Shown: positions 1 through 64,000 of the stretch, one piece after another
Position numbering within the stretch: position 1 is the stretch's first letter
How the letters are laid out: each line of letters begins with the position of its first letter
Source: Candidatus Eiseniibacteriota bacterium
Lineage (GTDB): Bacteria; Eisenbacteria; RBG-16-71-46; CAZAMP01
Reading direction: 5' to 3'
Length of the DNA: 64,000 nucleotides
Assembly: GCA_965224245.1 (NCBI GenBank)
Contig: OZ245046.1
Coordinates: forward strand, 5,088,001 to 5,152,000
The notes under the pieces: generated by a model
Databases searched by the model: none
What the model saw: only the letters and a program-made list of their open reading frames with translations
Told to the model about the DNA's origin: nothing
Made by a program: the position numbers and the translations under genes

Positions 1-2
1 AG

Positions 3-1382
3 CTGCGGCTCGTCGACGCGAACCTGGTCGACGAGATCTGGGAGGACCGCCCCCCGATCCCCGACGAGCCGGTGCAGCTTCACGGGCGTCGCTGGGCCGG
101 CGAGACCACCCGGAAGAAGCTGACCCGACTCCGGAAAGCGATGCGCGAGCGCGGGGTCGATGCGCTCGTGATCTCCGCGCTCGATCAGCTCGCCTGGGCA
201 TTCAACGTGCGGGGCGCCGACGTCGCGTACAACCCGCTCGCGATCGGATACGGCCTGATCACCGCCGAGGGCGCCGAGCTGTTCGTCGCTCCGGGCAAGG
301 TCGGCCCGGTGGTCGCGAAGAAGCTGTCGGGGGTGACGGTTCGGGGGTACGGCGAGATCGCCGAGGCCTGCCGGGCCCTGGGCGCCGCCAACGCGCGCGT
401 CTGGATCGATCCCGCGTGCACGAACATGTGGCTCGTGGGTCATCTCGACGGCGCCGACCTGGTCGAGCTGCCCTCGCCGATCACCGCGATGAAGGCGGTC
501 AAGAACGACGTCGAGCTTGCCGGCATGCAGGCGTCGCAGGTGCGCGACGGCGTGGCCATGGTTCGCTTCCTCCGGTGGCTCGAGCGCGAGGTGCCCAGGG
601 GCGGCGTCACCGAGATCTCGGCGGCCGACAAGCTCACGTCGCTGCGGGCGAAGGGCGAGCACTTCCGGGGACCGAGCTTCCGGACGATCTCGGGGTACGG
701 TCCGAACGGCGCGATCATCCACTACACGGTCACGCCGGCGACCAACCTTCCGCTGGAGCCGAGGGGGCTGTACCTCGTGGACTCCGGCGGGCAGTACCTC
801 GACGGCACGACGGACATCACGCGCACGGTGCTCCTGGGCAAGAAGGCGACGAAGGCCCAGAAGGACCAGTTCACACGGGTCCTGCAGGGGCACATCGCGC
901 TGGCGCGTGCGGTGTTTCCCGAGAGCGTGCGCGGCGTGCGGCTGGATCTCCTGGCCCGACGCCCCCTGTGGGACGCCGGTCTCGACTACAACCACGGCAC
1001 CGGCCACGGCGTCGGCTCGTACCTCGGCGTTCACGAGGGTCCGCAGTCGATCGGAACCCGCGAGACCGACGCGGCGTTGGAGCCGGGGAACGTGCTCACC
1101 AACGAGCCGGGCTACTACGTCGAGGGCGAGTACGGCATCCGCATCGAGAACCTGATCGCCGTCCGACCCGACGAGACACGCTCGCACGACGGGACTCGCT
1201 TCCTCGCGTTCGAGACGCTCACGCTGTGCCCGATCGACCGGCGGCTGATCGACGTCCGGCTCCTGAGCGGCGAGGAACGCAAGTGGCTCAACCGGTATCA
1301 CAAGCGCGTCAAGCGCGAGCTGTCGCCGCATCTCGGAAGGGACGATCGCGCGTGGCTCTCGAAGGCGTGCGCCACGATCTGA
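3..1382 (+). CDS. pepP: Xaa-Pro aminopeptidase (M24B), 5' truncated by window edge
   Basis: Frame is open from base 3 (NLVDEIWEDRP). Metal-site motifs DSGGQYLDGTTDITRT, HGTGHGVG.YLGVHEGP, NEPGYY and GIRIEN. Confidence 0.93.
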   Translation: MRLVDANLVDEIWEDRPPIPDEPVQLHGRRWAGETTRKKLTRLRKAMRERGVDALVISALDQLAWAFNVRGADVAYNPLAIGYGLITAEGAELFVAPGKVGPVVAKKLSGVTVRGYGEIAEACRALGAANARVWIDPACTNMWLVGHLDGADLVELPSPITAMKAVKNDVELAGMQASQVRDGVAMVRFLRWLEREVPRGGVTEISAADKLTSLRAKGEHFRGPSFRTISGYGPNGAIIHYTVTPATNLPLEPRGLYLVDSGGQYLDGTTDITRTVLLGKKATKAQKDQFTRVLQGHIALARAVFPESVRGVRLDLLARRPLWDAGLDYNHGTGHGVGSYLGVHEGPQSIGTRETDAALEPGNVLTNEPGYYVEGEYGIRIENLIAVRPDETRSHDGTRFLAFETLTLCPIDRRLIDVRLLSGEERKWLNRYHKRVKRELSPHLGRDDRAWLSKACATI

Positions 1383-1417
1383 TGCGCGGTGGAAGGGCGC
1401 GGGCCGCCGGGACACGG

Positions 1418-2494
1418 ATGACGCGGACGCTGAGCGCCGCGCCGATCGCGGTCGTTCTGATGTGGTCGGCGGGGGTCGCTCCCGCTCCCGCCGACGCCGG
1501 CATGCCGGCGGTCATCCAGAAGTACCGCTTCGAGACGATGACGATGGGCACGTACGCGTCGGTGACCATCGTCGCGCCGGACTCCGCGTGGGCCGCGGAT
1601 GCCGCCCACGAGGCGCACGCCGCGCTGTGGGCGGTCGATTCGCTGATGAGCAACTGGACCGACACGAGCGAGATCGCGCGAATCAACCGCGAGCTCGGCC
1701 CGTCGGCCATCCCGGTCGAGCCCGAGGTGGGTGACGTGATCGCGCTCGCCCTCGACGTCTGGCAGGCCTCGCAGGGCGCGTTCGACGTGACCGTCGAGCC
1801 GCTCGTTCGCGCATGGGGATTCCTGGGGGGACGGCCCGCGGTTCCGAGTCCGGGCGATCTCCGAGGGGCCCTGGCGCTCGTCGGGTCCCAGCACGTCGAT
1901 TTCGATCGGGTCGGCCGCACGATCGCGACCGACCTGCCCGGCGTCTCGATCGACCTCGGCGGCATCGCCAAGGGGCACGGCGTCGACCGCGCCGCCGGGC
2001 GGCTGGTCGCGCGCGGCGTCCACGACGCGCTCGTCGACGTCTCGGGCAACATGATGGCTCTCGGTCATCCCATGGGACGGGACGCGTGGGTCATCGGCGT
2101 TCGCGATCCGCGCGGCGAGGTCGACTACATCGCGAGGCTCTCCATCCGCGACCGCGCGATCGCGACGTCGGGCGCCTACGAGCAGTTCGTGGTGGCCGAC
2201 GGCCGGACGTACGGCCACATCCTCGACCCCCGGACGGGCTGGCCGGCCGACGGCCTCACGTCGACCACCGTCCTGGCGCCGACCGCGGCCGAGGCGGACG
2301 CCTGGAGCACGGCGTTCTTCGTGCTCGGGCTCGACGGCGCGCGCGAGGTGCTCTCGGAGAACCCCGAACTGACGGTCGTGCTCGTCGCGGAGGACGACGA
2401 CGGACGCGAGCACGTCTGGATCTCGCCGTCGCTGGCGGACGCGTTCGAGCCGGAGCCGTCGCTGACCGGCCGGTTCGAGGTGAGCACGCTGTGA
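1418..2494 (+). CDS. apbE: FAD:protein FMN transferase (ApbE family), signal peptide
   Basis: Motifs TMGT, GAFDVTVEPL, IDLGGIAKG, ATSGAYE, HILDPRTGWP, ADAWSTA. Start could be 1382. Confidence 0.93.
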   Translation: MTRTLSAAPIAVVLMWSAGVAPAPADAGMPAVIQKYRFETMTMGTYASVTIVAPDSAWAADAAHEAHAALWAVDSLMSNWTDTSEIARINRELGPSAIPVEPEVGDVIALALDVWQASQGAFDVTVEPLVRAWGFLGGRPAVPSPGDLRGALALVGSQHVDFDRVGRTIATDLPGVSIDLGGIAKGHGVDRAAGRLVARGVHDALVDVSGNMMALGHPMGRDAWVIGVRDPRGEVDYIARLSIRDRAIATSGAYEQFVVADGRTYGHILDPRTGWPADGLTSTTVLAPTAAEADAWSTAFFVLGLDGAREVLSENPELTVVLVAEDDDGREHVWISPSLADAFEPEPSLTGRFEVSTL

Positions 2495-3675
2495 GGGCCC
2501 CGTTCTGGCTCGCGCTCGCCGTCGCATACGCTCCGGCCCGCGCCGACGTCCCCGTGGAGACGACGGTCGTCACGCTGGAGGAGCGATGGCGCATCGGCGG
2601 CGAGAGCGAGGATCCCGACGAGCTCTTCGGCGTCCTGAACCAGATCGCCGTCGACGCGGCCGGCAACGTGTACCTGCTGGACGCCCAGCTCACGGTGGTT
2701 CACGTGTTCGACGCCGACGGTGCGTTCCTGCGCCGCATCGGACGCGAGGGCGAGGGGCCGGGTGAGTTCCGGCGCCCCGCCGATCTCCTGCTGCTCGACG
2801 ACGGCACCGTGGGCGTGGTCCAGCGCGCGCCGGGCAAGATCGTCCTGATGTCGCCGGACGGCGCGCCGGCGGGCGAGGTGGTGCCGTCGATCGGCGACTC
2901 CGACACGTTCGTGATGCTCTCGTCGGCCAGCGCCGGCGCCGACGGGACGATACTCGCGACCGTAGGCCAGCGACGGTTCCGCTCCGGTCGCCGGTCGGGC
3001 TCCACGTCGCTGGTGCGTCTCTCTCGCGACGGCGAGGCTCTCCACACGTTCGCGTCCATGGAGCAGACGGGCGACCTCCTCGAGATCCGCGAGCGCGACG
3101 GTGGGATGTTCGGCGGTCTCGTCTGGGCCGCGGCGCCCGGTGGTCGGGTGTTCGTGTCGCCGCGGTTCGACGCGTACGAGATCGACGTCCATGCCCCCGA
3201 CGGGGCCGCGATCGGCACGTGGTCGGCGCCGTACACCTCGCGCGTACGGTCGGACGACGAGCGGGTGCGGATGAAGCGACGTTTCGCGCGCCCGCCGCGC
3301 GGTCGGCGCGGTCAGGGGCCGCCACCGGTCGTCATCAGCGAGACCGACCGGGACGTGCAGCACCTGTATCCGCGTGCGGGTGGATCACTGTGGGTCGTGT
3401 CGAGCAGCGGCGCGTTCGACGCCCCCGAAGGCGCGATCGCGACGTTCGACGAGTTCGACGCGACGGGCGCGGTCACCAGGCGCATCACGCTGCTGGGCGA
3501 AGGAGACTTCCACCTGGACGGCGTGTACGTGGAAGGCGATCGCGTCTTCGTGGTCACCGGGCTGTGGGACGCCGTTCTCGCCAGCAGAGGGCTCGCGGCC
3601 GGCGAGAGCGAGACCGACGACGAGAGTGCCGAGCCGGTCTCGGTCATCTGCTACTCGATGCCGCTCGAAGGCTGA
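2491..3675 (+). CDS. Exported 6-bladed beta-propeller / NHL-type protein
   Basis: GTG overlaps the apbE stop; short signal peptide; IAVDAAGNVYLLD and IGREGEGPGEFRRP motifs. Confidence 0.8.
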   Translation: MRAPFWLALAVAYAPARADVPVETTVVTLEERWRIGGESEDPDELFGVLNQIAVDAAGNVYLLDAQLTVVHVFDADGAFLRRIGREGEGPGEFRRPADLLLLDDGTVGVVQRAPGKIVLMSPDGAPAGEVVPSIGDSDTFVMLSSASAGADGTILATVGQRRFRSGRRSGSTSLVRLSRDGEALHTFASMEQTGDLLEIRERDGGMFGGLVWAAAPGGRVFVSPRFDAYEIDVHAPDGAAIGTWSAPYTSRVRSDDERVRMKRRFARPPRGRRGQGPPPVVISETDRDVQHLYPRAGGSLWVVSSSGAFDAPEGAIATFDEFDATGAVTRRITLLGEGDFHLDGVYVEGDRVFVVTGLWDAVLASRGLAAGESETDDESAEPVSVICYSMPLEG

Positions 3676-3691
3676 CCGCCGGGCGACACGC

Positions 3692-3719
3692 CGGGGCCGC
3701 CCCTCGTGGAGCGGCCCCG
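3692..3719. terminator. GC-rich hairpin between convergent genes
   Basis: 9-bp inverted repeat CGGGGCCGC...GCGGCCCCG; no U-tract. Confidence 0.4.
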
Positions 3720-3729
3720 TGCCACGACG

Positions 3730-6700
3730 TCAGTCGATGACGACCGTCGATCGCGTGGCGACGAACCCGTCGGCACGCATGCGAACGAAGTAGACGCCGG
3801 CGGCGACGGCGTGTCCGTCGGTGGTCCGGCGATCCCACGAGACCCGATGCCGGCCCTCCTCGACCCGACGCTCGATCAGCGTCTTCACCAGACGGCCCGC
3901 CACGTCGTATACGCGCATGTCGACCCTCGCTCCGCCGGCCGGGACGTCGAACGGAATGGACGTCGTGCGCCGGAACGGGTTGGGCAGTGCTCTGTGGAGG
4001 CGATATGCGGCGGGTGCGGCTTGGGACGGAGGTGTCGGCAGTATCTCCTCGTCGCACGCGTCGCCGGTCCCGTCTCCGTCGGTGTCGGCCTGATCGGGGT
4101 TGTAGACCAGGGGGCAGTTGTCGCACGCGTCCCCGATCCCGTCGGGGCTCGCACCGCCCTCGTCGATCGCGATCGCGTCGAGACGCACCTCGGTCGTCCT
4201 CACGCCGGAGCCGTCCTCGGCATAGTCGCTGCTTGCCCGGAACGTGACCGTCCAGGCGCCGGGTCGAGGCATCCCGTACTTCGCGGTGTACGCGGCGCCG
4301 AAGTCCCAGGTCCAGTCGAGCGAGTCGCCGGGGCTGACCAGGTGCTCCACGTCGCCGCCGAGCCCGCCCGTCGTGCTGAAGCGGTACGCCACCGCGTTCG
4401 AGCCGAAGGCATCCCGCGCGACGACATCGAAGAACGAGTGACCGGTGCCGCCGGTCCCCTGGATCTGATCGAAGCGGAGAAGCGCCCCGACCCGGCTGGC
4501 CATCGAGTCCGCGTCCGCGGTGATGGCCGCCCGGACGTTCCACGGAGAGCACGAGTCGTCGGATCGTGCGTAGAGACGCGCGCTCAGCGAGCCCATGAGC
4601 GCGTCGCCGACGAGGCTCGACGACCAGTCACCCGGGCACACGGACCCGGACTGGGCTCCATCCGTCGAGTACGCGAAGCTCCAGCCGTCGAACGTTCCGT
4701 CCTCGAAGTCCTCCACGACGAAGACGCCGTCGGAGTCGTCCTGATCGGGATTGAACGTCGTCGGGCAGTTGTCGTCGTGATCGTAGATCCCGTCACCGTC
4801 CGCGTCCGCGGCGAACGTGACCATGAGCGTGTCCCGGCTCGTCAGCCCGCCCGAGTCCGTGACGCGGACCACGACCGGGTAGCTCAGGGTCGAGTCCGCG
4901 TAGAGATGCGAGGCCCGGATCGAGCCGCTGCCGAACGGAGGGTCGTGCTCCTCCAGCACGTCGGCCGAGGTGACGGTTCCGTCGCCGAAGTCCACGTCGG
5001 CCGTGTGGACGTCGAGCCAGTCCGCGTCGACGAAGCCGGCATTCACGTGAAGAGAGTCGCCGAACACGATGACGCGATCGACTCCGGCGCTGACGATCGG
5101 AGCACTGGAACCGACCGTGACCGCGACCTGGTCGGCGGCGGTGCCGCCGGCGTCGTCGGCTTCCACGCGAACGAGATGCTCGCCGGGGACACCGCTCCCC
5201 GGCCACACGTATGGTAGCGACGTGCTCTCGACGACACCGTCGACGAGGACACGAACCGCCGTGACCGGAGGCTCCAGGTTGTCCACGATCACGGCATCGA
5301 CGGTCAGCGGCAGGCCGACCCCGATCGTGGTCTCCGAGAAGGGCTGGGTGATCGACACCACGAAATCGCCCTCTCGAACGTAGCCCGAGCTCTCGGTGTC
5401 GTAGTTGTCCGCGCTCCCACTCTCGTACACCGCCAGGGCGGGATCGGTCAGCTCGGCGTCGAAGGCCGTCTGCGCGTCTCCGTTCACGATCGAGTGCTCG
5501 AGCACGTCGATGTCGGAGGGTGTCCAGCCGTACGCGGTCAGGAACGCGATCGTCTCGTCCGGGAGCCCGTTCTCGGCGACGCCCTCCTGCATCTCCTGGA
5601 GATCCTCCAGCGAGAGCGCCACGCCCGCCGCATCGTACTCGGCCTGGAGCGCCGCCCGGAGCGGAGCGAGCGACTCGAGCGCGTCGCCGTTCCACGACGC
5701 GAAGTCGAGCATCCGCTGAGCCTGCAGCTCGATCCAGGGCGCATCGTCCGCCTCGATCGCACCGAGGAGCTTGCGCACGGTCGCCTGGTAGGCCTGCATG
5801 CCGGCCACGAGGTCCCGCTGGCCCATGAAGAGATCGACCGCCGCACGGCTCATCGAGTCCGACCAGGTGGGCAGATCGACCGGAGGGAAGTCCAGCTCGA
5901 CGAGCACCATGTAGTCCGGATCCGGATCCGGCGGATCGTTGGCCTCGATGCAGGCCTCGTCCGCGAGCTCGAACAGCGCTGCCGCGAGCGCGGCCTCGGT
6001 ACCGGCGAGGATGCAGCACGGCACGCAGGTCCCGAACGACGCCGCGCACGCCACCGCGTTGGCGGCCGCCAGGCCGACATGCGTCCAGGCCAGCCAGTAG
6101 TCCGAGAACGACACCCAGAACCACCCGATCTTTGCGGTCGGAACCTGCACCTCGACCGCGAGCGGGCCGGTGTCGACGGCCCAGGGACCGCCGAGAGGAC
6201 CGTCGTCGAAGAAATCACCGACCACCTGGTAGTCGAACGTCCTGGCGATGTCGCCGATGACGCCGTTGCAGTTCCCGCCCGTCCAGTCCCAGTTCTGGCT
6301 CAACGGAGGAAACGTGAGCTGCGCGGTGGTGCCCGGCGCGATCGGCAGCCCAGCCGGCGTGAACGGGTTCGTGACGCCACAGCACGCCGCGCCGTCCTCG
6401 GTCACGGTAAGCTCGGCGTCGTCGAACGCGAACCAGTTGGAGTCCGGGTTCGACATCTCCAGCGTGAGAAGGTAGTCGACGTCCCAGATCGGGAACACGG
6501 GGTTCACGTCGAGATCGACGATCGGCGGCGAGCCGACACCGAGGAGCTGCGTGCACGTCGCGGAGTTGCCGGCGGCGTCCAGGACGCTCCAGGTGACGAG
6601 TCGACGACCCGGTCCGGTCCACGTTCCGGAGAAGTCGTTCGTCGGCGAGCCGACGCCGGGGCAGTTGTCGGACACCGACGCCGAGCCGATGGACGTGATC

Positions 6701-9147
6701 GGATCCCCCATCGTGAAGACGGGGGGCGGACAGGTGATCTCCGGCGGTACGTCGTCGACGACCGTGATCGACTGGACGCACGTACTCTCGTTCCCTGCCT
6801 CGTCTCGGGCCGTCCAGGTGACGGTCCACTCACCGGACTCGAAGGTGTGGGGGAGCGACACGTCGGCGAAGACCAGGATGTCGTCCCGGGCCGAGCAGTT
6901 GTCGACGGCGAGCACGTCGTCGGGGTTCTGGTCGAAGTCGTAGCCGCAGCCACCTCCGAGGTCGGAGAGCGCGACCACGACGTCGTCCGGACACGAGAGG
7001 ATCGGCGGGACCACGTCGGGGATCTCGCAGTCGACGAGGTGCGCGACGAACGCGTCGCCGAAGCTTCCGCCGTAGGTGGTGTCGTAGGCGCCGGCAGTCG
7101 CGCCGAAGTCGCTCGAGCTGGTCGATCCGGTCACGTAGGTACCACCCGCCGAGCGCGAGATCCCCGATCCCGAGTCCGTGCTCGAGCCGCCCAGGAAGTC
7201 CGAGCCGACGAGCGCGGTTCCGTCAGGGCTGACCCGCACGACGAACACGTCCTGATCCGATCCGGAGCGGCCGGACGCGAAGCCGTCGGTGGACGACGTG
7301 ATGCCGACCACGTAGACGTCGGTGCCGTCGGCGACCAGGTTCTCGCCGAGATCCAGAGACGAGCCCCCGAGGTAGGTGCAGTAGACCAGCGAACCGAGAT
7401 CGGCGTCGAGCCCACTCACGTAGGCGTCGGCCGTGCCGCCACCGTACGCCGACTGGTACGCGCCACTCGTGGTCGGGAGGTTGCCGGACGTGGTGCGCCC
7501 CGTGATGGACGGGCGCCCGCTCGGGTCCAGTCCGAGGCCCAAGGCTCGATCGTCACCGGATCCGCCGAAGAACGTGGAGTACGCGACGTCACCGGGTTGG
7601 CCGCCCGAGGGCGCGGCGGCGTGAAGCACGGTCACGAACGCGTCGTTGCCTCCGAAGTTGAACGAGGTGTCGTACGCGCCGGCCGTGGTGGGGAAGTCCG
7701 AGGAGGACGTCATCCCCGCGACCACCGGATCGCCGTCGCCATCCAGCGCGATGCCCAGACCATGATCCCTGGCCGAGCCGCCGAGGAACCGTGAGAACAG
7801 CAGAGACGATCCCGAGGTATCGAGCCGCGTGACGAACGCGCTGTGGTCGCCGGTCAGCGATCCGCCTTCACTGCGCCCCACCGGCTCGACCGGGAAGTTC
7901 GAGGACCACGTACGCCCGGTGACGTAGACCGTGCCCTGGTGGACGGCGATCTCGTTCACGATGTCCTGCTCGCTGCCGCCCAGGTACGTCGAGTACACCA
8001 GCGACGACCCGTCTTGCGACAGGCGCGCCACGTAGGCGTCCTGGTTCCCGTTGTGGGAGGTGTCGTACGCCGGAGATCCGGCCGTGGGGAAGTCGGTGGA
8101 CTCGGTGTATCCGGCGGCCCACACGTTCCCGGCCCCGTCGATTGCGATGCCGTATCCCTGGTCTCGTCCGCTGCCGCCGAGGAACGTGGACCACACGAGA
8201 TCGGTGCCGGACGCATTGAGCTTGGTGACGAACGCATCGTAGTCGCCGGCCCGAGAGCTCTGATAGACACCGGAGGTCGTCGGGAAGTCGGACGACAGGG
8301 TGGCCCCCGTCACGTACGCCTGACCGCTCGAGTCGCTGGTGATGGCGTTGGCGGCGTCGATGTCCCCGCCGCCGAGAAAGGTGGCGTACAGGAGGGGGTC
8401 GATGACGAGCGGCCGTTCCCTCGTCCAGCCGTTCACCTCGAAGCCCGCGGTGTGTGCCGACATCAACGTGAACCTACACGCGACGACGCGCTCGCCCTCG
8501 AAGGCCACCGGAGCCGAGTCCCGGAGCTCGATGCCGTCCACGTCGATCACGAGGTCTCGATCCTCGAGTCGAAGCCCGTCGACGCCCCTGTAGCGGACGG
8601 CGATGTCGGTCGGATCGGCGTGCGGCGAGACGTGGAACTCGGACTTGGGGCCTTCGGGCGTGGCGGTGATCACCAGATCGATACCGTCGTACAGGTCTCG
8701 GTATCGAAGCGCGCCATAGCTGGGCACACCTCGGATCCATGCCGACGGATCGTTTCCCTTGATGAAGTGACTGACGTGTTCGCGCTCGAGCCGACCCGAT
8801 GGCGTCGACCGCCTCGCACCGTCGAACGTGACGGTGATGACGCGCGCCGCCGCCGCCGCCGGTGTGGTGGCCGGACCGTCGCCGCCGCCGGGTGTGTGGG
8901 GGGCGAGTCGGATGTGGAACGCCGACGTCGTGAAGGCGATCGCCATTCGCGGTGACTCGAACGTGTACCGAACGGTTGCGTCGGCGACCTGTCCGTCGTT
9001 TCGCGTGATGAGACCGGGTGCCGACGCATCGGACGACCTGACAGATACCGCAGCGATGAAGAGCGAGATGAGGAGCAGCGGCGTCCAAGACGCGAGCGGT
9101 CGGCTCGTATGCCGGCGCCACCGCGCCGGCTGGACGTTCGTGCTCAA
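3730..9147 (-). CDS. Giant secreted mosaic protein: SBBP beta-propeller repeats, HYR-like Ig, helical domain, PKD, TSP3 repeats, FlgD-Ig CTD
   Basis: Repeated GxTxSSDFPTT/DAFVTKL/STxLGGS units; PPEITCP HYR-like motifs; VDFGDG PKD; DNCP..NPDQ.D.DGDG; PNPF...GVYFVR. Likely TTG start at 9147 with GGAGGA upstream (ORF track gives 9252). Confidence 0.88.
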   Translation of the reverse strand: MSTNVQPARWRRHTSRPLASWTPLLLISLFIAAVSVRSSDASAPGLITRNDGQVADATVRYTFESPRMAIAFTTSAFHIRLAPHTPGGGDGPATTPAAAAARVITVTFDGARRSTPSGRLEREHVSHFIKGNDPSAWIRGVPSYGALRYRDLYDGIDLVITATPEGPKSEFHVSPHADPTDIAVRYRGVDGLRLEDRDLVIDVDGIELRDSAPVAFEGERVVACRFTLMSAHTAGFEVNGWTRERPLVIDPLLYATFLGGGDIDAANAITSDSSGQAYVTGATLSSDFPTTSGVYQSSRAGDYDAFVTKLNASGTDLVWSTFLGGSGRDQGYGIAIDGAGNVWAAGYTESTDFPTAGSPAYDTSHNGNQDAYVARLSQDGSSLVYSTYLGGSEQDIVNEIAVHQGTVYVTGRTWSSNFPVEPVGRSEGGSLTGDHSAFVTRLDTSGSSLLFSRFLGGSARDHGLGIALDGDGDPVVAGMTSSSDFPTTAGAYDTSFNFGGNDAFVTVLHAAAPSGGQPGDVAYSTFFGGSGDDRALGLGLDPSGRPSITGRTTSGNLPTTSGAYQSAYGGGTADAYVSGLDADLGSLVYCTYLGGSSLDLGENLVADGTDVYVVGITSSTDGFASGRSGSDQDVFVVRVSPDGTALVGSDFLGGSSTDSGSGISRSAGGTYVTGSTSSSDFGATAGAYDTTYGGSFGDAFVAHLVDCEIPDVVPPILSCPDDVVVALSDLGGGCGYDFDQNPDDVLAVDNCSARDDILVFADVSLPHTFESGEWTVTWTARDEAGNESTCVQSITVVDDVPPEITCPPPVFTMGDPITSIGSASVSDNCPGVGSPTNDFSGTWTGPGRRLVTWSVLDAAGNSATCTQLLGVGSPPIVDLDVNPVFPIWDVDYLLTLEMSNPDSNWFAFDDAELTVTEDGAACCGVTNPFTPAGLPIAPGTTAQLTFPPLSQNWDWTGGNCNGVIGDIARTFDYQVVGDFFDDGPLGGPWAVDTGPLAVEVQVPTAKIGWFWVSFSDYWLAWTHVGLAAANAVACAASFGTCVPCCILAGTEAALAAALFELADEACIEANDPPDPDPDYMVLVELDFPPVDLPTWSDSMSRAAVDLFMGQRDLVAGMQAYQATVRKLLGAIEADDAPWIELQAQRMLDFASWNGDALESLAPLRAALQAEYDAAGVALSLEDLQEMQEGVAENGLPDETIAFLTAYGWTPSDIDVLEHSIVNGDAQTAFDAELTDPALAVYESGSADNYDTESSGYVREGDFVVSITQPFSETTIGVGLPLTVDAVIVDNLEPPVTAVRVLVDGVVESTSLPYVWPGSGVPGEHLVRVEADDAGGTAADQVAVTVGSSAPIVSAGVDRVIVFGDSLHVNAGFVDADWLDVHTADVDFGDGTVTSADVLEEHDPPFGSGSIRASHLYADSTLSYPVVVRVTDSGGLTSRDTLMVTFAADADGDGIYDHDDNCPTTFNPDQDDSDGVFVVEDFEDGTFDGWSFAYSTDGAQSGSVCPGDWSSSLVGDALMGSLSARLYARSDDSCSPWNVRAAITADADSMASRVGALLRFDQIQGTGGTGHSFFDVVARDAFGSNAVAYRFSTTGGLGGDVEHLVSPGDSLDWTWDFGAAYTAKYGMPRPGAWTVTFRASSDYAEDGSGVRTTEVRLDAIAIDEGGASPDGIGDACDNCPLVYNPDQADTDGDGTGDACDEEILPTPPSQAAPAAYRLHRALPNPFRRTTSIPFDVPAGGARVDMRVYDVAGRLVKTLIERRVEEGRHRVSWDRRTTDGHAVAAGVYFVRMRADGFVATRSTVVID

Positions 9148-9471
9148 GGCCGATGTCCTCCGCGGCGAACGATTCCGACCCCCGGGGCGGGGACGGGCGG
9201 TCGAGGGCGTGGGCGTTCGCCCGACAGCGCGGGACCCGTCCAGTGACCGCAAGAACCGGGCCGAGACCAGGGGGCGTCCGGCGGCCCGTCCGCCCGCGCG
9301 AGCGGGCAGGAGTCACCCGATCGACGGTATCGACGACACGCCCGGACGGAGTTCGACGATTCGAGCCGGGTTGACCGACATAGGGGATTCTCCTTACTGG
9401 CCGAGGTCGGGAACCTCACTAGAATCACTCGCTCGAACACACGCCATACGCACGCACCCAGGAGGTTCACG

Positions 9472-9981
9472 ATGCGTGACCGCATTCTCCTCGCGCTCTC
9501 GGTCATCCTGATCGCCGCGGCCACGCCGGCTCAGGCGGGGGATCGGATCTTCGGTGACGGCATCACGGCGTCCGATACACTCCTCGTCAGCACGCTGCTC
9601 GCCCACCCAGACGACTACGTCGGTCAGCTCGTCCGCGTCGAGGGAATCGCCGTGGACGTCTGCACGCATCGCGGCTGCTGGGTGAACGTCTCGTCCGACG
9701 TCGAGGGCGACGTCGTGCGCGTCAAGGTGAAGGACGGCGAGATCGTGTTTCCCCCCGAGATCCTCGGCAGCACGATCGTCGCCGAAGGGATCTGGACCGC
9801 CAACGAGCTCGACCTCGAGACCACGAAGATGGTCTGCGAGCGCGACGCGAAGGCCGAGGGGAAGAAGTTCGATCCGAGCTCGGTCACCGAATGCATGACG
9901 CTGTACCAGATCACCGGAACCGGCGCCGTCGTTCGCGCGGCTGCGGACGAGGACGACGAGGACACCACGCCGGAATCCTGA
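9472..9981 (+). CDS. DUF4920-like exported protein
   Basis: AGGAGG RBS, signal peptide, and VRVEG..VDVC.HRGCW...VRVKVKDGEIVFP...AEG signature. Confidence 0.78.
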   Translation: MRDRILLALSVILIAAATPAQAGDRIFGDGITASDTLLVSTLLAHPDDYVGQLVRVEGIAVDVCTHRGCWVNVSSDVEGDVVRVKVKDGEIVFPPEILGSTIVAEGIWTANELDLETTKMVCERDAKAEGKKFDPSSVTECMTLYQITGTGAVVRAAADEDDEDTTPES

Positions 9982-9985
9982 TCCC

Positions 9986-10540
9986 ATGCGCACCTTCCGG
10001 AAGGTGTGCCGCTGGCTTCATCGCGAGCTCGGGTACCTGACGGTCGGGCTGACGCTGATCTATGCGATCAGCGGCCTGGCCGTCAATCACGCCCACCACT
10101 GGAACGCGAGCTACCGGCACACCGCGAGCGTGAGCCACATCGCTCCGGTCGGCACCGGGGAGACCCCGGCCGTCACCGCTGCCGTGCTCGAGGCGCTGGA
10201 TCTCGACGAGCCGGTGAAGAACACCTGGCGCGCGGCGCCCGATCGCCTGCAGGTGTTCATCGAGAACGCGAAGCTCCACGTGAACCTGGTGACCGGTGAG
10301 GTCGTGCGTGAGGGCCTCTCCCGACGTCCGGTTCTGTTCGAGCTGAACGCGCTCCATCTCAACACGCCCAAGGGCGCGTGGACCGCGATCGCGGACGTCT
10401 ACGCCGCGATCCTGATCGTGCTGGCGCTGTCCGGGATCTTCCTCGTCCGCGGGCGCCGCGGACCCACGGGACGCGGCGGGGTGCTGATGGTGCTGGGCGT
10501 GCTCCTCCCGATCCTCTATCTCGCCTGGATTCGCCTCTGA
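9986..10540 (+). CDS. PepSY-associated TM helix membrane protein
   Basis: RWLHRELGY, YAISGLAVNH, LNALHLN and ALSGIFL motifs; three hydrophobic segments. Confidence 0.82.
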   Translation: MRTFRKVCRWLHRELGYLTVGLTLIYAISGLAVNHAHHWNASYRHTASVSHIAPVGTGETPAVTAAVLEALDLDEPVKNTWRAAPDRLQVFIENAKLHVNLVTGEVVREGLSRRPVLFELNALHLNTPKGAWTAIADVYAAILIVLALSGIFLVRGRRGPTGRGGVLMVLGVLLPILYLAWIRL

Positions 10541-10576
10541 GCGCGCCGGTTCCGCACGCGCGTCCTCCTCTCGAAG

Positions 10577-10593
10577 TTGGTTCGGTTCCTGCA
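10577..10593 (+). promoter_or_regulatory. Candidate sigma54 -24/-12 promoter
   Basis: TTGG-TTCGGTTCCT-GCA gives exact GG-N10-GC spacing, in the intergenic region ahead of the 19-gene cluster. Confidence 0.35.
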
Positions 10594-10755
10594 ACAACTC
10601 GGTCGGCGTGAGCGCCCGCGGATGCGGCCAGACGCCCAAGCGACTCCGATCGAACGAGTTGCCGTTGCGCAACGACGCTCGCGTGCCGGGCTCGCCCGGC
10701 GCGCGGATCGCGCGGGACGTTGCGATCTGCAATCACGATGACGAACGGGACGTGC

Positions 10756-11223
10756 ATGATCCGATCCCCCGAGATGGCCGATCTCCGCCGATGGACCGCC
10801 GCGGCCTCGCTGGCCGCGCTCGCGACGTGTGCCGGATGCGCCGGCGACTCCGCGGGTCCGACGACACCGCGCACCGATCCGCCGACCGGCGGCGAGATCT
10901 TCCTGCTCGACTTCGACGCCTACGTGACGCGGGTCGCGCCGGTCCTGTCGACGAGCGGCTGCGCGGCCGCCGGCGACTGTCACGGCGGAGGGATCCGCGG
11001 CACGTTCGAGCTGTCTCCCGAGGATGCCAAGGACCACGCCTTCGACTTCCAGCAGGTGGTTCTTCAGGTGGCCCCGTACACGCCCGACGCGAGCCCGATC
11101 CTGACCAAGCCTCTCGCGTCCGATGCCGGCGGCGAGCCACACGCGTTCGAGCCGTTCCCGAGCACCGACGACGACGGGTATCGCGCGATCGCCGACTGGA
11201 TCCACGAAGGGGTCTTCGAGTGA
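10756..11223 (+). CDS. Lipoprotein with atypical heme-c-like motif (CX5CH), planctomycete-cytochrome-like
   Basis: Lipobox-like LATCAGC; VAPVLSTSGCAAAGDCHG; SPILTKP...H...Y.AIADWI. Start uncertain (10720/10756/10774). Confidence 0.6.
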   Translation: MIRSPEMADLRRWTAAASLAALATCAGCAGDSAGPTTPRTDPPTGGEIFLLDFDAYVTRVAPVLSTSGCAAAGDCHGGGIRGTFELSPEDAKDHAFDFQQVVLQVAPYTPDASPILTKPLASDAGGEPHAFEPFPSTDDDGYRAIADWIHEGVFE

Positions 11224-11945
11224 TGCGCCTCGTGTGCCGGGTCGCCATTGCGGGTGCGCTCTCGGCCTGTCTCCTTGCCTCGCCCGTGCGCGCCCGCGAT
11301 GCGTCCGCCAACGACGCGCCCGGGGAGGCACGCGACGCGACCCGGGCCGCGCTGACCAGCCAGGGATCCGGCGAGCCCGCAACGTCCGACGCGTCCGCCG
11401 ACGCGATCGCCGAAACGACCGCCGACGGTTCGCTCGACGCGCTCGTCCCCGACGTGGCCCGCGATCCCTGGAAGCTGAGCCCCGGCACGCGCCCGTTCGC
11501 CGGACGCTTCACCTTCGGGGCGGCGTACGGCTCGCTGGGTGACCATCGCCTGTACGCGCTATGCGCCGCCTACAGCCCGAGCGCCTGGCTCTCCTGGGAG
11601 GCCGCGATCGGACACAACCCGGGCGACGCCGTCCATGCGCTCTTCCACACCCTGTCGGCGCACGTTCGCCACCCGCTGCCGTGGCGGCTCCAGCCCTACG
11701 GAACGATCGGGTTCGGACAGGCCATGGTGTTTCCCGGCACGAGCATGAACGCCGACCCCGTCACCGAGAACGTGCTCACGGTCGGCGGCGGACTCGAGAT
11801 CTACATCCGTGACGACGTCGCGCTCCGGGGCGAGGTGCGTCAGGCCACGGTCTTCGGCCCGGAGCGAGGCTCCGAGCGGACCGCGCGATACGACTACGCC
11901 GAGGCCACGATCGGCCTCGCGTTTCACAGACGAGTCAGAAACTGA
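11223..11945 (+). CDS. Putative outer-membrane beta-barrel protein
   Basis: ATG overlaps upstream stop; signal peptide; amphipathic strands LQPYGTIGFG, VGGGLEIYI, VALRGEVR, EATIGLAF. Confidence 0.68.
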   Translation: MRLVCRVAIAGALSACLLASPVRARDASANDAPGEARDATRAALTSQGSGEPATSDASADAIAETTADGSLDALVPDVARDPWKLSPGTRPFAGRFTFGAAYGSLGDHRLYALCAAYSPSAWLSWEAAIGHNPGDAVHALFHTLSAHVRHPLPWRLQPYGTIGFGQAMVFPGTSMNADPVTENVLTVGGGLEIYIRDDVALRGEVRQATVFGPERGSERTARYDYAEATIGLAFHRRVRN

Positions 11946-12052
11946 ACGAGCGTCGCGGCACCGGACGCGTCACACGCCGCGGACCGCGTACGCCCATCAG
12001 CGGGGACGCGCCGAGCCGGGCCTGGCGGGGGCCCGCGGCGCAGGAGGCGATC

Positions 12053-14101
12053 ATGCTGAGACACCCGAGCACCCGCGACGTCGCGCCCCCGCGACCGTTG
12101 CACCGTCACCTCGTCACGCCGGGGCTGGTCGCGACGGCGGCCGGGCTGGCGCTCGTGTCGACCGGGTGCCGCGACAGCGCGCCCGACGATCTGATCCAGG
12201 AAGAAGAGACCACCGAGGCGCTGGTCTTCGTGAAGACCGAGGGCGAGGAGACGCTCAACCGGAGCTGGGCCCACAGCAACCTGTACAAGCTGTCCCCGAT
12301 CGCACCCGACGGCGAGGTCATCCCCCTGACCGACTACACCGGCGCCAGCGTCTCGGATCCGTGCGTGTCGTTCGACGGCCGGCGGATCCTGTTCGCGATG
12401 CGCCCTCCGGGCGTATCGAGCAAGAACATCTACGAAATCGCCGCCGACGGCACCGGGCTCCGTCAGGTGACCTCGGGCGGCGGACACGACTTCGATCCGC
12501 TGTACCTGCCCGACGGCCGCATCCTGTTCACGAGCTCCCGCGACGGTGAGATGGACGAGTACAACCACTCGCCGTCCGAGCACCTGTATCGGTGCAACTC
12601 GGATGGAACGGGCCTGGAGCGGCTCAGCTTCAACCAGTCCGACGACTTCGACCCGTTCCTGCTCCCCAGCGGCCGCATCGGCTACACGCGCTGGGAGCAC
12701 TTCGGCACGTTCAATCGCTTCCCGCTCTTCGTGACGAATCCCGACGGGACGGGCACGTTTCACCACTACGGTCCTCACTCCCGGAACTTCTTCCACGCGC
12801 AGACGACACCCGACGGCCGCATCATCGCGATCGAGTCGACGATGGTGAACGAGGACGCCGGGCCGATCGCGCTTCTGAAGCTCGAGCAGGGTCCAGCCGA
12901 TCCGGTGCTGGGCGGCTCGTCGCTGCACTGGGATCGGCTCACCGTGGACGTGGGCACCGACGGCGCCCCGTGGACCTACGGCGCATTCAAGTACCCGTTC
13001 CCGATCGGCGGCAACCGCTTCGTCGCGTCGTACACGCTGCCCGCGGCCACCGAGGAGGACGTGGACTACGGGCTGTACACGTTCACGCTCAACCAGAGCG
13101 GCGCGGGCACGGTCGAGGAGCCGGCCACGTTCACGCTGAACGACATGACGTTCCTCTACAACGATCCCGCGACCAACGAGTACGACGCGCAGCTCCTGGC
13201 GCCGCACGGACGTCCGCCGGTGGTGCCCGACGTCGTGGACCCCTCGGTGGACTACGGCGTATTTCTGGCCCAGGACGTCTTCAACCGGGGCACGAACGAC
13301 GGTCAGGAGCGGCCGGTCCACGGAGTCGATGCGATCGACGAGATCGCCGTCATCGCGGCGCGCCCCACGATGCGGGGCATGAACAACGGCACCTCGGCCA
13401 ACGAGTTCGAGATGCGGGCGCTCATCGGCTTCGCGCCGGTGCAGCCGGACGGCTCGTTCCGGATCAAGGTGCCGGCCGACACCCCGATCACGTTCGCGAC
13501 GCTCGACGACCACGACCGCGGGTTCGTGGTGAAGCGGACGTGGCTTTACGTGCGCCCCGGCGAGGAGTTCGATCAGTGCACCGGGTGTCACGAGGATCGC
13601 GACGCGGGCGGCCTGCGCCCGACGAACCCCGACCCGTTGGCCGCGCACCTCGAGCCGACGGACCTGAACCTCCCCGCGTCGGCGTTCCGGATCATCAACT
13701 ACGAGAGCAGCATCGCGCCCATCGTTGACGCGAAGTGCGTGTCCTGCCATCAGCCCACGTACGTGGAGCGCGACTCCATACTGGCCGACGAGACCGTGGT
13801 CACCGTGGTCGACACGATCCCCGCACCGGCCAACCTGGATCTGACGGCGACGCCCGACACGCTGATGATGGAGAACGAGATCTTCCCCCGCGGCTACGTG
13901 AACCTCTCCGGGGAATCCGAGCACCTCGAGGAGCAGGTCGTGCGCCCGGCGTTCCCACGCCGGTCGGTGCTGATCGACTACGTGCTCGGCCTCGGCGAGC
14001 GCGCGGCGCTCGGCCCCCACCCCGAGGACGAGTACGCGCTCACGGACGAGGAGAAGGAGACCTTCAACCTCTGGGTGCTACTGGGCGCCCAGTACAAGTA
14101 G
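12053..14101 (+). CDS. HzsA-like lipoprotein: PD40/TolB propeller, hydrazine-synthase-alpha middle-like domain, two CxxCH
   Basis: Lipobox LVSTGC; DPCVSFDGRRILFAM and DFDPLYLPDGRILFTSSR; YTRWEH; PVQPDGSFRIKVPADTPI...RPGE..CTGCHE; IAPIVDAKCVSCH. Confidence 0.82.
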   Translation: MLRHPSTRDVAPPRPLHRHLVTPGLVATAAGLALVSTGCRDSAPDDLIQEEETTEALVFVKTEGEETLNRSWAHSNLYKLSPIAPDGEVIPLTDYTGASVSDPCVSFDGRRILFAMRPPGVSSKNIYEIAADGTGLRQVTSGGGHDFDPLYLPDGRILFTSSRDGEMDEYNHSPSEHLYRCNSDGTGLERLSFNQSDDFDPFLLPSGRIGYTRWEHFGTFNRFPLFVTNPDGTGTFHHYGPHSRNFFHAQTTPDGRIIAIESTMVNEDAGPIALLKLEQGPADPVLGGSSLHWDRLTVDVGTDGAPWTYGAFKYPFPIGGNRFVASYTLPAATEEDVDYGLYTFTLNQSGAGTVEEPATFTLNDMTFLYNDPATNEYDAQLLAPHGRPPVVPDVVDPSVDYGVFLAQDVFNRGTNDGQERPVHGVDAIDEIAVIAARPTMRGMNNGTSANEFEMRALIGFAPVQPDGSFRIKVPADTPITFATLDDHDRGFVVKRTWLYVRPGEEFDQCTGCHEDRDAGGLRPTNPDPLAAHLEPTDLNLPASAFRIINYESSIAPIVDAKCVSCHQPTYVERDSILADETVVTVVDTIPAPANLDLTATPDTLMMENEIFPRGYVNLSGESEHLEEQVVRPAFPRRSVLIDYVLGLGERAALGPHPEDEYALTDEEKETFNLWVLLGAQYK

Positions 14102-14112
14102 GGGACGAGACG

Positions 14113-14718
14113 ATGTCGACATCCGGCGTCCTGAGCTGGCTCACGAAGCTCGGCCTCGCGATCCTGGCTGCGACCGCGGCCTGGGGTGACACACCGAGCC
14201 GCGACACCGCGGGCGCGACCGGACTCGCCGCGGCTTCGCCCGCTGCGGTACCGGCATCGCACCCGGACGGGCCGCTCGGGTCGCACCGACTGGCCACGCT
14301 GGATGGAGGGGATCTTCGTCTCGCCGACCTCGCGGGTGAGATCGTCGTCGTGAACTTCTGGGCCAGCTGGTGCAAGCCGTGCCGGAAGGAGGTTCCGGAG
14401 CTGAACGACGTGCACCGGTGGCTGTCCGGACGTGAGGGACGCGTCGTGGCCGTATCCATCGACCACGATCGTGCCCGGGCGGCGCGCTTCGCGAGCCGTC
14501 AGGGCATGGCGATGACGGTGTGTCACGACGGGCCCGACGGGCTGGCGCGAGCGCTCGACATCTCCAGCGTGCCGTTCACGCTGGTGCTGGATCGTGACGG
14601 TCGCATCGCCCACACGGTCTCTGGCCAGGTCGACGAGGGCGTGCTGGTGGACGTCCTCGCCGGTCTGGACCCCGCGCCACGAATGGCGGAGGTCGGCGCC
14701 GAGGAGGACGCGCGATGA
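14113..14718 (+). CDS. TlpA/CcmG-like thioredoxin (disulfide reductase)
   Basis: VVVNFWASWCKPCRKEVP; VPFTLVLDRDG; N-terminal hydrophobic segment. Confidence 0.9.
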   Translation: MSTSGVLSWLTKLGLAILAATAAWGDTPSRDTAGATGLAAASPAAVPASHPDGPLGSHRLATLDGGDLRLADLAGEIVVVNFWASWCKPCRKEVPELNDVHRWLSGREGRVVAVSIDHDRARAARFASRQGMAMTVCHDGPDGLARALDISSVPFTLVLDRDGRIAHTVSGQVDEGVLVDVLAGLDPAPRMAEVGAEEDAR

Positions 14719-14951
14719 AACGGCTCATGCGACGGACGCTGCGCCTCGTCGTGACGGTCGCGGCACTCGCCACCGCCGCCTCGTCGCTCGGGTGCGGGGC
14801 CAAGGTTTACGAGCGCGAGTTCCTCGCCGATCCCGTGATGTCCTTCGACGTGGACGCCGACGAGGAGCGTCGCGAGCTCAAGTGGCTCGAGGCACGCGAG
14901 GGCTCGGCGGGCGGCGCCGGTGGCGCGGGTGGGGGGTGCGCGTGCAACTGA
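14715..14951 (+). CDS. DUF4266 small lipoprotein
   Basis: Lipobox SLGC; V.YERE.LADPVMSF; REGSAGG.GG.GGGCACN C-terminus; ATGA overlap with upstream gene. Confidence 0.88.
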   Translation: MKRLMRRTLRLVVTVAALATAASSLGCGAKVYEREFLADPVMSFDVDADEERRELKWLEAREGSAGGAGGAGGGCACN

Positions 14952-16081
14952 CGACCTCCCGAGTCCTGATCGCCGCTGCGGCCGTGATCGCCACGCCCGC
15001 CGACGCCGATCTCCTCGACGTGGACGAGCAGAGGGCCGACTACCTGTTTCGCTACTTCGCCGATTCCGACCACGTGCACGTGTTCTCGCACTACGGGGAG
15101 TATGCGATCTCCCTCGAGAGCGACGCCCGGCTCGAGCTCTACTGGAACCGCGAGTCGCTGGTGATTCCCGGAATCGACGCGCCGGCCGGGAGCGCCGAGG
15201 CCGTGGATGCGATCACGACCGCGAGCCGGCCGATCGCCAGCGGGGGCGATGCGTTCCGCGACTACACGAAGGTGCGCAACGAGGTCCAGGGCGGGGTCGC
15301 GTACCGGCGGACCACGCTCGGCTACTACGTCTCGACCGAGAGCGACTACTTCGCCCAGCAGGTGACGCTGCGCCTGGATCGCGACCTGCTCGCGGAGACG
15401 CTGAACCTGGCCGCCGGCGGCAGCTACGGATGGGACGTCATCGATCCCCTCGAGGACGCGGACGGGGCCACGCCGGCCGATCACAAGAACACGTGGCACG
15501 GCAACCTGGTGGCCACGATCATCGTCTCACCCACCACGTTGCTCCGGATGGGGGGCGAGCTGACCGTGGTCGACGGTCTCCAGCACAACCCGTATCGCAA
15601 CGTGTACGCCGGTGGCGGGCCCGAGCTCGAGCGACACCCGGATCACCGCGAGCGCCGCGATCTCTTCCTGAAGCTGAGTCAGTACTTTCGCAATCGATCC
15701 AGCGCTCGCGTGGACTATCGGCTCTACGCGGACGACTGGGGGGTGTCGTCCCGGACCTTCGGCGCGCGTCTTCATCAGTACCTGACCGACGCGCTCAGGG
15801 TGCGGTACCGGTACCGCTACTACGATCAGAGCGCCGCGGACTTCCATCGCGAGGAGTACGAGAGCCCGGATGGAATCGATGGACTTCGCACCGGCGACTA
15901 CCGGCTGTCCGCGATGACGTCCCATCTCTTCGGAACGCGGGTCACGCTGGATCTACGCGCGATGTCGACGTCGTCGCCGGTGCTCCAGAGGTTCGAGCTG
16001 GCCGTCGGCTACGAGCGCTACTTCAACTCCAACAACTTCTCGGCAAACGTGTTCGAGTCCGGGCTGACCTACCGGTTCTAG
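14942..16081 (+). CDS. DUF3570 outer-membrane beta-barrel protein
   Basis: Follows DUF4266. Motifs VDAITTAS, STESDY, GLQHNPYR, ERHPDHR.R, YRLYADDWGV, RYRYYDQSAADF; ends TYRF. Confidence 0.85.
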   Translation: MQLTTSRVLIAAAAVIATPADADLLDVDEQRADYLFRYFADSDHVHVFSHYGEYAISLESDARLELYWNRESLVIPGIDAPAGSAEAVDAITTASRPIASGGDAFRDYTKVRNEVQGGVAYRRTTLGYYVSTESDYFAQQVTLRLDRDLLAETLNLAAGGSYGWDVIDPLEDADGATPADHKNTWHGNLVATIIVSPTTLLRMGGELTVVDGLQHNPYRNVYAGGGPELERHPDHRERRDLFLKLSQYFRNRSSARVDYRLYADDWGVSSRTFGARLHQYLTDALRVRYRYRYYDQSAADFHREEYESPDGIDGLRTGDYRLSAMTSHLFGTRVTLDLRAMSTSSPVLQRFELAVGYERYFNSNNFSANVFESGLTYRF

Positions 16082-16130
16082 CCCCGGCGCGCGCCGCGTG
16101 CGCGCGACCCCTTCCAACAGGAGGAAGGCC

Positions 16131-17765
16131 ATGAAGCGAGTCGTATTCGGACCGCTGGCGCTGGCGGTCGTCATGGTCGGACCGGCGACGGGAGGGACGT
16201 TCGAGCGATCCCAGCTGTCTCCCGAGCACGGGATCGACGCGGTGACCCGGGCAGTGGCGCGCGAGACCGTGAATCGGGATCTGTTCTCGCGACCGCACTC
16301 AAGCGTTCTCGTGGGCAACGTGGACGTGTACGACACGTTCCCGTACCTGGAAGCGCGATACGTACAGGTCGTGTCGGATCCGGGCTGGAACCGTCTGCTG
16401 TACGGGGAGATCGGCAAGAGCCTGTCGGCCGCCGACGGTCTGGCGGATCCTCACGGACTGGCGGTGGACGCGCGCGGGCGCGTGTACGTGGCCGACACCG
16501 GCAACGATCGGGTCGTGGCGTACGACCTCTCCTACGAGTTCGACGACGTGCACCTGGTGCCCCGGTTCACGGTGGACGACCTGCGCCGTCCCTACGACGT
16601 CGCGGTGTCGGACGGGGGGACACCCTTCGACCCGTCGGACGACCGGCTCTACGTGGCCGACACCGGTCGCAACCGGGTCGCCGCGTTCTCGCTCGGCGAG
16701 AACGGGGCCACGCTCGCGAGCGCAATCGGCGGGCTCGGCAGCGGCACGGGCCGACTGGCCGGCCCGATGGCGATCGCCGTCGGACACCGGAACGGCGTGT
16801 GCACGACCGACGTGTACGTCGCCGACGCACACACGCGGCGCCTGATTCGTCTTCGGGACGGCGCCGACGGTCTCTCCTGGGTGTCCGAGCACCGGCACCA
16901 GGCCGACCTCGTCTCGTCGCTCGACACCGATCACTGGGGCAACGTCTACGCGAGCGAGCCCGGGACCGACACCGTTCGCAAGTACACGCCGGGCCTGTAC
17001 GAGGTGGCCGCGCTCCGTGATGGGCTCGTGCGCCCGCGGGACTTCCACGTGCCGTTCGTCACGGTGCGGGACCACCGCGACGGCTCGGTGACGCGATCGG
17101 GCGAAGCCGGCGGCCTCGTGGTGGAGCAGTGGGCGAGCGACAGCGGCGTCCGCCTGTTCTCGCTGGGGACCGAGGCGACCGATCTCAGCGTGGAGGCCGA
17201 TGCCGGGCTCAGCGCGCGTTTCGTCCTCACCGATCCCGCCGACGTGCGCGTCACGGTCACCGATGCGGCGAACGGCGAGCGCGTCGCCGAGCATCAGGCG
17301 GGTCGACTGGAGGCGGGACCGCAGACCGTGTCGTTCAGCGCCGGGGACTTCGTGCGCCCTCTCGGTGACGGCGACTACCTGATGCGCGTGACGTCGCACT
17401 CGGGCTACGCGTCCGGCGGATCGGACGTGGCCCAGGTCAGCTTCCGCTTCGGTGAGGAGGGTCTCGTGCTGACGCCGACGCGGCCGCTCCTCCTGGGCAA
17501 CCACCCGAACCCGTTCAACCCGACCACACGCGTGCAGGTGCTGGTGCCAGAGAACGCAATCGGGACGCGCGCGGAGTTCCGCGTCTTCGACACGCGGGGC
17601 CGTCTCGTCCATGCGACCGAGCGCGACGTCTCGTCGGCCGGGCTACAGGCATTCGACTGGGATGGCTCGTCACGAGGCGGTCTGGACGCCTCGGCCGGCG
17701 TGTACTTCTACGAGGTCGCGGTGGCCGACGAGCATCTCGACGGCCGAATGGTGCTGATCCGATGA
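16131..17765 (+). CDS. Secreted NHL-repeat protein with FlgD-Ig CTD
   Basis: GGAGG RBS; PHGLAVD..GRVYVADTGNDRV and LYVADTGRNRV repeats; C-terminal PNPFNP...WDG...AGVYFY. Confidence 0.82.
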   Translation: MKRVVFGPLALAVVMVGPATGGTFERSQLSPEHGIDAVTRAVARETVNRDLFSRPHSSVLVGNVDVYDTFPYLEARYVQVVSDPGWNRLLYGEIGKSLSAADGLADPHGLAVDARGRVYVADTGNDRVVAYDLSYEFDDVHLVPRFTVDDLRRPYDVAVSDGGTPFDPSDDRLYVADTGRNRVAAFSLGENGATLASAIGGLGSGTGRLAGPMAIAVGHRNGVCTTDVYVADAHTRRLIRLRDGADGLSWVSEHRHQADLVSSLDTDHWGNVYASEPGTDTVRKYTPGLYEVAALRDGLVRPRDFHVPFVTVRDHRDGSVTRSGEAGGLVVEQWASDSGVRLFSLGTEATDLSVEADAGLSARFVLTDPADVRVTVTDAANGERVAEHQAGRLEAGPQTVSFSAGDFVRPLGDGDYLMRVTSHSGYASGGSDVAQVSFRFGEEGLVLTPTRPLLLGNHPNPFNPTTRVQVLVPENAIGTRAEFRVFDTRGRLVHATERDVSSAGLQAFDWDGSSRGGLDASAGVYFYEVAVADEHLDGRMVLIR

Positions 17766-18391
17766 GGACGAGGACGGCGTGCGCCTCCGAGCGCCGCGCC
17801 GGGGGACGGCGTCGCGTCCGCGCGGCGCTGCTCCTGGCCGGCGTGCTCGTGACCGGATGCCTCGGAGAGCCCGAGCTCGAGGATCGCTGGACGCGGATCG
17901 ATCTCGACGAGACGTCGCTGGAGTCCGGCCAGGAGATCGCGACCGGCACGCCCACCTCGGTGCGGTGCACGGGCGCGGTGACGTTCCGGTCCGTCCTGAC
18001 CGGGTTCCTCGTGACCGAGGTACGCGTGAGCAGCTCGATGACGTCGGACGCCGTGGGGCTCGATCCCGACGGCCCACGCCTCGACATGGCCCACGACGTG
18101 GACGACATCCTGGCGAGCTCGGTGACGGCCGGACGGGCGGTGCGGGCGATGACCGGCTGGGATCACCTGATCTTCCCGTTCGATCTCACGTTCGACGCGA
18201 CCGTGCCCGCGGTGTCGGACTCCGGAGCGACCGTCGGTGCCTTCCTCGTGACGTACATGGGCGAGGGGGAGGAGATCGAGCTGGAGAACGGCTCGGACTC
18301 CCTCGTCGTGACGCCGTTTCCGTCCGAGGACTACCAGATCCTCCCGATCGGTCTGCCATTGGCCCCGAGCACCGGGGCGCGCGCATGGTGA
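17762..18391 (+). CDS. Hypothetical lipoprotein
   Basis: ATGA coupling; Arg-rich n-region; lipobox LVTGC; acidic, beta-rich body. Confidence 0.68.
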   Translation: MRTRTACASERRAGGRRRVRAALLLAGVLVTGCLGEPELEDRWTRIDLDETSLESGQEIATGTPTSVRCTGAVTFRSVLTGFLVTEVRVSSSMTSDAVGLDPDGPRLDMAHDVDDILASSVTAGRAVRAMTGWDHLIFPFDLTFDATVPAVSDSGATVGAFLVTYMGEGEEIELENGSDSLVVTPFPSEDYQILPIGLPLAPSTGARAW

Positions 18392-19059
18392 CGATACGGC
18401 GCGCGCTCGTACCGCTGGGACTCGCGGCGCTGGCCGTCACCGTGGCCGCCGGACCGTCGCGCGCGGGCACGACGTCCCGCGTCTCGGTGGATGGCTTCGT
18501 CGGCCCCACCTCGCTCGACACGTCGTTCGCGAGCTACCGGTGGGACGTGGGACCGCGCGCGAGCTGGACGGCCCGAATCCGGGCCCGACGGGGCCGCATG
18601 GCCGTGGCCGCGCGCATCGGCCGGACGCACGCCACGCAGGCCAGCGGCATTCCCGGCGCGGATGCCGACGTGTCCGTCGCGCTGACGTCGCTCGATCTCC
18701 AGGCTCAGCTTCGGCTCTTTTCCATCGCCCGCTGCGACGCGATGGCGCATCTCGCCAGCGGACGCATGCATCTGGGGTGGCGTCCCGATGAATCCGAGGT
18801 CGCACTGCCCGGCTCCGGCGAACGCGTCTCGGTTCGCTACGCGCCCGTGGACGAGTGGGTCGCGTCGGTCGGGATGTCGCTGGAACGGGACGTGACCGCC
18901 TCCATGGCCGCCGTCGTGGAGGTGGAGGGGCAGTGGTTCGATCTCGACACGATGCACCGGGCGGGTGGCAGCCTCGAGTCGGGTCGCGAGCGGTTCGGTA
19001 ACTGGGCGCTGCGGGTGGGTCTGTCGTGGACTCCGTGGTCGCCGGCAGGGGGCTCTTGA
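18385..19059 (+). CDS. Putative outer-membrane beta-barrel protein
   Basis: Signal peptide MVTIRRALVPLGLAALAVTVAA; alternating strands; terminal strand NWALRVGLSW. Confidence 0.58.
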   Translation: MVTIRRALVPLGLAALAVTVAAGPSRAGTTSRVSVDGFVGPTSLDTSFASYRWDVGPRASWTARIRARRGRMAVAARIGRTHATQASGIPGADADVSVALTSLDLQAQLRLFSIARCDAMAHLASGRMHLGWRPDESEVALPGSGERVSVRYAPVDEWVASVGMSLERDVTASMAAVVEVEGQWFDLDTMHRAGGSLESGRERFGNWALRVGLSWTPWSPAGGS

Positions 19060-19061
19060 CG

Positions 19062-20000
19062 ATGTGGAACGACTCTCACCTCGAGATCCGCGGCATCGGC
19101 TCCGTCCGGCACGCGATCGCGTTCCGGCGCCGGCTGACGGCGTCGATCGTGTCGATCGCGTCGATCGCGGCGGCCGCATCGTCGTCGGTCGCGACGACCG
19201 GCGACGTGTCGGGCCCGCCGGCCGACGACTCCTCCCGACCGACGCGCGACGCCGCGGCGCTGGAGCGGCAGATCCGTCAAACCCGCGATGCGAAGCGCGT
19301 TCGCGTGACCGACGACAACGCCGTGGTTCGGACCGGCCCCGGCGACGCTTTCGCGCTGGCCGGCGTCTTCTCGGAGGGAACGTCGTTCTCCGTGCTCGCC
19401 AAGCGTGACGACTGGTACAACGTACATCTGTCGGTCACCGAGACCGGGTGGATCCACGCCTCGCTGTGCGAGGAGTACGACGACCTCTCCGCGCTCGACT
19501 TCCGACCGAACCCGCGGCTCTACTCCCGCATCGGAACCTTCGTGGTGACCGGACACGCCGGCGCCTACGGCTTCGATCGGAAGTCCAACTCGCTCGTCCT
19601 GGGAGGTCGCGTCGGCTACTACGTCTTCGATTTCGTCGAGATCGAGGGCGGCGTGGCCTGGACGCACATCGACCGCCCGCGCGAGATCGTCGAGTCGCTC
19701 TTCGATCTCTCGCTCGAGAGCGAGGCATTCCACATGCTCACGTACAACATGAACGTGACGATGGAGATTCTGCCCGGTCGTCAGATGGTCCCGTTCGTCA
19801 CCGGCGGCGTCGGCTCGACCATCATGCAGGGCGACACCGAGCCCACGCTCAACTTCGGCGCGGGCACGATGCTCTTTCTCTCCAAGCGTGCGGCGATGCG
19901 CTGGGAGTTCCGCAACCATCGGTTCGAGTCCGGATCGCAGGCCGCTCGACGCCGGTTCAACAACGTCGAGTTCACGCTCGGTACGGCCTACCTGTTCTAG
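19062..20000 (+). CDS. SH3b domain + outer-membrane beta-barrel (OmpA-like; GltA/H-like architecture)
   Basis: SH3b motif VRTGPG..F...DWYNV...GWIH; barrel PFVTGGVG, NFGAG, ending FTLGTAYLF. Confidence 0.8.
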   Translation: MWNDSHLEIRGIGSVRHAIAFRRRLTASIVSIASIAAAASSSVATTGDVSGPPADDSSRPTRDAAALERQIRQTRDAKRVRVTDDNAVVRTGPGDAFALAGVFSEGTSFSVLAKRDDWYNVHLSVTETGWIHASLCEEYDDLSALDFRPNPRLYSRIGTFVVTGHAGAYGFDRKSNSLVLGGRVGYYVFDFVEIEGGVAWTHIDRPREIVESLFDLSLESEAFHMLTYNMNVTMEILPGRQMVPFVTGGVGSTIMQGDTEPTLNFGAGTMLFLSKRAAMRWEFRNHRFESGSQAARRRFNNVEFTLGTAYLF

Positions 20001-20009
20001 GAGTCATCG

Positions 20010-20576
20010 ATGACGGCGAGACGATTGCTGGCCGCCTTCGCGGTCGCCGGCCTCTGGATCACGCTCGGACAGCCGGTGGCGGTCGCCGGAGACGCCGACG
20101 CGCAGCGTGCCCGACGCGCGCTCTCGGTGGCGGAGGCCGCCGCCAACGCCTGGGCCGGCGACGCCGTGCTCGTGTACGTCGAGAACGACGAGGACCTCGA
20201 CGCGGACGGTCGATCCACGCGCTGGGGATATCTGTACCACTCTCCCGGCCGGAACATGTCCCGTGTGTACTCGATCCACGAGGACGACATCGTGGTGGCG
20301 TCGGATCTGGACATGGCCTTCGCAGCTCCGCCGGTGGCCAGCGCATGGATCGACAGTGACCACGCGCTCCGGGCCGCCGAGACGGAGTCCGGTGCCGCCT
20401 TCCGGGCGGAGAGCGGCGGTGCACTCTCCCACATGGTGCTCGTGCGCGGCGTGTTCGATCTCGAGCGCCCCGACGCCACGACCTGGACCGTCGTCTACAC
20501 GGCACCGGATGCTCCCTCGCTGTTCGTCGTCGTCGACGCGACGACGGGTCGCGTCACCCGAACCTATCGAGGCTGA
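20010..20576 (+). CDS. Hypothetical exported protein (PepSY-like fold possible)
   Basis: GGAG RBS; signal peptide; GRSTRWGYLY, WIDSDHALRAAE, FVVVDATTGRV. Confidence 0.68.
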   Translation: MTARRLLAAFAVAGLWITLGQPVAVAGDADAQRARRALSVAEAAANAWAGDAVLVYVENDEDLDADGRSTRWGYLYHSPGRNMSRVYSIHEDDIVVASDLDMAFAAPPVASAWIDSDHALRAAETESGAAFRAESGGALSHMVLVRGVFDLERPDATTWTVVYTAPDAPSLFVVVDATTGRVTRTYRG

Positions 20577-20579
20577 TCG

Positions 20580-21449
20580 ATGGCGACCTTCGGCAAGATG
20601 CCGGTGCTCGGTGCGCTGCTCTCCGGCGTCGTGCTGGCGACGGCGATCCCGACCGAGGCGAACGACGAGATCTCCGCCAGCCTTCACGAGGTGACGGTGA
20701 AGGTGGAGCGCCGGAAGCCCGAGCGCGAGAAGCACCCGACGCTGCACTTCCTCCGGGCGAATCGGGCGTTCATCCGGGCACAGCTGGATCGTCTCCGGGT
20801 CCGGCCGCTGGAGACGGACGCGTCGGCCGACGCGCTCTCGCCGAGTCACGTCCGTCACCAGGAGATGATGGCGGCGATCGCGTCGGCGACCGATGCGCTG
20901 GCCGCCGAGCGCGCGTCGTTCGACGATCACGATCTGCTTGCGCGCATCGACGATCTGGCCCGGATCGACGCCCAGCTCGGCAGGCTCGACGCGCTCCTCG
21001 CGGAGCAGCGCGCGCGCCTGGCCGAGATCGAGGCGCACTTCGTCGACGCACAGACCACCGCGTTGATGCTCATCGTACGCGGGCTGCCCGACGGCACCGT
21101 GCCCACCCAGATGGTGGTGGTGGACGACGGTGGGGCGGTGACGCGGGTCGACGTGCCCGATGGCGCGCGAGCGTCGCTCGAGAACGGCGGACTCATGGAG
21201 GTCTACCACGAGTACGCCGAGCCCCGTGAGCAGTCGTGGCGGGTGTCGTTCGTGTCGGCCGGCGGCGTCGAGTCGGATCCGCGCTACGTGACGCTCCGTC
21301 CCGAAGCCGGACGTCTGACGTTCGTGGAGCTGGATCTGACGACGTGGGCCGACGAGTCGGCGCTGGTCGCCAGAGCCTGGCTGGACGCGCCTCTCGGGGC
21401 CGCCGAGGCCGTGGCCGAGCGACCGGCGGCGGAGGAGCGACGTCCGTGA
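20580..21449 (+). CDS. Hypothetical exported coiled-coil + beta-domain protein
   Basis: Signal peptide; heptad-like segment LARIDAQLGRLDALLAEQRARLAEIE; coupled within the operon. Confidence 0.68.
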   Translation: MATFGKMPVLGALLSGVVLATAIPTEANDEISASLHEVTVKVERRKPEREKHPTLHFLRANRAFIRAQLDRLRVRPLETDASADALSPSHVRHQEMMAAIASATDALAAERASFDDHDLLARIDDLARIDAQLGRLDALLAEQRARLAEIEAHFVDAQTTALMLIVRGLPDGTVPTQMVVVDDGGAVTRVDVPDGARASLENGGLMEVYHEYAEPREQSWRVSFVSAGGVESDPRYVTLRPEAGRLTFVELDLTTWADESALVARAWLDAPLGAAEAVAERPAAEERRP

Positions 21450-24400
21450 CGTCGGTCTCATTCTCTCGTCTCGCACGGCTGCTCTCCTGCGTCGGCGCCG
21501 GGGTCGCGATCGGCCAGCTTGCGGTCGCCAGCGTCGCGAACGGGGCGCCGGGCGAGGCCCCCGAGCCCGAGACCGCCGACGCCGCACGGCCGTCATCGAT
21601 CGCGTGGCCGGCCACCGTCGACCCGGACGCGGTCCAATTCGGTCTGGCACTCACGGCCGCGCGGGTGGCCGGACCGGCCCGCGTGGCCGAGATCCTGGAG
21701 GGCCTGAACGTGGCGTCGGCGTCGTTCGAGGGAGCCGACCGCGCCGCGTTCCTCCTCGCGAACGCGTATCTGGAGACCGGTGACGTCCCGGCGTTCCTCG
21801 CCCTCGCGACGGCGCTGACCGATCGCAATCCGCGATCGCCGTACTCGCACTGGATCGCGACACTGCAGGCGATGCTCACCGGCCGGCCGCGCGAGACCGG
21901 CTCGGTGCGGGATGCGCTCGACGACGTGGCCGGTGCGACCGGAGCCCTCCTGGAGTCGCTGGCCTCCCGGGCGGCCACGACGCCGCTCGATGTCGAGCTG
22001 TCGGCGCTTGCGGCACTCGAGCTGGCGAGGCGTGACGTCGCCACCGGCGGCGATCCGACCTCGCGCCTGCTCGCGGTTCCGTCGGCGTCCGTCCACGCTG
22101 CGCGTGCCCGGCACGTGGCGGCCGCGTGGTTGTACGAGGCGGGTCGGCCCGCCGCGGCACGGGGCGTGCTCGACACGCTTCTCGTCGCCGATCCCGACTA
22201 CGCCGATCGGCGAGACGCCGAGCTTCTCCTGGCCGCGATCCTCACCGATGCTGCCGACTGGGAGCGTGCGCTCTCTCGATACTCGGCGATCGACGAGGAC
22301 TGGCGTCGTGAGGACGCCGAGCTCCGCGAGATCGAATCCGACGCCGACTGGGATGCCCTCTGGACGAGGTGGCGCGGCCAGGGAGAGGAGACGATCGCAT
22401 TCGACGGCGATCGGATCGAGGTCGAGCGGCGTGCCGCCGTCGAGCACGCCCTGGTGCCCCGCAGCCCCTCGCCGGACGAGCCCTCTCGCGCGGAGCTGGT
22501 GCCGACGGGCGCGCGCCCACGGGGGGCGCGGGTGCCCGCCCCCGGCGACGACGAGCTGCGCGAGGTGGCCGATCTCGCCCTCACCATCGGGGAGCGTGAG
22601 TCCGAGCGCACACGCCTCTTCGTACGCATGGCCGATCTCGAGGCCGACGCGGCCCGGCGTGCCCGCCACGCCGCCCGCGGCGGCGCACGTCTCGACGAGA
22701 CGCGCGCAGCCCTGGGCGCGGGCGTGGACGAGCTCGAGTCGCTGGCAGCGACGCTGGACGCGCTCGCGGTCGAGCTGGGTGCGGTGCGCGACGACGCGAT
22801 CGGGGTGTTCACCGCACGGGCCGGTCGAATGGCTCGTGCGGCCCGCAGCGCGGTCGTCACGCTGGAGGCGCTGGATCGGTTCTACGTCGGGGGTCCGAAC
22901 CTCCGGAGGGCGACGCCGTCTCCTCCCGGTGTCCCGTCCCCATCGGAGGTGCTGGCGAGCGAGGCCGAGCTGGCCGCGGAGCTGGGGACGTTCTGCGACC
23001 GCCTGACGCGGGACGTGGCCGATCTCATCGCACGCTCGCACGACGAGGCGTGGCGCCCGGGGCTCGTGGACTCCGCGCGAACGCTGCTCGCCCGCGGGCA
23101 CGCACTCCTGCAGGACGAGACGGGACTCGCCGCGCGCGTGCGGGTCGCCGGCGACGATCACGGCGCGGCGGCCGCCGTTCGTGGCCGGCTGGCGGCGCTG
23201 GACGGTGAGCTGTCGAGGCTGCGTGCCCGCCGGGCCGAGGTCCGCGAGGCGACCGCGCGCCACGCGATCGACGTCCGCCGCCGGGCGCTCGCGTCCGAGC
23301 GAGAGGCCATCGACTACGGTCTGGCGACCGCGACGTACTGGTGCTCGCGCGGAGCGGAGCCGGGGCCGGGCGCACGGGCCGGCGAGCGCGAGGCGATCGC
23401 GCGCTACGGTGCCTTCCTCGTCCACTACCCCGAGAGCGGGGCCCGCGGGGAGGTCCGGTTCAACCTCGCCGACCTCGAGCTCAGCGCGGCACGGCGGGCG
23501 TTTCGCGAGACGATGGCGCGCTACGTCGAGGAGCACGCCATGGACGATGCGCAGGCCGGGAAGGTGTCGGCCCTGTTCGTCGACGTTTCGCCGGCGCTGG
23601 CGCTCTACGACGCGATCCTGGCCGAGGACCCGGGCTTCGCACACCGGGACGCCGTTCTCTTCAACGCGGGGATGCTGCTGGCCGACCAGGGAGACCCCCG
23701 GGCCGAGTCACACCTGGAGGCGCTGGTCACCGAGCACCCGAGCTCGGAGTTTCATCAGGAGGCCCAGCTGCGGCTCGGCGATCTCGCGTTCGATCGGGCG
23801 AGCTACCTGCGCGCCGCCCCCGCCTACGAGGCGGCCGCGTGCGGTGACGATGCCGGTCACGCGGCGATCGCGCTGTACAAGCTCGGATGGTCTCACTTCA
23901 ACGTCGACGCGTTCGAGGCGGCGGCCGATGCGTTTCGCCGCTTGCTGGACCTCTACGACACCACCGACGTCCGGGACGTGGGCGCCGATCTTCGAGTCGA
24001 GGCCGAGGATTACCTGGTGCACGCACTCTCCCGGGCCGGTGGAGCGGACGCCTTCGCGGCGTACTTCGGCTCGATCGGCCCGCGCGACTACGAGCCGCGC
24101 GTCCTGGATCGGCTCGCCCGGCTCCTTCGCCGGTTCAGCCTCTACTCCGAGTCCATCGCCGCCGATCGTCTCTTCACCGAACGCTACCCCACGCGGCCCG
24201 GAGCGCTGGTCAGCGCGGCGCGCATCGTGGATGCGTACGCGGCCCGGAACGAGCCCGAGCGCGCGCACGAGGCCCGGCTCTGGTTCGCGCCGATGTTCGC
24301 GCCGGGCTCACAGTGGCGTGCCGCGAACGCCGATGCGGACTCGATTCGCACCGCCGGTGAGACGTTCGCACGGGACGCCTGGAAGACGGTCGCCTTCGAA

Positions 24401-26101
24401 CGCCATCGAGCCGCACGTGAGTCCGGCGCCGGGGCCGACTACGCGGATGCGCGATCGCTGTACGAGACGGTGCTCCGCATCTGGCCGGACGACGCGGACG
24501 CGGCTCGCCTCCATCTCTACGCCGGTGATGCGGCCGCCCACGAGGATGCGTTCGCGGCCGCGGTCTCGCACTTCGGCACCGCCGCCGAGAGCGACAGCCT
24601 CTCGCTGGCCCAGGATGCGAGCTGGCAGCGCGTGAGCGTGACCGACCGGTGGTATCGGGCCACCGCCGAGAGCGACTCGCTGGCCAGTGTGCTCATCTCG
24701 AGCCTGGGAACTCACGTGGACCGGTTCGCCGACGACCCGCGCAACGCCGATCTGAGGTGGCGCCGCGCCACGCTGGCCATGGCGCACGCGCGCCACGCGG
24801 CCGCAATCGCGCTGTTCTCCGACTTCATCGCCTCGCATCCGCTCGACCCGCGTCGCCCCGATGCGGCGAGCATGCGCGCGGACGCCGTCTACGCCACGGG
24901 CGCCTACCGCGACGCGTCCGACGCCTATGCCGACGCGGTCGCGATCGCACGAGCGGCCGGACGCGACAGCCTCGCGGCGACGCTGACCCCGAACGTATCG
25001 GCGTCGTTCTTTCAGCACGTCGAGGCTGCGGTGGCGGCGAACGCGCCGAAGGGCATCGAGGCTTCGCTCCTCTCCACGTTCGCCGATCGCTGGCCCGATC
25101 ACGCGAACGCGCCCGTGGCCCGCTATCGGGCCGGGCTCGCCTGGCGTGACGCGAAGCGCTGGGCGGCCGCGGACTCGGCGCTGACCCGACTGATCGCCCG
25201 TCATCCGGACACGGAGCTCGCGCGCGATGCTCACCTGACGCGGGCGGACCTGTGGAAGGAGGCGGACGAGCCGGCTCGCGCCGCCGACGCACTGCTCGCC
25301 TTCGCGAATGCGTACCCCGACGACGCCGATGCCGGCACCGCGCTACTGGAGAGCGCCGATCTCGTGGAATCCGCAGGGCGGCCCGAGGACGCCGAGCGGC
25401 TTCGCCTCGACTACCTGGATCGTCATCCGGACGACGTCGCGACCGCGATGGAGATCCTGGAGCCGCTGGCCCGACGCGAGCTCGACGGGCTCGACGCCGG
25501 CGCACCCGTGCGCACGCTTCTCGACGGCGAACGTGGGACCCATCTCGCGCGCTACGTGACGCTGGCCGACGCGAACGCCGCGCTGGCTTCTCGCGAGCTG
25601 ATCGCCGAGGTCCGGTTCCGGGAGGCCGAGGACGAGCTCGGGCCGTACCTCGCGCTCCAGCTCACACAGCCGATCGACGCGGCGATCGAGCGGCGAAAGA
25701 GCCGGCTCGAGGCCGTGATGACCCGGTACCAGCGCGCGGCCGACGTCGGCGTGCCCGAGTGGACGCACGCCGCGGCGCACCGGATCGGCGAGGCACTCGT
25801 CGACTTCGGACGGGCGCTGGAGGTCAGCGAGCGTCCCGGTGATCTCGGCGAGGAGGATCTGTGGGCCTACGAGGACGTGCTGTTCGAGCAGAGCTGGACG
25901 TTCTACGACCGGGGCGAAGCGGTCTGGACCGATCTCCTGTCCGGCACCGGGGTCTTCCCCGACCACGACCCGGGCGGGTGGCTGGCCCGCGCCCGCGCGT
26001 CGCTGTGGTCACGACTGGCCACGCGGTTCTCGCTGAAGCCCGACTTCGAGTATCCGGTCGCGACGGCGACCCCGCCGACCCTCACCGCGGAGGCGAACTG
26101 A
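21446..26101 (+). CDS. Giant periplasmic TPR protein (GltD/AgmU-like, ~1550 aa)
   Basis: GTGA overlap; many TPR/BamD-like repeats (EAQLRLGDLAF, ALYKLGWSHF, ARYRAGLAW); C-terminal WTHAAAHRIGE..VDF...LE.SERP..L.....YEDVL.EQ. Confidence 0.82.
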   Translation: MTSVSFSRLARLLSCVGAGVAIGQLAVASVANGAPGEAPEPETADAARPSSIAWPATVDPDAVQFGLALTAARVAGPARVAEILEGLNVASASFEGADRAAFLLANAYLETGDVPAFLALATALTDRNPRSPYSHWIATLQAMLTGRPRETGSVRDALDDVAGATGALLESLASRAATTPLDVELSALAALELARRDVATGGDPTSRLLAVPSASVHAARARHVAAAWLYEAGRPAAARGVLDTLLVADPDYADRRDAELLLAAILTDAADWERALSRYSAIDEDWRREDAELREIESDADWDALWTRWRGQGEETIAFDGDRIEVERRAAVEHALVPRSPSPDEPSRAELVPTGARPRGARVPAPGDDELREVADLALTIGERESERTRLFVRMADLEADAARRARHAARGGARLDETRAALGAGVDELESLAATLDALAVELGAVRDDAIGVFTARAGRMARAARSAVVTLEALDRFYVGGPNLRRATPSPPGVPSPSEVLASEAELAAELGTFCDRLTRDVADLIARSHDEAWRPGLVDSARTLLARGHALLQDETGLAARVRVAGDDHGAAAAVRGRLAALDGELSRLRARRAEVREATARHAIDVRRRALASEREAIDYGLATATYWCSRGAEPGPGARAGEREAIARYGAFLVHYPESGARGEVRFNLADLELSAARRAFRETMARYVEEHAMDDAQAGKVSALFVDVSPALALYDAILAEDPGFAHRDAVLFNAGMLLADQGDPRAESHLEALVTEHPSSEFHQEAQLRLGDLAFDRASYLRAAPAYEAAACGDDAGHAAIALYKLGWSHFNVDAFEAAADAFRRLLDLYDTTDVRDVGADLRVEAEDYLVHALSRAGGADAFAAYFGSIGPRDYEPRVLDRLARLLRRFSLYSESIAADRLFTERYPTRPGALVSAARIVDAYAARNEPERAHEARLWFAPMFAPGSQWRAANADADSIRTAGETFARDAWKTVAFERHRAARESGAGADYADARSLYETVLRIWPDDADAARLHLYAGDAAAHEDAFAAAVSHFGTAAESDSLSLAQDASWQRVSVTDRWYRATAESDSLASVLISSLGTHVDRFADDPRNADLRWRRATLAMAHARHAAAIALFSDFIASHPLDPRRPDAASMRADAVYATGAYRDASDAYADAVAIARAAGRDSLAATLTPNVSASFFQHVEAAVAANAPKGIEASLLSTFADRWPDHANAPVARYRAGLAWRDAKRWAAADSALTRLIARHPDTELARDAHLTRADLWKEADEPARAADALLAFANAYPDDADAGTALLESADLVESAGRPEDAERLRLDYLDRHPDDVATAMEILEPLARRELDGLDAGAPVRTLLDGERGTHLARYVTLADANAALASRELIAEVRFREAEDELGPYLALQLTQPIDAAIERRKSRLEAVMTRYQRAADVGVPEWTHAAAHRIGEALVDFGRALEVSERPGDLGEEDLWAYEDVLFEQSWTFYDRGEAVWTDLLSGTGVFPDHDPGGWLARARASLWSRLATRFSLKPDFEYPVATATPPTLTAEAN

Positions 26102-26102
26102 C

Positions 26103-27047
26103 ATGCGTGCATCCCGATGGATCGTCACGTGGATGGTCGGCGGAGCGCTGCCCGTGCTCCTCGCCGGCTGTGGCGGTGTGCACCGCTCGGGCGAAGATCG
26201 CCTGGCCGATGCGCGCACCGCGGATCGGCTCGGGCACGCGGATGCCGAGGTGCTCCTGGCCGAGGCCGCCACGCGGCGCGCCGAGTTCCCGGACGAGCCC
26301 TACTGGCCGTATCGGATGGCCCGCGTACATCTGGCGCGCGGCGAGAAACGCGAGGCGATGTCGTCCCTCGGGGACGCGCTCCGCCTGGATCGCACGTACG
26401 AGCCGGCGCTGCTTCTCCTGTCGAAGGTCTACTTCGACCGGGGTCGTCATCAGGAAGCCGTCGACCTCATCGAGGGCGCGCGTCGCGCGAGCGCCGGCGA
26501 CGGGGCCGCGTCGGGCCTCTCCCCGCGCCTGGCGGCCGCGCTCGCGCTGCACCACGACGCGATGGAGGCCTGGGCCGACGCCGACGCGATCGTCGACGCC
26601 CTCGAGGATCCCGCGTCGGCGGGCGTCGGATCGGCGCTCGCGTACGTCGCGCTGAAAGGCGAGGACCCCGCGCGTGCGTCCGCGCACGCAGAGGCCGCAC
26701 TCGCCGGCGATGACGACAGCGCCGTGAACCTGAACAACCTCGCCGTCAGCCGGCTTCGCGCCGGGGATCCGGTCGCCGCCCGGGAGGCGCTCTCGAGGGC
26801 GATCGAGCGCGATCCCGATCTGGCGAGCCCGTACTACAACCTCGCGGTGACCGAGCTGTTCTTCTTCCTCGACCGCGAGCGCGCCGCCGAGTGGTTCCGG
26901 AAGTACCGAGAACGTGCCGACGGCAACGGGCCAGCCGACGTGTTCGACCCGGACGGACTGGCGGGCATGCTGGGGGATGTCACCCCCGAACGGCTGGCCG
27001 CAGCCGACGGCGACGAACACGACATGCCGGAAAGGACCACACCATGA
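26103..27047 (+). CDS. TPR lipoprotein (GltE/AglT-like)
   Basis: Lipobox LLAGC; TPR motifs NLNNLAV and PYYNLAV...A..WFRKY. Confidence 0.78.
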   Translation: MRASRWIVTWMVGGALPVLLAGCGGVHRSGEDRLADARTADRLGHADAEVLLAEAATRRAEFPDEPYWPYRMARVHLARGEKREAMSSLGDALRLDRTYEPALLLLSKVYFDRGRHQEAVDLIEGARRASAGDGAASGLSPRLAAALALHHDAMEAWADADAIVDALEDPASAGVGSALAYVALKGEDPARASAHAEAALAGDDDSAVNLNNLAVSRLRAGDPVAAREALSRAIERDPDLASPYYNLAVTELFFFLDRERAAEWFRKYRERADGNGPADVFDPDGLAGMLGDVTPERLAAADGDEHDMPERTTP

Positions 27048-27409
27048 GGCACGACTTTCGCAACGCCTGTCGGGTCGCGGCACTGTGCGCGGTGGCGATC
27101 GGCATGGGCTCTCCCGGCCCGATCGAGGCCGCCGAGGCCGCGTTCACGCTCGAGGACATCACGATCGAAGGCACGGTCGACGTTCCCGAGGTCCTATTCA
27201 TCTCGGGACGCGATCAGGTGAGGTTTCCGAGCACGATGCACCGAACGTATCTGACGTCCGCCGCGGAGCTGGCGAGCCGGGCTCCCCGCGACGTGCGGGT
27301 CATCGTCTGCTGGCGGGGTCTTCTCTGCAGTCGATGGGGCGCCACGGCGCCGGCGGCGACCGAGCCCGGTCCGGCCGACGCGCCGGACGCGGACGTCGAG
27401 ACGGACTGA
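27044..27409 (+). CDS. Small exported protein, GltF/CglF-like
   Basis: ATGA overlap; signal peptide; FTLEDITIEGTVDVPEVLFI.GR resembles the recalled GltF-type 'xIEGxxxxP' motif; lies between the TPR lipoprotein and ExbB. Confidence 0.6.
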   Translation: MRHDFRNACRVAALCAVAIGMGSPGPIEAAEAAFTLEDITIEGTVDVPEVLFISGRDQVRFPSTMHRTYLTSAAELASRAPRDVRVIVCWRGLLCSRWGATAPAATEPGPADAPDADVETD

Positions 27410-27527
27410 GCGTCGAGAGACTCGTTCCGGAGCGCACCGGGGACGGTCGGGCCGGGACACTGGACACGTTTCGAGGATCACATCGATCGGCATGTGCGCG
27501 CCGACGCGCGCCCGGAGGAGCAGCGCC

Positions 27528-28271
27528 ATGGATCTGTTCGCGACGATTGCCGGCTTCTTCAGAGGCGGCGGCCCCTTCATGTACGTGATACTCGGCGTCG
27601 GCGTGCTGATGGTCGCCATCGTCGTCGAGCGGTTCCTCGTGATCGGACGCGCGTCGCGGATCAACACGTCCCGCTTCGTGGCCGATCTCCAGGCCTGCCT
27701 CGAGAAGGGCGACGTGGCCAGGGCGCGAGAGCTGTGCCGTGGCACCACGCCCGCCGTCCGGGTGGCCGCGGCCATCCTCGGAGATGGGTCCGGTGACCAG
27801 CAACGCCTTCAGAACACGGCCGACGGCGCGGCGACGCTTGCGCTCCCGCGCCTCACGAAGCGTCTTCCGCACCTGAACACGCTGGCCAACACGGCCACGC
27901 TCCTCGGCCTCCTGGGAACGATCTTCGGGCTGACCACGGCGTTCTCGGCGGTGGGCGCCGCCGACCCCGCGCAGCGCTCCGCGTTCCTCGCGGCCGGCAT
28001 CTCGCAGGCGCTCAGCACGACCGCCTTCGGACTCATCGTCGCGGTGCCCGCGCTCCTGGCGCACGGCTTCCTGGTGGGCAAGGTCGAGGGTGTCGTCGCC
28101 GACGTGGACGAGGTGAGCGTGAGGCTCGTCAAGCAGATGTCGCGTCCGCGGATGACGACGGCGGGCACCTCGGCTCCGGGTCTGGCCCAGAGCACGGCCG
28201 CGCGCGCGACCGCACCGCGACTGGCCCCGCCGGCTCCGGCAGCCGGCACACCCCGTCGGGGAGCCGCGTAG
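27528..28271 (+). CDS. MotA/TolQ/ExbB proton channel (AglR-like)
   Basis: GGAGGA RBS; GGPFMY, IVVERF, ATLLGLLGTIFGL, GISQALSTTAFGLIVAVP. Confidence 0.93.
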   Translation: MDLFATIAGFFRGGGPFMYVILGVGVLMVAIVVERFLVIGRASRINTSRFVADLQACLEKGDVARARELCRGTTPAVRVAAAILGDGSGDQQRLQNTADGAATLALPRLTKRLPHLNTLANTATLLGLLGTIFGLTTAFSAVGAADPAQRSAFLAAGISQALSTTAFGLIVAVPALLAHGFLVGKVEGVVADVDEVSVRLVKQMSRPRMTTAGTSAPGLAQSTAARATAPRLAPPAPAAGTPRRGAA

Positions 28272-28274
28272 AAC

Positions 28275-28799
28275 ATGGATGTTCGTCGCACCGGCCGGAG
28301 CTATCGACGACTCATCGAGGCCGACATCGAGATGCTGCCGCTGATGAACCTCTTCATCGTGCTGATCCCGATGCTGCTCCTGTCGGCGGTGTTCGTCGAG
28401 GTGACGGCGATCGACATGGCGATGCCAGGGGCGGATCCATCCGAGAGCGCGCCGGAGGAAGAGCCGTTCCGGCTCTCGGTCGAGATCGCGCCCGATGCAT
28501 ACGTCATCGACGGCAATCGCGTCGATCGCCGGGTCATCGACTGGGGGACGCCGGCGGGGACACCCTCGCCGGATGCGGCACACGAGACGCTCCGCGCGGC
28601 GCTGGCCGGGATCGCCGAGCGGCATCCCGAGAACCGCGCGGTTCAGATCCTGTCCCGACCCCGGACGCGCTACCGCGAGATCATCGCCGTGATGGACGCG
28701 TCACGAGAGGCCGGTCTGCCGCACGTCGGACTGGGAGACGCGGCCGCCCCCCGCGGTGTCGGCGACGTTGCCGTCCGCGACGTGACCAACGAGGGCTGA
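28275..28799 (+). CDS. ExbD/TolR family protein (TM Asp replaced by Asn)
   Basis: EMLPLMNLFIVLIPMLL; C-terminal Y..IIAVMDA.REAG. Confidence 0.85.
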   Translation: MDVRRTGRSYRRLIEADIEMLPLMNLFIVLIPMLLLSAVFVEVTAIDMAMPGADPSESAPEEEPFRLSVEIAPDAYVIDGNRVDRRVIDWGTPAGTPSPDAAHETLRAALAGIAERHPENRAVQILSRPRTRYREIIAVMDASREAGLPHVGLGDAAAPRGVGDVAVRDVTNEG

Positions 28800-28801
28800 C
28801 G

Positions 28802-29299
28802 ATGCACCGAACCTGCCACTCCGGTCGGCGCTCGATCGCGTCCCTGAGACGCTCGGGCGGGATCCGACTCACGTCGATGATGGACATCCTGACTGTCCTG
28901 CTCCTCTTCCTGTTGAAGAGCTTCGTCGTCGACGGCGAGGCGATGACACCGCGGGCGGGCATCGATCTTCCCGAGTCGACGGCGGAAGGAAGTCCGGATC
29001 CGTCGCTCGTCGTGGCCATCCAGTCCGACGGGATCGTCCTCGAGGACGAGCTGGTCGCGTCGCTGGCCGAGGTACGCGACGGCGGACTCGAGATCTCCGC
29101 CCTGAGTGAGCGTCTGGACGCGGTCTGGACCCGCATGGACGCGCTGGCGCGGCGTCGTGGCGAGCGCGAGGCCAGCGCACCGACGGCGACGATCCAGGGC
29201 GATCGCGATCTGGAGTTCGACGTCCTGCAACGCGTGATGTTCACGCTCGCCGAGAACGGGTTCGAGGACATCTCCCTGGCGGTCATCAAGAAGTCCTGA
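28802..29299 (+). CDS. ExbD/TolR family protein (AglS-like)
   Basis: LTSMMDILTVLLLFLLKSF; IQGDRDLEF..LQRVMFT. Confidence 0.88.
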   Translation: MHRTCHSGRRSIASLRRSGGIRLTSMMDILTVLLLFLLKSFVVDGEAMTPRAGIDLPESTAEGSPDPSLVVAIQSDGIVLEDELVASLAEVRDGGLEISALSERLDAVWTRMDALARRRGEREASAPTATIQGDRDLEFDVLQRVMFTLAENGFEDISLAVIKKS

Positions 29300-29307
29300 G
29301 GGTGGGC

Positions 29308-30324
29308 ATGGCGACACGTGACCGCAAGTACGACCGGCCACTCTTCGCGGGGCCCGACTCGCTCTTCGCGAAGTGCCTGGCCGGCGCGTCGATGCTCGGC
29401 GCTCTGGTGCTGATCGTCGTCTTCGTGACGCCGCTGCGCGAGCGGGAGCTCGTGACGGTGGACGAGGTGCCGAAGCGCCTGGCCAAGCTCCTGATCGCCG
29501 AGCCCGAGCCGGCGAGGACCCCACCGCTCGTGGCCGAGGCGGTGACGCTCGCCGAGCCGGTCGAGGCGCCCGTCGAGCCGGAGGTCACGCCCGAGCCCGA
29601 GGCGACCGCACCCGAGCCGAGGCCCACCCGGCGCCGGAAGCCACCGGAGGCCGTGCAGCGGGATCCCCGCGCGGGCAAGGCGGGTCGGGACCGCGCGGCG
29701 CGCGAGGTCACCGAGACACTCGCGTCCACGACGAAGAGCGTCGAGTCGGCGCTCACGAGCCTGTCGGCGAGCCTGGCCGGTGCGAGCGACGCGCCGGAGT
29801 CTCCGAGGCGCCCGCGCCGCCAGCGGCGCACGCGGAGCGGCCGGTCCGGCGGGCAGGTCACCGCGGCGGAGACCGCGGTCGTCTCGGCGGGATCGCGGGC
29901 GGCGACCGACGTCGCGCTGGAGACCGAGCTGGTCGCCGTCGAGTCGCTGGGCTCCGGGGGTGGCGCGTCGAGTCCGGGAGGATCCGGCGCCGGCGCGAGC
30001 TCGGGTGTCGACGTCCATCGTTCGACCGCGTCGCTGCTCTCGGTCGTTCGCCGGTACGCGGCCGGGATCCAGTTCTGCTACGAGAACGAGCTGAAGCGCG
30101 ACCAGACGCTCAGGGGCAAGATCGTCGTGTCCCTGACGGTCTCGCCGGAGGGTCGCATCGAGGCGGTCGATCTCGTCGAGGACACGCTCGGCTCGCCGGC
30201 GCTCGGCTCGTGTGCGCTCTCGCAGATCCGAGACTGGCGTTTCCCGCCGATCGACGAGGGCCGGGTGACGTTCCGGATCCCGTTCGTGTTCACGCCCCCC
30301 ACGACGGTGGCGGATCGGGACTGA
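29308..30324 (+). CDS. TonB-like energy transducer with AgmX/PglI C-terminal domain (GltG-like)
   Basis: N-terminal TM; Pro/Glu-rich linker; C-terminal IQFCYENELK.D..LRGKIVV.LTV...G...C...IRDWRFP. Confidence 0.85.
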   Translation: MATRDRKYDRPLFAGPDSLFAKCLAGASMLGALVLIVVFVTPLRERELVTVDEVPKRLAKLLIAEPEPARTPPLVAEAVTLAEPVEAPVEPEVTPEPEATAPEPRPTRRRKPPEAVQRDPRAGKAGRDRAAREVTETLASTTKSVESALTSLSASLAGASDAPESPRRPRRQRRTRSGRSGGQVTAAETAVVSAGSRAATDVALETELVAVESLGSGGGASSPGGSGAGASSGVDVHRSTASLLSVVRRYAAGIQFCYENELKRDQTLRGKIVVSLTVSPEGRIEAVDLVEDTLGSPALGSCALSQIRDWRFPPIDEGRVTFRIPFVFTPPTTVADRD

Positions 30325-30675
30325 GTCGCGCACCGCGGGCACGAATCGCATGCGGAGCCAGCACCCGCTCCGCTCGATCGGACCGATCGGGCATGCGTTC
30401 GTCGACGGGGCGTTCGAACCCCGGCACGGACCGGCCGAGTCCGACCGGCCTCGCCCGACGGGCGGCTCCGGGGTCTCGGCCGAGCACGGGCGACGCCGGT
30501 CGGCGCCGCCGGAGGCCCGCCAGAGCCCGCCGACGTAGATAGAGCGCAACGTCCCCATTCCGCGGACGATACCTGTAGCGACCCGGATGAGAGCGCGCGC
30601 TTCAGGACGCCGCGCGCGCCACGGCTCCGGTTGCCGCCCGAGACCACCGTGATCGCCGTTCCGGCGAGAGTTCGG

Positions 30676-30705
30676 TTGTCGATCCCGCCTCGATCGGGCG
30701 ATAAT
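30676..30705 (+). promoter_or_regulatory. Candidate sigma70 promoter for glnA
   Basis: TTGTCG-N18-GATAAT upstream of the GS gene. Confidence 0.35.
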
Positions 30706-30819
30706 CCCCGATCGTTTTTCGGGAGGGGCTGGTCCTTTCGCGCTCCCGCGCGGGGTGACCCGGCGACCGGGCAGACGCCGTTCGTCCGAAGAGGTGTTTT
30801 CCCGGAGGTTCAGAGTCAC

Positions 30820-33036
30820 ATGCCATCCACGAGTAAGGTCACCGCAATGGAAACTCAGACCGGCAATTCGAGCACCGGCCGACTGAAGGGACGGATCTAC
30901 GAGATGGATCTCCTCGGCGGACCTGGCTCGAGCGCGAGCAGCTTCGGGTCGCTCACGTTTTCCGGCGACGTCATGCGGCGTCGACTTCCGAAGGATGTCT
31001 ACGAGCAGCTTCATCAGTGCATCCAGCGCGGCCAGCCGCTGGACCACACGGTCGCCGACACGGTCGCGTCGGCGATGAAGGCCTGGGCGCTCGAGCACGG
31101 CGCCACGCACTACACGCACTGGTTCCAGCCCCTGACCGGCTCCACTGCCGAGAAGCACGACGCGTTTCTCGAGCCAGACGGCAACGGCGGCGCCATCGAG
31201 CGCTTCTCCGCCGACCAGCTGATTCAGGGCGAGCCGGATGCGAGCTCGTTTCCGTCCGGTGGCATTCGCGAGACGTTCGAAGCGCGCGGCTACACGGCCT
31301 GGGACGCGTCGAGTCCGGCGTTCATCCTCAAGACCGAAGACACGGCCACGCTGTGCATCCCCACGGCGTTCGTGTCGTGGACCGGCGAGGCCCTGGACAA
31401 GAAGACGCCGCTGCTCCGGTCGTGCGACGCACTCAGCACCCAGGCCAAGCGCGTGCTGGCGCTGTTCGGCACCGACGCCGGCGTCACGCGGGTCTCGACG
31501 ACGCTCGGCACCGAGCAGGAGTACTTCCTCGTCGACCGCGAGCTGTTCAACCTGCGCCCCGATCTCCAGATCTGCGGCCGCACGGTGCTCGGCGCGGCGT
31601 CGTCGAAGGGCCACCAGCTCGACGATCACTACTTCGGCGCCATCCCGGCCCGCGTGCTGTCGTTCATGGCCGACGTCGAGCAGCGTCTGTTCGAGCTCGG
31701 GGTTCCGGTCAAGACGAGACACAACGAGGTCGCGCCCGGTCAGTACGAGATCGCGCCCACGTTCGAGAACGTGAACACGGCGGTCGACCACCAGATGCTG
31801 ATCATGCACGTGCTCCAGCGCACGGCGCGCCATCACGGGTTCGCGTGCCTCATTCACGAGAAGCCGTTCGCGGGCGTCAACGGATCGGGCAAGCACAACA
31901 ACTGGTCGATGACCACCGACACCGGGGTCAATCTCCTGGACCCACGTGATGATGCGCACACCAACATGCAGTTCCTGGTGTTCCTGGCGTCGGTCATCAT
32001 GGCCGTGGATCGTCACGCCGATCTCCTGCGCGCGTCGATCGCGAACGCGGGCAACGACCATCGCCTCGGAGCCAACGAGGCACCGCCGGCGATCATCTCG
32101 ATCTTCCTCGGCGACATGCTCAGCGACATCCTCGATCAGCTCGCGCGGGGGCAGGCGCGTTCGACGAAGAAGGGCGGCTCGCTGAACCTCGGCGCGCACA
32201 CGCTGCCGCAGATTCCCCGTCACTCGGGTGACCGCAACCGCACGAGCCCGTTCGCGTTCACCGGCAACAAGTTCGAGTTCCGCGCGGTCGGGTCGTCGGC
32301 CGCCGTCGCGTGGCCGAACACGGTCATCAACACGATCGTGGCCGAGGCCGTCGACATCGTCGTCACCGATCTCGAGAAGCGCGCCGGCAAGAACCCCACC
32401 GAGAGGAAGCTCGAGCAGGCAGTCCGTGCGGTCCTGAAGGACGTCGTGCGCAAGCATCGCCGCATCGTGTTCGACGGCGACAACTACTCGACGGACTGGC
32501 ACGCCGAAGCCGAGAAGCGGGGTCTCCCGCACCTGCGCACCACGCCGGACGCCTACGCGGCGTTCAAGACCCGTGCGGCGCAGGCGCTGTTCCGCAAGTA
32601 CGGCGTCCTGAACGCGCGCGAGTACAAGGCGCGCGTGGAGGTCCTCGTCGAGCGGTACAACAACGTGATGCAGATCGAGGCCCGCACGCTGCTCCGGATG
32701 CTGCGCACGCAGGTGCTGCCCGCATGCCTGCGCTGCCAGGGCGAGCTGGCCGACATCGTCATGTCGAGCGAGGCCGCCGGTGCGAGGACGTTCGGAGCGC
32801 GGCGCACGTTCGACACCGTGGCCGCGCTGTGCGCCGACCTGGAGTCGGAGTGCGACGTGCTGGCGACGGCCCTGGACGAGCTGCCCGACGGCGGAGACGC
32901 CTGCAGCAAAGCGATCATCGACACGTTGATCCCGGCCATGCGAGCGGCACGGACGACGGCCGATGCGCTCGAGGGATACGTGTCAGACGACATGTGGCCG
33001 TTCCCGAGCTACGCGGAGCTGATGTTCGTCAAGTAG
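30820..33036 (+). CDS. glnA: Glutamine synthetase type III
   Basis: [79 protein letters not shown]. Start 30820 or 30847. Confidence 0.96.
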
Positions 33037-33048
33037 GACCCGCGATCC

Positions 33049-33073
33049 CGCCGCGGCGACCGTCGCCGCGGCG
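33049..33073 (+). terminator. Strong GC hairpin after glnA
   Basis: Perfect inverted repeat CGCCGCGGCGAC-C-GTCGCCGCGGCG, 12 nt after the stop. Confidence 0.5.
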
Positions 33074-33443
33074 CGCCAGAAGGCGGCCCCGCCCGGGGTG
33101 GGCGAGGCCGCATTCGTCGAGGCCGGGTTGAGACGGAAGTGCGAGGCGGTTGGGGACTACATCTGTTTCGGGTCCAGGCGCGGGCCGTGGTCTGGGACCG
33201 ATGAGACGGCGAACCGGTGGGGACGAACGGTGGGGAGCCGCGCCAGCCGTGCGGGAAGTGTAGAACGAAACGCCCGCTCGCGATGCAGGGATACCGATCG
33301 AAAGTGAGCATTCGTGGTGCGAACGGTCGAGGTCGTCCGACGGTGGTCGGGTGGAGCCGATGCCGGGCGATCCTCTCGGGCGAGACGCCCCGCTCCCGAC
33401 GAGCGGGAGCGGGGCTGGACGTGATCCCGTCGACGCTTCCGGC

Positions 33444-33794
33444 TCAGCGCATGCGGCGCCGCGCGTGGACGGCGAGTCCCGCGAGCCCCAGGCCGATCAG
33501 TGCGACCGAGGCGGGCTCGGGAATCGGCCTGGCTCCGCCGGGCGACGCCGCGACCAGGAGCCGGTTGCCCGTCTCCTCGCCTCCCAACGTCACCCGATCG
33601 CCGAGCGCCCCGAGCGCCCCGAGCGCCGGCTCGGCGTGCGGCTCATCCAGGCGACCCTCGTAGCCAGCCTCCGCCGGCGCTCCGCCGGGATGACTCGCGA
33701 GCTCACAGACGTACGGTGCCGCGCCGGCCGTCGACGCGGTAGCGGCGCTCAGTCCGACGACCAGCATCAGTCGCCCGAGCGATGTCACGTGCAT
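33444..33794 (-). CDS. Small PEP-CTERM sorting-domain protein
   Basis: Signal peptide; GAGGAAGGA upstream; C-terminus IPEPASVALIGLGLAGLAVHARRRMR. Confidence 0.8.
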   Translation of the reverse strand: MHVTSLGRLMLVVGLSAATASTAGAAPYVCELASHPGGAPAEAGYEGRLDEPHAEPALGALGALGDRVTLGGEETGNRLLVAASPGGARPIPEPASVALIGLGLAGLAVHARRRMR

Positions 33795-34200
33795 GATGTC
33801 AATCCTTCCTCGAGCCGACCGCGCCGGTGCTCCCGGCCGATCGACCGCGTCCCGATGTCGTGTCCTGCTACGGTGCGTGCGATGTCGTGGCTCCTTTCCG
33901 AGCGCTGCGGGCGCTCTCGGGGCAACTCGTCGTGCGGCAGGCCGACGTCACCCCCGAAGGGGTGTCAGGAGTACGGATCGCGCGTGCGAGTTCCGGCGGC
34001 GAACGCTCCGTTCGATCGTCCAAGTGATGTTGGATCAATACGTTGACAGCGATCGTGGGCGTCGTCTCGCGGTCGCGGCAGCGTCTCGCGGCATCTGTCT
34101 AGACGCCGTGACACCGGAGAAGGTCACATGAGGATCTCGTGTGGGGGCCGACGCCGGCGCGGTCGAGAGAGACCGGGCCGGTGCGTCGGAGCGGGGGTGT

Positions 34201-35916
34201 CTAGCTGGCGCGCACCAGTCGCACCGATCCCGCAACGCGGCCGTCGACCCGGATGCGGACGAAGTACACGCCGGCTCCGACGCGAGCGCCGCGCGTGTCG
34301 TCGCCGTTCCAGCTCAGCTCGGTGACGCCTCGGGTCACGGCGAGCCCGACGGCGAGTCGCCGCACGAGTCGTCCCTGCGCGTCCACGACCTCCGCCGACA
34401 CGCGTGCGTCGGTGTCGAGGTCGAACGCGATGCGGGCCACGTCGCCCGACGGGTTTGGCGTCAGCAGACGGAGCGCGATCGCATCGGCGAGATCGACGCT
34501 CGGGTCACCCACCGCGATCACGGCCTCCGCCTCGTCGGAGAAGATCGACTCGTTGAAGTCGGTGTCGTAAGCCGACACCGAGACGAGAAAGGCGTCCGTG
34601 GTCGGCAGGCCTCCGATCGAGAACTCCTGGACGGGACCGGCGTCGAGACCGGCGTCCAGCACGTCGTAGTAGAACGTCGAGTCGACGCCGGCGCGTCTCA
34701 GCGCCACCCGGTAGCCCGCCAGGTCGGGCGCGGTGGTGACGCTCGGCCAGGTCACGTTCAGGTTGCCGTCGCCCAGATCCTCGACGCTCGGCATCGACGG
34801 TCGCTCCGGGGCCAGGGCGAGGTTCGCGAACGCGGCCAGGTTGAGACGCGTGACGCGTGCGAGGTAGGGGAAGTTCATGTACTCGATCAAGTCGTCACCG
34901 TTGTGCTGGTGCCCGACCGACCCATCGCCGACCCCGTCCTCGTTGGCCTCGGTGAACCGCGCGGCCGCGAAGCCCCGATTCCCGAAGGGGATGTGATCGC
35001 CGCCGCGTCCCGGGCGGTCCTGGCGCAGGATCATCGTCACCTCGAACTCGCTCATGTACCGCAGCCCGGCCAGCTTGATCGCGCGCGCGAGCTGGCGGCT
35101 CGACGACGTGTCCGGTCCCCGCGAGAAGTGACGCACGCTCATCGAGTCGACGATGACCGGCTCCCCGTCCGGACAGGCCGGGTTCGCACAGCCGACGATG
35201 TTGCCGACGATGTCGTTGGTGACCATGCCGTCGAGGCGAAGTCCGCTCGTGTCGGCGAACACCGCGTAGCGCGTCGAGCCGATCAGTCCGTTCTCCTCAC
35301 CGGTGAACGCGAGCAGGAGGAGGCTCGCGTCGAGGTCGGTGCCGGCGAGAACCCGGCTCATCTCGAGAACGGCGGCCACGCCGCTCCCATCGTCGTTCGC
35401 CCCCGGCGCCGCCGAGGACGCGTCGCAGTTGTCGACGATGCGCGAGTCCATGTGTCCGCTGACCAGGAAGTGTCGTTCGGGCTGGAGCGTGCCCACCTTG
35501 TCGTTGACCACGTTGCGATGCGTGGTCGTGAACATGCACGTCTGCGCGACGAACGAGAAGTAGCTCGGCGCCATGTTGCTGCCGGGTGTGGAGGCGTGCG
35601 CGTCGAAGCGGCTGCGGATCCAGCGTCGCGCGGCACCGATGCCCACGGTGGACGAGACCGTGTCCGAGTTCATGTGCCGCGTGTGGAAGCCGACCAGCCG
35701 CTGCACGTAGCTCTGGAGGCTGTCGGCGGAGACGTCTTCGAGGAGCGCGGCGATCGTGGGGTTGGCGGGCAACGAGCTCGAGAACGGCGTTCCCCTGGAC
35801 ACGGCGTCGCCGTCACCTGCGGTGCGGGTTCCTCCAGCCCGGATGACCAGAGAGGTCGTGATGACGGCGGCCACCACCAGGATCATGCGTGTGCGAGCTG
35901 AACGACGTTCCACCAT
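34201..35916 (-). CDS. M28 family peptidase + FnIII-like + FlgD-Ig CTD
   Basis: SGHMDSR, PGANDDGSG, FTGEE.GL.GS, RGGDH.PF; C-terminal PNPS...WNGDD..G..V.AGVYFVR. Confidence 0.9.
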   Translation of the reverse strand: MVERRSARTRMILVVAAVITTSLVIRAGGTRTAGDGDAVSRGTPFSSSLPANPTIAALLEDVSADSLQSYVQRLVGFHTRHMNSDTVSSTVGIGAARRWIRSRFDAHASTPGSNMAPSYFSFVAQTCMFTTTHRNVVNDKVGTLQPERHFLVSGHMDSRIVDNCDASSAAPGANDDGSGVAAVLEMSRVLAGTDLDASLLLLAFTGEENGLIGSTRYAVFADTSGLRLDGMVTNDIVGNIVGCANPACPDGEPVIVDSMSVRHFSRGPDTSSSRQLARAIKLAGLRYMSEFEVTMILRQDRPGRGGDHIPFGNRGFAAARFTEANEDGVGDGSVGHQHNGDDLIEYMNFPYLARVTRLNLAAFANLALAPERPSMPSVEDLGDGNLNVTWPSVTTAPDLAGYRVALRRAGVDSTFYYDVLDAGLDAGPVQEFSIGGLPTTDAFLVSVSAYDTDFNESIFSDEAEAVIAVGDPSVDLADAIALRLLTPNPSGDVARIAFDLDTDARVSAEVVDAQGRLVRRLAVGLAVTRGVTELSWNGDDTRGARVGAGVYFVRIRVDGRVAGSVRLVRAS

Positions 35917-36110
35917 GCGGGCCCCCTTGCTGGCGAATCCGGCCGATCGAGAGTGAACTTCGTTCGAAGTCTACCAGCTCGGCCGGAACCGCGGGGGCGC
36001 CCGCCGGGGCCGGCGCTCGGATCGGCATCCCCGGCGGGCGCCCGCTCCGGCTTGACGCGACGGTCGAAAGCCCGTATCGGTCCCCGCGCACCGCCGGCGA
36101 GACGAGGGCC

Positions 36111-36875
36111 ATGCAAGCGAACTCCGGGACCCGCGCGAACGCGCACACATCGATCGTGATCTATACCGACGGGGCCGCCTCCGGCAACCCGGGCCCCGGC
36201 GGGTGGGGGGCGATCGTGCGCTGCGGGGACGATCACGTCGAGGAGCTGGGCGGCGGGGCCGCCCACACCACGAACAACCGCATGGAGATGACGGCCGTCA
36301 TCGAAGCGCTGCGCTTCGCCGCCGATCGTCCGGGACCGGTCGTCGTCTATAGCGATTCCACATACGTCATCAAGGGCATCACCGAGTGGATCGACGGGTG
36401 GAAACGCCGCGGCTGGCGCACGTCCGGCGGCGAGCCGGTCGCGAACCGCGAGCTCTGGGAGGCCATCGACGAGCTCGTCCGGGCCCGGGGACGTGCGATC
36501 CGCTGGGTGTACGTGCGGGGGCACCGCGGCGTCCCCGGCAACGAACGCGTCGACGAGATCGCGGTGGCGCACACGCGCGGAGAGGCTCCGTCTCTCTATT
36601 CCGGCCCCGTCGCGGCGTACGGCATCGATCTGACGGGACCCCCACCGAGCGCGTCGACCGGATCGTCGACGTCGCGCGCGTCGCGCCGAGGGGCGGCATA
36701 CAGCTATCTGAGCCTCGTGAACGGCGTGCTCCGTCGTCACGCGACCTGGGCCGCATGCGAGGCCCGCGTCAAGGGGCGGAGCGGCGCCCGGTTCAAGAAG
36801 GCCATGACGGCCGCGGAGGAGGCCGACATCGTGCGCGGCTGGGGCCTCGATCCGGGCCAGCTCCCGCCGCGCTGA
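36111..36875 (+). CDS. rnhA: Ribonuclease HI with C-terminal hybrid-binding (viroplasmin-like) domain
   Basis: YTDGA.SGNPGPGGWG, TTNNRMEM.A, YSDSTY, NRELW, VRGH.G..GNE..D; tail TWAACEARVKG.SGARFKK. Confidence 0.9.
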   Translation: MQANSGTRANAHTSIVIYTDGAASGNPGPGGWGAIVRCGDDHVEELGGGAAHTTNNRMEMTAVIEALRFAADRPGPVVVYSDSTYVIKGITEWIDGWKRRGWRTSGGEPVANRELWEAIDELVRARGRAIRWVYVRGHRGVPGNERVDEIAVAHTRGEAPSLYSGPVAAYGIDLTGPPPSASTGSSTSRASRRGAAYSYLSLVNGVLRRHATWAACEARVKGRSGARFKKAMTAAEEADIVRGWGLDPGQLPPR

Positions 36876-37010
36876 CGCGGTCTTGCCGTGGACGCTCGGC
36901 CCGTCCATGGGCTACCCTTACCCGTTTCGCAGGCGCCGCCCCCATCCGTCCAAGCGCTTGCCATGAAGACGCATTCCCATGAGCCCCATGAGCGACGTTC
37001 GGAGGGTCCG

Positions 37011-39107
37011 GTGAGCCAGAGCACGATGACGCCCGCGAATCCGTTCCTGAACCTCGAACCACCGGTGCCCTTCGATCAGATCGGGCCCGCCGACGTGGCG
37101 CCCGGGATCCGCGCGCTTCTCTCCGAGCTGGATCGGGAGCTGGAGCAGGTCGAGCGCTCGTCGACGGCCACCTGGGACGGTCTCGTCGTGCCGATCGACC
37201 GTTTGCGCGACCGGTTCGAGGTGGCCTGGGGCGTGGTGGGCAACCTGCTGTCCGTGAGCAACAGCGAGGAGCTCCGCGCGGCGTACAAGGACGTCCTGCC
37301 GGTGATGGTCGCGTTCTCGCTCCGGCTGAAGCAGAGTCACCCGCTGTTCGAGCGGCTGGAGCAGCTGTCCGGCGGCGATGCGTGGCACTCGCTGAGCGCC
37401 TGCCAGAAGCGGATCGTCGAGTCGCTGTTGCGAGAGATGCGCCACGCCGGCGTCTCGCTGGAGCCCGCGGTTCGTACCGAGTTCAGCGCGGTCGAGCGGG
37501 AGCTGGCCGAGCTCGGAACCCACTTCGGAAACAACGTGCTCGACGCGACGAAGGCGTTCGAGATGACGCTCACCACCGCGGAGGAGGTCCGCGGGCTCCC
37601 CGACACCCTGCTCGGCATGGCCGCGTCGTCGGCGCGCAAGCACGGGCATCCGAGCGCGACCACGCGAGGGGGACCGTGGCGAGTCCCGCTGAACGAGGCG
37701 TACGTCTCACCGTTCCTGACACACAGCGAGCGGCGCGACCTCCGCGAACGCGTCTATCGGGCCCTGGTCACACGCGCGAGCACGGCGCCGACCGACAATC
37801 GCCCGCTCATCGAGCGCATTCTGAGGCTCCGCGGCGAGCAAGCCCGCCGGCTCGGCTACGACACGTACGCCGAGCTGAGCATCGCCAACAAGATGGCGCC
37901 GAGCGTGACGGCCGTGCGCGAGGCGCTGGGCGAGCTGCGAGACGCCGCGTACGACGTGGCCCATCGCGAGTTCGACGAGCTGGCCGCGTTCTCCAGCGCG
38001 CACGGTGGCCCGAATCGCGACCAGATCAAGCAGTGGGACGTCTCGTTCTGGCTCGAGCGGCTGCAACAGACCGAGCTCGGCTTCGCCGACGAGGATCTCC
38101 GCCCCTACTTTCCGTTGCCGCGTGTCCTCGACGGGCTCTTCGCGGTGGCCAAGCGACTGTTCAACATCGACGTCGAGGCCCGGCCGGGCGGGGCTCCCGT
38201 CTGGCACGATGACGTCCGGTACTTCGACGTGCGCCGAGACGGCACGGTCGTCGCGTCGTTCTACCTGGATCTCTTCGCGCGGCCCGGCGTGAAGCAGCAG
38301 GGCGCGTGGCAGTCGGGCATCTTCAACCGCTCGCGCAACTCTCACGGTCGCCGTGATCTCAGGACGCCGGTGACGGTGATGGTCTGCAACCAGGCGCCAC
38401 CGGTCAGCGGCCGCCCCTCGCTGATGAAGCTGGGCGAGGTTCGGACGCTCTTCCACGAGTTCGGCCACGCGCTGCATCACATGCTCACGTCCGTCGACAC
38501 CGGGCTCGCGGCCGGGACCTCCGGCGTGGAGTGGGACGCAGTCGAGCTGCCGTCGATGTTCATGGAGAACTGGGTCTTCCAGCCGAACGTGCTGCGCGAG
38601 CTCTCGTCGCACGTCGAGACCGGCGAGTCGTTGCCGGAGGAGTGGATCGAGAAGATCGTGGGCTGGCGCCGCTATCGGAGCGCGCCGCGTCTGCTCCGCC
38701 AGGTGTGCCTCTCGCTGACCGATCTCGAGCTGCACGATACGTACGATCCGGACGGCCCCGAGCGTCCCATGGACGTCTTTCGCCGGGTCGCCCGCGAGAA
38801 CAGCATCCTGGCACCGCTTCCCGAGGACGTGTTCCTCTGCGCGTTCGGTCACATCTTCTCGGGCGGCTACGCGGCCGGCTACTACAGCTACCTCTGGGCC
38901 AACATCATGAGCGCCGATGCGTTCTCCGCCTTCGAGGAGGCCGGACTCGAGGACACCGACGCGATCGCGTCCACCGGCCGGCGCTTTCGCGACACCGTCC
39001 TCGCGCTGGGGGGCAGCGTCTCGCCCGCCGAAGTCTTCGAGCGCTTCCGGGGACGGGCGCCGAGCACCGACGCACTGCTCAGACACCTCGGTCTGGCGTC
39101 GAGCTGA
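37011..39107 (+). CDS. prlC: Oligopeptidase A (M3A)
   Basis: TLFHEFGHALHH, VEWDAVELPS.FMENW, FGHIFSGGYAAGYYSYLWA. Start 37011 (GGAGGG RBS) or 37026. Confidence 0.93.
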   Translation: MSQSTMTPANPFLNLEPPVPFDQIGPADVAPGIRALLSELDRELEQVERSSTATWDGLVVPIDRLRDRFEVAWGVVGNLLSVSNSEELRAAYKDVLPVMVAFSLRLKQSHPLFERLEQLSGGDAWHSLSACQKRIVESLLREMRHAGVSLEPAVRTEFSAVERELAELGTHFGNNVLDATKAFEMTLTTAEEVRGLPDTLLGMAASSARKHGHPSATTRGGPWRVPLNEAYVSPFLTHSERRDLRERVYRALVTRASTAPTDNRPLIERILRLRGEQARRLGYDTYAELSIANKMAPSVTAVREALGELRDAAYDVAHREFDELAAFSSAHGGPNRDQIKQWDVSFWLERLQQTELGFADEDLRPYFPLPRVLDGLFAVAKRLFNIDVEARPGGAPVWHDDVRYFDVRRDGTVVASFYLDLFARPGVKQQGAWQSGIFNRSRNSHGRRDLRTPVTVMVCNQAPPVSGRPSLMKLGEVRTLFHEFGHALHHMLTSVDTGLAAGTSGVEWDAVELPSMFMENWVFQPNVLRELSSHVETGESLPEEWIEKIVGWRRYRSAPRLLRQVCLSLTDLELHDTYDPDGPERPMDVFRRVARENSILAPLPEDVFLCAFGHIFSGGYAAGYYSYLWANIMSADAFSAFEEAGLEDTDAIASTGRRFRDTVLALGGSVSPAEVFERFRGRAPSTDALLRHLGLASS

Positions 39108-39135
39108 GCATTCCCGCCGATCGGAGTCGATCGCG

Positions 39136-39921
39136 ATGACCGAAGCCTCGGAATCGCCGACGGGTATCGTGCGCCGCTTCGCGTTGCGGACCGAGGAAGC
39201 CGTGCTCGCACACGGCGACTTTCGCGGGCTGTTCGCGGTCTACGAGGCGCACGTTCACCGCTGGGAGTCGATTCCCGATCCCCTGTGTCTGATCATGATG
39301 CGTCAGGCGCTCGGAGGAGCGGCGCTGCACCTGTCCTGCCGGCCGCGGGATCAGATGACAGCCTGGACGATCAACATCGCCCGGCCGCCGCTCAACGTGT
39401 TCGTGGCCGGAAACAGTGCGGACTCCACCGTGGTGGGACGGGTCTACACCGAGGACGTCAGCACCGCGGGATCGAGCCGCCTCTTCGTGGAATCCCGGCG
39501 ACCGCACGGCAAGTCCAATCGCTCGATGATCGACGTCACCGGGTACGACGTCCTCCAGATCTTCGAGCAGTACTACGAGCAGTCCGAGCAGAACCCGGCC
39601 CGGTTCTTCGAGTTCAACGAGACGGAGTTCGTGATGGTGCTCGCGATGCCCGGTGCCGATCCGGACTGGCTGGCGGCGCTGGACCGCGAGCGCGTCAAGA
39701 GCATCCTCGACGCCGGTCCGAGCCCCATCGACACCCAGGAGTTCACGTTCCGCTGCGGCTGCGATCACGATCGCATGGTCCAGGTCGTCCATGGCATGTT
39801 CAAGGAGGATCCGACCGAGCTGTTTCAGGGAGACGCCAACGTCGAGGTGAGCTGTCCACGCTGCGGTCGCCGGTGGACGCTCGACCGGGACGAGTTCGAC
39901 GAGCTTCAGGAGGACGCATGA
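39136..39921 (+). CDS. hslO: Hsp33 family redox-regulated chaperone
   Basis: YYEQSEQ.P; C-terminal FRCGC...VSCPRC zinc motif. Confidence 0.8.
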   Translation: MTEASESPTGIVRRFALRTEEAVLAHGDFRGLFAVYEAHVHRWESIPDPLCLIMMRQALGGAALHLSCRPRDQMTAWTINIARPPLNVFVAGNSADSTVVGRVYTEDVSTAGSSRLFVESRRPHGKSNRSMIDVTGYDVLQIFEQYYEQSEQNPARFFEFNETEFVMVLAMPGADPDWLAALDRERVKSILDAGPSPIDTQEFTFRCGCDHDRMVQVVHGMFKEDPTELFQGDANVEVSCPRCGRRWTLDRDEFDELQEDA

Positions 39922-42122
39922 TGCGGCCAATTCGAGTCCGACTCGCGCTCGCCGTGGCGCTGCTCGCGGCATCCCCGGTGCACGCGTTCGACGGCGAGCC
40001 GGCGGTGATCGATTCCGAGACGCTCCGGATCACCGAGCTCGAGGATCGCCGCGAGAGCGGACCCGAGCTGCGCACGTACCTCGGGAGCCCTCGGGCGCAC
40101 GTCCGCGCTCGGGCCGCGCTGGCGGCCGGTCGCATCGGACACCCCGCCGACGTCGCCGCGCTCTCGGAGATGCTCGCCGATCCCGACGTGACCGTCCGCC
40201 GCGCCGTCGTCTTCGGGCTCGGTGAGATCGAGGACTCGACGGCCGCGATGCCCCTCGCAGAGCTCCTGACGTCCGGACGCGAGACCGATGCGCGCGCGCG
40301 GGCGTTCGCGGTGGAGGCGCTGGGCAAGCTCCGATGGGGCGCCGAGGCCTGCCGGCACGCCATCGACGACGCGGACGCCGACGTGCGCGCGCGGGCGCTC
40401 CTGGCCGCCTGGCAGATTCCTGTCCCCGCCGTCACCGACCGCGCCGTCGCCGCGCTGGACGACGCGGACGCTCACGTGCGATGGGCCGCCGCGTACGCGC
40501 TGATGCGGCTCGCCGGTGCGCCGGCGTCCGGGGCGACGCCGATCGCCAGCGCAGCCGCGCTCTCGCCTGCCGAGCGCCGCCGCGTGGGCGACGCGCTGGC
40601 GGGGCTGGTCGGCGATCCCGATCCCGAGGTTCGCACCGTCGCGATCCGGGGTCTCCGGCGCGCCGGCAGCCCCGAGGTGACGGCCCTTCTCGTCGATCGC
40701 ATGCGCGACAGCGACTGGCGCGTACGCGTGGAGGTCGTCCGCGCGCTCGGCTCCGACGTGGACGCCGGCGGCGGTGCCGGCGCGAACGCGGACGACGGCG
40801 CGGCCGGAGATCCCGCCGCGGTCGGCTCGACGACGCGCTCGATCGACGTGGACGCGATCGCGCCGCTTCTGGCTGATCCCCACCCGAACGTGCTCGTGGA
40901 GGCCGTGGGGCTGCTCGCGACCGTGGGCGACGACTCCACGGCGTTCGCCCGTCTCGCCGGCTTCTCCCGCTCGCCCGACGACCGCGTGAGCATCGCCGCG
41001 TTCGACGCAATGCTGGCCCGCTGGAGCGACGCGGACAGCCTGGATGCGGCCGCGCGGGAGCGCGTCGGCGCCGAGATCGACGCGATGCGCCGGCGCAGGG
41101 CCTGGGCGGCCCGGGCGGCGGTGATCGGCGCCCTGCCGCTCGTGGAGCGATGGGATGCCGAGCGCGCAGGCCAGCTCGCCCGGGACCTCGTCTCCGATCG
41201 CGATCCGCGGGTGGCCAAGCTCGCGGTCGGGGACCACCTTCGCCATCTGGCCGGCGCGGCGTCGGGACCGCTCTGGTCTCGGGTGGGCGGAGAGGTCTCG
41301 TCGCTCACGCGTCACGACGATCCGATGGTGCGACTGATGGCGCTCTACGGGACGTCGGCGCTCTTCCAGGCGGACTCGGTCTACGCGCCCACCGACGACG
41401 ACTGGACCCGCTTCGCGACCACGCTGGACGACGTCTACGAGGTGTCTCGCCAGGTCGACTCGCTGACCGACGTGCGAGAGGCTGTCGTGGACGTCGCCGC
41501 GAACTGGCTCGATCGCCCCGCGTATCGCGACGTCGTGCAGAAAGGGATCGACGACTCGAACTACGTCGTTCGCCGGGCCGCCCTGGGGGCGCTGGAGAGC
41601 GGCGGGATCGACTCGCCGCGTCAGGCCGAGCCGGTGGTGTCGCGGTACGGATCCGGGACGATGCGACAGATCCTCGAGTGGGCGAACTCCGATCACTGGG
41701 CGGTCTGGGATACCGAGTCGGGACGCATCGTGGCCAAGCTCTTCTCCCGCGACGCCCCGCTCACGTGCTGGAACCTGCTGGAGCTGGCGAACGCCGGGTT
41801 CTACGACCAGGGCGCGTGGCATCGCGTGGTGCCGAACTTCGTCCTCCAGGACGGCTGCCCGCGCGGTGACGGATGGGGCGGACCGGACTGGCAGATCCGC
41901 TGCGAGATCAACCCGAGGCGCTACGCGGCCGACCGACTCGGCATGGCGCTCTCGGGGAAGGACACCGGTGGCAGTCAGTACTTCTTCACGCACTCCGCGC
42001 AGCCGCACCTCGACGGGCGGTACACGGTGTTCGGCGAGATCGTCGAGGGCGCCGAGGCGGCCGCCCGCGTCACGCAGGGGATGCGGATTCGCAGCGTGCG
42101 CGTGCTCGACGTCGCGCCCTGA
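39918..42122 (+). CDS. HEAT-repeat protein with C-terminal cyclophilin-type PPIase
   Basis: Signal peptide; DPD..VR..A HEAT repeats; DAPLT..N, HRVVPNFVLQDG.PRGDG.GGP, GMALSGKDTGGSQ, PHLDGRYTVFG. Confidence 0.88.
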   Translation: MMRPIRVRLALAVALLAASPVHAFDGEPAVIDSETLRITELEDRRESGPELRTYLGSPRAHVRARAALAAGRIGHPADVAALSEMLADPDVTVRRAVVFGLGEIEDSTAAMPLAELLTSGRETDARARAFAVEALGKLRWGAEACRHAIDDADADVRARALLAAWQIPVPAVTDRAVAALDDADAHVRWAAAYALMRLAGAPASGATPIASAAALSPAERRRVGDALAGLVGDPDPEVRTVAIRGLRRAGSPEVTALLVDRMRDSDWRVRVEVVRALGSDVDAGGGAGANADDGAAGDPAAVGSTTRSIDVDAIAPLLADPHPNVLVEAVGLLATVGDDSTAFARLAGFSRSPDDRVSIAAFDAMLARWSDADSLDAAARERVGAEIDAMRRRRAWAARAAVIGALPLVERWDAERAGQLARDLVSDRDPRVAKLAVGDHLRHLAGAASGPLWSRVGGEVSSLTRHDDPMVRLMALYGTSALFQADSVYAPTDDDWTRFATTLDDVYEVSRQVDSLTDVREAVVDVAANWLDRPAYRDVVQKGIDDSNYVVRRAALGALESGGIDSPRQAEPVVSRYGSGTMRQILEWANSDHWAVWDTESGRIVAKLFSRDAPLTCWNLLELANAGFYDQGAWHRVVPNFVLQDGCPRGDGWGGPDWQIRCEINPRRYAADRLGMALSGKDTGGSQYFFTHSAQPHLDGRYTVFGEIVEGAEAAARVTQGMRIRSVRVLDVAP

Positions 42123-42344
42123 GCGCGGGGCTCGTCGAGAGGCCGATCGGCCTGCCGAACCAGGGAACACATTGCGCCATCTGGGGTTGACGTGATCGGG
42201 CGCCACAGCTGCGCGCCCGCCGGGAATGTGGTATCTGTTTGGAACTTCGATGCCCCTCCGCACCGGGAGGGGACATCTCGATCGGCGACCGCGACGCTAC
42301 CCCCTGCGATCCTGCGGCCGGACCCGACTACTGGAGATGACGCC

Positions 42345-43160
42345 ATGAAGCAGAAGACGGACGATGCGCCCCTCTCGGCGTACGAGAAAGCCGCGGAACA
42401 GGGTGTCGACCCGAGGTGCATTCCCAAGAACCTCGATGGCCCCCCCCCGGTCGGTGACGACATCGTCGCACCCGACTATCCCGACTCCGATCACGAGTCC
42501 TGGCAGTTCCTCTTCGATCGCCAGATGACCCTCCTCGAGGACAAGGCCAGCGAGGCGTATCTGGACGGCGTGTCGCTGCTGGGCATGACGCGCGAGAGGA
42601 TCCCCTCGCTGGCGGCGATGAGTCGCCGGATGAAGCAGGCCACGAACTGGGAGCTCGCGCGCATTCCCGGGCTCCTTCACGAGCGTGACTTCTTCACGCT
42701 CCTCTCGAAGCGGCAGTTCCCGTCCACCGACTACATCCGGGGCAAGGACGAGCTGGACTACACGCCGGCGCCCGACTGCTTCCACGACATGTTCGGCCAC
42801 ATGCCCATGATCACCGAGCCTGCCTTCGCCGACTTCTACCAGGAGCTGGGTCGCGCCGCGCTGAAGGCCGAGGGGCAGGATCGAGTGAGCCTCGAGCGCT
42901 TGCACTGGTTCACGGTGGAGTTCGGGCTCATAAGGGAGGACGCCGGTAATCGCATCTTCGGCGCGGGGATCCTGTCGTCCAAGAACGAGGTCGGGCATGC
43001 GCTCGGTCCCGACGTCGAGAAGATCCCGTTCGACCCGTTCCGCGTCATCGAGCAGGAGTACGAGGTCTGGCACCTTCAGCCCACGCTGTTCGTGCTCGAC
43101 TCGTTCGAGCAGCTCGTCACCGGGTTTCGCGAGTGGGCGCGAAGCCGCAACCTCCAGTAG
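42345..43160 (+). CDS. phhA: Phenylalanine 4-monooxygenase
   Basis: FPSTDYIR, DYTPAPDCFHDMFGHMP, WFTVEFGL, FGAGILSS..E. Confidence 0.92.
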   Translation: MKQKTDDAPLSAYEKAAEQGVDPRCIPKNLDGPPPVGDDIVAPDYPDSDHESWQFLFDRQMTLLEDKASEAYLDGVSLLGMTRERIPSLAAMSRRMKQATNWELARIPGLLHERDFFTLLSKRQFPSTDYIRGKDELDYTPAPDCFHDMFGHMPMITEPAFADFYQELGRAALKAEGQDRVSLERLHWFTVEFGLIREDAGNRIFGAGILSSKNEVGHALGPDVEKIPFDPFRVIEQEYEVWHLQPTLFVLDSFEQLVTGFREWARSRNLQ

Positions 43161-43184
43161 CTCGCCGAGGAGTCCACGACACCC

Positions 43185-43973
43185 ATGCGATGTCACGAGG
43201 TCGACTACCGCATCCACGGCGACGACATGCAGATGGTCGAGGTCGAGCTCGACCCCGGGGAGACGGTCATCGCCGAGGCCGGCGCGATGAACTTCATGGC
43301 CGACGGCATCACGTTCGAGGCCAAGATGGGCGACGGCTCGAAGCCCGACGAGGGGCTCTTCGGAAAGCTCCTCAACGTCGGCAAGCGCGTGCTCACGGGG
43401 GAGTCGATCTTCCTGACGCACTTCACGCACCAGGGCTCGGGCAAGAGCCACGTGACGTTCGCCGCGCCCTACCCGGGCAAGGTCATCCCGCTGGACATGG
43501 CGGCCATCGGCGGCGAGATCGTCTGCCAGAAGGACTCGTTCCTGTGCGCGGCCCTCGGCACCGAGGTCTCGATCGCGTTCAACCGGCGACTGGGCACCGG
43601 GTTCTTCGGTGGCGAGGGGTTCATTCTTCAGCGGCTCCGCGGCGACGGCATGGCGTTCCTGCACGCGTGCGGCACGATCGTCGAGAAGGAGCTCACCGGT
43701 GACCGGCTCCGCGTGGACACCGGCTGCCTCGTCGGGTTCACGCCCGGGATCGACTACGACATTCAGCGCGCGGGCAATCTGAAGTCGATGTTCTTCGGCG
43801 GAGAGGGGCTCTTCCTGGCCACGCTCACCGGGCACGGTCGCGTGTGGCTGCAGAGCCTGCCGTTCTCGCGGCTCGCCGATCGGATTCTCGCGCACGCCCC
43901 GCGCGCCGGGGGCTCCCGCAAGGGCGAGGGCTCCGTGCTCGGCGGCCTCGGCGATCTGATCGGCGGAGACTGA
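43185..43973 (+). CDS. TIGR00266 / AIM24 family protein
   Basis: [50 protein letters not shown]. Confidence 0.92.
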
Positions 43974-44016
43974 CGCGCGGCGCGGCACTCGCGTCCACTC
44001 CGGTGGAGGAACGACG

Positions 44017-44745
44017 GTGACGAACGACCTGATGGAGCGGGAGCTCGGCCTCGTCGAGCTCCTCGGTGCGACGTTCGCGACCGTCCGCCGCAACTTCGCG
44101 ACCTTCGGACTCATCGCGCTGCTGCCGTTCGTGCCGATCTTCCTCCAGTACCATCTGATGCCCGCCTTCTCCATGGACGTGAACGTCCTCGACCACCTCG
44201 GATCGCTCTACGGCGTGTTGCTCCTGCAGTGCCTGGTGATGCCGTTCGTGTACGGCGCGGTGGCCGGCATCACCGAGGCCGACGTTCACGGCAACGAGCT
44301 CACCGCCGGCGAGGCCCTCCGGGTGGGCGCGCTACGCTGGCTCCCGCTGGTGATCACCGGGATCATGTACTGGTTGGTGACGTTCGTGGGGATGCTCCTG
44401 CTGTTGATCCCGGGCATCGCGGCCCTGGTCTACTTCGGACTCTGCTGGCCGGCGGTCGCGCTACGCGGGTACGTCGGCGTCGACGCCATGCGCGCGAGCT
44501 GGGAGCTGGTGAAGGATCGCTGGTGGCGTGCCTTCGGGTTCTACCTGCTTCTCTCGGCCATCTTCTGGACGACGTCGTTGTTGCTCCTGCCGGTGACGCT
44601 CTTCGCGCCCCCGACGATCGCGTCGTTCGTCTCGTCCGCGGTGTCGGCGTTCTGGCAGGTGGTGATGATGACGGGCATCACGTTCTTCTTCCTCAACCAC
44701 GACTACCTGCAGAACGGCACCCACGTCTCGGACGTCGTCGCCTGA
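44017..44745 (+). CDS. Integral membrane protein (GDPD-membrane-domain-like)
   Basis: Several TM segments; LLLLIPGI; AMRASWELVKDRWWR motif; GGAGGA RBS. Confidence 0.7.
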   Translation: MTNDLMERELGLVELLGATFATVRRNFATFGLIALLPFVPIFLQYHLMPAFSMDVNVLDHLGSLYGVLLLQCLVMPFVYGAVAGITEADVHGNELTAGEALRVGALRWLPLVITGIMYWLVTFVGMLLLLIPGIAALVYFGLCWPAVALRGYVGVDAMRASWELVKDRWWRAFGFYLLLSAIFWTTSLLLLPVTLFAPPTIASFVSSAVSAFWQVVMMTGITFFFLNHDYLQNGTHVSDVVA

Positions 44746-44771
44746 CCCCGGTGCCGGGCACCGACCCCTCC

Positions 44772-45390
44772 GCCCGCTCCGCGAGGCCGTGACCTCCGCC
44801 TCGCACCGCCGCCGAAAAGCGCGTCCGTCCCGCCAGAACTCGGTCCGATGCCCGGTACATCAGACACGAAGACGATGCAGGGACGACAGAAACCAGTTAC
44901 CAGACAGGGAGTTACGAGATGGCGATCTACTTGCAGTTCGACGGGATGACCGGAGAGGTCACGGCGGCGGGTCACGAGGGCTGGATCGAGCTCGAGTCGT
45001 TCAGCTGGGGTGTCGGCCGCGGGATCATCATGCAGACCGGAGCCAGCAAGGACCGCGAGGCGTCGGCGCCGTCGCTGTCGGAGGTGACGGTGACCAAGCA
45101 GATGGACGAGACGTCGCCGTACTTCTTCACCGAGGCGTGCGTGGGCAAGGGCAAGACGGCGACGATCCACTTCGTGAAGACCGGCGAGGAGCTGGAGACG
45201 TACATGGAGTACGTGCTGAGCGACGTGATGGTGTCGGGGTACTCGGTGTCGTCGGGCGGGGATCGCCCGGCGGAGTCGATCTCACTGAGCTTCACGAAGA
45301 TCGAGACGAAGTACACGCCGTACGACGACGCGCACGCGGCCACGGCGCCGATCCCGGCCGGCTACAACCTGGCCACCGGCAAGATGGTCT
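44772..45390 (+). repeat. Direct repeat copy 1 (hcp + 147 bp upstream)
   Basis: Matches 45696-46314 (offset 924); I found 4 mismatches by eye. Confidence 0.93.
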
Positions 45391-45392
45391 AG
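44919..45392 (+). CDS. hcp: Hcp tube protein (T6SS Hcp1 family), copy 1
   Basis: MAIYL..DG..GE....GHEGWIEL.SFSWG, SEVTVTK.MD..SP, RP.ESISLSF.KIE.KY, AGYNL. Confidence 0.92.
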   Translation: MAIYLQFDGMTGEVTAAGHEGWIELESFSWGVGRGIIMQTGASKDREASAPSLSEVTVTKQMDETSPYFFTEACVGKGKTATIHFVKTGEELETYMEYVLSDVMVSGYSVSSGGDRPAESISLSFTKIETKYTPYDDAHAATAPIPAGYNLATGKMV

Positions 45393-45564
45393 GGCCACTG
45401 CTCCTGACGCGCGTCCCTCGGGGCGCGCGCGGCCCCTCTCCCGGGGCGGGACCCCGCGACACCTCGCCACACACAAGGTCCCGCCCCGGTCTTCGCTCTC
45501 CCCGCCCCGCTTCGGTGACACCGCTCCACCGTCATTGACCTTCCCACGTGCTTCGATCGCCGCC

Positions 45565-45620
45565 CGACGCCACCGGTGCAACGCCACCAGGCCAACGCCA
45601 CCAGGGCAACGCCATCGCCC
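45565..45620. repeat. Degenerate 14-bp tandem repeat x4 between hcp copies
   Basis: CGACGCCACCGGTG / CAACGCCACCAGGC / CAACGCCACCAGGG / CAACGCCATCGCCC. Confidence 0.7.
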
Positions 45621-45695
45621 GGGTCACGTCCGAGCTCACGACCGAGCCGATCGCGCGCCCGGAGCGGAGGCGGTCCGGATCCGGACGCACGTCGT

Positions 45696-46314
45696 GCCCG
45701 CTCCACGAGGCCGTGACCTCCGCCTCACACCCCCGCCGAAAAGCGCGTCCGTCCCGCCAGAACTCGGTCCGATGCCCGGTACATCAGACACGAAGACGAT
45801 GCAGGGACGACAGAAACCAGTTACCAGACAGGGAGTTACGAGATGGCGATCTACTTGCAGTTCGACGGGATGACCGGAGAGGTCACGGCGGCGGGTCACG
45901 AGGGCTGGATCGAGCTCGAGTCGTTCAGCTGGGGTGTCGGCCGCGGGATCATCATGCAGACCGGAGCCAGCAAGGACCGCGAGGCGTCGGCGCCGTCGCT
46001 GTCGGAGGTGACGGTGACCAAGCAGATGGACGAGACGTCGCCGTACTTCTTCACCGAGGCGTGCGTGGGCAAGGGCAAGACGGCGACGATCCACTTCGTG
46101 AAGACCGGCGAGGAGCTGGAGACGTACATGGAGTACGTGCTGAGCGACGTGATGGTGTCGGGGTACTCGGTGTCGTCGGGCGGGGATCGCCCGGCGGAGT
46201 CGATCTCACTGAGCTTCACGAAGATCGAGACGAAGTACACGCCGTACGACGACGCACACGCGGCCACGGCGCCGATCCCGGCCGGCTACAACCTGGCCAC
46301 CGGCAAGATGGTCT
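45696..46314 (+). repeat. Direct repeat copy 2 (hcp + upstream)
   Basis: Near-identical to 44772-45390. Confidence 0.93.
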
Positions 46315-46316
46315 GA
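45843..46316 (+). CDS. hcp: Hcp tube protein, copy 2 (identical protein)
   Basis: 157 aa identical to copy 1; one synonymous GCG/GCA change; stop is TGA rather than TAG. Confidence 0.92.
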   Translation: MAIYLQFDGMTGEVTAAGHEGWIELESFSWGVGRGIIMQTGASKDREASAPSLSEVTVTKQMDETSPYFFTEACVGKGKTATIHFVKTGEELETYMEYVLSDVMVSGYSVSSGGDRPAESISLSFTKIETKYTPYDDAHAATAPIPAGYNLATGKMV

Positions 46317-46559
46317 CGCCGGAACCCCCGGGCGGCGCGCCACCCCCGGCGCGTCGCTCGCCACGACATCGATCCCACCACACCGCCCTCCCCCGAGAGC
46401 CGGGGTCCGTCCGACGGGACGAGCCCCGGCTCCCTCCTTGCCCCCGAGGCGAGGTCGCCGGTGCCGAATCCAGCTGTGCGATTCCATTCCCCGGGCCCGT
46501 TACCTGGATGAAGGCCGAGCAGGGTACGACATCCAACCCCGATGGGAGACGGACGAAAG

Positions 46560-47027
46560 ATGGGCATGTATCTGAAGTACGAGGGCGTCGAGGGGCCGAT
46601 CACGGCCAGCGACTACAAGGGCTGGATCGAGATCGACTCGTTCGAGTTCGAGGTGAAGCGCGGTGAGTATGTCATGCTGGGAAACGGCACCAACAAGGCC
46701 ACGAGCATCACCGGGGCCAAGATGACCAAGAAGGCCGACGGTGCGACCACGGCCCTGATGCGCGAGGCGTTTCGCGGCGCCGTGCGCGAGGATGCCCGGG
46801 TCCGGTTCGTCACCGGCGGCGAGCTCGTCGATCCGTACCTGGAGTTCGACTTCGATCGGGTAGTGCTGGCGTACTACGCCATCGAGACCGTGAACGGCGC
46901 CCCGGTCGAGACGTTCGTCATGGAGTACGAACGGCTTCGATCCACCTACACCCCCCGGGACGCGACGGGCAAGCTCGACGCGCAAATTCCGGCCGGCTAC
47001 GACCTGAAGGCGGGCACGCCGCTGTGA
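46560..47027 (+). CDS. hcp: Divergent Hcp-family protein, copy 3
   Basis: MYLKYEGVEG.....YKGWIEIDSFEF, MTKKAD.AT, PVETF...Y, IPAGYDL. Confidence 0.8.
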   Translation: MGMYLKYEGVEGPITASDYKGWIEIDSFEFEVKRGEYVMLGNGTNKATSITGAKMTKKADGATTALMREAFRGAVREDARVRFVTGGELVDPYLEFDFDRVVLAYYAIETVNGAPVETFVMEYERLRSTYTPRDATGKLDAQIPAGYDLKAGTPL

Positions 47028-47056
47028 GACGACGGCGGCCGCGCGGCTGTCGTCTC
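47026..47056. terminator. Hairpin between convergent hcp3 and thrS
   Basis: GAGACGACGGC...GCTGTCGTCTC, 11-bp stem with one G-U pair. Confidence 0.45.
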
Positions 47057-47097
47057 CGCGGGACGAACGGTCGGCACGTCGCGCTCGGTGATGAGCG

Positions 47098-49167
47098 TCA
47101 GACGCCGGACGTGACCGCCGTATCGGACATCAGCTCCCGCCGCGCGATCTCGCCGGTGAGCGCGACCACGAACTCGTCCAGCGGTCGCGCGCCCAGATCG
47201 CCCTCGCCTCGACGCCGCACCGACACCGTGCGGGCGTCACGGTCGCGTCCGCCCACGATCAGGAGATACGGGATCCGCATCTCGGAGCCGGCCTTCACCT
47301 TCGCGGTGACCCGCTCGTCGCTCTCGTCGATCTCGGCGCGGACGCCGGCGTCGATCAGCGTCCGGAACACCTCGCGCCCGTAGTCGGTGAACTTCTCGCT
47401 GACCGGCAGCACGCGCGCCTGCACCGGCGCCAGCCAGGCGGGGAACGCCCCCGCGAAGTGCTCGATCAGGATGCCCACGAACCGCTCGAACGATCCGAAG
47501 GGCGCCCGGTGGATCATGACCGGTCGATGCGGCTTGTTGTCCGGGCCGATGTACGACAGATCGAACCGCTCGGGCAGGTTGTAGTCCACCTGCACGGTCC
47601 CGAGCTGCCACTCGCGTCCGATCACGTCGCGGGCCACGAAGTCGATCTTGGGGCCGTAGAACGCCGCCTCGCCGGGCTCCATGGTGTACGGCGCGCCCAG
47701 GGTCTTCGCCGCCGCCTCGCACGCGGCCTCGGCGCGAACCCACTTCTCGGCCTCGCCGGCGTACTTGTCGCTCTCGGGGTCGCGGAGGCCGACGCGCACG
47801 CGATAGTCGTGCATGCCGAGCGTACCCAGGATCAGCTTCACGAGGCTCAGACAGCCCAGAAGCTCCTCGGCGACCTGGTCCTCGGTGCAGAAGAGGTGCG
47901 CGTCGTCCTGGGTGAACCCGCGGACGCGGGTCATGCCGCTCAGCTCGCCCGACTGCTCCCAGCGATACACCGTCCCGAACTCGGCCAGCCGGATCGGCAG
48001 ATCACGGTAGCTGTGCGGCTCGTTCGCGTAGATCTTGATGTGGTGCGGGCAGTTCATGGGCTTGAGCAGAAACCCCTCGATGTCGCCGGTGCGCATGTCG
48101 TTGCACAGCTCGGCGCACGAGCAGCTCCTCTCGACCATGTCCCGCAGGTGTTCGCCGTGCACGAGCGGCGGATACTGGCTGTCCTGGTAGTACGGGAAGT
48201 GACCGGACGTCTTGAACAGATCCAGCTTGCCGATGTGGGGCGTGTAGACCTGACGGTAGCCCTGCTTGACGAGCTCGGCGCGTATGAACTCCTCGAGCTC
48301 GCGGCGGATGACCGCGCCGTTCGGCTTCCACAGGATGAGCCCCTGGCCCACCGCCTCGTCGATGTGAAAGAGTCCGAGCTTCTTGCCGAGCACGCGGTGA
48401 TCGCGCCTCCTGGCCTCCTCGATCGCCTCGAGGTGTGCCGCGAGCTGTCGCGGGTGCGGGAACGCGGTCCCGTAGACGCGGGTCAGGCTGTCCGAGTCGG
48501 CATCGCCGTGCCAGTACGCCGACGCGAGCGACATGACCTTGTACGCCCCGATGCGTCCGGTGCTGGGGACGTGCGGTCCGCGGCAGAGATCCTCGAAGTC
48601 GCGGCCCGGCTCACCGGTGGCGTACCAGGACAGCGCGTCGGAGCCGGCCTCCACCGCGCGCTCGGCGTTGTCGAGCTTGTACTTCGAGCCCTCGTCGCGG
48701 AGCTTCCGCATGCCTTCGTCGACGGGGAGCTCGTACCGGGTGAAGGCGCGATCCTCGGCGATGATCGCGGCCATCTCCTTCTCGATGGCGTCGAAGTCGT
48801 CCGAGCTCAGCGGGCGCGCATCGGGGATGTAGATGTCGTAGTAGAACCCGGTGTCCACGGGGGGGCCGTACACGAGGAGCGCGTCCGGAACGAGGCGCTG
48901 GATCGCCTCGGCCATCACGTGGGCGGCGCTGTGTCGCACGAGGAAGAGAGCGTCGTCCGAAGGGGTGTCCTTCGGACCGCCGGGCGTCACGATGGAGAGC
49001 TCCGCGTCGGTGTCGATCGGACGCGAAAGGTCGGTCAGCTCTCCGTTGACGCGGGCACCGATGGCGGCCTTGGCCAGCCCCGGGCCGATGTCGGCCGCCA
49101 CGCGGGCGGCGCTCACCGGTGCGTCATACTCGCGGACGGTTCCGTCCGGAAGTGTGATGCGCGGCAT
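47098..49167 (-). CDS. thrS: Threonine--tRNA ligase
   Basis: TGS domain ITLPDG; RHSAAHVMAEA; DLCRGPH; KPMNCPHH; RVRGFTQDDAH; FYGPKID; HRAPFGSFERF; GAGGAG RBS. Confidence 0.97.
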   Translation of the reverse strand: MPRITLPDGTVREYDAPVSAARVAADIGPGLAKAAIGARVNGELTDLSRPIDTDAELSIVTPGGPKDTPSDDALFLVRHSAAHVMAEAIQRLVPDALLVYGPPVDTGFYYDIYIPDARPLSSDDFDAIEKEMAAIIAEDRAFTRYELPVDEGMRKLRDEGSKYKLDNAERAVEAGSDALSWYATGEPGRDFEDLCRGPHVPSTGRIGAYKVMSLASAYWHGDADSDSLTRVYGTAFPHPRQLAAHLEAIEEARRRDHRVLGKKLGLFHIDEAVGQGLILWKPNGAVIRRELEEFIRAELVKQGYRQVYTPHIGKLDLFKTSGHFPYYQDSQYPPLVHGEHLRDMVERSCSCAELCNDMRTGDIEGFLLKPMNCPHHIKIYANEPHSYRDLPIRLAEFGTVYRWEQSGELSGMTRVRGFTQDDAHLFCTEDQVAEELLGCLSLVKLILGTLGMHDYRVRVGLRDPESDKYAGEAEKWVRAEAACEAAAKTLGAPYTMEPGEAAFYGPKIDFVARDVIGREWQLGTVQVDYNLPERFDLSYIGPDNKPHRPVMIHRAPFGSFERFVGILIEHFAGAFPAWLAPVQARVLPVSEKFTDYGREVFRTLIDAGVRAEIDESDERVTAKVKAGSEMRIPYLLIVGGRDRDARTVSVRRRGEGDLGARPLDEFVVALTGEIARRELMSDTAVTSGV

Positions 49168-49224
49168 GTGACTCCTCGTTCTCGTGGGCCCGTCCGAGGC
49201 CGGGCGCAGGGTAAAAGGTGTGAG

Positions 49225-49254
49225 ATTGTAGCCGCTCTGCGCTCGTTCTGGCAA
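49225..49254 (-). promoter_or_regulatory. Sigma70 promoter for thrS
   Basis: Minus-strand TTGCCA-N18-TACAAT, about 57 nt upstream of the ATG. Confidence 0.6.
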
Positions 49255-49332
49255 ACTGCGAGCACGTCCCGCGGGGCTCTCGCTCGCGGTGACGCTGCTC
49301 ACGCCCTTCCAGACTCCCACAGAGGTCGCGCC

Positions 49333-50064
49333 GTGAATCCCGTGCTCGAGCTGATGTCGGACCACCGATCGGTCCGCGCGTTCACCGACGAGCCCGTCTC
49401 CGACGAGGTCGTCCGCCGCGCGGTGGGCGCCGCCCAGATGGCGGCCACGTCCAGTCACATCCAGGCATACGCGGTCGTCCGCGTGGTCGATCCCGAGGTC
49501 CGATCCGAGCTCGTGACGCTGACCGGGGGGCAGCGGTACGTGGCGTCCTGCGGGGCGTTCCTCGTGATCGCCGGCGACGTCCGTCGCCATCGACTGGTCG
49601 CCGAGCGCGCGGGTGTGGACAACGTCCAGAACCTCGAGACGTTCCTTCTCGCCGTCGTCGACGCGTCGTTGTTCGCGCAGAACCTCGCGCTGGCCCTCGA
49701 GTCCGAGGGGCTGGGCATCTGCTACATCGGGGGACTGCGCAATCGACTTCCCGAGGCCGATCGGCTCCTCGGACTGCCCGACGGCGTGTGGCCCCTCTAC
49801 GGGCTGTGCGTCGGTGTGCCCGAGACGCGTCCCGGGAAGAAGCCCCGTCTTCCGATCGACGCCGTCTACGCGGTCGGGCGCTATCCGGCCGACGAGAGCA
49901 TGCGCCGGCACATCGAGGCGTACGACGCCGAGATGGCCGACTATTACGCCGGAAGAGGGCTCGACGGGCGAACGTGGTCCGGGGGGATCGAGCGGCGATT
50001 CGCCGCCGCAAGTCGCGGGCACCTAGCCGGGTTCTATCGTGCGAAGGGTGCTCGTCTGGAATGA
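49333..50064 (+). CDS. NADPH-dependent nitroreductase / flavin reductase (NfsA/NfrA family)
   Basis: HRSVRAF, AQMAATSS..QAY, VDASL.AQN..LA.ES.GLG.CYIGGLRN, KPRLP. Confidence 0.9.
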   Translation: MNPVLELMSDHRSVRAFTDEPVSDEVVRRAVGAAQMAATSSHIQAYAVVRVVDPEVRSELVTLTGGQRYVASCGAFLVIAGDVRRHRLVAERAGVDNVQNLETFLLAVVDASLFAQNLALALESEGLGICYIGGLRNRLPEADRLLGLPDGVWPLYGLCVGVPETRPGKKPRLPIDAVYAVGRYPADESMRRHIEAYDAEMADYYAGRGLDGRTWSGGIERRFAAASRGHLAGFYRAKGARLE

Positions 50065-50778
50065 GCGTGCTCTGGCTCGTGCCACCGCTCGCTGCGCTCC
50101 TGATCGCGTGCAGCCTTGCGGGCGCACCGGAAGCGACGGCAGCCGCGGAAAGCCGCGTTGCCGTGGACTCCAAGCTCATCGTCTCGCCGCGGATCGTGCC
50201 GCGAGGCGGTGCCGGGCCGTGAAGAGCCGCCGAACCCCCATGCGCGCTGCGCCGCCGCCGGATCGTCTCTCGAGCACGACTACATCACCCACGAGCTGAC
50301 TGTGACCCGGCTCGATGGCTACACCTACGAGGACGCGGGCACTGATCGCCCGCAGCGTGGAGGCGGAGCCGCGCGGGTCGGTGATCACCAGGGCGCCCCG
50401 ACGCGTGCTGATCGACCTCCGCGGCGGTGAGTGCTCCACCGGTCGTCGGCTCCTGCGACGTGCGGCACCGGTTTCGGGCGCGTATGGGGTTCCCACGCAA
50501 CTGGACACCACCGCGTCGTTCGTCTCCGAGATCGGGATCTGATCGCGTACGCCGCCTGGGGATCCCAACGACCTGCCCATCGGCGCGCCCTGTCGTAGGG
50601 TCGGTGGCTGGGGCGGCGTTCTATCTGGCGATGCCGTACCTGAGTTGATCGGTTCTGGTTGTGGGGGATCCGTTATCGTCCCTGAGCCCGGGAGACTCAC
50701 CGGAAAGCCGCCGAAGCCGAAAAAGTCTCCCGCCGCGGTCCCGACTGATATACTATATATCATCTGTAGCCGATGCGT

Positions 50779-50794
50779 ATCTCATCTATGAGAT
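50779..50794. promoter_or_regulatory. Palindromic operator-like site in AT-rich leader
   Basis: ATCTCAT-CT-ATGAGAT, just downstream of TGATATACTATATATCA. Confidence 0.35.
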
Positions 50795-50828
50795 CGAATC
50801 AATCGAAGCTCCGCCCAAGGATCCCAAG

Positions 50829-51359
50829 ATGGAGAATGACCAACAGCCTGTCGTCACCGGCGAGCCTCAGCCCCCAGCGAGATCTTCGACACCGCAGTCG
50901 GTGCATGCCAATGCGGATCCCCCTTCCTCGCCGGCTCCGGAGGGCTCGCCGTCTCGTGTGACCGAAGCGGCGCCGCAGTCGCCGGCGTCGCCAGCTGTGG
51001 ATCCCACGCAGGACGAGATCAGGACTCGTCTCGCCCGACTCCGTCGGGCCGAGCGCACGCACGAGATGCTGATCAATCTAACGGATGTCGGCCGGATCGC
51101 CTTCGGCCTGCTCGTACTCCTCGTATGTCTCTGGGTCCTGATCTCGAACGTGGCAAGCAACGGCGGGGCCGGTCCTCGTCCCACCGATACTCTGATCAAA
51201 GACAGTGTGAATCAGGGAGCCATCGGGGTCGGATCGACCGGAGTCGTCGGCTTTCTGACGAAGGTCCGGAACAGCCGCAACGAGGATCTCAACACCGTTC
51301 GGGCCGAGATCCGGCAATACATGGAAATGCTCAAGGAACAAGCCAATGCCAACAGCTGA
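50829..51359 (+). CDS. Hypothetical membrane protein (Pro-rich N-terminus, 1-2 TM, coiled coils)
   Basis: Open frame with hydrophobic IAFGLLVLLVCLWVLI and GAIGVGSTGVVGFL; overlaps the next gene; atypical codon usage. Confidence 0.55.
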   Translation: MENDQQPVVTGEPQPPARSSTPQSVHANADPPSSPAPEGSPSRVTEAAPQSPASPAVDPTQDEIRTRLARLRRAERTHEMLINLTDVGRIAFGLLVLLVCLWVLISNVASNGGAGPRPTDTLIKDSVNQGAIGVGSTGVVGFLTKVRNSRNEDLNTVRAEIRQYMEMLKEQANANS

Positions 51360-52749
51360 GGCACCCCGAACCCGCCACAGGAGTACCCCGTGCGATTCAC
51401 GACGAGCCGAGTCGTTGATCGAGAAGGCCCGACAGCAGCGCATTGCGGCGATATTCTTTGCGGTTCAAGGGCTGATCAGCGCGGGTTACATCGCGTATAT
51501 CCTGGCCTACATCGACGTCGTACGGCAGTTCACGACCGAGGAGAGCGCTCAAGTGGTGAGCCTCGTCATCCTCGGTGTCAGTTTCCTCTTCGAGGCCATC
51601 TTCGAGATCCCGGCGGGACGTGTCTCGGACCGCAGGGGGCACCTGGCCACCGTGCGGCTTAGTCTAGGTTGGTACACGGTCCACGCGCTGCTCTACGTCG
51701 TGGCCGCCGTAGCCGCCTCGACCGCGCTACCCATAGCCATGGGTTTGCTCCTGATAGGAGCCGGCGAACTCGCACTGCGCGGCGGGATTGCGCTCGAGAG
51801 CGGTGCATTGTCGAGTTGGTTCGTCACGTCGATGCGGTCCGCAGGCTACCGCGGTGAGCTTGCGGGCTACATGGCGAAGCGGAGACTGGTGACGAATCTC
51901 GTCTGGTTGGTTGTGGGCGGCCTGGTCCTCACGGCGTTGGACTCGCTCGGACCGTGGCGGCTCTACTTTCCGTTCATCATCTCGGCGGTCATGTACGCGT
52001 CCGCTCTGGTCGTCGCCCGAGCATTCGCACGTTCGGCAAAGCGGGAGAGCAGCGAGCTCTCCGCCCACGCCGGCTCTTTCCGGTTGGGACTCCGGCAGAT
52101 TGGATCGAACCGTATCCTGCGCGGCGTCATCGTCACACACACCGTGTTCTGGACGCTCGGGCTACTCCTTCTCTACTACTTCAAGGTCCCACTGGAGCCC
52201 CTGCGGGATGAGCCTGTACCGATCAGCTTCTCGACGGCGGCGATCTGCGCCTGGGCTTGCATGTTGGTGATGCGAACGCTGGCTTCGTACACGATGTCTT
52301 CGGTATCGGAGCGGTTGCTCTCGAGGTACAGGCTGGTGATCTACATCGCCGGTCAGCTACTGATGGCGGGGCCGGTTTTCTTGATCGCCTCGACCTTCAA
52401 CGGCCAGCCGATGGACACGCCGCGCGCACTCATCATCTTCTTCTTGCTCCTGGCCGTGACGCGGTTCGGCCAAGAGATCTGTAAGCCGCTCGCGTTGGCT
52501 TGGATACATGAGGTGATCGGGTCTCCCGGTAACGAGGAACTCGAGCACAATCGAGCGACGATCGAGTCGATCGTCGAGGCAACCAGCGTCCTGGGCATGG
52601 TAGTGGTCGCGGGCATGGCGCTGCTTTCGATGCTCGATTGGGTGCCTTTTGGGAAGGACGAGACCGTGATCCCGATCATGGCCGTGGTTGGGCTCGCGAT
52701 CGTCGCCGTGAACATCCCGATGTCATTGATGGCACTGCGCCGGAAGTGA
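51346..52749 (+). CDS. MFS-type transporter
   Basis: About 12 hydrophobic segments; FEIPAGRVSDRRGH motif A; ESGALSSW. Confidence 0.78.
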   Translation: MPTAEAPRTRHRSTPCDSRRAESLIEKARQQRIAAIFFAVQGLISAGYIAYILAYIDVVRQFTTEESAQVVSLVILGVSFLFEAIFEIPAGRVSDRRGHLATVRLSLGWYTVHALLYVVAAVAASTALPIAMGLLLIGAGELALRGGIALESGALSSWFVTSMRSAGYRGELAGYMAKRRLVTNLVWLVVGGLVLTALDSLGPWRLYFPFIISAVMYASALVVARAFARSAKRESSELSAHAGSFRLGLRQIGSNRILRGVIVTHTVFWTLGLLLLYYFKVPLEPLRDEPVPISFSTAAICAWACMLVMRTLASYTMSSVSERLLSRYRLVIYIAGQLLMAGPVFLIASTFNGQPMDTPRALIIFFLLLAVTRFGQEICKPLALAWIHEVIGSPGNEELEHNRATIESIVEATSVLGMVVVAGMALLSMLDWVPFGKDETVIPIMAVVGLAIVAVNIPMSLMALRRK

Positions 52750-52838
52750 TGGGCGCGAGCCACGCGCCCATCAGCTCGAAGGACCTGAGGTCGTTCGCCA
52801 AGCTGGATGCTGCAGCTCGTGCGACGGTGCATCCCTTC

Positions 52839-53231
52839 TCAGAGCCGGTTTCGCTCCTCTTCGAGCTTCGCGAGGCGCCGCTCGCCGAGGCGCAGGGAGA
52901 TCTCGCTGGCCAGATCGTGTGCCAGCTCGCGGTGCTCGCCCTTGATCCGCAGCTTCACCTCTCCCCGCCGGCTGGTCGGGATCGACTCGATCGCGTCGAG
53001 GCGCGTGGCTCGGATCACCAGATGCGTCTTCCAGAACCGCTTCTCGACCGAGACGTCACCGATGGCGTCCAGCGGGAGCTCGACGTGCGTGGCCGCGCTC
53101 TTGACGACGCCGATGAAGGCGTCCCGCGTCTGAAACTCGAGCACGAGGACGTCGTTCTCGAACCGGGCGATGCCCTCGCACTCGGCGAAGCCCTCGTACA
53201 CGTCGTCCAGACTGAACGGAATGACACTCAT
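52839..53231 (-). CDS. Conserved-looking hypothetical protein (PH-like beta fold possible)
   Basis: MSVIPFSLDDVYEGFAECEG...LEFQTRD; host-like codon usage; natural composition. Confidence 0.62.
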   Translation of the reverse strand: MSVIPFSLDDVYEGFAECEGIARFENDVLVLEFQTRDAFIGVVKSAATHVELPLDAIGDVSVEKRFWKTHLVIRATRLDAIESIPTSRRGEVKLRIKGEHRELAHDLASEISLRLGERRLAKLEEERNRL

Positions 53232-53463
53232 CGCGTCGACCCTCGCTTCCAAGGCACGAGACCGTGACACGGTCGAGTATACGTCAGCGGCCCGGGGAGG
53301 TGTGAGGGCGCTGGAGTGAGCCTCGGGTGTGGACGTCCCCGAGACCGCAGCGCCGAACGTGTCCGGCGTGGGCGCAGATGATCGGTGGGCCTGCGGTGCG
53401 GGGCGACACCGTGCCGCCCCGCGAGATCGAGCCCGCCGAGATCGCCTCACCGGTCGTTCCACA

Positions 53464-56400
53464 TCATCGGACGACGACCACGCGCCCCCCAGTGGTGGAT
53501 CGACCGGCACGGAGCCGGTAGTAGTACACGCCAGCCGGGACGACCTCGCCGCGGTGGTCACGGCCATCCCAGCGAAGCGACCTGGGCCCCGGGTCCGAAC
53601 GGGCATCGGTCTCGAGCACGCGAACGAGTGCGCCGCCGACGTCGAACACGTCGCAGCGGACCGGCCCGGACTCGGCCGTCGAGAAGCGGATCGACGTCGA
53701 CACCCGAAACGGGCTCGGCACCGCCCGGGCGCCGAGCCGCCGCGCGGCCGGGGCCGCCACCTCGGGACCGTGGAGGAGCGCATCTCCGCGGATCCACACG
53801 TCGCCGAGCACGCCCCCGGCGTCGCCTCCGAGCACGACGAGCCCGCGACCGGGTACCACGTCCGCGCTGTGGAGCCGTCTGGCGACCGGAGAGACCTCGT
53901 CGTCCAGTAGCTCCCACGACGTCCCGTCGCTCAGCCACGCGTCGGACAGGTACAGGCCATCGGCCACGCCGCCGTGGACGTAGACGACGTCGCAGTCCGC
54001 GTCGTACGCCATGCGGTGGTGTCCCCGGGCGCTCGGCCCCGCGGTCCCGAGGCTCGTCCAGGTCGCGCCGTCGTAGCTCCAGTGTGCATCGCTCTCGTCG
54101 CCGCCCGGGAGGATCCCGCCGAACATGTGGATGTGTCCCCGGGCACTCGCGTACACCATCTGATGCCCGGACCTGGAACCCGGGGGGCTCGACTGGATGA
54201 CGCGCGTCCACGTCACGCCGTCGTACTCGAACGTGGAGTCGGATCGCCCCGAGCCGCTGTCACCGCCGTAGAGCACCGTCACGCCCCGCGCTGCATCGTA
54301 CGCGAGGCCGACGCTGCGAAGCGCCGGGCCGGTGTCGGTGACGTACGTCCAGCTCTCCCCGTCCCACTCCCACGTGTCGTCGAGGTTCCCGCTCGCGCCG
54401 CTGCCGGAGATCATCACGATCACCTCCCGCACGGCGTCGTAGACCATCGACGCGGAGGAGCGCGCCGGCGGGCGAACCGCGGGCATCCGCTCGGACCACG
54501 CCTCGCCGCTCCAGACCCACGTGTCGTCGAGACGGCTGGTGCCGTCGAACCCGCCGAACAGGACGAGCTCGTCGCGAGCCGCATCGTACGCGGTCGCATG
54601 TCCGGAGCGTGGGCTGGGTCCGGCGGCCCGTTCCGTCCACACCGGCATGCCGAGGCATCGCTCTGCGCTGTCGCAGTGCTCGGGCAGGATCGCGAGCCCC
54701 TCGGCGGTGGCCACGTAGAGGTTCTCGCCAAACGTGACGAGATCCGTCGGCACCCAGGCGATCGCGGCCGCTCCGATCCGCTGAACGGCGGCCGGGTCGC
54801 CGACGTCGAGGACCTCGATCCCGCGATCGTGGTTCGTGTTGGCGCCGTAGCTCACGTATGCGACGTCGCCGTCGATCGCGACCCCCACAGCTCCGGCCGG
54901 CGTGCGATACGTGTCGACGAGCACGGGCGCGAGCGGATCGGAGACGTCGATGATCTGAAGTCCGAGGTACCCGTCCGCGATGAACGCCGTCGAGCCGACC
55001 ACCTCGATGTCGTGCGCCTCCGCGTCGACCCACGTCAGTCCCGCAACATGCAGCGGAGCCGATGGATCACCGACGTCGACGACCTCGAGGCCACCGTTTT
55101 CGCGTGCGACGTAGGCCATCGTCCCGACGACGTCGACACGCCACGCCTGACCCGGAACCGCGGCACTCCCGACGATTGCGGGTGCGTTCGGGTCACTCAC
55201 GTCGATGACCTGGAGATCACCGAGATCGTCCGCGACGTACGCGTACGTGCCGACGACGTCGACACCGGCGGCGCTCCCCGGGGTGACCACGGACCCGAGA
55301 GCGACCGGCGTCAACGGGTTGCTCACATCCAGGATCACCAGACCTTCCGCGAGCGCCGCGACGTAGGCCAGCGGTCCGACGATCTCGACATCGCTGGCGG
55401 ATGCCGGCGACGCCGCCTCGAGGAGCACGGTCGGTGCGGTCGGGTCGGAGACGTCCACGATCGCGAGCCCCTCGGCAGGTGTGGCCAGGAACGCGTTGTC
55501 GTCGACGACCGCGACCGCGTACGCTGACGTGTATGCGTCGATGAACCCGACGGGCTCGACCGCCACCGGAGGTGCCACGTCGAGGGTCTCGACGTGCCCC
55601 TCGTCGTGGGGGTAGTTCACGGTGACGTACACGGTGCCGGATGCGACGTCGATGCCCCGTCCCATCTCGCCCAGCACGTCGACCTCGTACGCCACCTCCG
55701 GAGCGCTCGGGTCGGTGACGTCCATGATGCAGATCCCTCCGGCCAGCGCTGCGTACACGATGCCATCGGACACGGCGACGTCCACGACGTCGGATGTCCC
55801 CGGCAGGCTTCCGAGCGCGGTCGGGTTCGTCGGATCGGATACGTCGAAGGTCTCGAAGAAGTACACGCCCGCGACGTACGCGATGTCGCCGTCCAGCACG
55901 ACATCGCGCCCGATACCGGCCAGGGGCACGCTGCCGATCTCGTACGCGAGCGCGGGGTCGGAAGCCTCGATGACGTGAAGGGTCCCGCTCTGGGTGGGCA
56001 CGTAGACGAGCGAGCCGGACACCGCCAGCCCGACCGTGTACGCGTCGACGAACGGAACGGTGGCCACCTCCGTGGGCGCATCCGGATCGCTCACGTCGAA
56101 GACGTGGAGGCCGTCGGAGAAGTCCGCGACGAAGGCGGCGGTGCCGGAGACCTCGACGTCGAACGCATCGCCCGGGGTCGCGCTCACGCCCCGCAACGTC
56201 GGCGCCGCGGGGTCGGAGACGTCCACGATCCGGAACCCCGCCGGGCCGTCGCCCACGTACGCGAGGCCGCCCACGACGTCCACGCCGAACGCCCAGCCCG
56301 GCGTGTCCACCGACCCGACGACCACGGGGGCCGTGGGGTCGGTCACGTCCAGGATCACGAGTCCTGCTTCTGCCGCAGCCACGTACGCGAGGTCGCCGCT

Positions 56401-56610
56401 GACGACGATGTCCTCGACGTCCGTACCGAACAGTGCCTGGCCGACCCGGTGTGCGTACGCACCGTAGTCGATGCACTGGGCGCCGGCGTCCCGCGGCAGG
56501 CTCAACGGGAGAACGCCGACACCGAGAGCCACGATCCAGGTCCGGGCGGCTCCGAGGGAGCATTCGCGAACACGCGCCAGTGGCGCGACGCGACGTGTGT
56601 GCTGGCTCAT
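53464..56610 (-). CDS. Secreted LVIVD-repeat + Kelch-repeat protein with FlgD-Ig CTD
   Basis: More than 12 AYVA...GL.I.DVSDP..P repeats; Kelch-like AYDAAR...LFGG...DTW.WDG..W; CTD WDGRD..G..V.AGVYYYR; AGGAGG RBS. Confidence 0.9.
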   Translation of the reverse strand: MSQHTRRVAPLARVRECSLGAARTWIVALGVGVLPLSLPRDAGAQCIDYGAYAHRVGQALFGTDVEDIVVSGDLAYVAAAEAGLVILDVTDPTAPVVVGSVDTPGWAFGVDVVGGLAYVGDGPAGFRIVDVSDPAAPTLRGVSATPGDAFDVEVSGTAAFVADFSDGLHVFDVSDPDAPTEVATVPFVDAYTVGLAVSGSLVYVPTQSGTLHVIEASDPALAYEIGSVPLAGIGRDVVLDGDIAYVAGVYFFETFDVSDPTNPTALGSLPGTSDVVDVAVSDGIVYAALAGGICIMDVTDPSAPEVAYEVDVLGEMGRGIDVASGTVYVTVNYPHDEGHVETLDVAPPVAVEPVGFIDAYTSAYAVAVVDDNAFLATPAEGLAIVDVSDPTAPTVLLEAASPASASDVEIVGPLAYVAALAEGLVILDVSNPLTPVALGSVVTPGSAAGVDVVGTYAYVADDLGDLQVIDVSDPNAPAIVGSAAVPGQAWRVDVVGTMAYVARENGGLEVVDVGDPSAPLHVAGLTWVDAEAHDIEVVGSTAFIADGYLGLQIIDVSDPLAPVLVDTYRTPAGAVGVAIDGDVAYVSYGANTNHDRGIEVLDVGDPAAVQRIGAAAIAWVPTDLVTFGENLYVATAEGLAILPEHCDSAERCLGMPVWTERAAGPSPRSGHATAYDAARDELVLFGGFDGTSRLDDTWVWSGEAWSERMPAVRPPARSSASMVYDAVREVIVMISGSGASGNLDDTWEWDGESWTYVTDTGPALRSVGLAYDAARGVTVLYGGDSGSGRSDSTFEYDGVTWTRVIQSSPPGSRSGHQMVYASARGHIHMFGGILPGGDESDAHWSYDGATWTSLGTAGPSARGHHRMAYDADCDVVYVHGGVADGLYLSDAWLSDGTSWELLDDEVSPVARRLHSADVVPGRGLVVLGGDAGGVLGDVWIRGDALLHGPEVAAPAARRLGARAVPSPFRVSTSIRFSTAESGPVRCDVFDVGGALVRVLETDARSDPGPRSLRWDGRDHRGEVVPAGVYYYRLRAGRSTTGGRVVVVR

Positions 56611-56745
56611 GAGATCCTCCTGACGCCGTCCGCTGTCGGCGCAAGCGGGCGCGCGACGCGGTCACGGTCTCTGGAGAATCGAGCGCAAACACGCCCCGAA
56701 ACCCGACACGGGGATCAGCGAAACCGGTAACACAATGTCAGTGAG

Positions 56746-58452
56746 TCAAATACGGGCCTGGAAGGTGTAGAGCCGGTGGTATCGCCCGCCGGCGGCGATG
56801 AGCGCCTCGTGGGTGCCCCGCTCGACGATGCTGCCGTCCTCGATCACGAGGATCTGGTCGGCCCGCCGGATGGTGCTGAGGCGGTGGGCGATCACGAACA
56901 CCGTGCGGCCGCGCATCAGCTGCTCGAGGCTCTCCTGGATGTAACGCTCGCTCTCGGTGTCGAGGTTGGACGTGGCCTCGTCGAGGATGAGCACCCGAGG
57001 ATCGGCGAGAACGGCCCGCGCGATCGCCACGCGCTGGCGCTGTCCGCCGGAGAGCTTGACGCCGCGCTCGCCGATCACCGTGTCGAGCCCCTCGTCGAAG
57101 TCGGTGGCGAAGTCGTTCACGTACGCGGCCTCGGCGGCGGCGATCACCTCGTCGCCGGGCGCGCCGGGACGTCCGAAGGAGATGTTCTCGCGGATCGTAC
57201 CCTCGAAGAGGAAGTCGTCCTGGAGCACGACCGCGAGCTGGCGCCGGTAGCTCCCGAGATCGATCGTCGCCAGGTCGACACCGTCCACGGTCACCCTCCC
57301 GCGCGTGGGGACGAGGAACGAGGCAGCGAGGCCGGCCATCGTCGTCTTGCCGGACCCCGAGCTTCCCACGAGCGCGGTGACGGTGCCCGGCGGCGCCTCA
57401 AACGAGATGTCCTGCAGCACCTCGCGCTCGGCCTCGTACGCGAACGAGACGTCGTCGAACACGATGCGCCCGTCCACGGGGCCGATCGACACCGTGCGGC
57501 TCGCGTCGTCGCTCTCGCGGAGCTCGCGCAGCACCTCCTCGGTGCGATCGAGCCCGGCCATGGATTCGGTGAGCTGGGTCCCGATGCCGGCGATCTGGGC
57601 GATCGGGCTGACCAGGAACGCCAGGTACATCGTGAACGCGAAGAAGTCGCCCACCGTCATCTCGCCCGCCATGATGAGCCGTCCGCCCAGTCCCATGATC
57701 AGGATGCTCGCGACCCCCATCAGCAGGGTCGCGGACGCGGTGACGAGGCTCGTGGCGGTCAGGCTCCTGGCCACGTTGCGAAAGAGCCGCATCGCGCCGT
57801 CCACGAAGATCCGCTTCTCGGACTCCTCGGCGTGGAAGCCTTTGATCACGCGCACGCCGCCGAGCGACTCGGTCAGGCGTCCGGTGACGTCGGCGCGGAT
57901 CTTGCCGCGCTCGCGGAAGATCGGCCGGATGGCCTTGAAGGCGTATGCCGACACGCCCGAGAAGATCACGAGCGGCACGATCGCGACCAGCGTCATCTGC
58001 GCGTTCAGTCGAAGCAGGATCACGAACGCGGCGATCGCCGTCAGGAGACCGCCCACGAGCTGCACGAGACCGGTGCCCACGAGGTTCCGGACCCCTTCGA
58101 CGTCGGACATGATGCGGGACACGAGCACGCCCGACTTCGTGTCGTCGAAGTAGCTGACCGGAAGATGGATGACGTGCGCCTGCACCTCGGTCCGGAGCTC
58201 CGCGATCAGCCGGTGTGCCTCGACCGCGAGAAGCCGTGTCAGCGCGAACGAGGTCACGGCCTGGATGGTGATCGCCAATCCGACCACCCAGAGGAGCTTC
58301 CAGAGGAGCACGGTGTCGGAGTGCGCCACCACGTCGTCGATGAAGATCTTGGTCGAGCCGGGGAGCACGAGGCCCATGGCTCGGTTGACCGTGATCAGCA
58401 CCAGGCCGACCAGGAGCCGTCCGCGTCGGGGCCAGATGAACCGGCGAAACAC
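56746..58452 (-). CDS. ABC transporter permease/ATP-binding fusion (MsbA/ABCB-like exporter)
   Basis: TM domain; Walker A GSSGSGKT; LSGGQRQR; ILDEATS; IAHRLSTI. True start may lie upstream. Confidence 0.93.
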   Translation of the reverse strand: MFRRFIWPRRGRLLVGLVLITVNRAMGLVLPGSTKIFIDDVVAHSDTVLLWKLLWVVGLAITIQAVTSFALTRLLAVEAHRLIAELRTEVQAHVIHLPVSYFDDTKSGVLVSRIMSDVEGVRNLVGTGLVQLVGGLLTAIAAFVILLRLNAQMTLVAIVPLVIFSGVSAYAFKAIRPIFRERGKIRADVTGRLTESLGGVRVIKGFHAEESEKRIFVDGAMRLFRNVARSLTATSLVTASATLLMGVASILIMGLGGRLIMAGEMTVGDFFAFTMYLAFLVSPIAQIAGIGTQLTESMAGLDRTEEVLRELRESDDASRTVSIGPVDGRIVFDDVSFAYEAEREVLQDISFEAPPGTVTALVGSSGSGKTTMAGLAASFLVPTRGRVTVDGVDLATIDLGSYRRQLAVVLQDDFLFEGTIRENISFGRPGAPGDEVIAAAEAAYVNDFATDFDEGLDTVIGERGVKLSGGQRQRVAIARAVLADPRVLILDEATSNLDTESERYIQESLEQLMRGRTVFVIAHRLSTIRRADQILVIEDGSIVERGTHEALIAAGGRYHRLYTFQARI

Positions 58453-58577
58453 GTGGCGGACGTTCGAGAGCGAGGCGCGCGGGTCCGAGGGGGGCTCACG
58501 GTCGCCGGATGGCGCGGGAGCATCGGAGGGCGGCGGACCGGTCCGGGCGGTCGCGGCGGCCGGCGCGCGTGACGAAC

Positions 58578-60104
58578 TCAGCGGAGGCGGACCACGGTGC
58601 CGGGAACGCTGGCGCCGCCGGTCGTGACGCGGGTGTAGTAGATGCCCGGTGGCGCGACGAGTCCGACCGCGTCGCGGCCGTCCCAGACGATGCCGGCGCT
58701 ACCGGTGCCCGTGAGCGTCCGGACGTGACGTCCACCGACCGAGAAGAGCTCGACGCGCACGTCTGCCGTGTCGCCGCCGGGCGGCACCAGCATCGTCGAC
58801 GCCCGGAACGGATTGGGCACCGCCCGCGTGACTGCGGCGCCCGCCGTCGCGACATCGGGTGCGGCCACCGTCGTGACGTACACGAGCGTCGTGTTCAGGT
58901 TCACGCGGCCGTAGCCGTAGTAGTCGTCGCGACCGGGGAGATCCTGGGCCGGAGAGCCGACCTCGTCCTCGGCGCCGGCGATCAGGAACGTGCGGAACAC
59001 GTCGTGCGTCATGGCCGGGTCGAGCGCCCGGGCCAGCGCCGCGATGCCCGACACGATGGGCGTCGCCGCCGAGCAGCCCGAGAAGAGATCCCGGTCGTCG
59101 ACCTCGCTGCCGTAGGCGACCGTGATGACGCTGTTGCCAGGCGCGACCACGTCGAGGCTGGCCCCGGTGGCCGAGGAGCCGGAACGCCAGTCGTCGTCGC
59201 GCGTCCAGCCCACCGAGATCGTGTGCGGCGACGCGCCGGGCCACGTGTCGTCGGCGCCACCGATCCCATCGTTGCCACCGCAGGCGACCAGAATGGCCCC
59301 GTTGTCCCGTGCGCCGGCCAGCGCGTCCTCGAGCGCGGTGACGTTGGGGTAGTTGATCAGGCTCATGTTCACGACGTCCACGTCCCGGCTCGCGACGTAG
59401 TCCAGCGCCTGGATGAGGCTGAACGTGGTTCCGATGAGGTTCTCGTCGAGAACGCGCACCGGCATCAGCGAGCAGCCGTGGTCGACCCCGGCGACCCCGA
59501 AGTCGTTGTCGGCGTCGGCGGCCAGCAGTCCGGCCACGTGAGTTCCGTGCCCGTGGAGGTCGTTGGGATTCGGATCGGTGTCGACGAAGTCGAAGCCGGC
59601 GACGATGCGCCCGGCGAACTCCGGATGATCCAGCTCGATGCCGGAGTCCAGCACCGCCACGACGACGTCGCCCGAGCCGCGCGTGATCTCCCAGCCCTCG
59701 GTGGCGTCGATGTCCGCATCGGCCTCGCCGCCGGACTGACCGGTGTTGTCGAGGTGCCACTGCTCGTCGAAGTAGGTGTCGCCGGGGAGGATCTCGCCGC
59801 CCGTGCCCGTGTAGTTGGGCATCGCGGAGACCACGAGCGGATCGCGCTCGAGCGCATCCAGCGTCGCCATGAAGTCGCGCCCCTCGGGCACGCTCACGAG
59901 GGCCAGCGATCGCGGCGGGTGAGTGCGCTCCAGCGTCACCCCGACCCGGTCGGCCACGTCGTGAACGACGGACTCGGAAGGCGATCCGGCGAACGAGACG
60001 ATGATCTCGTCATGGACGTATGGGTAATCGAGGATCTCGGTCGCCGACGCGGACCCGGCAGCGAGCGCGGCGATCGCGACGGTCGTCGTGAGGCATGAGT
60101 ACAT
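58578..60104 (-). CDS. S8 subtilisin-like peptidase with FlgD-Ig CTD
   Basis: VAVLDSG, HGHGTHVAG, DVVAPG, FSGCSAATP; YYGYGRVN; CTD PNPF...WDGRD..G...PGIYY. Start 60104 or 60167. Confidence 0.88.
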   Translation of the reverse strand: MYSCLTTTVAIAALAAGSASATEILDYPYVHDEIIVSFAGSPSESVVHDVADRVGVTLERTHPPRSLALVSVPEGRDFMATLDALERDPLVVSAMPNYTGTGGEILPGDTYFDEQWHLDNTGQSGGEADADIDATEGWEITRGSGDVVVAVLDSGIELDHPEFAGRIVAGFDFVDTDPNPNDLHGHGTHVAGLLAADADNDFGVAGVDHGCSLMPVRVLDENLIGTTFSLIQALDYVASRDVDVVNMSLINYPNVTALEDALAGARDNGAILVACGGNDGIGGADDTWPGASPHTISVGWTRDDDWRSGSSATGASLDVVAPGNSVITVAYGSEVDDRDLFSGCSAATPIVSGIAALARALDPAMTHDVFRTFLIAGAEDEVGSPAQDLPGRDDYYGYGRVNLNTTLVYVTTVAAPDVATAGAAVTRAVPNPFRASTMLVPPGGDTADVRVELFSVGGRHVRTLTGTGSAGIVWDGRDAVGLVAPPGIYYTRVTTGGASVPGTVVRLR

Positions 60105-60318
60105 CGACAAGATCAGCCTCCCCGGAATGTCGATCGGCGAGCCAGCGGGCAATGTTGCATGGAGCATATCACGTTCGGGGCGGGTCCGCGTCTCCGGGGT
60201 TCCGGTCGAGGGCTGCCCCGATCGGGGCGGATCAGGCCGACCGATCCCGTCGCGCCCCTGGGACGGGCCACGATGCGACGTTGACGTGCGTGGCCCACGG
60301 AACGGAGACTCGGCGATC

Positions 60319-61002
60319 ATGAACGTGTCGATCCTGATCGTCGAGGACGATCCTCGCATCGCCGAGCTGGTCTCGAAGAACCTCGACTCGGCCGGGTTCG
60401 TGTGTCACGTCACGCACTCCGGTGACGATGCGCTCGCCCAGTTCGAGGCCAGACGGCCGGATCTCGTCGTTCTCGACATCATGCTGCCCGGAATGGATGG
60501 CCTCGAGATCACGCGGCGCCTCCGACGGCATTCCGACGTGCCCATCCTGATGCTGACCGCGCGTGCGGGCGAGGGCGACAAGGTCCTCGGATTCGAGCTC
60601 GGGGCCGACGACTACCTGACCAAGCCCTTCAGCACCCGCGAGCTGGTCGCACGGGTCCGCGCCCTGTTGCGCCGCACGTCGGCGGGCGGCCGGACCGGGG
60701 TGATCCGGCGCGGCGATCTCGTCGTGGATCCCGACCGGCGGGAGGTTCGCCGCGGCGACGAGGTCGTGCCGCTGACCACGCTGGAGTTCGATCTCCTCCT
60801 GGTGATGGCGACCCGGCCGGGGCGCGTGTTCTCGCGCGAGGCGCTGCTCTCCCATGTCTGGGGCTACGATCGCGTCGTGGACGGCAGGTCGATCGACAGC
60901 CTCGTGAGCCGGCTGCGCCGAAAGCTGGAGGCCGATCCCGGGCATCCGACGTACGTGCAGACCGTCTGGGGGGCCGGGTACCGCTTCGCGGACGTTCCAT
61001 GA
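60319..61002 (+). CDS. OmpR-family response regulator
   Basis: [47 protein letters not shown]. Confidence 0.95.
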
Positions 61003-62501
61003 GAGTCCTCTTCCGCTCGCCGAGCCTGTTTCTGACGCTGGCCGGTGCGTTCCTCGGAGCGCTCGCGATGACCGTGCTGGCCATGGTGGTCGCGCTGTCG
61101 GCCATCGTGAAGCCGTGGATCGATCGGTCGATGTCCGATCGCGCGCGACTCGATCTCCAGGCCGTCGCGGCCGAGCTCGGTAGCCTGCCCCCCGGCAGCG
61201 GCGAGCGAGAGGTCGCGGCGGTGCTGGCCCGACACGGCCGAGAGCCCGCGCCCGGCATCGGCCAGCACGACGTCCGGCTGGTGGTGTACGTGGATCGGGC
61301 CGGACGCCTCGTGCACCCCGGTCCGGTTCCGGGGAGCGTGCGACCCGTCCTGGAGCGCGAGCTCGGCGTCACGCTCCCGGCCTTCCCGCGCGGTCCGCGT
61401 GGACGCGCGGGCCGGGGCGGGTCACGTGACAGCCTGATCGCCGGTGGTCGCGGGGGACGCCCGGTCGAGTGGCGGCTCTGGGCCCGGCTCGCCCTCCCGG
61501 AGACCGGCCCGTTCCCGGGCGAGCTGGCGTCGTTCGGCCCCGACGTGCCCGATCGCCTCTGGCCGCGCGGGCTCCCCCGGCCGTTCGTGATCCTGATCCC
61601 GATCGCCGTCCTGGTCTCGATCGGGGTGGGGCTCCTGGTGTTCCGCGCGATCGTGGCCCGTCTGCGCGTGCTCGAGGCCCTGGCCGGGCGCGTCGCCGAG
61701 GGCGATCTGAGCTCTCGTGCCGGCGAGCTCGGACGGGACGAGATCGGCCGCCTGGCGGCCCGGTTCGACGCGATGACAGCCGCCCTGGCCGAGGCGCGCG
61801 AGCGGGTGGACGCCAGTGACCGCGGCCGCCGCCAGCTTCTGGCCGACATCACGCACGAGCTGGCGACGCCGCTCACGTCGATCCGCGGCTACGCCGAGAC
61901 GATGCTGGACGCCGGGGTCACGGTCTCCGACGACGAGCGGCGGACGTACCTCGGCTACGTGCTCGAGGAGGCGCAGCGGATGGACGTCCTGATCCAAGAT
62001 CTTCTGGATCTGACGCGTCTGGAGGCGGATGCGGCTCCACTCGACGGCGTGCGGCTCGACTGGACCGAGCTGTGCCGCCACACGGTCGCGCGTTTCGGGT
62101 CCCGCTACCGGGCTGCCGGCCGGCACCTCGAGTGGTCGGGCGACTCGACCCCGATCCCGGTCGTGGCCGAGGGACGGCGTCTGGAACAGCTCCTGGACAA
62201 CCTCCTGGCGAACGGCCTCCGGCACGTTCCGGAGGGCGGCCATGTGTGGGTGAGCCTGACCGACGGAGTGACCCACGCCACCCTGACCGTGTCCGATGAT
62301 GGGCCGGGGATCCCAGAGGCCGATCTGCCCCGGGTGTTCGAGCGGTTCTACCGCGCCGACCCCGCCCGGGCGACCCCGGGGACCGGCCTGGGGCTTGCGA
62401 TCGTCAAGCGAATTGCCGAACGTCATGGAGGACGCGTGTGGGCCGAGGGACGTGTACCCTCCGGCGCGTGTATTCAGGTGGAGCTTCCGAAAGCCCCGTG
62501 A
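60999..62501 (+). CDS. HAMP-domain sensor histidine kinase
   Basis: Two TM segments; [45 protein letters not shown]. Confidence 0.93.
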
Positions 62502-62506
62502 TCGGC

Positions 62507-62560
62507 CCGATCGCGTCGATCGACTCGATCGTGTCGATCGGCTCGATCGCGTCGATCGTC
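62507..62560. repeat. 9-bp tandem repeat x6, (T/C)CGATCGNN
   Basis: CCGATCGCG TCGATCGAC TCGATCGTG TCGATCGGC TCGATCGCG TCGATCGTC, intergenic. Confidence 0.8.
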
Positions 62561-62643
62561 TCCTCCGACGGTCGATCGGGGATCGGCAGCGGGGCGGATC
62601 CCCCGGAAGCACCATCGCACATCGATATCAGGAGGAAGACGTC

Positions 62644-63294
62644 ATGAAGCGGATCGTGATCGTATCGTGCATTGTGGCGGTGGCGGTGGCGAGCTTCGGG
62701 TGTTCGTCCAAGAAGGGCACCGGCGCGCTGATCGGTGCCGGGGCCGGTGCCGCGGCCGGGGCGGCGATCGGGAACAACAACGGCAACACCGCTCTCGGCG
62801 CGATCATCGGCGCCGCGGTCGGCGGTGCGGCCGGCGCCGCGATCGGCTCCTACATGGACAACCAGGCCGAGGAGCTCGAGCAGATCCCCGGCGCGCGCGT
62901 CGAGCGCGTCGGCGAGGGCATTCACATCGTGTTCGACTCGGGCATCCTGTTCGCGGTGGATTCGTCCGACCTGACCGGTGAGGCGAAGGGCAACCTCGGG
63001 CGCATGGCGACCGTGCTCAACAAGTACCCCGACACCGAGCTGCGCATCGAGGGCCACACCGACAGCACCGGCGAGGACGCGTACAATCAGGCGCTGTCGC
63101 GGCGTCGCGCGCAGTCGGTCAAGAGCTACCTAGGCGCGAACGCCGTGCGCTCGGCCCGCATGGTCACGTTCGGCTACGGCGAGTCCGCGCCGGCGGCCGA
63201 CAACTCGACGTCGGCCGGACGGGCCCAGAACCGCCGCGTCGAGGTGGCCATCGTGGCCAACGACGAGCTGAAGGAGCGCTACGGCGCGGGCTAG
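62644..63294 (+). CDS. OmpA-family lipoprotein with glycine zipper (YiaD-like)
   Basis: AGGAGGA RBS; lipobox SFGC; GAxIGAxxG zipper; IEGHTDS.G...YN..LS.RRA; NRRVE. Confidence 0.93.
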   Translation: MKRIVIVSCIVAVAVASFGCSSKKGTGALIGAGAGAAAGAAIGNNNGNTALGAIIGAAVGGAAGAAIGSYMDNQAEELEQIPGARVERVGEGIHIVFDSGILFAVDSSDLTGEAKGNLGRMATVLNKYPDTELRIEGHTDSTGEDAYNQALSRRRAQSVKSYLGANAVRSARMVTFGYGESAPAADNSTSAGRAQNRRVEVAIVANDELKERYGAG

Positions 63295-63317
63295 CACGTC
63301 GCTGTTCCGAGATCCGT

Positions 63318-63347
63318 CCGGGTGACCCATCCTCTCGCGTCACCCGG
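63318..63347 (+). terminator. Hairpin after ompA-family gene
   Basis: CCGGGTGAC...GTCACCCGG. Confidence 0.35.
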
Positions 63348-63367
63348 GCGGGATTTGCGAGCTGGAC

Positions 63368-63388
63368 GTCACATCTCTGTCACATCTC
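63368..63388 (+). promoter_or_regulatory. OmpR/PhoB-type tandem box
   Basis: GTCACATCTC-T-GTCACATCTC: perfect direct repeat with 11-bp period, upstream of the last gene. Confidence 0.6.
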
Positions 63389-63514
63389 GAGCGTACAACT
63401 CACCGACGACGGGGGAGGGAGGACCCTCCATCCCCGGCGCCTCGCGTACAACGAGTACAACGAGACGGTGGATCGGTGGCGGTGCCGCCGGTCCCGCTGA
63501 CAGGAGAGCCCACG

Positions 63515-64000
63515 ATGCGACGATCCACTCCACTCACCATGCTGGCGACGCTCGCCACGGCCGCTACGTTTGCGCTCGCGACCCAGGGCTGTGACGAGTC
63601 CGACGCCGATTCGGCCGTGTCGCCGGTCGATGCCGATCGGCTCGGCCAGTCGTCCTCCGCGGCGATCGGCGCGCCCGCGCTGCCGACGCTGGCCGATCTG
63701 GACGCGCGCCTCGACCTGTCCGACACGCAGGAGACCGCGCTGGCCGCGCTGCTGGCCGACTGGGCCGAGACGCGGGACGCTCGCGGTCCACGTGGCCCAC
63801 GCGGTGATCGACCGCACGACGGTGGTCCCGGCTACGGACGTCGGGCTCGCGCCGGCGGAGCGGACTGCCCGACCGATGATGCCATGCTCCGCCGTGGTCG
63901 CCGCGACGGTTGCGGCGAAGGTCGACCCGACGGGGCCGGGGGTCAGGGAGGTCCCGGACAGGGCCTCGGAAGTCCCGGCCACGAACGTCCGATGGTGACG
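63515..64000 (+). CDS. Lipoprotein, Spy/CpxP-like (3' truncated; absent from ORF track)
   Basis: AGGAGA RBS; MRRSTPLTMLATLATAATFALATQGC lipobox; LDARLDLSDTQ (LTxxQ-like); Gly/Arg-rich linker; frame open to the window end. Confidence 0.65.
   Translation, partial: MRRSTPLTMLATLATAATFALATQGCDESDADSAVSPVDADRLGQSSSAAIGAPALPTLADLDARLDLSDTQETALAALLADWAETRDARGPRGPRGDRPHDGGPGYGRRARAGGADCPTDDAMLRRGRRDGCGEGRPDGAGGQGGPGQGLGSPGHERPMVT

Follow-up and report, generated by a model that had tools for sequence, protein, structure and literature searches.

A conserved block of about twenty envelope genes in Eisenbacteria, in which an Agl/Glt-core-type motor may act on an outer-membrane redox platform

The ancestral core of the Agl/Glt machinery consists of gltC, gltD, gltE and gltG together with aglRQS, and GltF is confined to the myxobacterial/Bdellovibrio group (Luciano 2011, PMC3169522). 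The same study describes this core as recruiting modules for new functions. In Myxococcus xanthus, the Agl-Glt and Agl-Nfs systems pair a proton motor of the inner membrane with a TonB-like transducer and a TPR shaft, and at the outer membrane they have lipoproteins and small OmpA-like barrels; the cargo is an adhesin or a spore-coat polymer (PMC11761067, PMC4488436, PMC3858216). The C-terminal domain of GltG docks on GltD, and the OmpA-like barrels GltA/GltB expose a lipoprotein (PMC11761067, PMC4488436). A different set of gene clusters, the "DsbD systems", brings together an exported ApbE, a thioredoxin-fold reductase (PF13899), a DUF4266 protein with a C-terminal CXC motif and a DUF3570 protein that is flavinylated by ApbE, while DsbD itself can be unlinked, as in 316 of the clusters (Meheust 2021, PMC8238504). 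In addition, non-anammox HZS_alpha proteins possess two haem c sites besides their propeller and middle domain, and they show no conservation at the position of the catalytic Tyr591 (Hagglund 2025, PMC12758564).

Here we report that relatives of these systems are found side by side in Eisenbacteria. The window, i.e. the whole stretch of 64,000 nucleotides that was analysed, contains exactly 19 plus-strand genes at positions 10756-30324, as judged from third-position GC and open frames, which confirms the block of 19 co-oriented genes recognized in a preliminary description. The many ATGA/GTGA overlaps mentioned there come down to 7 overlapping junctions, 4 of which are of the ATGA or GTGA type. 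From g01 to g19, the intergenic gaps are, in order, -1, 107, 11, -4, -10, 49, -4, -7, 2, 9, 3, -4, 1, -4, 118, 3, 2 and 8 nt. This packing, including the 9-nt gap between g10 and g11, is operon-like. The block consists of two units with their boundary at g10/g11 (Table 1). The two halves had previously been divided at g12/g13, but g11 and g12 go with the motor in divergent layouts, and the natural break is therefore g10/g11. Profile and family searches bore out almost all of the earlier domain calls; the exceptions are the g02 barrel, which is sub-threshold, g09, which has no family, and the label "GltF-like" for g15, which had been based solely on position and found no support in any search.

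Table 1. Features of the block and the associated ApbE gene in the window.
Feature	Description	Position	Strand	Evidence
ApbE	flavin transferase with signal peptide	1418..2494	+	Pfam ApbE 270.6 bits
unit A	CX5CH lipoprotein, HzsA-like dihaem lipoprotein, TlpA, DUF4266, DUF3570, T9SS-tailed NHL propeller, small barrels	g01-g10	+	
g01	lipoprotein (LATC lipobox), C-x5-C-H	10756..11223	+	sequence
g02	probable small outer-membrane barrel, long acidic N-terminal extension	11223..11945	+	sub-threshold OMP_b-brl 21 bits, OMP_myx_plus 19 bits
g03	HzsA-like lipoprotein: PD40 propeller, HZS_alpha middle domain, two CXXCH (C509, C562)	12053..14101	+	HZS_alpha middle domain 63.5 bits
g04	membrane-anchored TlpA/ResA-type thiol-disulfide reductase, WCKPC	14113..14718	+	AhpC-TSA 70 bits, Redoxin 65 bits
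g05	DUF4266 lipoprotein, C-terminal GGCACN (C-x-C)	14715..14951	+	PF14086 55.2 bits
g06	DUF3570 outer-membrane protein	14942..16081	+	PF12094 128.4 bits
g07	NHL beta-propeller, FlgD_ig / T9SS type A sorting tail	16131..17765	+	TIGR04183 25.7 bits (cut-off 23)
g08	lipoprotein (LVTGC), beta-sandwich fold	17762..18391	+	AlphaFold model, pLDDT 88.8
g09	exported protein	18385..19059	+	ESM-Atlas neighbours partly with OMP_b-brl
g10	periplasmic SH3 domain and C-terminal OmpA-like barrel, last of unit A	19062..20000	+	SH3_3 28.4 bits; OMP_myx_plus 58 bits (cut-off 60)
unit B	giant TPR protein, TPR lipoprotein, ExbB, two ExbD, AgmX-type TonB-like protein	g11-g19	+	
g11	exported protein, weak PepSY likeness, first of unit B	20010..20576	+	PepSY 20.3 bits (cut-off 24)
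g12	exported protein, ~70-residue helix, C-terminal beta-sandwich	20580..21449	+	predicted model, pLDDT 73.7
g13	1551-aa exported TPR scaffold, GltD position	21446..26101	+	TIGR02795 94.7 bits (cut-off 90.1); TPR_6
g14	TPR lipoprotein (LLAGC), GltE position	26103..27047	+	many TPR families
g15	small exported protein	27044..27409	+	residues 35-78 conserved in relatives, 52-59% identity
g16	TolQ/ExbB/AglR-type proton channel subunit	27528..28271	+	MotA_ExbB 83 bits
g17	ExbD/TolR-type subunit without transmembrane Asp	28275..28799	+	ExbD 52.7 bits
g18	ExbD/TolR-type subunit with transmembrane Asp (MMDIL)	28802..29299	+	ExbD 49.4 bits
g19	TonB-like: one transmembrane helix, Pro/Ala-rich linker, AgmX/PglI-type C-terminal domain	29308..30324	+	NF033768 89.3 bits (cut-off 40); TonB_C 30 bits

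Unit A shares with the "DsbD systems" its DUF3570 protein, its DUF4266 protein with a C-terminal CXC, its thioredoxin-fold reductase and an exported ApbE, and the earlier view of TlpA-DUF4266-DUF3570 as a flavinylation-associated module agrees with Meheust 2021 (PMC8238504). The ApbE gene of the window, displaced by an insertion, sits 8.3 kb upstream of g01. Its orthologue directly precedes g01 in other Eisenbacteria, where this position (less than 1.5 kb upstream, same strand, 44-57% identity) is occupied in 32 of 52 assessable loci, and ApbE belongs to the unit A set, as the 20th gene of the block. DsbD is unlinked, as it can be in the "DsbD systems": the genome has two DsbD_TM genes, both outside the block. 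The G-rich C-terminal CxCN of g05 is conserved in an alignment of its relatives. The reductase belongs to the TlpA/Redoxin type, in contrast to PF13899 of the "DsbD systems", and the ResA/TlpA models score below their own cut-offs. Whereas those systems carry [S/T]GA[S/T], g06 contains a single D-A-I-T-T-A-S (residues 89-95, conserved in 58 sequences), which, judged from the sequence, we regard as a variant of the flavinylation motif; a second DUF3570-like ORF in the genome has DAITSAS and DGITSAT in tandem. Two features depart from the canonical redox module, i.e. the strict [ST]GA[ST] motif is missing from g06 and present in only 8 of 57 orthologues, and TlpA was undetected between g03 and g05 in four loci (L042, L079, L090 and L099) whose flanking genes are present.

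Beyond the parts of a "DsbD system", the block contains a dihaem lipoprotein resembling HzsA and a lipoprotein with CX5CH, besides three small barrels, a propeller with a T9SS tail and the motor. The HzsA-like protein, g03, matches PDB 5c2v_A in five stretches that span its whole length (E 4.4e-28), and it resembles the non-anammox HZS_alpha proteins in domain make-up (propeller and middle domain), in its two haem c sites and in the lack of conservation at the position of Tyr591. It differs from them in being a lipoprotein, with a conserved mature N-terminus (C..SAPDDLI), in lying inside a DUF3570 module, and in having neither a beta-gamma (CCP-like) homologue nor an FG-GAP gene alongside. Family searches gave no match for g01, but its C69, C75 and H76 are conserved in an alignment of 41 sequences, and the C-x5-C-H may be an unusual haem c site. 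The putative barrel g02 was found in 68 of 71 loci. Although g09 has no family match and no profile likeness to g10, its ESM-Atlas neighbours suggest that it is possibly a small outer-membrane barrel; it shows the lowest conservation in the set (24-40% identity, 47 loci). The C-terminus of g10 is a typical ...AYLF. For g08 there is no family, and its model gives only generic beta-sandwich matches. The genome has more than 100 tails of the g07 type and also encodes an SprA homologue, and g07 is probably a cell-surface cargo.

An ExbB/ExbD/TonB-like set adjoining outer-membrane barrels could also serve energized reductive uptake, in which the redox proteins would reduce a poorly soluble oxidized substrate (e.g. 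a metal) and the TonB-like motor would open the DUF3570 barrel or another one for import. Flavinylation clusters have indeed been tied to iron assimilation, with the VIT1 iron transporter in 25 DUF3570 clusters (Meheust 2021, PMC8238504). This explanation is unlikely, since a family search of the 19 proteins recovered no plug or TonB-dependent receptor domain and no inner-membrane permease, binding-protein or ABC genes, g06, g09 and g10 show little conservation at their N-termini, and models of the AgmX-type domain dock it to a TPR shaft and not to the plug of a barrel (PMC11761067).

The last seven genes had been equated with a gltD-G plus aglRQS core. The layout is indeed of the Agl/Glt-core type: as in the core complex of non-gliders (Group B gltC, gltD, gltE, gltG, aglR, aglQ and aglS; PMC3169522), one ExbB/TolQ-type and two ExbD/TolR-type genes stand beside a TonB-like AgmX/PglI protein, and a giant TPR protein, a TPR lipoprotein and an extra small gene lie in the same cluster. 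The composition claimed was not that of Luciano 2011, however, and no Glt equivalog model was reached by unit B (GltG 57.7 bits against 650; g14 against the GltE equivalog NF033758, 25.6 against a cut-off of 225). Unlike the described core, unit B has no separate GltC that could be recognized and one of its ExbD copies lacks the Asp; moreover, it is found in an FCB-type candidate phylum and is tied to a 10-11-gene redox/outer-membrane unit. In g17, Asn replaces the transmembrane Asp (PLMNLF) in five of seven aligned orthologues, the residue being G in L015 and S in L105, while g18 retains the Asp in all seven. The C-terminal ...PFVFTPP of g19 is invariant among 26 sequences. Because the transmembrane helix of g19 contains no His, the protein lacks the SHLS/His motor-binding motif of TonB and TolA; like the missing plug or TonB-dependent receptor domain, this counts against coupling. 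No family match was obtained for g12 or g15 in family searches, nor a Foldseek match for g12 at <=1e-3. Orthologues of g13 are present in relatives, and g11 stays with the motor both in the divergent layout and in a motor-only locus.

As the motor, TPR proteins and small OmpA-like barrels are laid out as in Glt and Nfs, gliding or surface translocation might be envisaged, with the barrels as the outer-membrane platform and the probably surface-exposed g07 or a lipoprotein as the adhesin. The likeness observed is one of layout rather than of homology to GltA, GltB, GltH or GltK, and the block has no cytoplasmic platform, g19 having a short cytoplasmic end (~22 residues) and no FHA domain. Since the core alone is insufficient for motility and is present in non-gliders (Luciano 2011, PMC3169522), and since such a model leaves the haem, flavin and thiol proteins, here in the place of the cargo, without a role, we regard gliding as very improbable. 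Still less credible is a role in outer-membrane stability as a second system of the Tol-Pal type, with g03 as TolB, the C-terminus of g13 as CpoB and the SH3-barrel g10 standing in for Pal. TolQ-like, TolR-like, TolA/TonB-like, TolB-like propeller and CpoB-like TPR parts can be picked out across units A and B: the best NCBIfam matches are TolQ for g16, TolR for g17/g18, TolB for the g03 propeller and YbgF for g13, TolB chains match g03 residues 61-186, and the CpoB/YbgF-type TPR of g13 (residues 1225-1329) scores above its cut-off. The other Tol models nevertheless score far below theirs (TolQ on g16, 67.8 bits against 221), no OmpA_C/Pal domain was found among the 19 proteins in the family search, the genome holds seven other paralogues of g16, and the block is accessory, as a search of 206 genomes of the phylum did not find it in 127.

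The arrangement of unit A is strictly kept, with g01-g10 in the order of the window in all 53 Eisenbacteria loci that contain at least eight of these genes, at 24-76% amino-acid identity. Unit B follows closely: g11 lies directly after g10 and colinear in 44 of the 46 loci with at least 1.5 kb beyond g10, the other two being divergent, and all 41 loci that extend at least 3 kb beyond g10 have a g13 match. Five genomes (G027, G021, G020, G016 and G036) preserve the complete g01-g19 order, and G032 and G005 have the two units divergent but still adjacent, unit B being represented there by g11, g12, g13 and g16-g19. Since the halves are adjacent wherever contigs permit a judgement, the proviso attached to the preliminary description, that they might rarely be linked, does not apply within Eisenbacteria. 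Among 206 genomes of the phylum, a count that includes one unpublished genome (G083), 61 have both markers, 127 neither, 5 the A marker only and 13 the B marker only, so that the units are jointly present or jointly absent in 188. The pair spans 12.3-19.0 kb in all 32 genomes found with both markers on one contig; among 41 genomes of the class, the 11 with a DUF3570 orthologue (E <=1e-56) are the same 11 with an AgmX domain of at least 74 bits. Roughly one third of Eisenbacteria species carry the block. In three of the five A-only genomes, the g03 contigs (12-14 kb) stop before unit B, and a fourth has a weak match to the propeller alone; no assessable genome possesses unit A without unit B.

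Unit B can exist by itself. In G082, genes for penicillin amidase and pyruvate kinase flank a set made up of a g11-like gene, a 1886-aa TPR protein, ExbB, two ExbD and AgmX, with no unit A homologue within 28 kb upstream, and five further genomes of its genus (g57) have the B marker without g03, the locus having been examined in G082 as one of the six. This autonomy counts against coupling and suggests that two independent envelope systems, a redox module and a motor, might merely lie side by side, kept together by descent or by regulation shared under one condition, with neither a physical nor an energetic link between them. The Agl/Glt core also stands alone in Gammaproteobacteria, Geobacter and Fibrobacter (PMC3169522), the ApbE/DUF3570/thioredoxin-like/DUF4266 clusters are, in the descriptions given of them, named without motor genes (Meheust 2021, PMC8238504), which likewise counts against coupling, and two genomes have separate, divergent transcription units. 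Furthermore, all carriers fall within one class, and shared descent could therefore explain part of the linkage. We consider such independence a serious but less probable alternative. Against it, adjacency survives inversion and amino-acid divergence down to 25-50% identity, the units are absent together in a patchy manner across several families, unit A is never left alone in an assessable genome, and only 9 nt separate g10 from g11 in the window.

On balance, we tentatively favour, at somewhat below even confidence, a supra-operon of about 20 envelope genes, specific to this lineage, in which a motor acts on an outer-membrane redox platform. ApbE would attach FMN to g06, probably at Ser95 of D-A-I-T-T-A-S. 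The unlinked DsbD would feed TlpA, which in turn would act on the DUF4266 lipoprotein by cycling its C-x-C, and the HzsA-like and CX5CH lipoproteins would supply haem centres. The platform at the outer membrane and surface would be completed by the g02, g09 and g10 barrels, the beta-sandwich lipoprotein and the NHL propeller, presumably exported by the T9SS. Unit B would constitute a proton-driven motor of the Agl/Glt-core type, with one ExbB/TolQ-like subunit, two ExbD/TolR-like subunits of which one bears the Asp and the other does not, g19 as the transducer and the giant TPR protein as the shaft, plus the TPR lipoprotein. Through g19, the motor may pull or turn the TPR scaffold, as proposed for GltG and GltD. 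We infer that the moving scaffold would act on the unit A platform and expose, position or gate its redox lipoproteins and flavin barrel, and that electrons may in this way pass between the periplasm and a cell-surface substrate.

The earlier interpretation of the locus, a single energized complex with a redox step, is thus partly supported. Two modules that are known elsewhere, each without an assigned function, now share one genomic context.

Third-position GC and frame analysis resolved exactly 19 plus-strand genes (g01 to g19) at positions 10756-30324 of the window, most of whose other open frames are spurious owing to a G+C content of 67-74%. This bears out the 19 co-oriented genes of the preliminary description. 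The intergenic gaps from g01 to g19 are, in order, -1, 107, 11, -4, -10, 49, -4, -7, 2, 9, 3, -4, 1, -4, 118, 3, 2 and 8 nt. A consensus scan returned no sigma-70-like site and was uninformative, other promoter types lying outside its scope; a terminator scan, equally uninformative, gave three sites versus 3.8 expected from shuffled sequences, and thus no excess. Nearly all domain labels first assigned to the 19 proteins were confirmed with Pfam and NCBIfam. The barrel label is weak for g02, which has sub-threshold matches only, and for g09, which belongs to no family and whose profile has no PDB match and no likeness to that of the SH3-barrel protein g10; ESM Atlas neighbors alone hint at a barrel for g09. 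The name "GltF-like" given to g15 is supported by nothing. The AlphaFold-type model of g08 shows a beta-sandwich with good confidence (pLDDT 88.8), for which Foldseek gave generic beta-sandwiches only and no informative structural neighbor. The model of g12 is a helix of ~70 residues followed by a beta-sandwich (pLDDT 73.7), with no Foldseek match at or below 1e-3, and its ESM Atlas clusters are unnamed.

Coordinates and family matches of the gene block, its surroundings and related open frames (window coordinates unless a genome or locus is named)
Feature	Position	Strand	Description
ApbE gene	1418-2494		signal peptide
Propeller gene	2497-3675	+	6-bladed propeller; in 8.3-kb insertion
1840-aa protein	3730-9252	-	DUF7948, SBBP, PKD, FlgD_ig tail; in 8.3-kb insertion
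Gene pair	9472-10540		DUF4920 and PepSY_TM_like_2; between displaced ApbE and g01
g01	10756 onward	+	lipobox and C-x5-C-H motif
g04-g06	14113-16081	+	adjoining and overlapping
g04		+	TlpA/ResA-like; AhpC-TSA, 70 bits
g05		+	DUF4266; PF14086, 55.2 bits
g06		+	DUF3570; PF12094, 128.4 bits
g07	16131-17765	+	NHL repeats and FlgD_ig / T9SS type A tail
g10		+	SH3 domain and OMP_myx_plus-type barrel
g16-g18	27528-29299	+	contiguous; MotA_ExbB, 83 bits (g16); ExbD, 52.7 bits (g17) and 49.4 bits (g18)
Glutamine synthetase gene	30631-33036		type III; 306-nt gap after the block
FlgD_ig-tailed protein	34201-35916		
hcp-like genes	44919-47027		three genes
hcp-like tandem copies	44919-45392, 45843-46316		two near-identical copies
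FlgD_ig-tailed protein	53464-56610		
FlgD_ig-tailed protein	58578-60359		
Second DUF3570-like open frame	G000 (window's genome), C1:3914330-3915958		outside the window; tandem VDAITSAS and VDGITSAT
g03 orthologue	G047, C24:35261-37218		matched piecewise; 5 and 2 in-frame TGA stops
g03 orthologue	G155, C1:2512053-2514055		matched piecewise; 2 in-frame TGA stops
TPR giant of the motor-only genus	G082, L105 7156-12816		1886 aa; extra TPR repeats at C-terminal end

An alignment search of public genomes with g03, an HzsA-like lipoprotein, yielded 71 loci, of which 36 were labeled by their submitters as Candidatus Eisenbacteria or Eiseniibacteriota and 11 otherwise (Krumholzibacteriota, Gemmatimonadota and others), the rest being unclassified. 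A whole-genome search found g03 matches in 66 genomes, every one of them placed in the class of the window's genome. The complete order of g01-g19 is found in five relatives whose contigs are long (G027, G021, G020, G016 and G036), and is kept up to the contig ends in two more (G023 and G038). In the more distant relatives G032 and G005, whose g03 is 48-49% identical, g01-g10 run one way, and g11, g12, g13 and g16-g19 run the opposite way beyond g01. This inversion divides the block into two natural units, A (g01-g10, the redox and outer-membrane set) and B (g11-g19, the motor set), which are still neighbors after it. The window order is retained in all 53 loci with at least eight of g01-g10. 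Moreover, g11 directly follows g10 in 44 of the 46 loci with at least 1.5 kb past g10, the other two being divergent loci, and a match to the giant TPR protein g13 is present in every one of the 41 loci with at least 3 kb past g10.

The two units are also distributed together. A DUF3570 orthologue (E <= 1e-56) is present in 11 of 41 genomes of the class, and precisely these 11 have an AgmX domain of at least 74 bits. In a scan of 206 genomes of the phylum, in which g03 (E <= 1e-20) marked unit A and the AgmX domain (E <= 1e-12) marked unit B, g03 was found in 66 and AgmX in 74: both in 61 (including one unpublished genome, G083), A only in 5, B only in 13 and neither in 127, counts that overstate the statistical weight because the relatives share descent and are not independent. 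Where both markers lie on one contig (32 genomes), they span 12.3-19.0 kb in all cases and share a strand in 30. Their distribution is patchy from family to family, and sequence identity among the unit A proteins is down to 24-76%. Within one class, the gene order and the shared distribution make a functional tie between the units likely.

The main rival explanation is that units A and B are two independent neighbors with no coupling between them, which we consider rather unlikely. It is favored by DUF3570 clusters that stand alone elsewhere and by a genus, g57, in which unit B is autonomous and to which six of the 13 B-only genomes belong. In G082, a member of this genus, the locus comprises a g11-like gene, the TPR giant, ExbB, two ExbD and an AgmX-type protein; penicillin amidase and pyruvate kinase genes lie upstream, and no unit A homologue occurs within ~28 kb. 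Thus, the motor can occur in the absence of the redox unit. The remaining B-only genomes are G025, with a weaker match (54.6 bits) in an 813-aa open frame, and six that are 65-87% complete. The reverse, unit A without unit B, was not shown in any of the five A-only genomes: the g03 contigs of G091, G154 and G150 (12.1, 14.3 and 12.9 kb) end before unit B would start, the match of G099 starts at contig base 58, and that of G116 is 39% identical to the propeller alone. A separate g14-like lipoprotein gene was not detected in G082; given this and the extra TPR repeats of its giant, the GltD-like and GltE-like parts may be fused there.

Unit A contains the TlpA, DUF4266 and DUF3570 genes (g04-g06), which had been described as a flavinylation-type module and do stand side by side with the family matches listed in the table. 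According to Meheust 2021 (PMC8238504), ApbE flavinylates DUF3570 at two [S/T]GA[S/T] motifs, and ApbE, DUF3570, a thioredoxin-like protein and DUF4266 (with a C-terminal CXC) cluster with or without DsbD, the function of the cluster being given there as unknown. The window resembles this cluster in that DUF3570 and DUF4266 lie beside a thioredoxin-fold protein, with an exported ApbE in the set, and differs from it in that g06 is without the two strict [S/T]GA[S/T] motifs. TlpA went undetected in four loci that do have its neighbor genes, and two DsbD_TM genes lie elsewhere in the window's genome. In orthologue alignments, the C-x5-C-H of the lipoprotein g01 and the C-terminal CxCN of g05 are both conserved.

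While g06 has no strict [S/T]GA[S/T] motif, it carries the variant D-A-I-T-T-A-S at residues 89-95, which is conserved in 58 sequences; the place of the second motif is degenerate. Since a second DUF3570-like open frame in the same genome has VDAITSAS and VDGITSAT in tandem, we infer that the DAITTAS of g06 is most probably homologous to the first flavinylation site and that the second site has decayed. The second frame adjoins neither of the other two ApbE genes of the genome (near 2.596 Mb and 2.771 Mb). A "TGAS" in g03 (residues 96-99) was rejected as a flavinylation site; it sits in the PD40 repeat signature, and [ST]GA[ST] is kept in only 39 of 63 orthologues.

Of the three ApbE genes in the genome, one lies in the window and counts as a twentieth gene of the set. 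Its orthologue (44-57% identity) immediately precedes g01 in the same orientation in 32 of the 52 loci with enough upstream sequence. In the window, the two are separated by ~8.3 kb; at one related locus (L074), ApbE likewise lies ~8 kb upstream of g01. PepSY-like membrane proteins are listed among flavinylation-associated electron-transfer classes in Meheust 2021 (PMC8238504). The DUF4920 and PepSY_TM_like_2 pair of the window was rejected as part of the set, as none of the 71 loci has a homologue of either gene.

By its sequence, g03 is a true HzsA homologue. It combines PD40 repeats with an HZS_alpha middle domain (PF18582, 63.5 bits) and CXXCH at residues 509 and 562, and a profile built from its orthologues aligns over its full length, in five stretches, with the solved alpha chain of hydrazine synthase, 5c2v_A (E 4.4e-28). 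The likeness takes in the propeller, the middle domain and the two heme c sites along the whole length. Nonetheless, g03 differs from HzsA in its score on the NCBIfam equivalog NF052339 (94.6 bits versus a cut-off of 800) and in the variability of the orthologue column aligned with Tyr591, the residue with a catalytic role in the alpha chain (PMC12758564). In addition, no beta or gamma homologue is nearby, and no CCP/MauG-like gene is present among the 19. These departures are consistent with the HzsA homologues outside anammox described in Hagglund 2025 (PMC12758564), which in that account are without the catalytic residues and for which no function is known. The g03 orthologues of two genomes, G047 and G155, are broken by stops and may be decaying copies or assembly errors.

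The propeller protein g07 probably reaches the cell surface, because its tail passes the T9SS sorting-domain cut-off and is found over 100 times in the genome, which also encodes a SprA homologue. A tail of the FlgD_ig type occurs on five proteins of the window (g07, the 1840-aa protein, a peptidase M28, an LVIVD/Kelch protein and a subtilase), and tblastn with g07 gave 101 matches in the genome, mostly to the tail, which would appear to be a T9SS-type sorting signal in very wide use. Other features of the window include the hcp-like genes and the glutamine synthetase, whose frame has an unconserved-looking N-terminal extension of ~60 residues, so that its true start may be later.

The last seven genes of unit B were previously equated with the ancestral core of the Agl/Glt motor, which Luciano 2011 (PMC3169522) describes as gltC, gltD, gltE, gltG and aglRQS, grouped in non-gliders together with one further gene. 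As in Group B of that study, one TolQ/ExbB-type gene adjoins two TolR/ExbD-type genes (g16-g18), and the membrane protein g19 ends in an AgmX/PglI-type TonB-like domain (NF033768, 89.3 bits versus a cut-off of 40). The transmembrane Asp of ExbD/TolR is kept in g18 in 7/7 aligned orthologues; at this position, g17 has Asn, and two relatives have Gly or Ser. About 22 cytoplasmic residues, one helix and a Pro/Ala-rich linker precede the AgmX domain of g19, which ends in an invariant PFVFTPP; the helix is without the His of the SHLS motif. That motif, His included, has been described for TonB and TolA. The TPR proteins g13 (1551 aa, with a CpoB/YbgF-type stretch) and g14 (a 314-aa lipoprotein) fit GltD and GltE in architecture, while g14 scores 25.6 bits versus 225 on the GltE model NF033758 and g13 matches no Glt model at E 0.01 or better. 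On the other hand, g19 gives 57.7 bits versus 650 on the GltG equivalog NF033760 and has no FHA domains, and neither a third TPR protein nor a match to the GltC model is found among the 19 proteins. As for GltF, Luciano 2011 (PMC3169522) places it in the group restricted to Myxococcales and Bdellovibrionales. Since no Glt equivalog was reached and no GltC was recognized, we call unit B Agl/Glt core-type by its architecture, which fits, rather than an established member.

A Tol-Pal paralogue would be another reading of the block. The YbgF TPR domain alone passes its cut-off (94.7 versus 90.1 bits); the scores for TolQ (67.8 versus 221), TolR (30 versus 127) and TolB (47.6 versus 343) all fall below those of the equivalogs, and the set has no OmpA_C/Pal domain. 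A further reading is energized reductive uptake; a search of all 19 proteins for Plug and TonB_dep_Rec gave no match, and hence no TonB-dependent receptor. These two readings and gliding are each less likely than either coupling of the units or their independence. The block was rejected as the only Tol or TonB engine of the cell, the genome having seven other ExbB paralogues.

In the structural model of the gliding motor, the TonB-like domain of GltG docks on the TPR shaft of GltD, which reaches the OmpA-like barrels GltA and GltB through GltC, and these barrels, with GltK, expose the lipoprotein CglB (as outlined in PMC11761067 and PMC4488436). By analogy, g16-g19 would drive a scaffold of g13 and g14, which would act on a platform of barrels and lipoproteins formed by unit A and might thereby expose or gate flavin, heme and thiol carriers. 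Such physical coupling of units A and B is a tentative reading, the most probable of those considered though slightly less likely than not. In a broader form, the Agl/Glt-type core would be a general proton-driven actuator of outer-membrane platforms, which in Eisenbacteria mechanically exposes or gates a flavin, heme and thiol electron conduit; as a whole, this proposal is doubtful. The conduit would then consist of the DUF3570 barrel with FMN, the CxC lipoprotein of DUF4266, the HzsA-like and CX5CH heme lipoproteins and the T9SS-displayed propeller. If true, an outer-membrane redox system would for the first time be seen to draw on the inner-membrane proton motive force, and the gliding-motor "ancestral core" and the DUF3570 module alike would gain a first function.

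Both modules are of known kinds; what appears new is the stable combination of the two with an HzsA-like protein and ApbE. In a literature search, no paper was found that joins Eisenbacteria, DUF3570 and an Agl/Glt-type motor, or that reports this union. The Agl/Glt core of non-gliders (2011) and the ApbE/DUF3570/DUF4266 module (2021) are both widespread envelope systems that have gone without an assigned function for more than ten years, and the HzsA homologues outside anammox are a further such case. In these uncultured hosts, the three orphans are joined in one conserved block that is passed on and lost as a whole and survives inversion. The block lends support to a view of the core motor as a reusable engine that can be fitted with different cargo modules. 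Its known cargoes are gliding and spore-coat assembly, to which a redox platform would be an addition.
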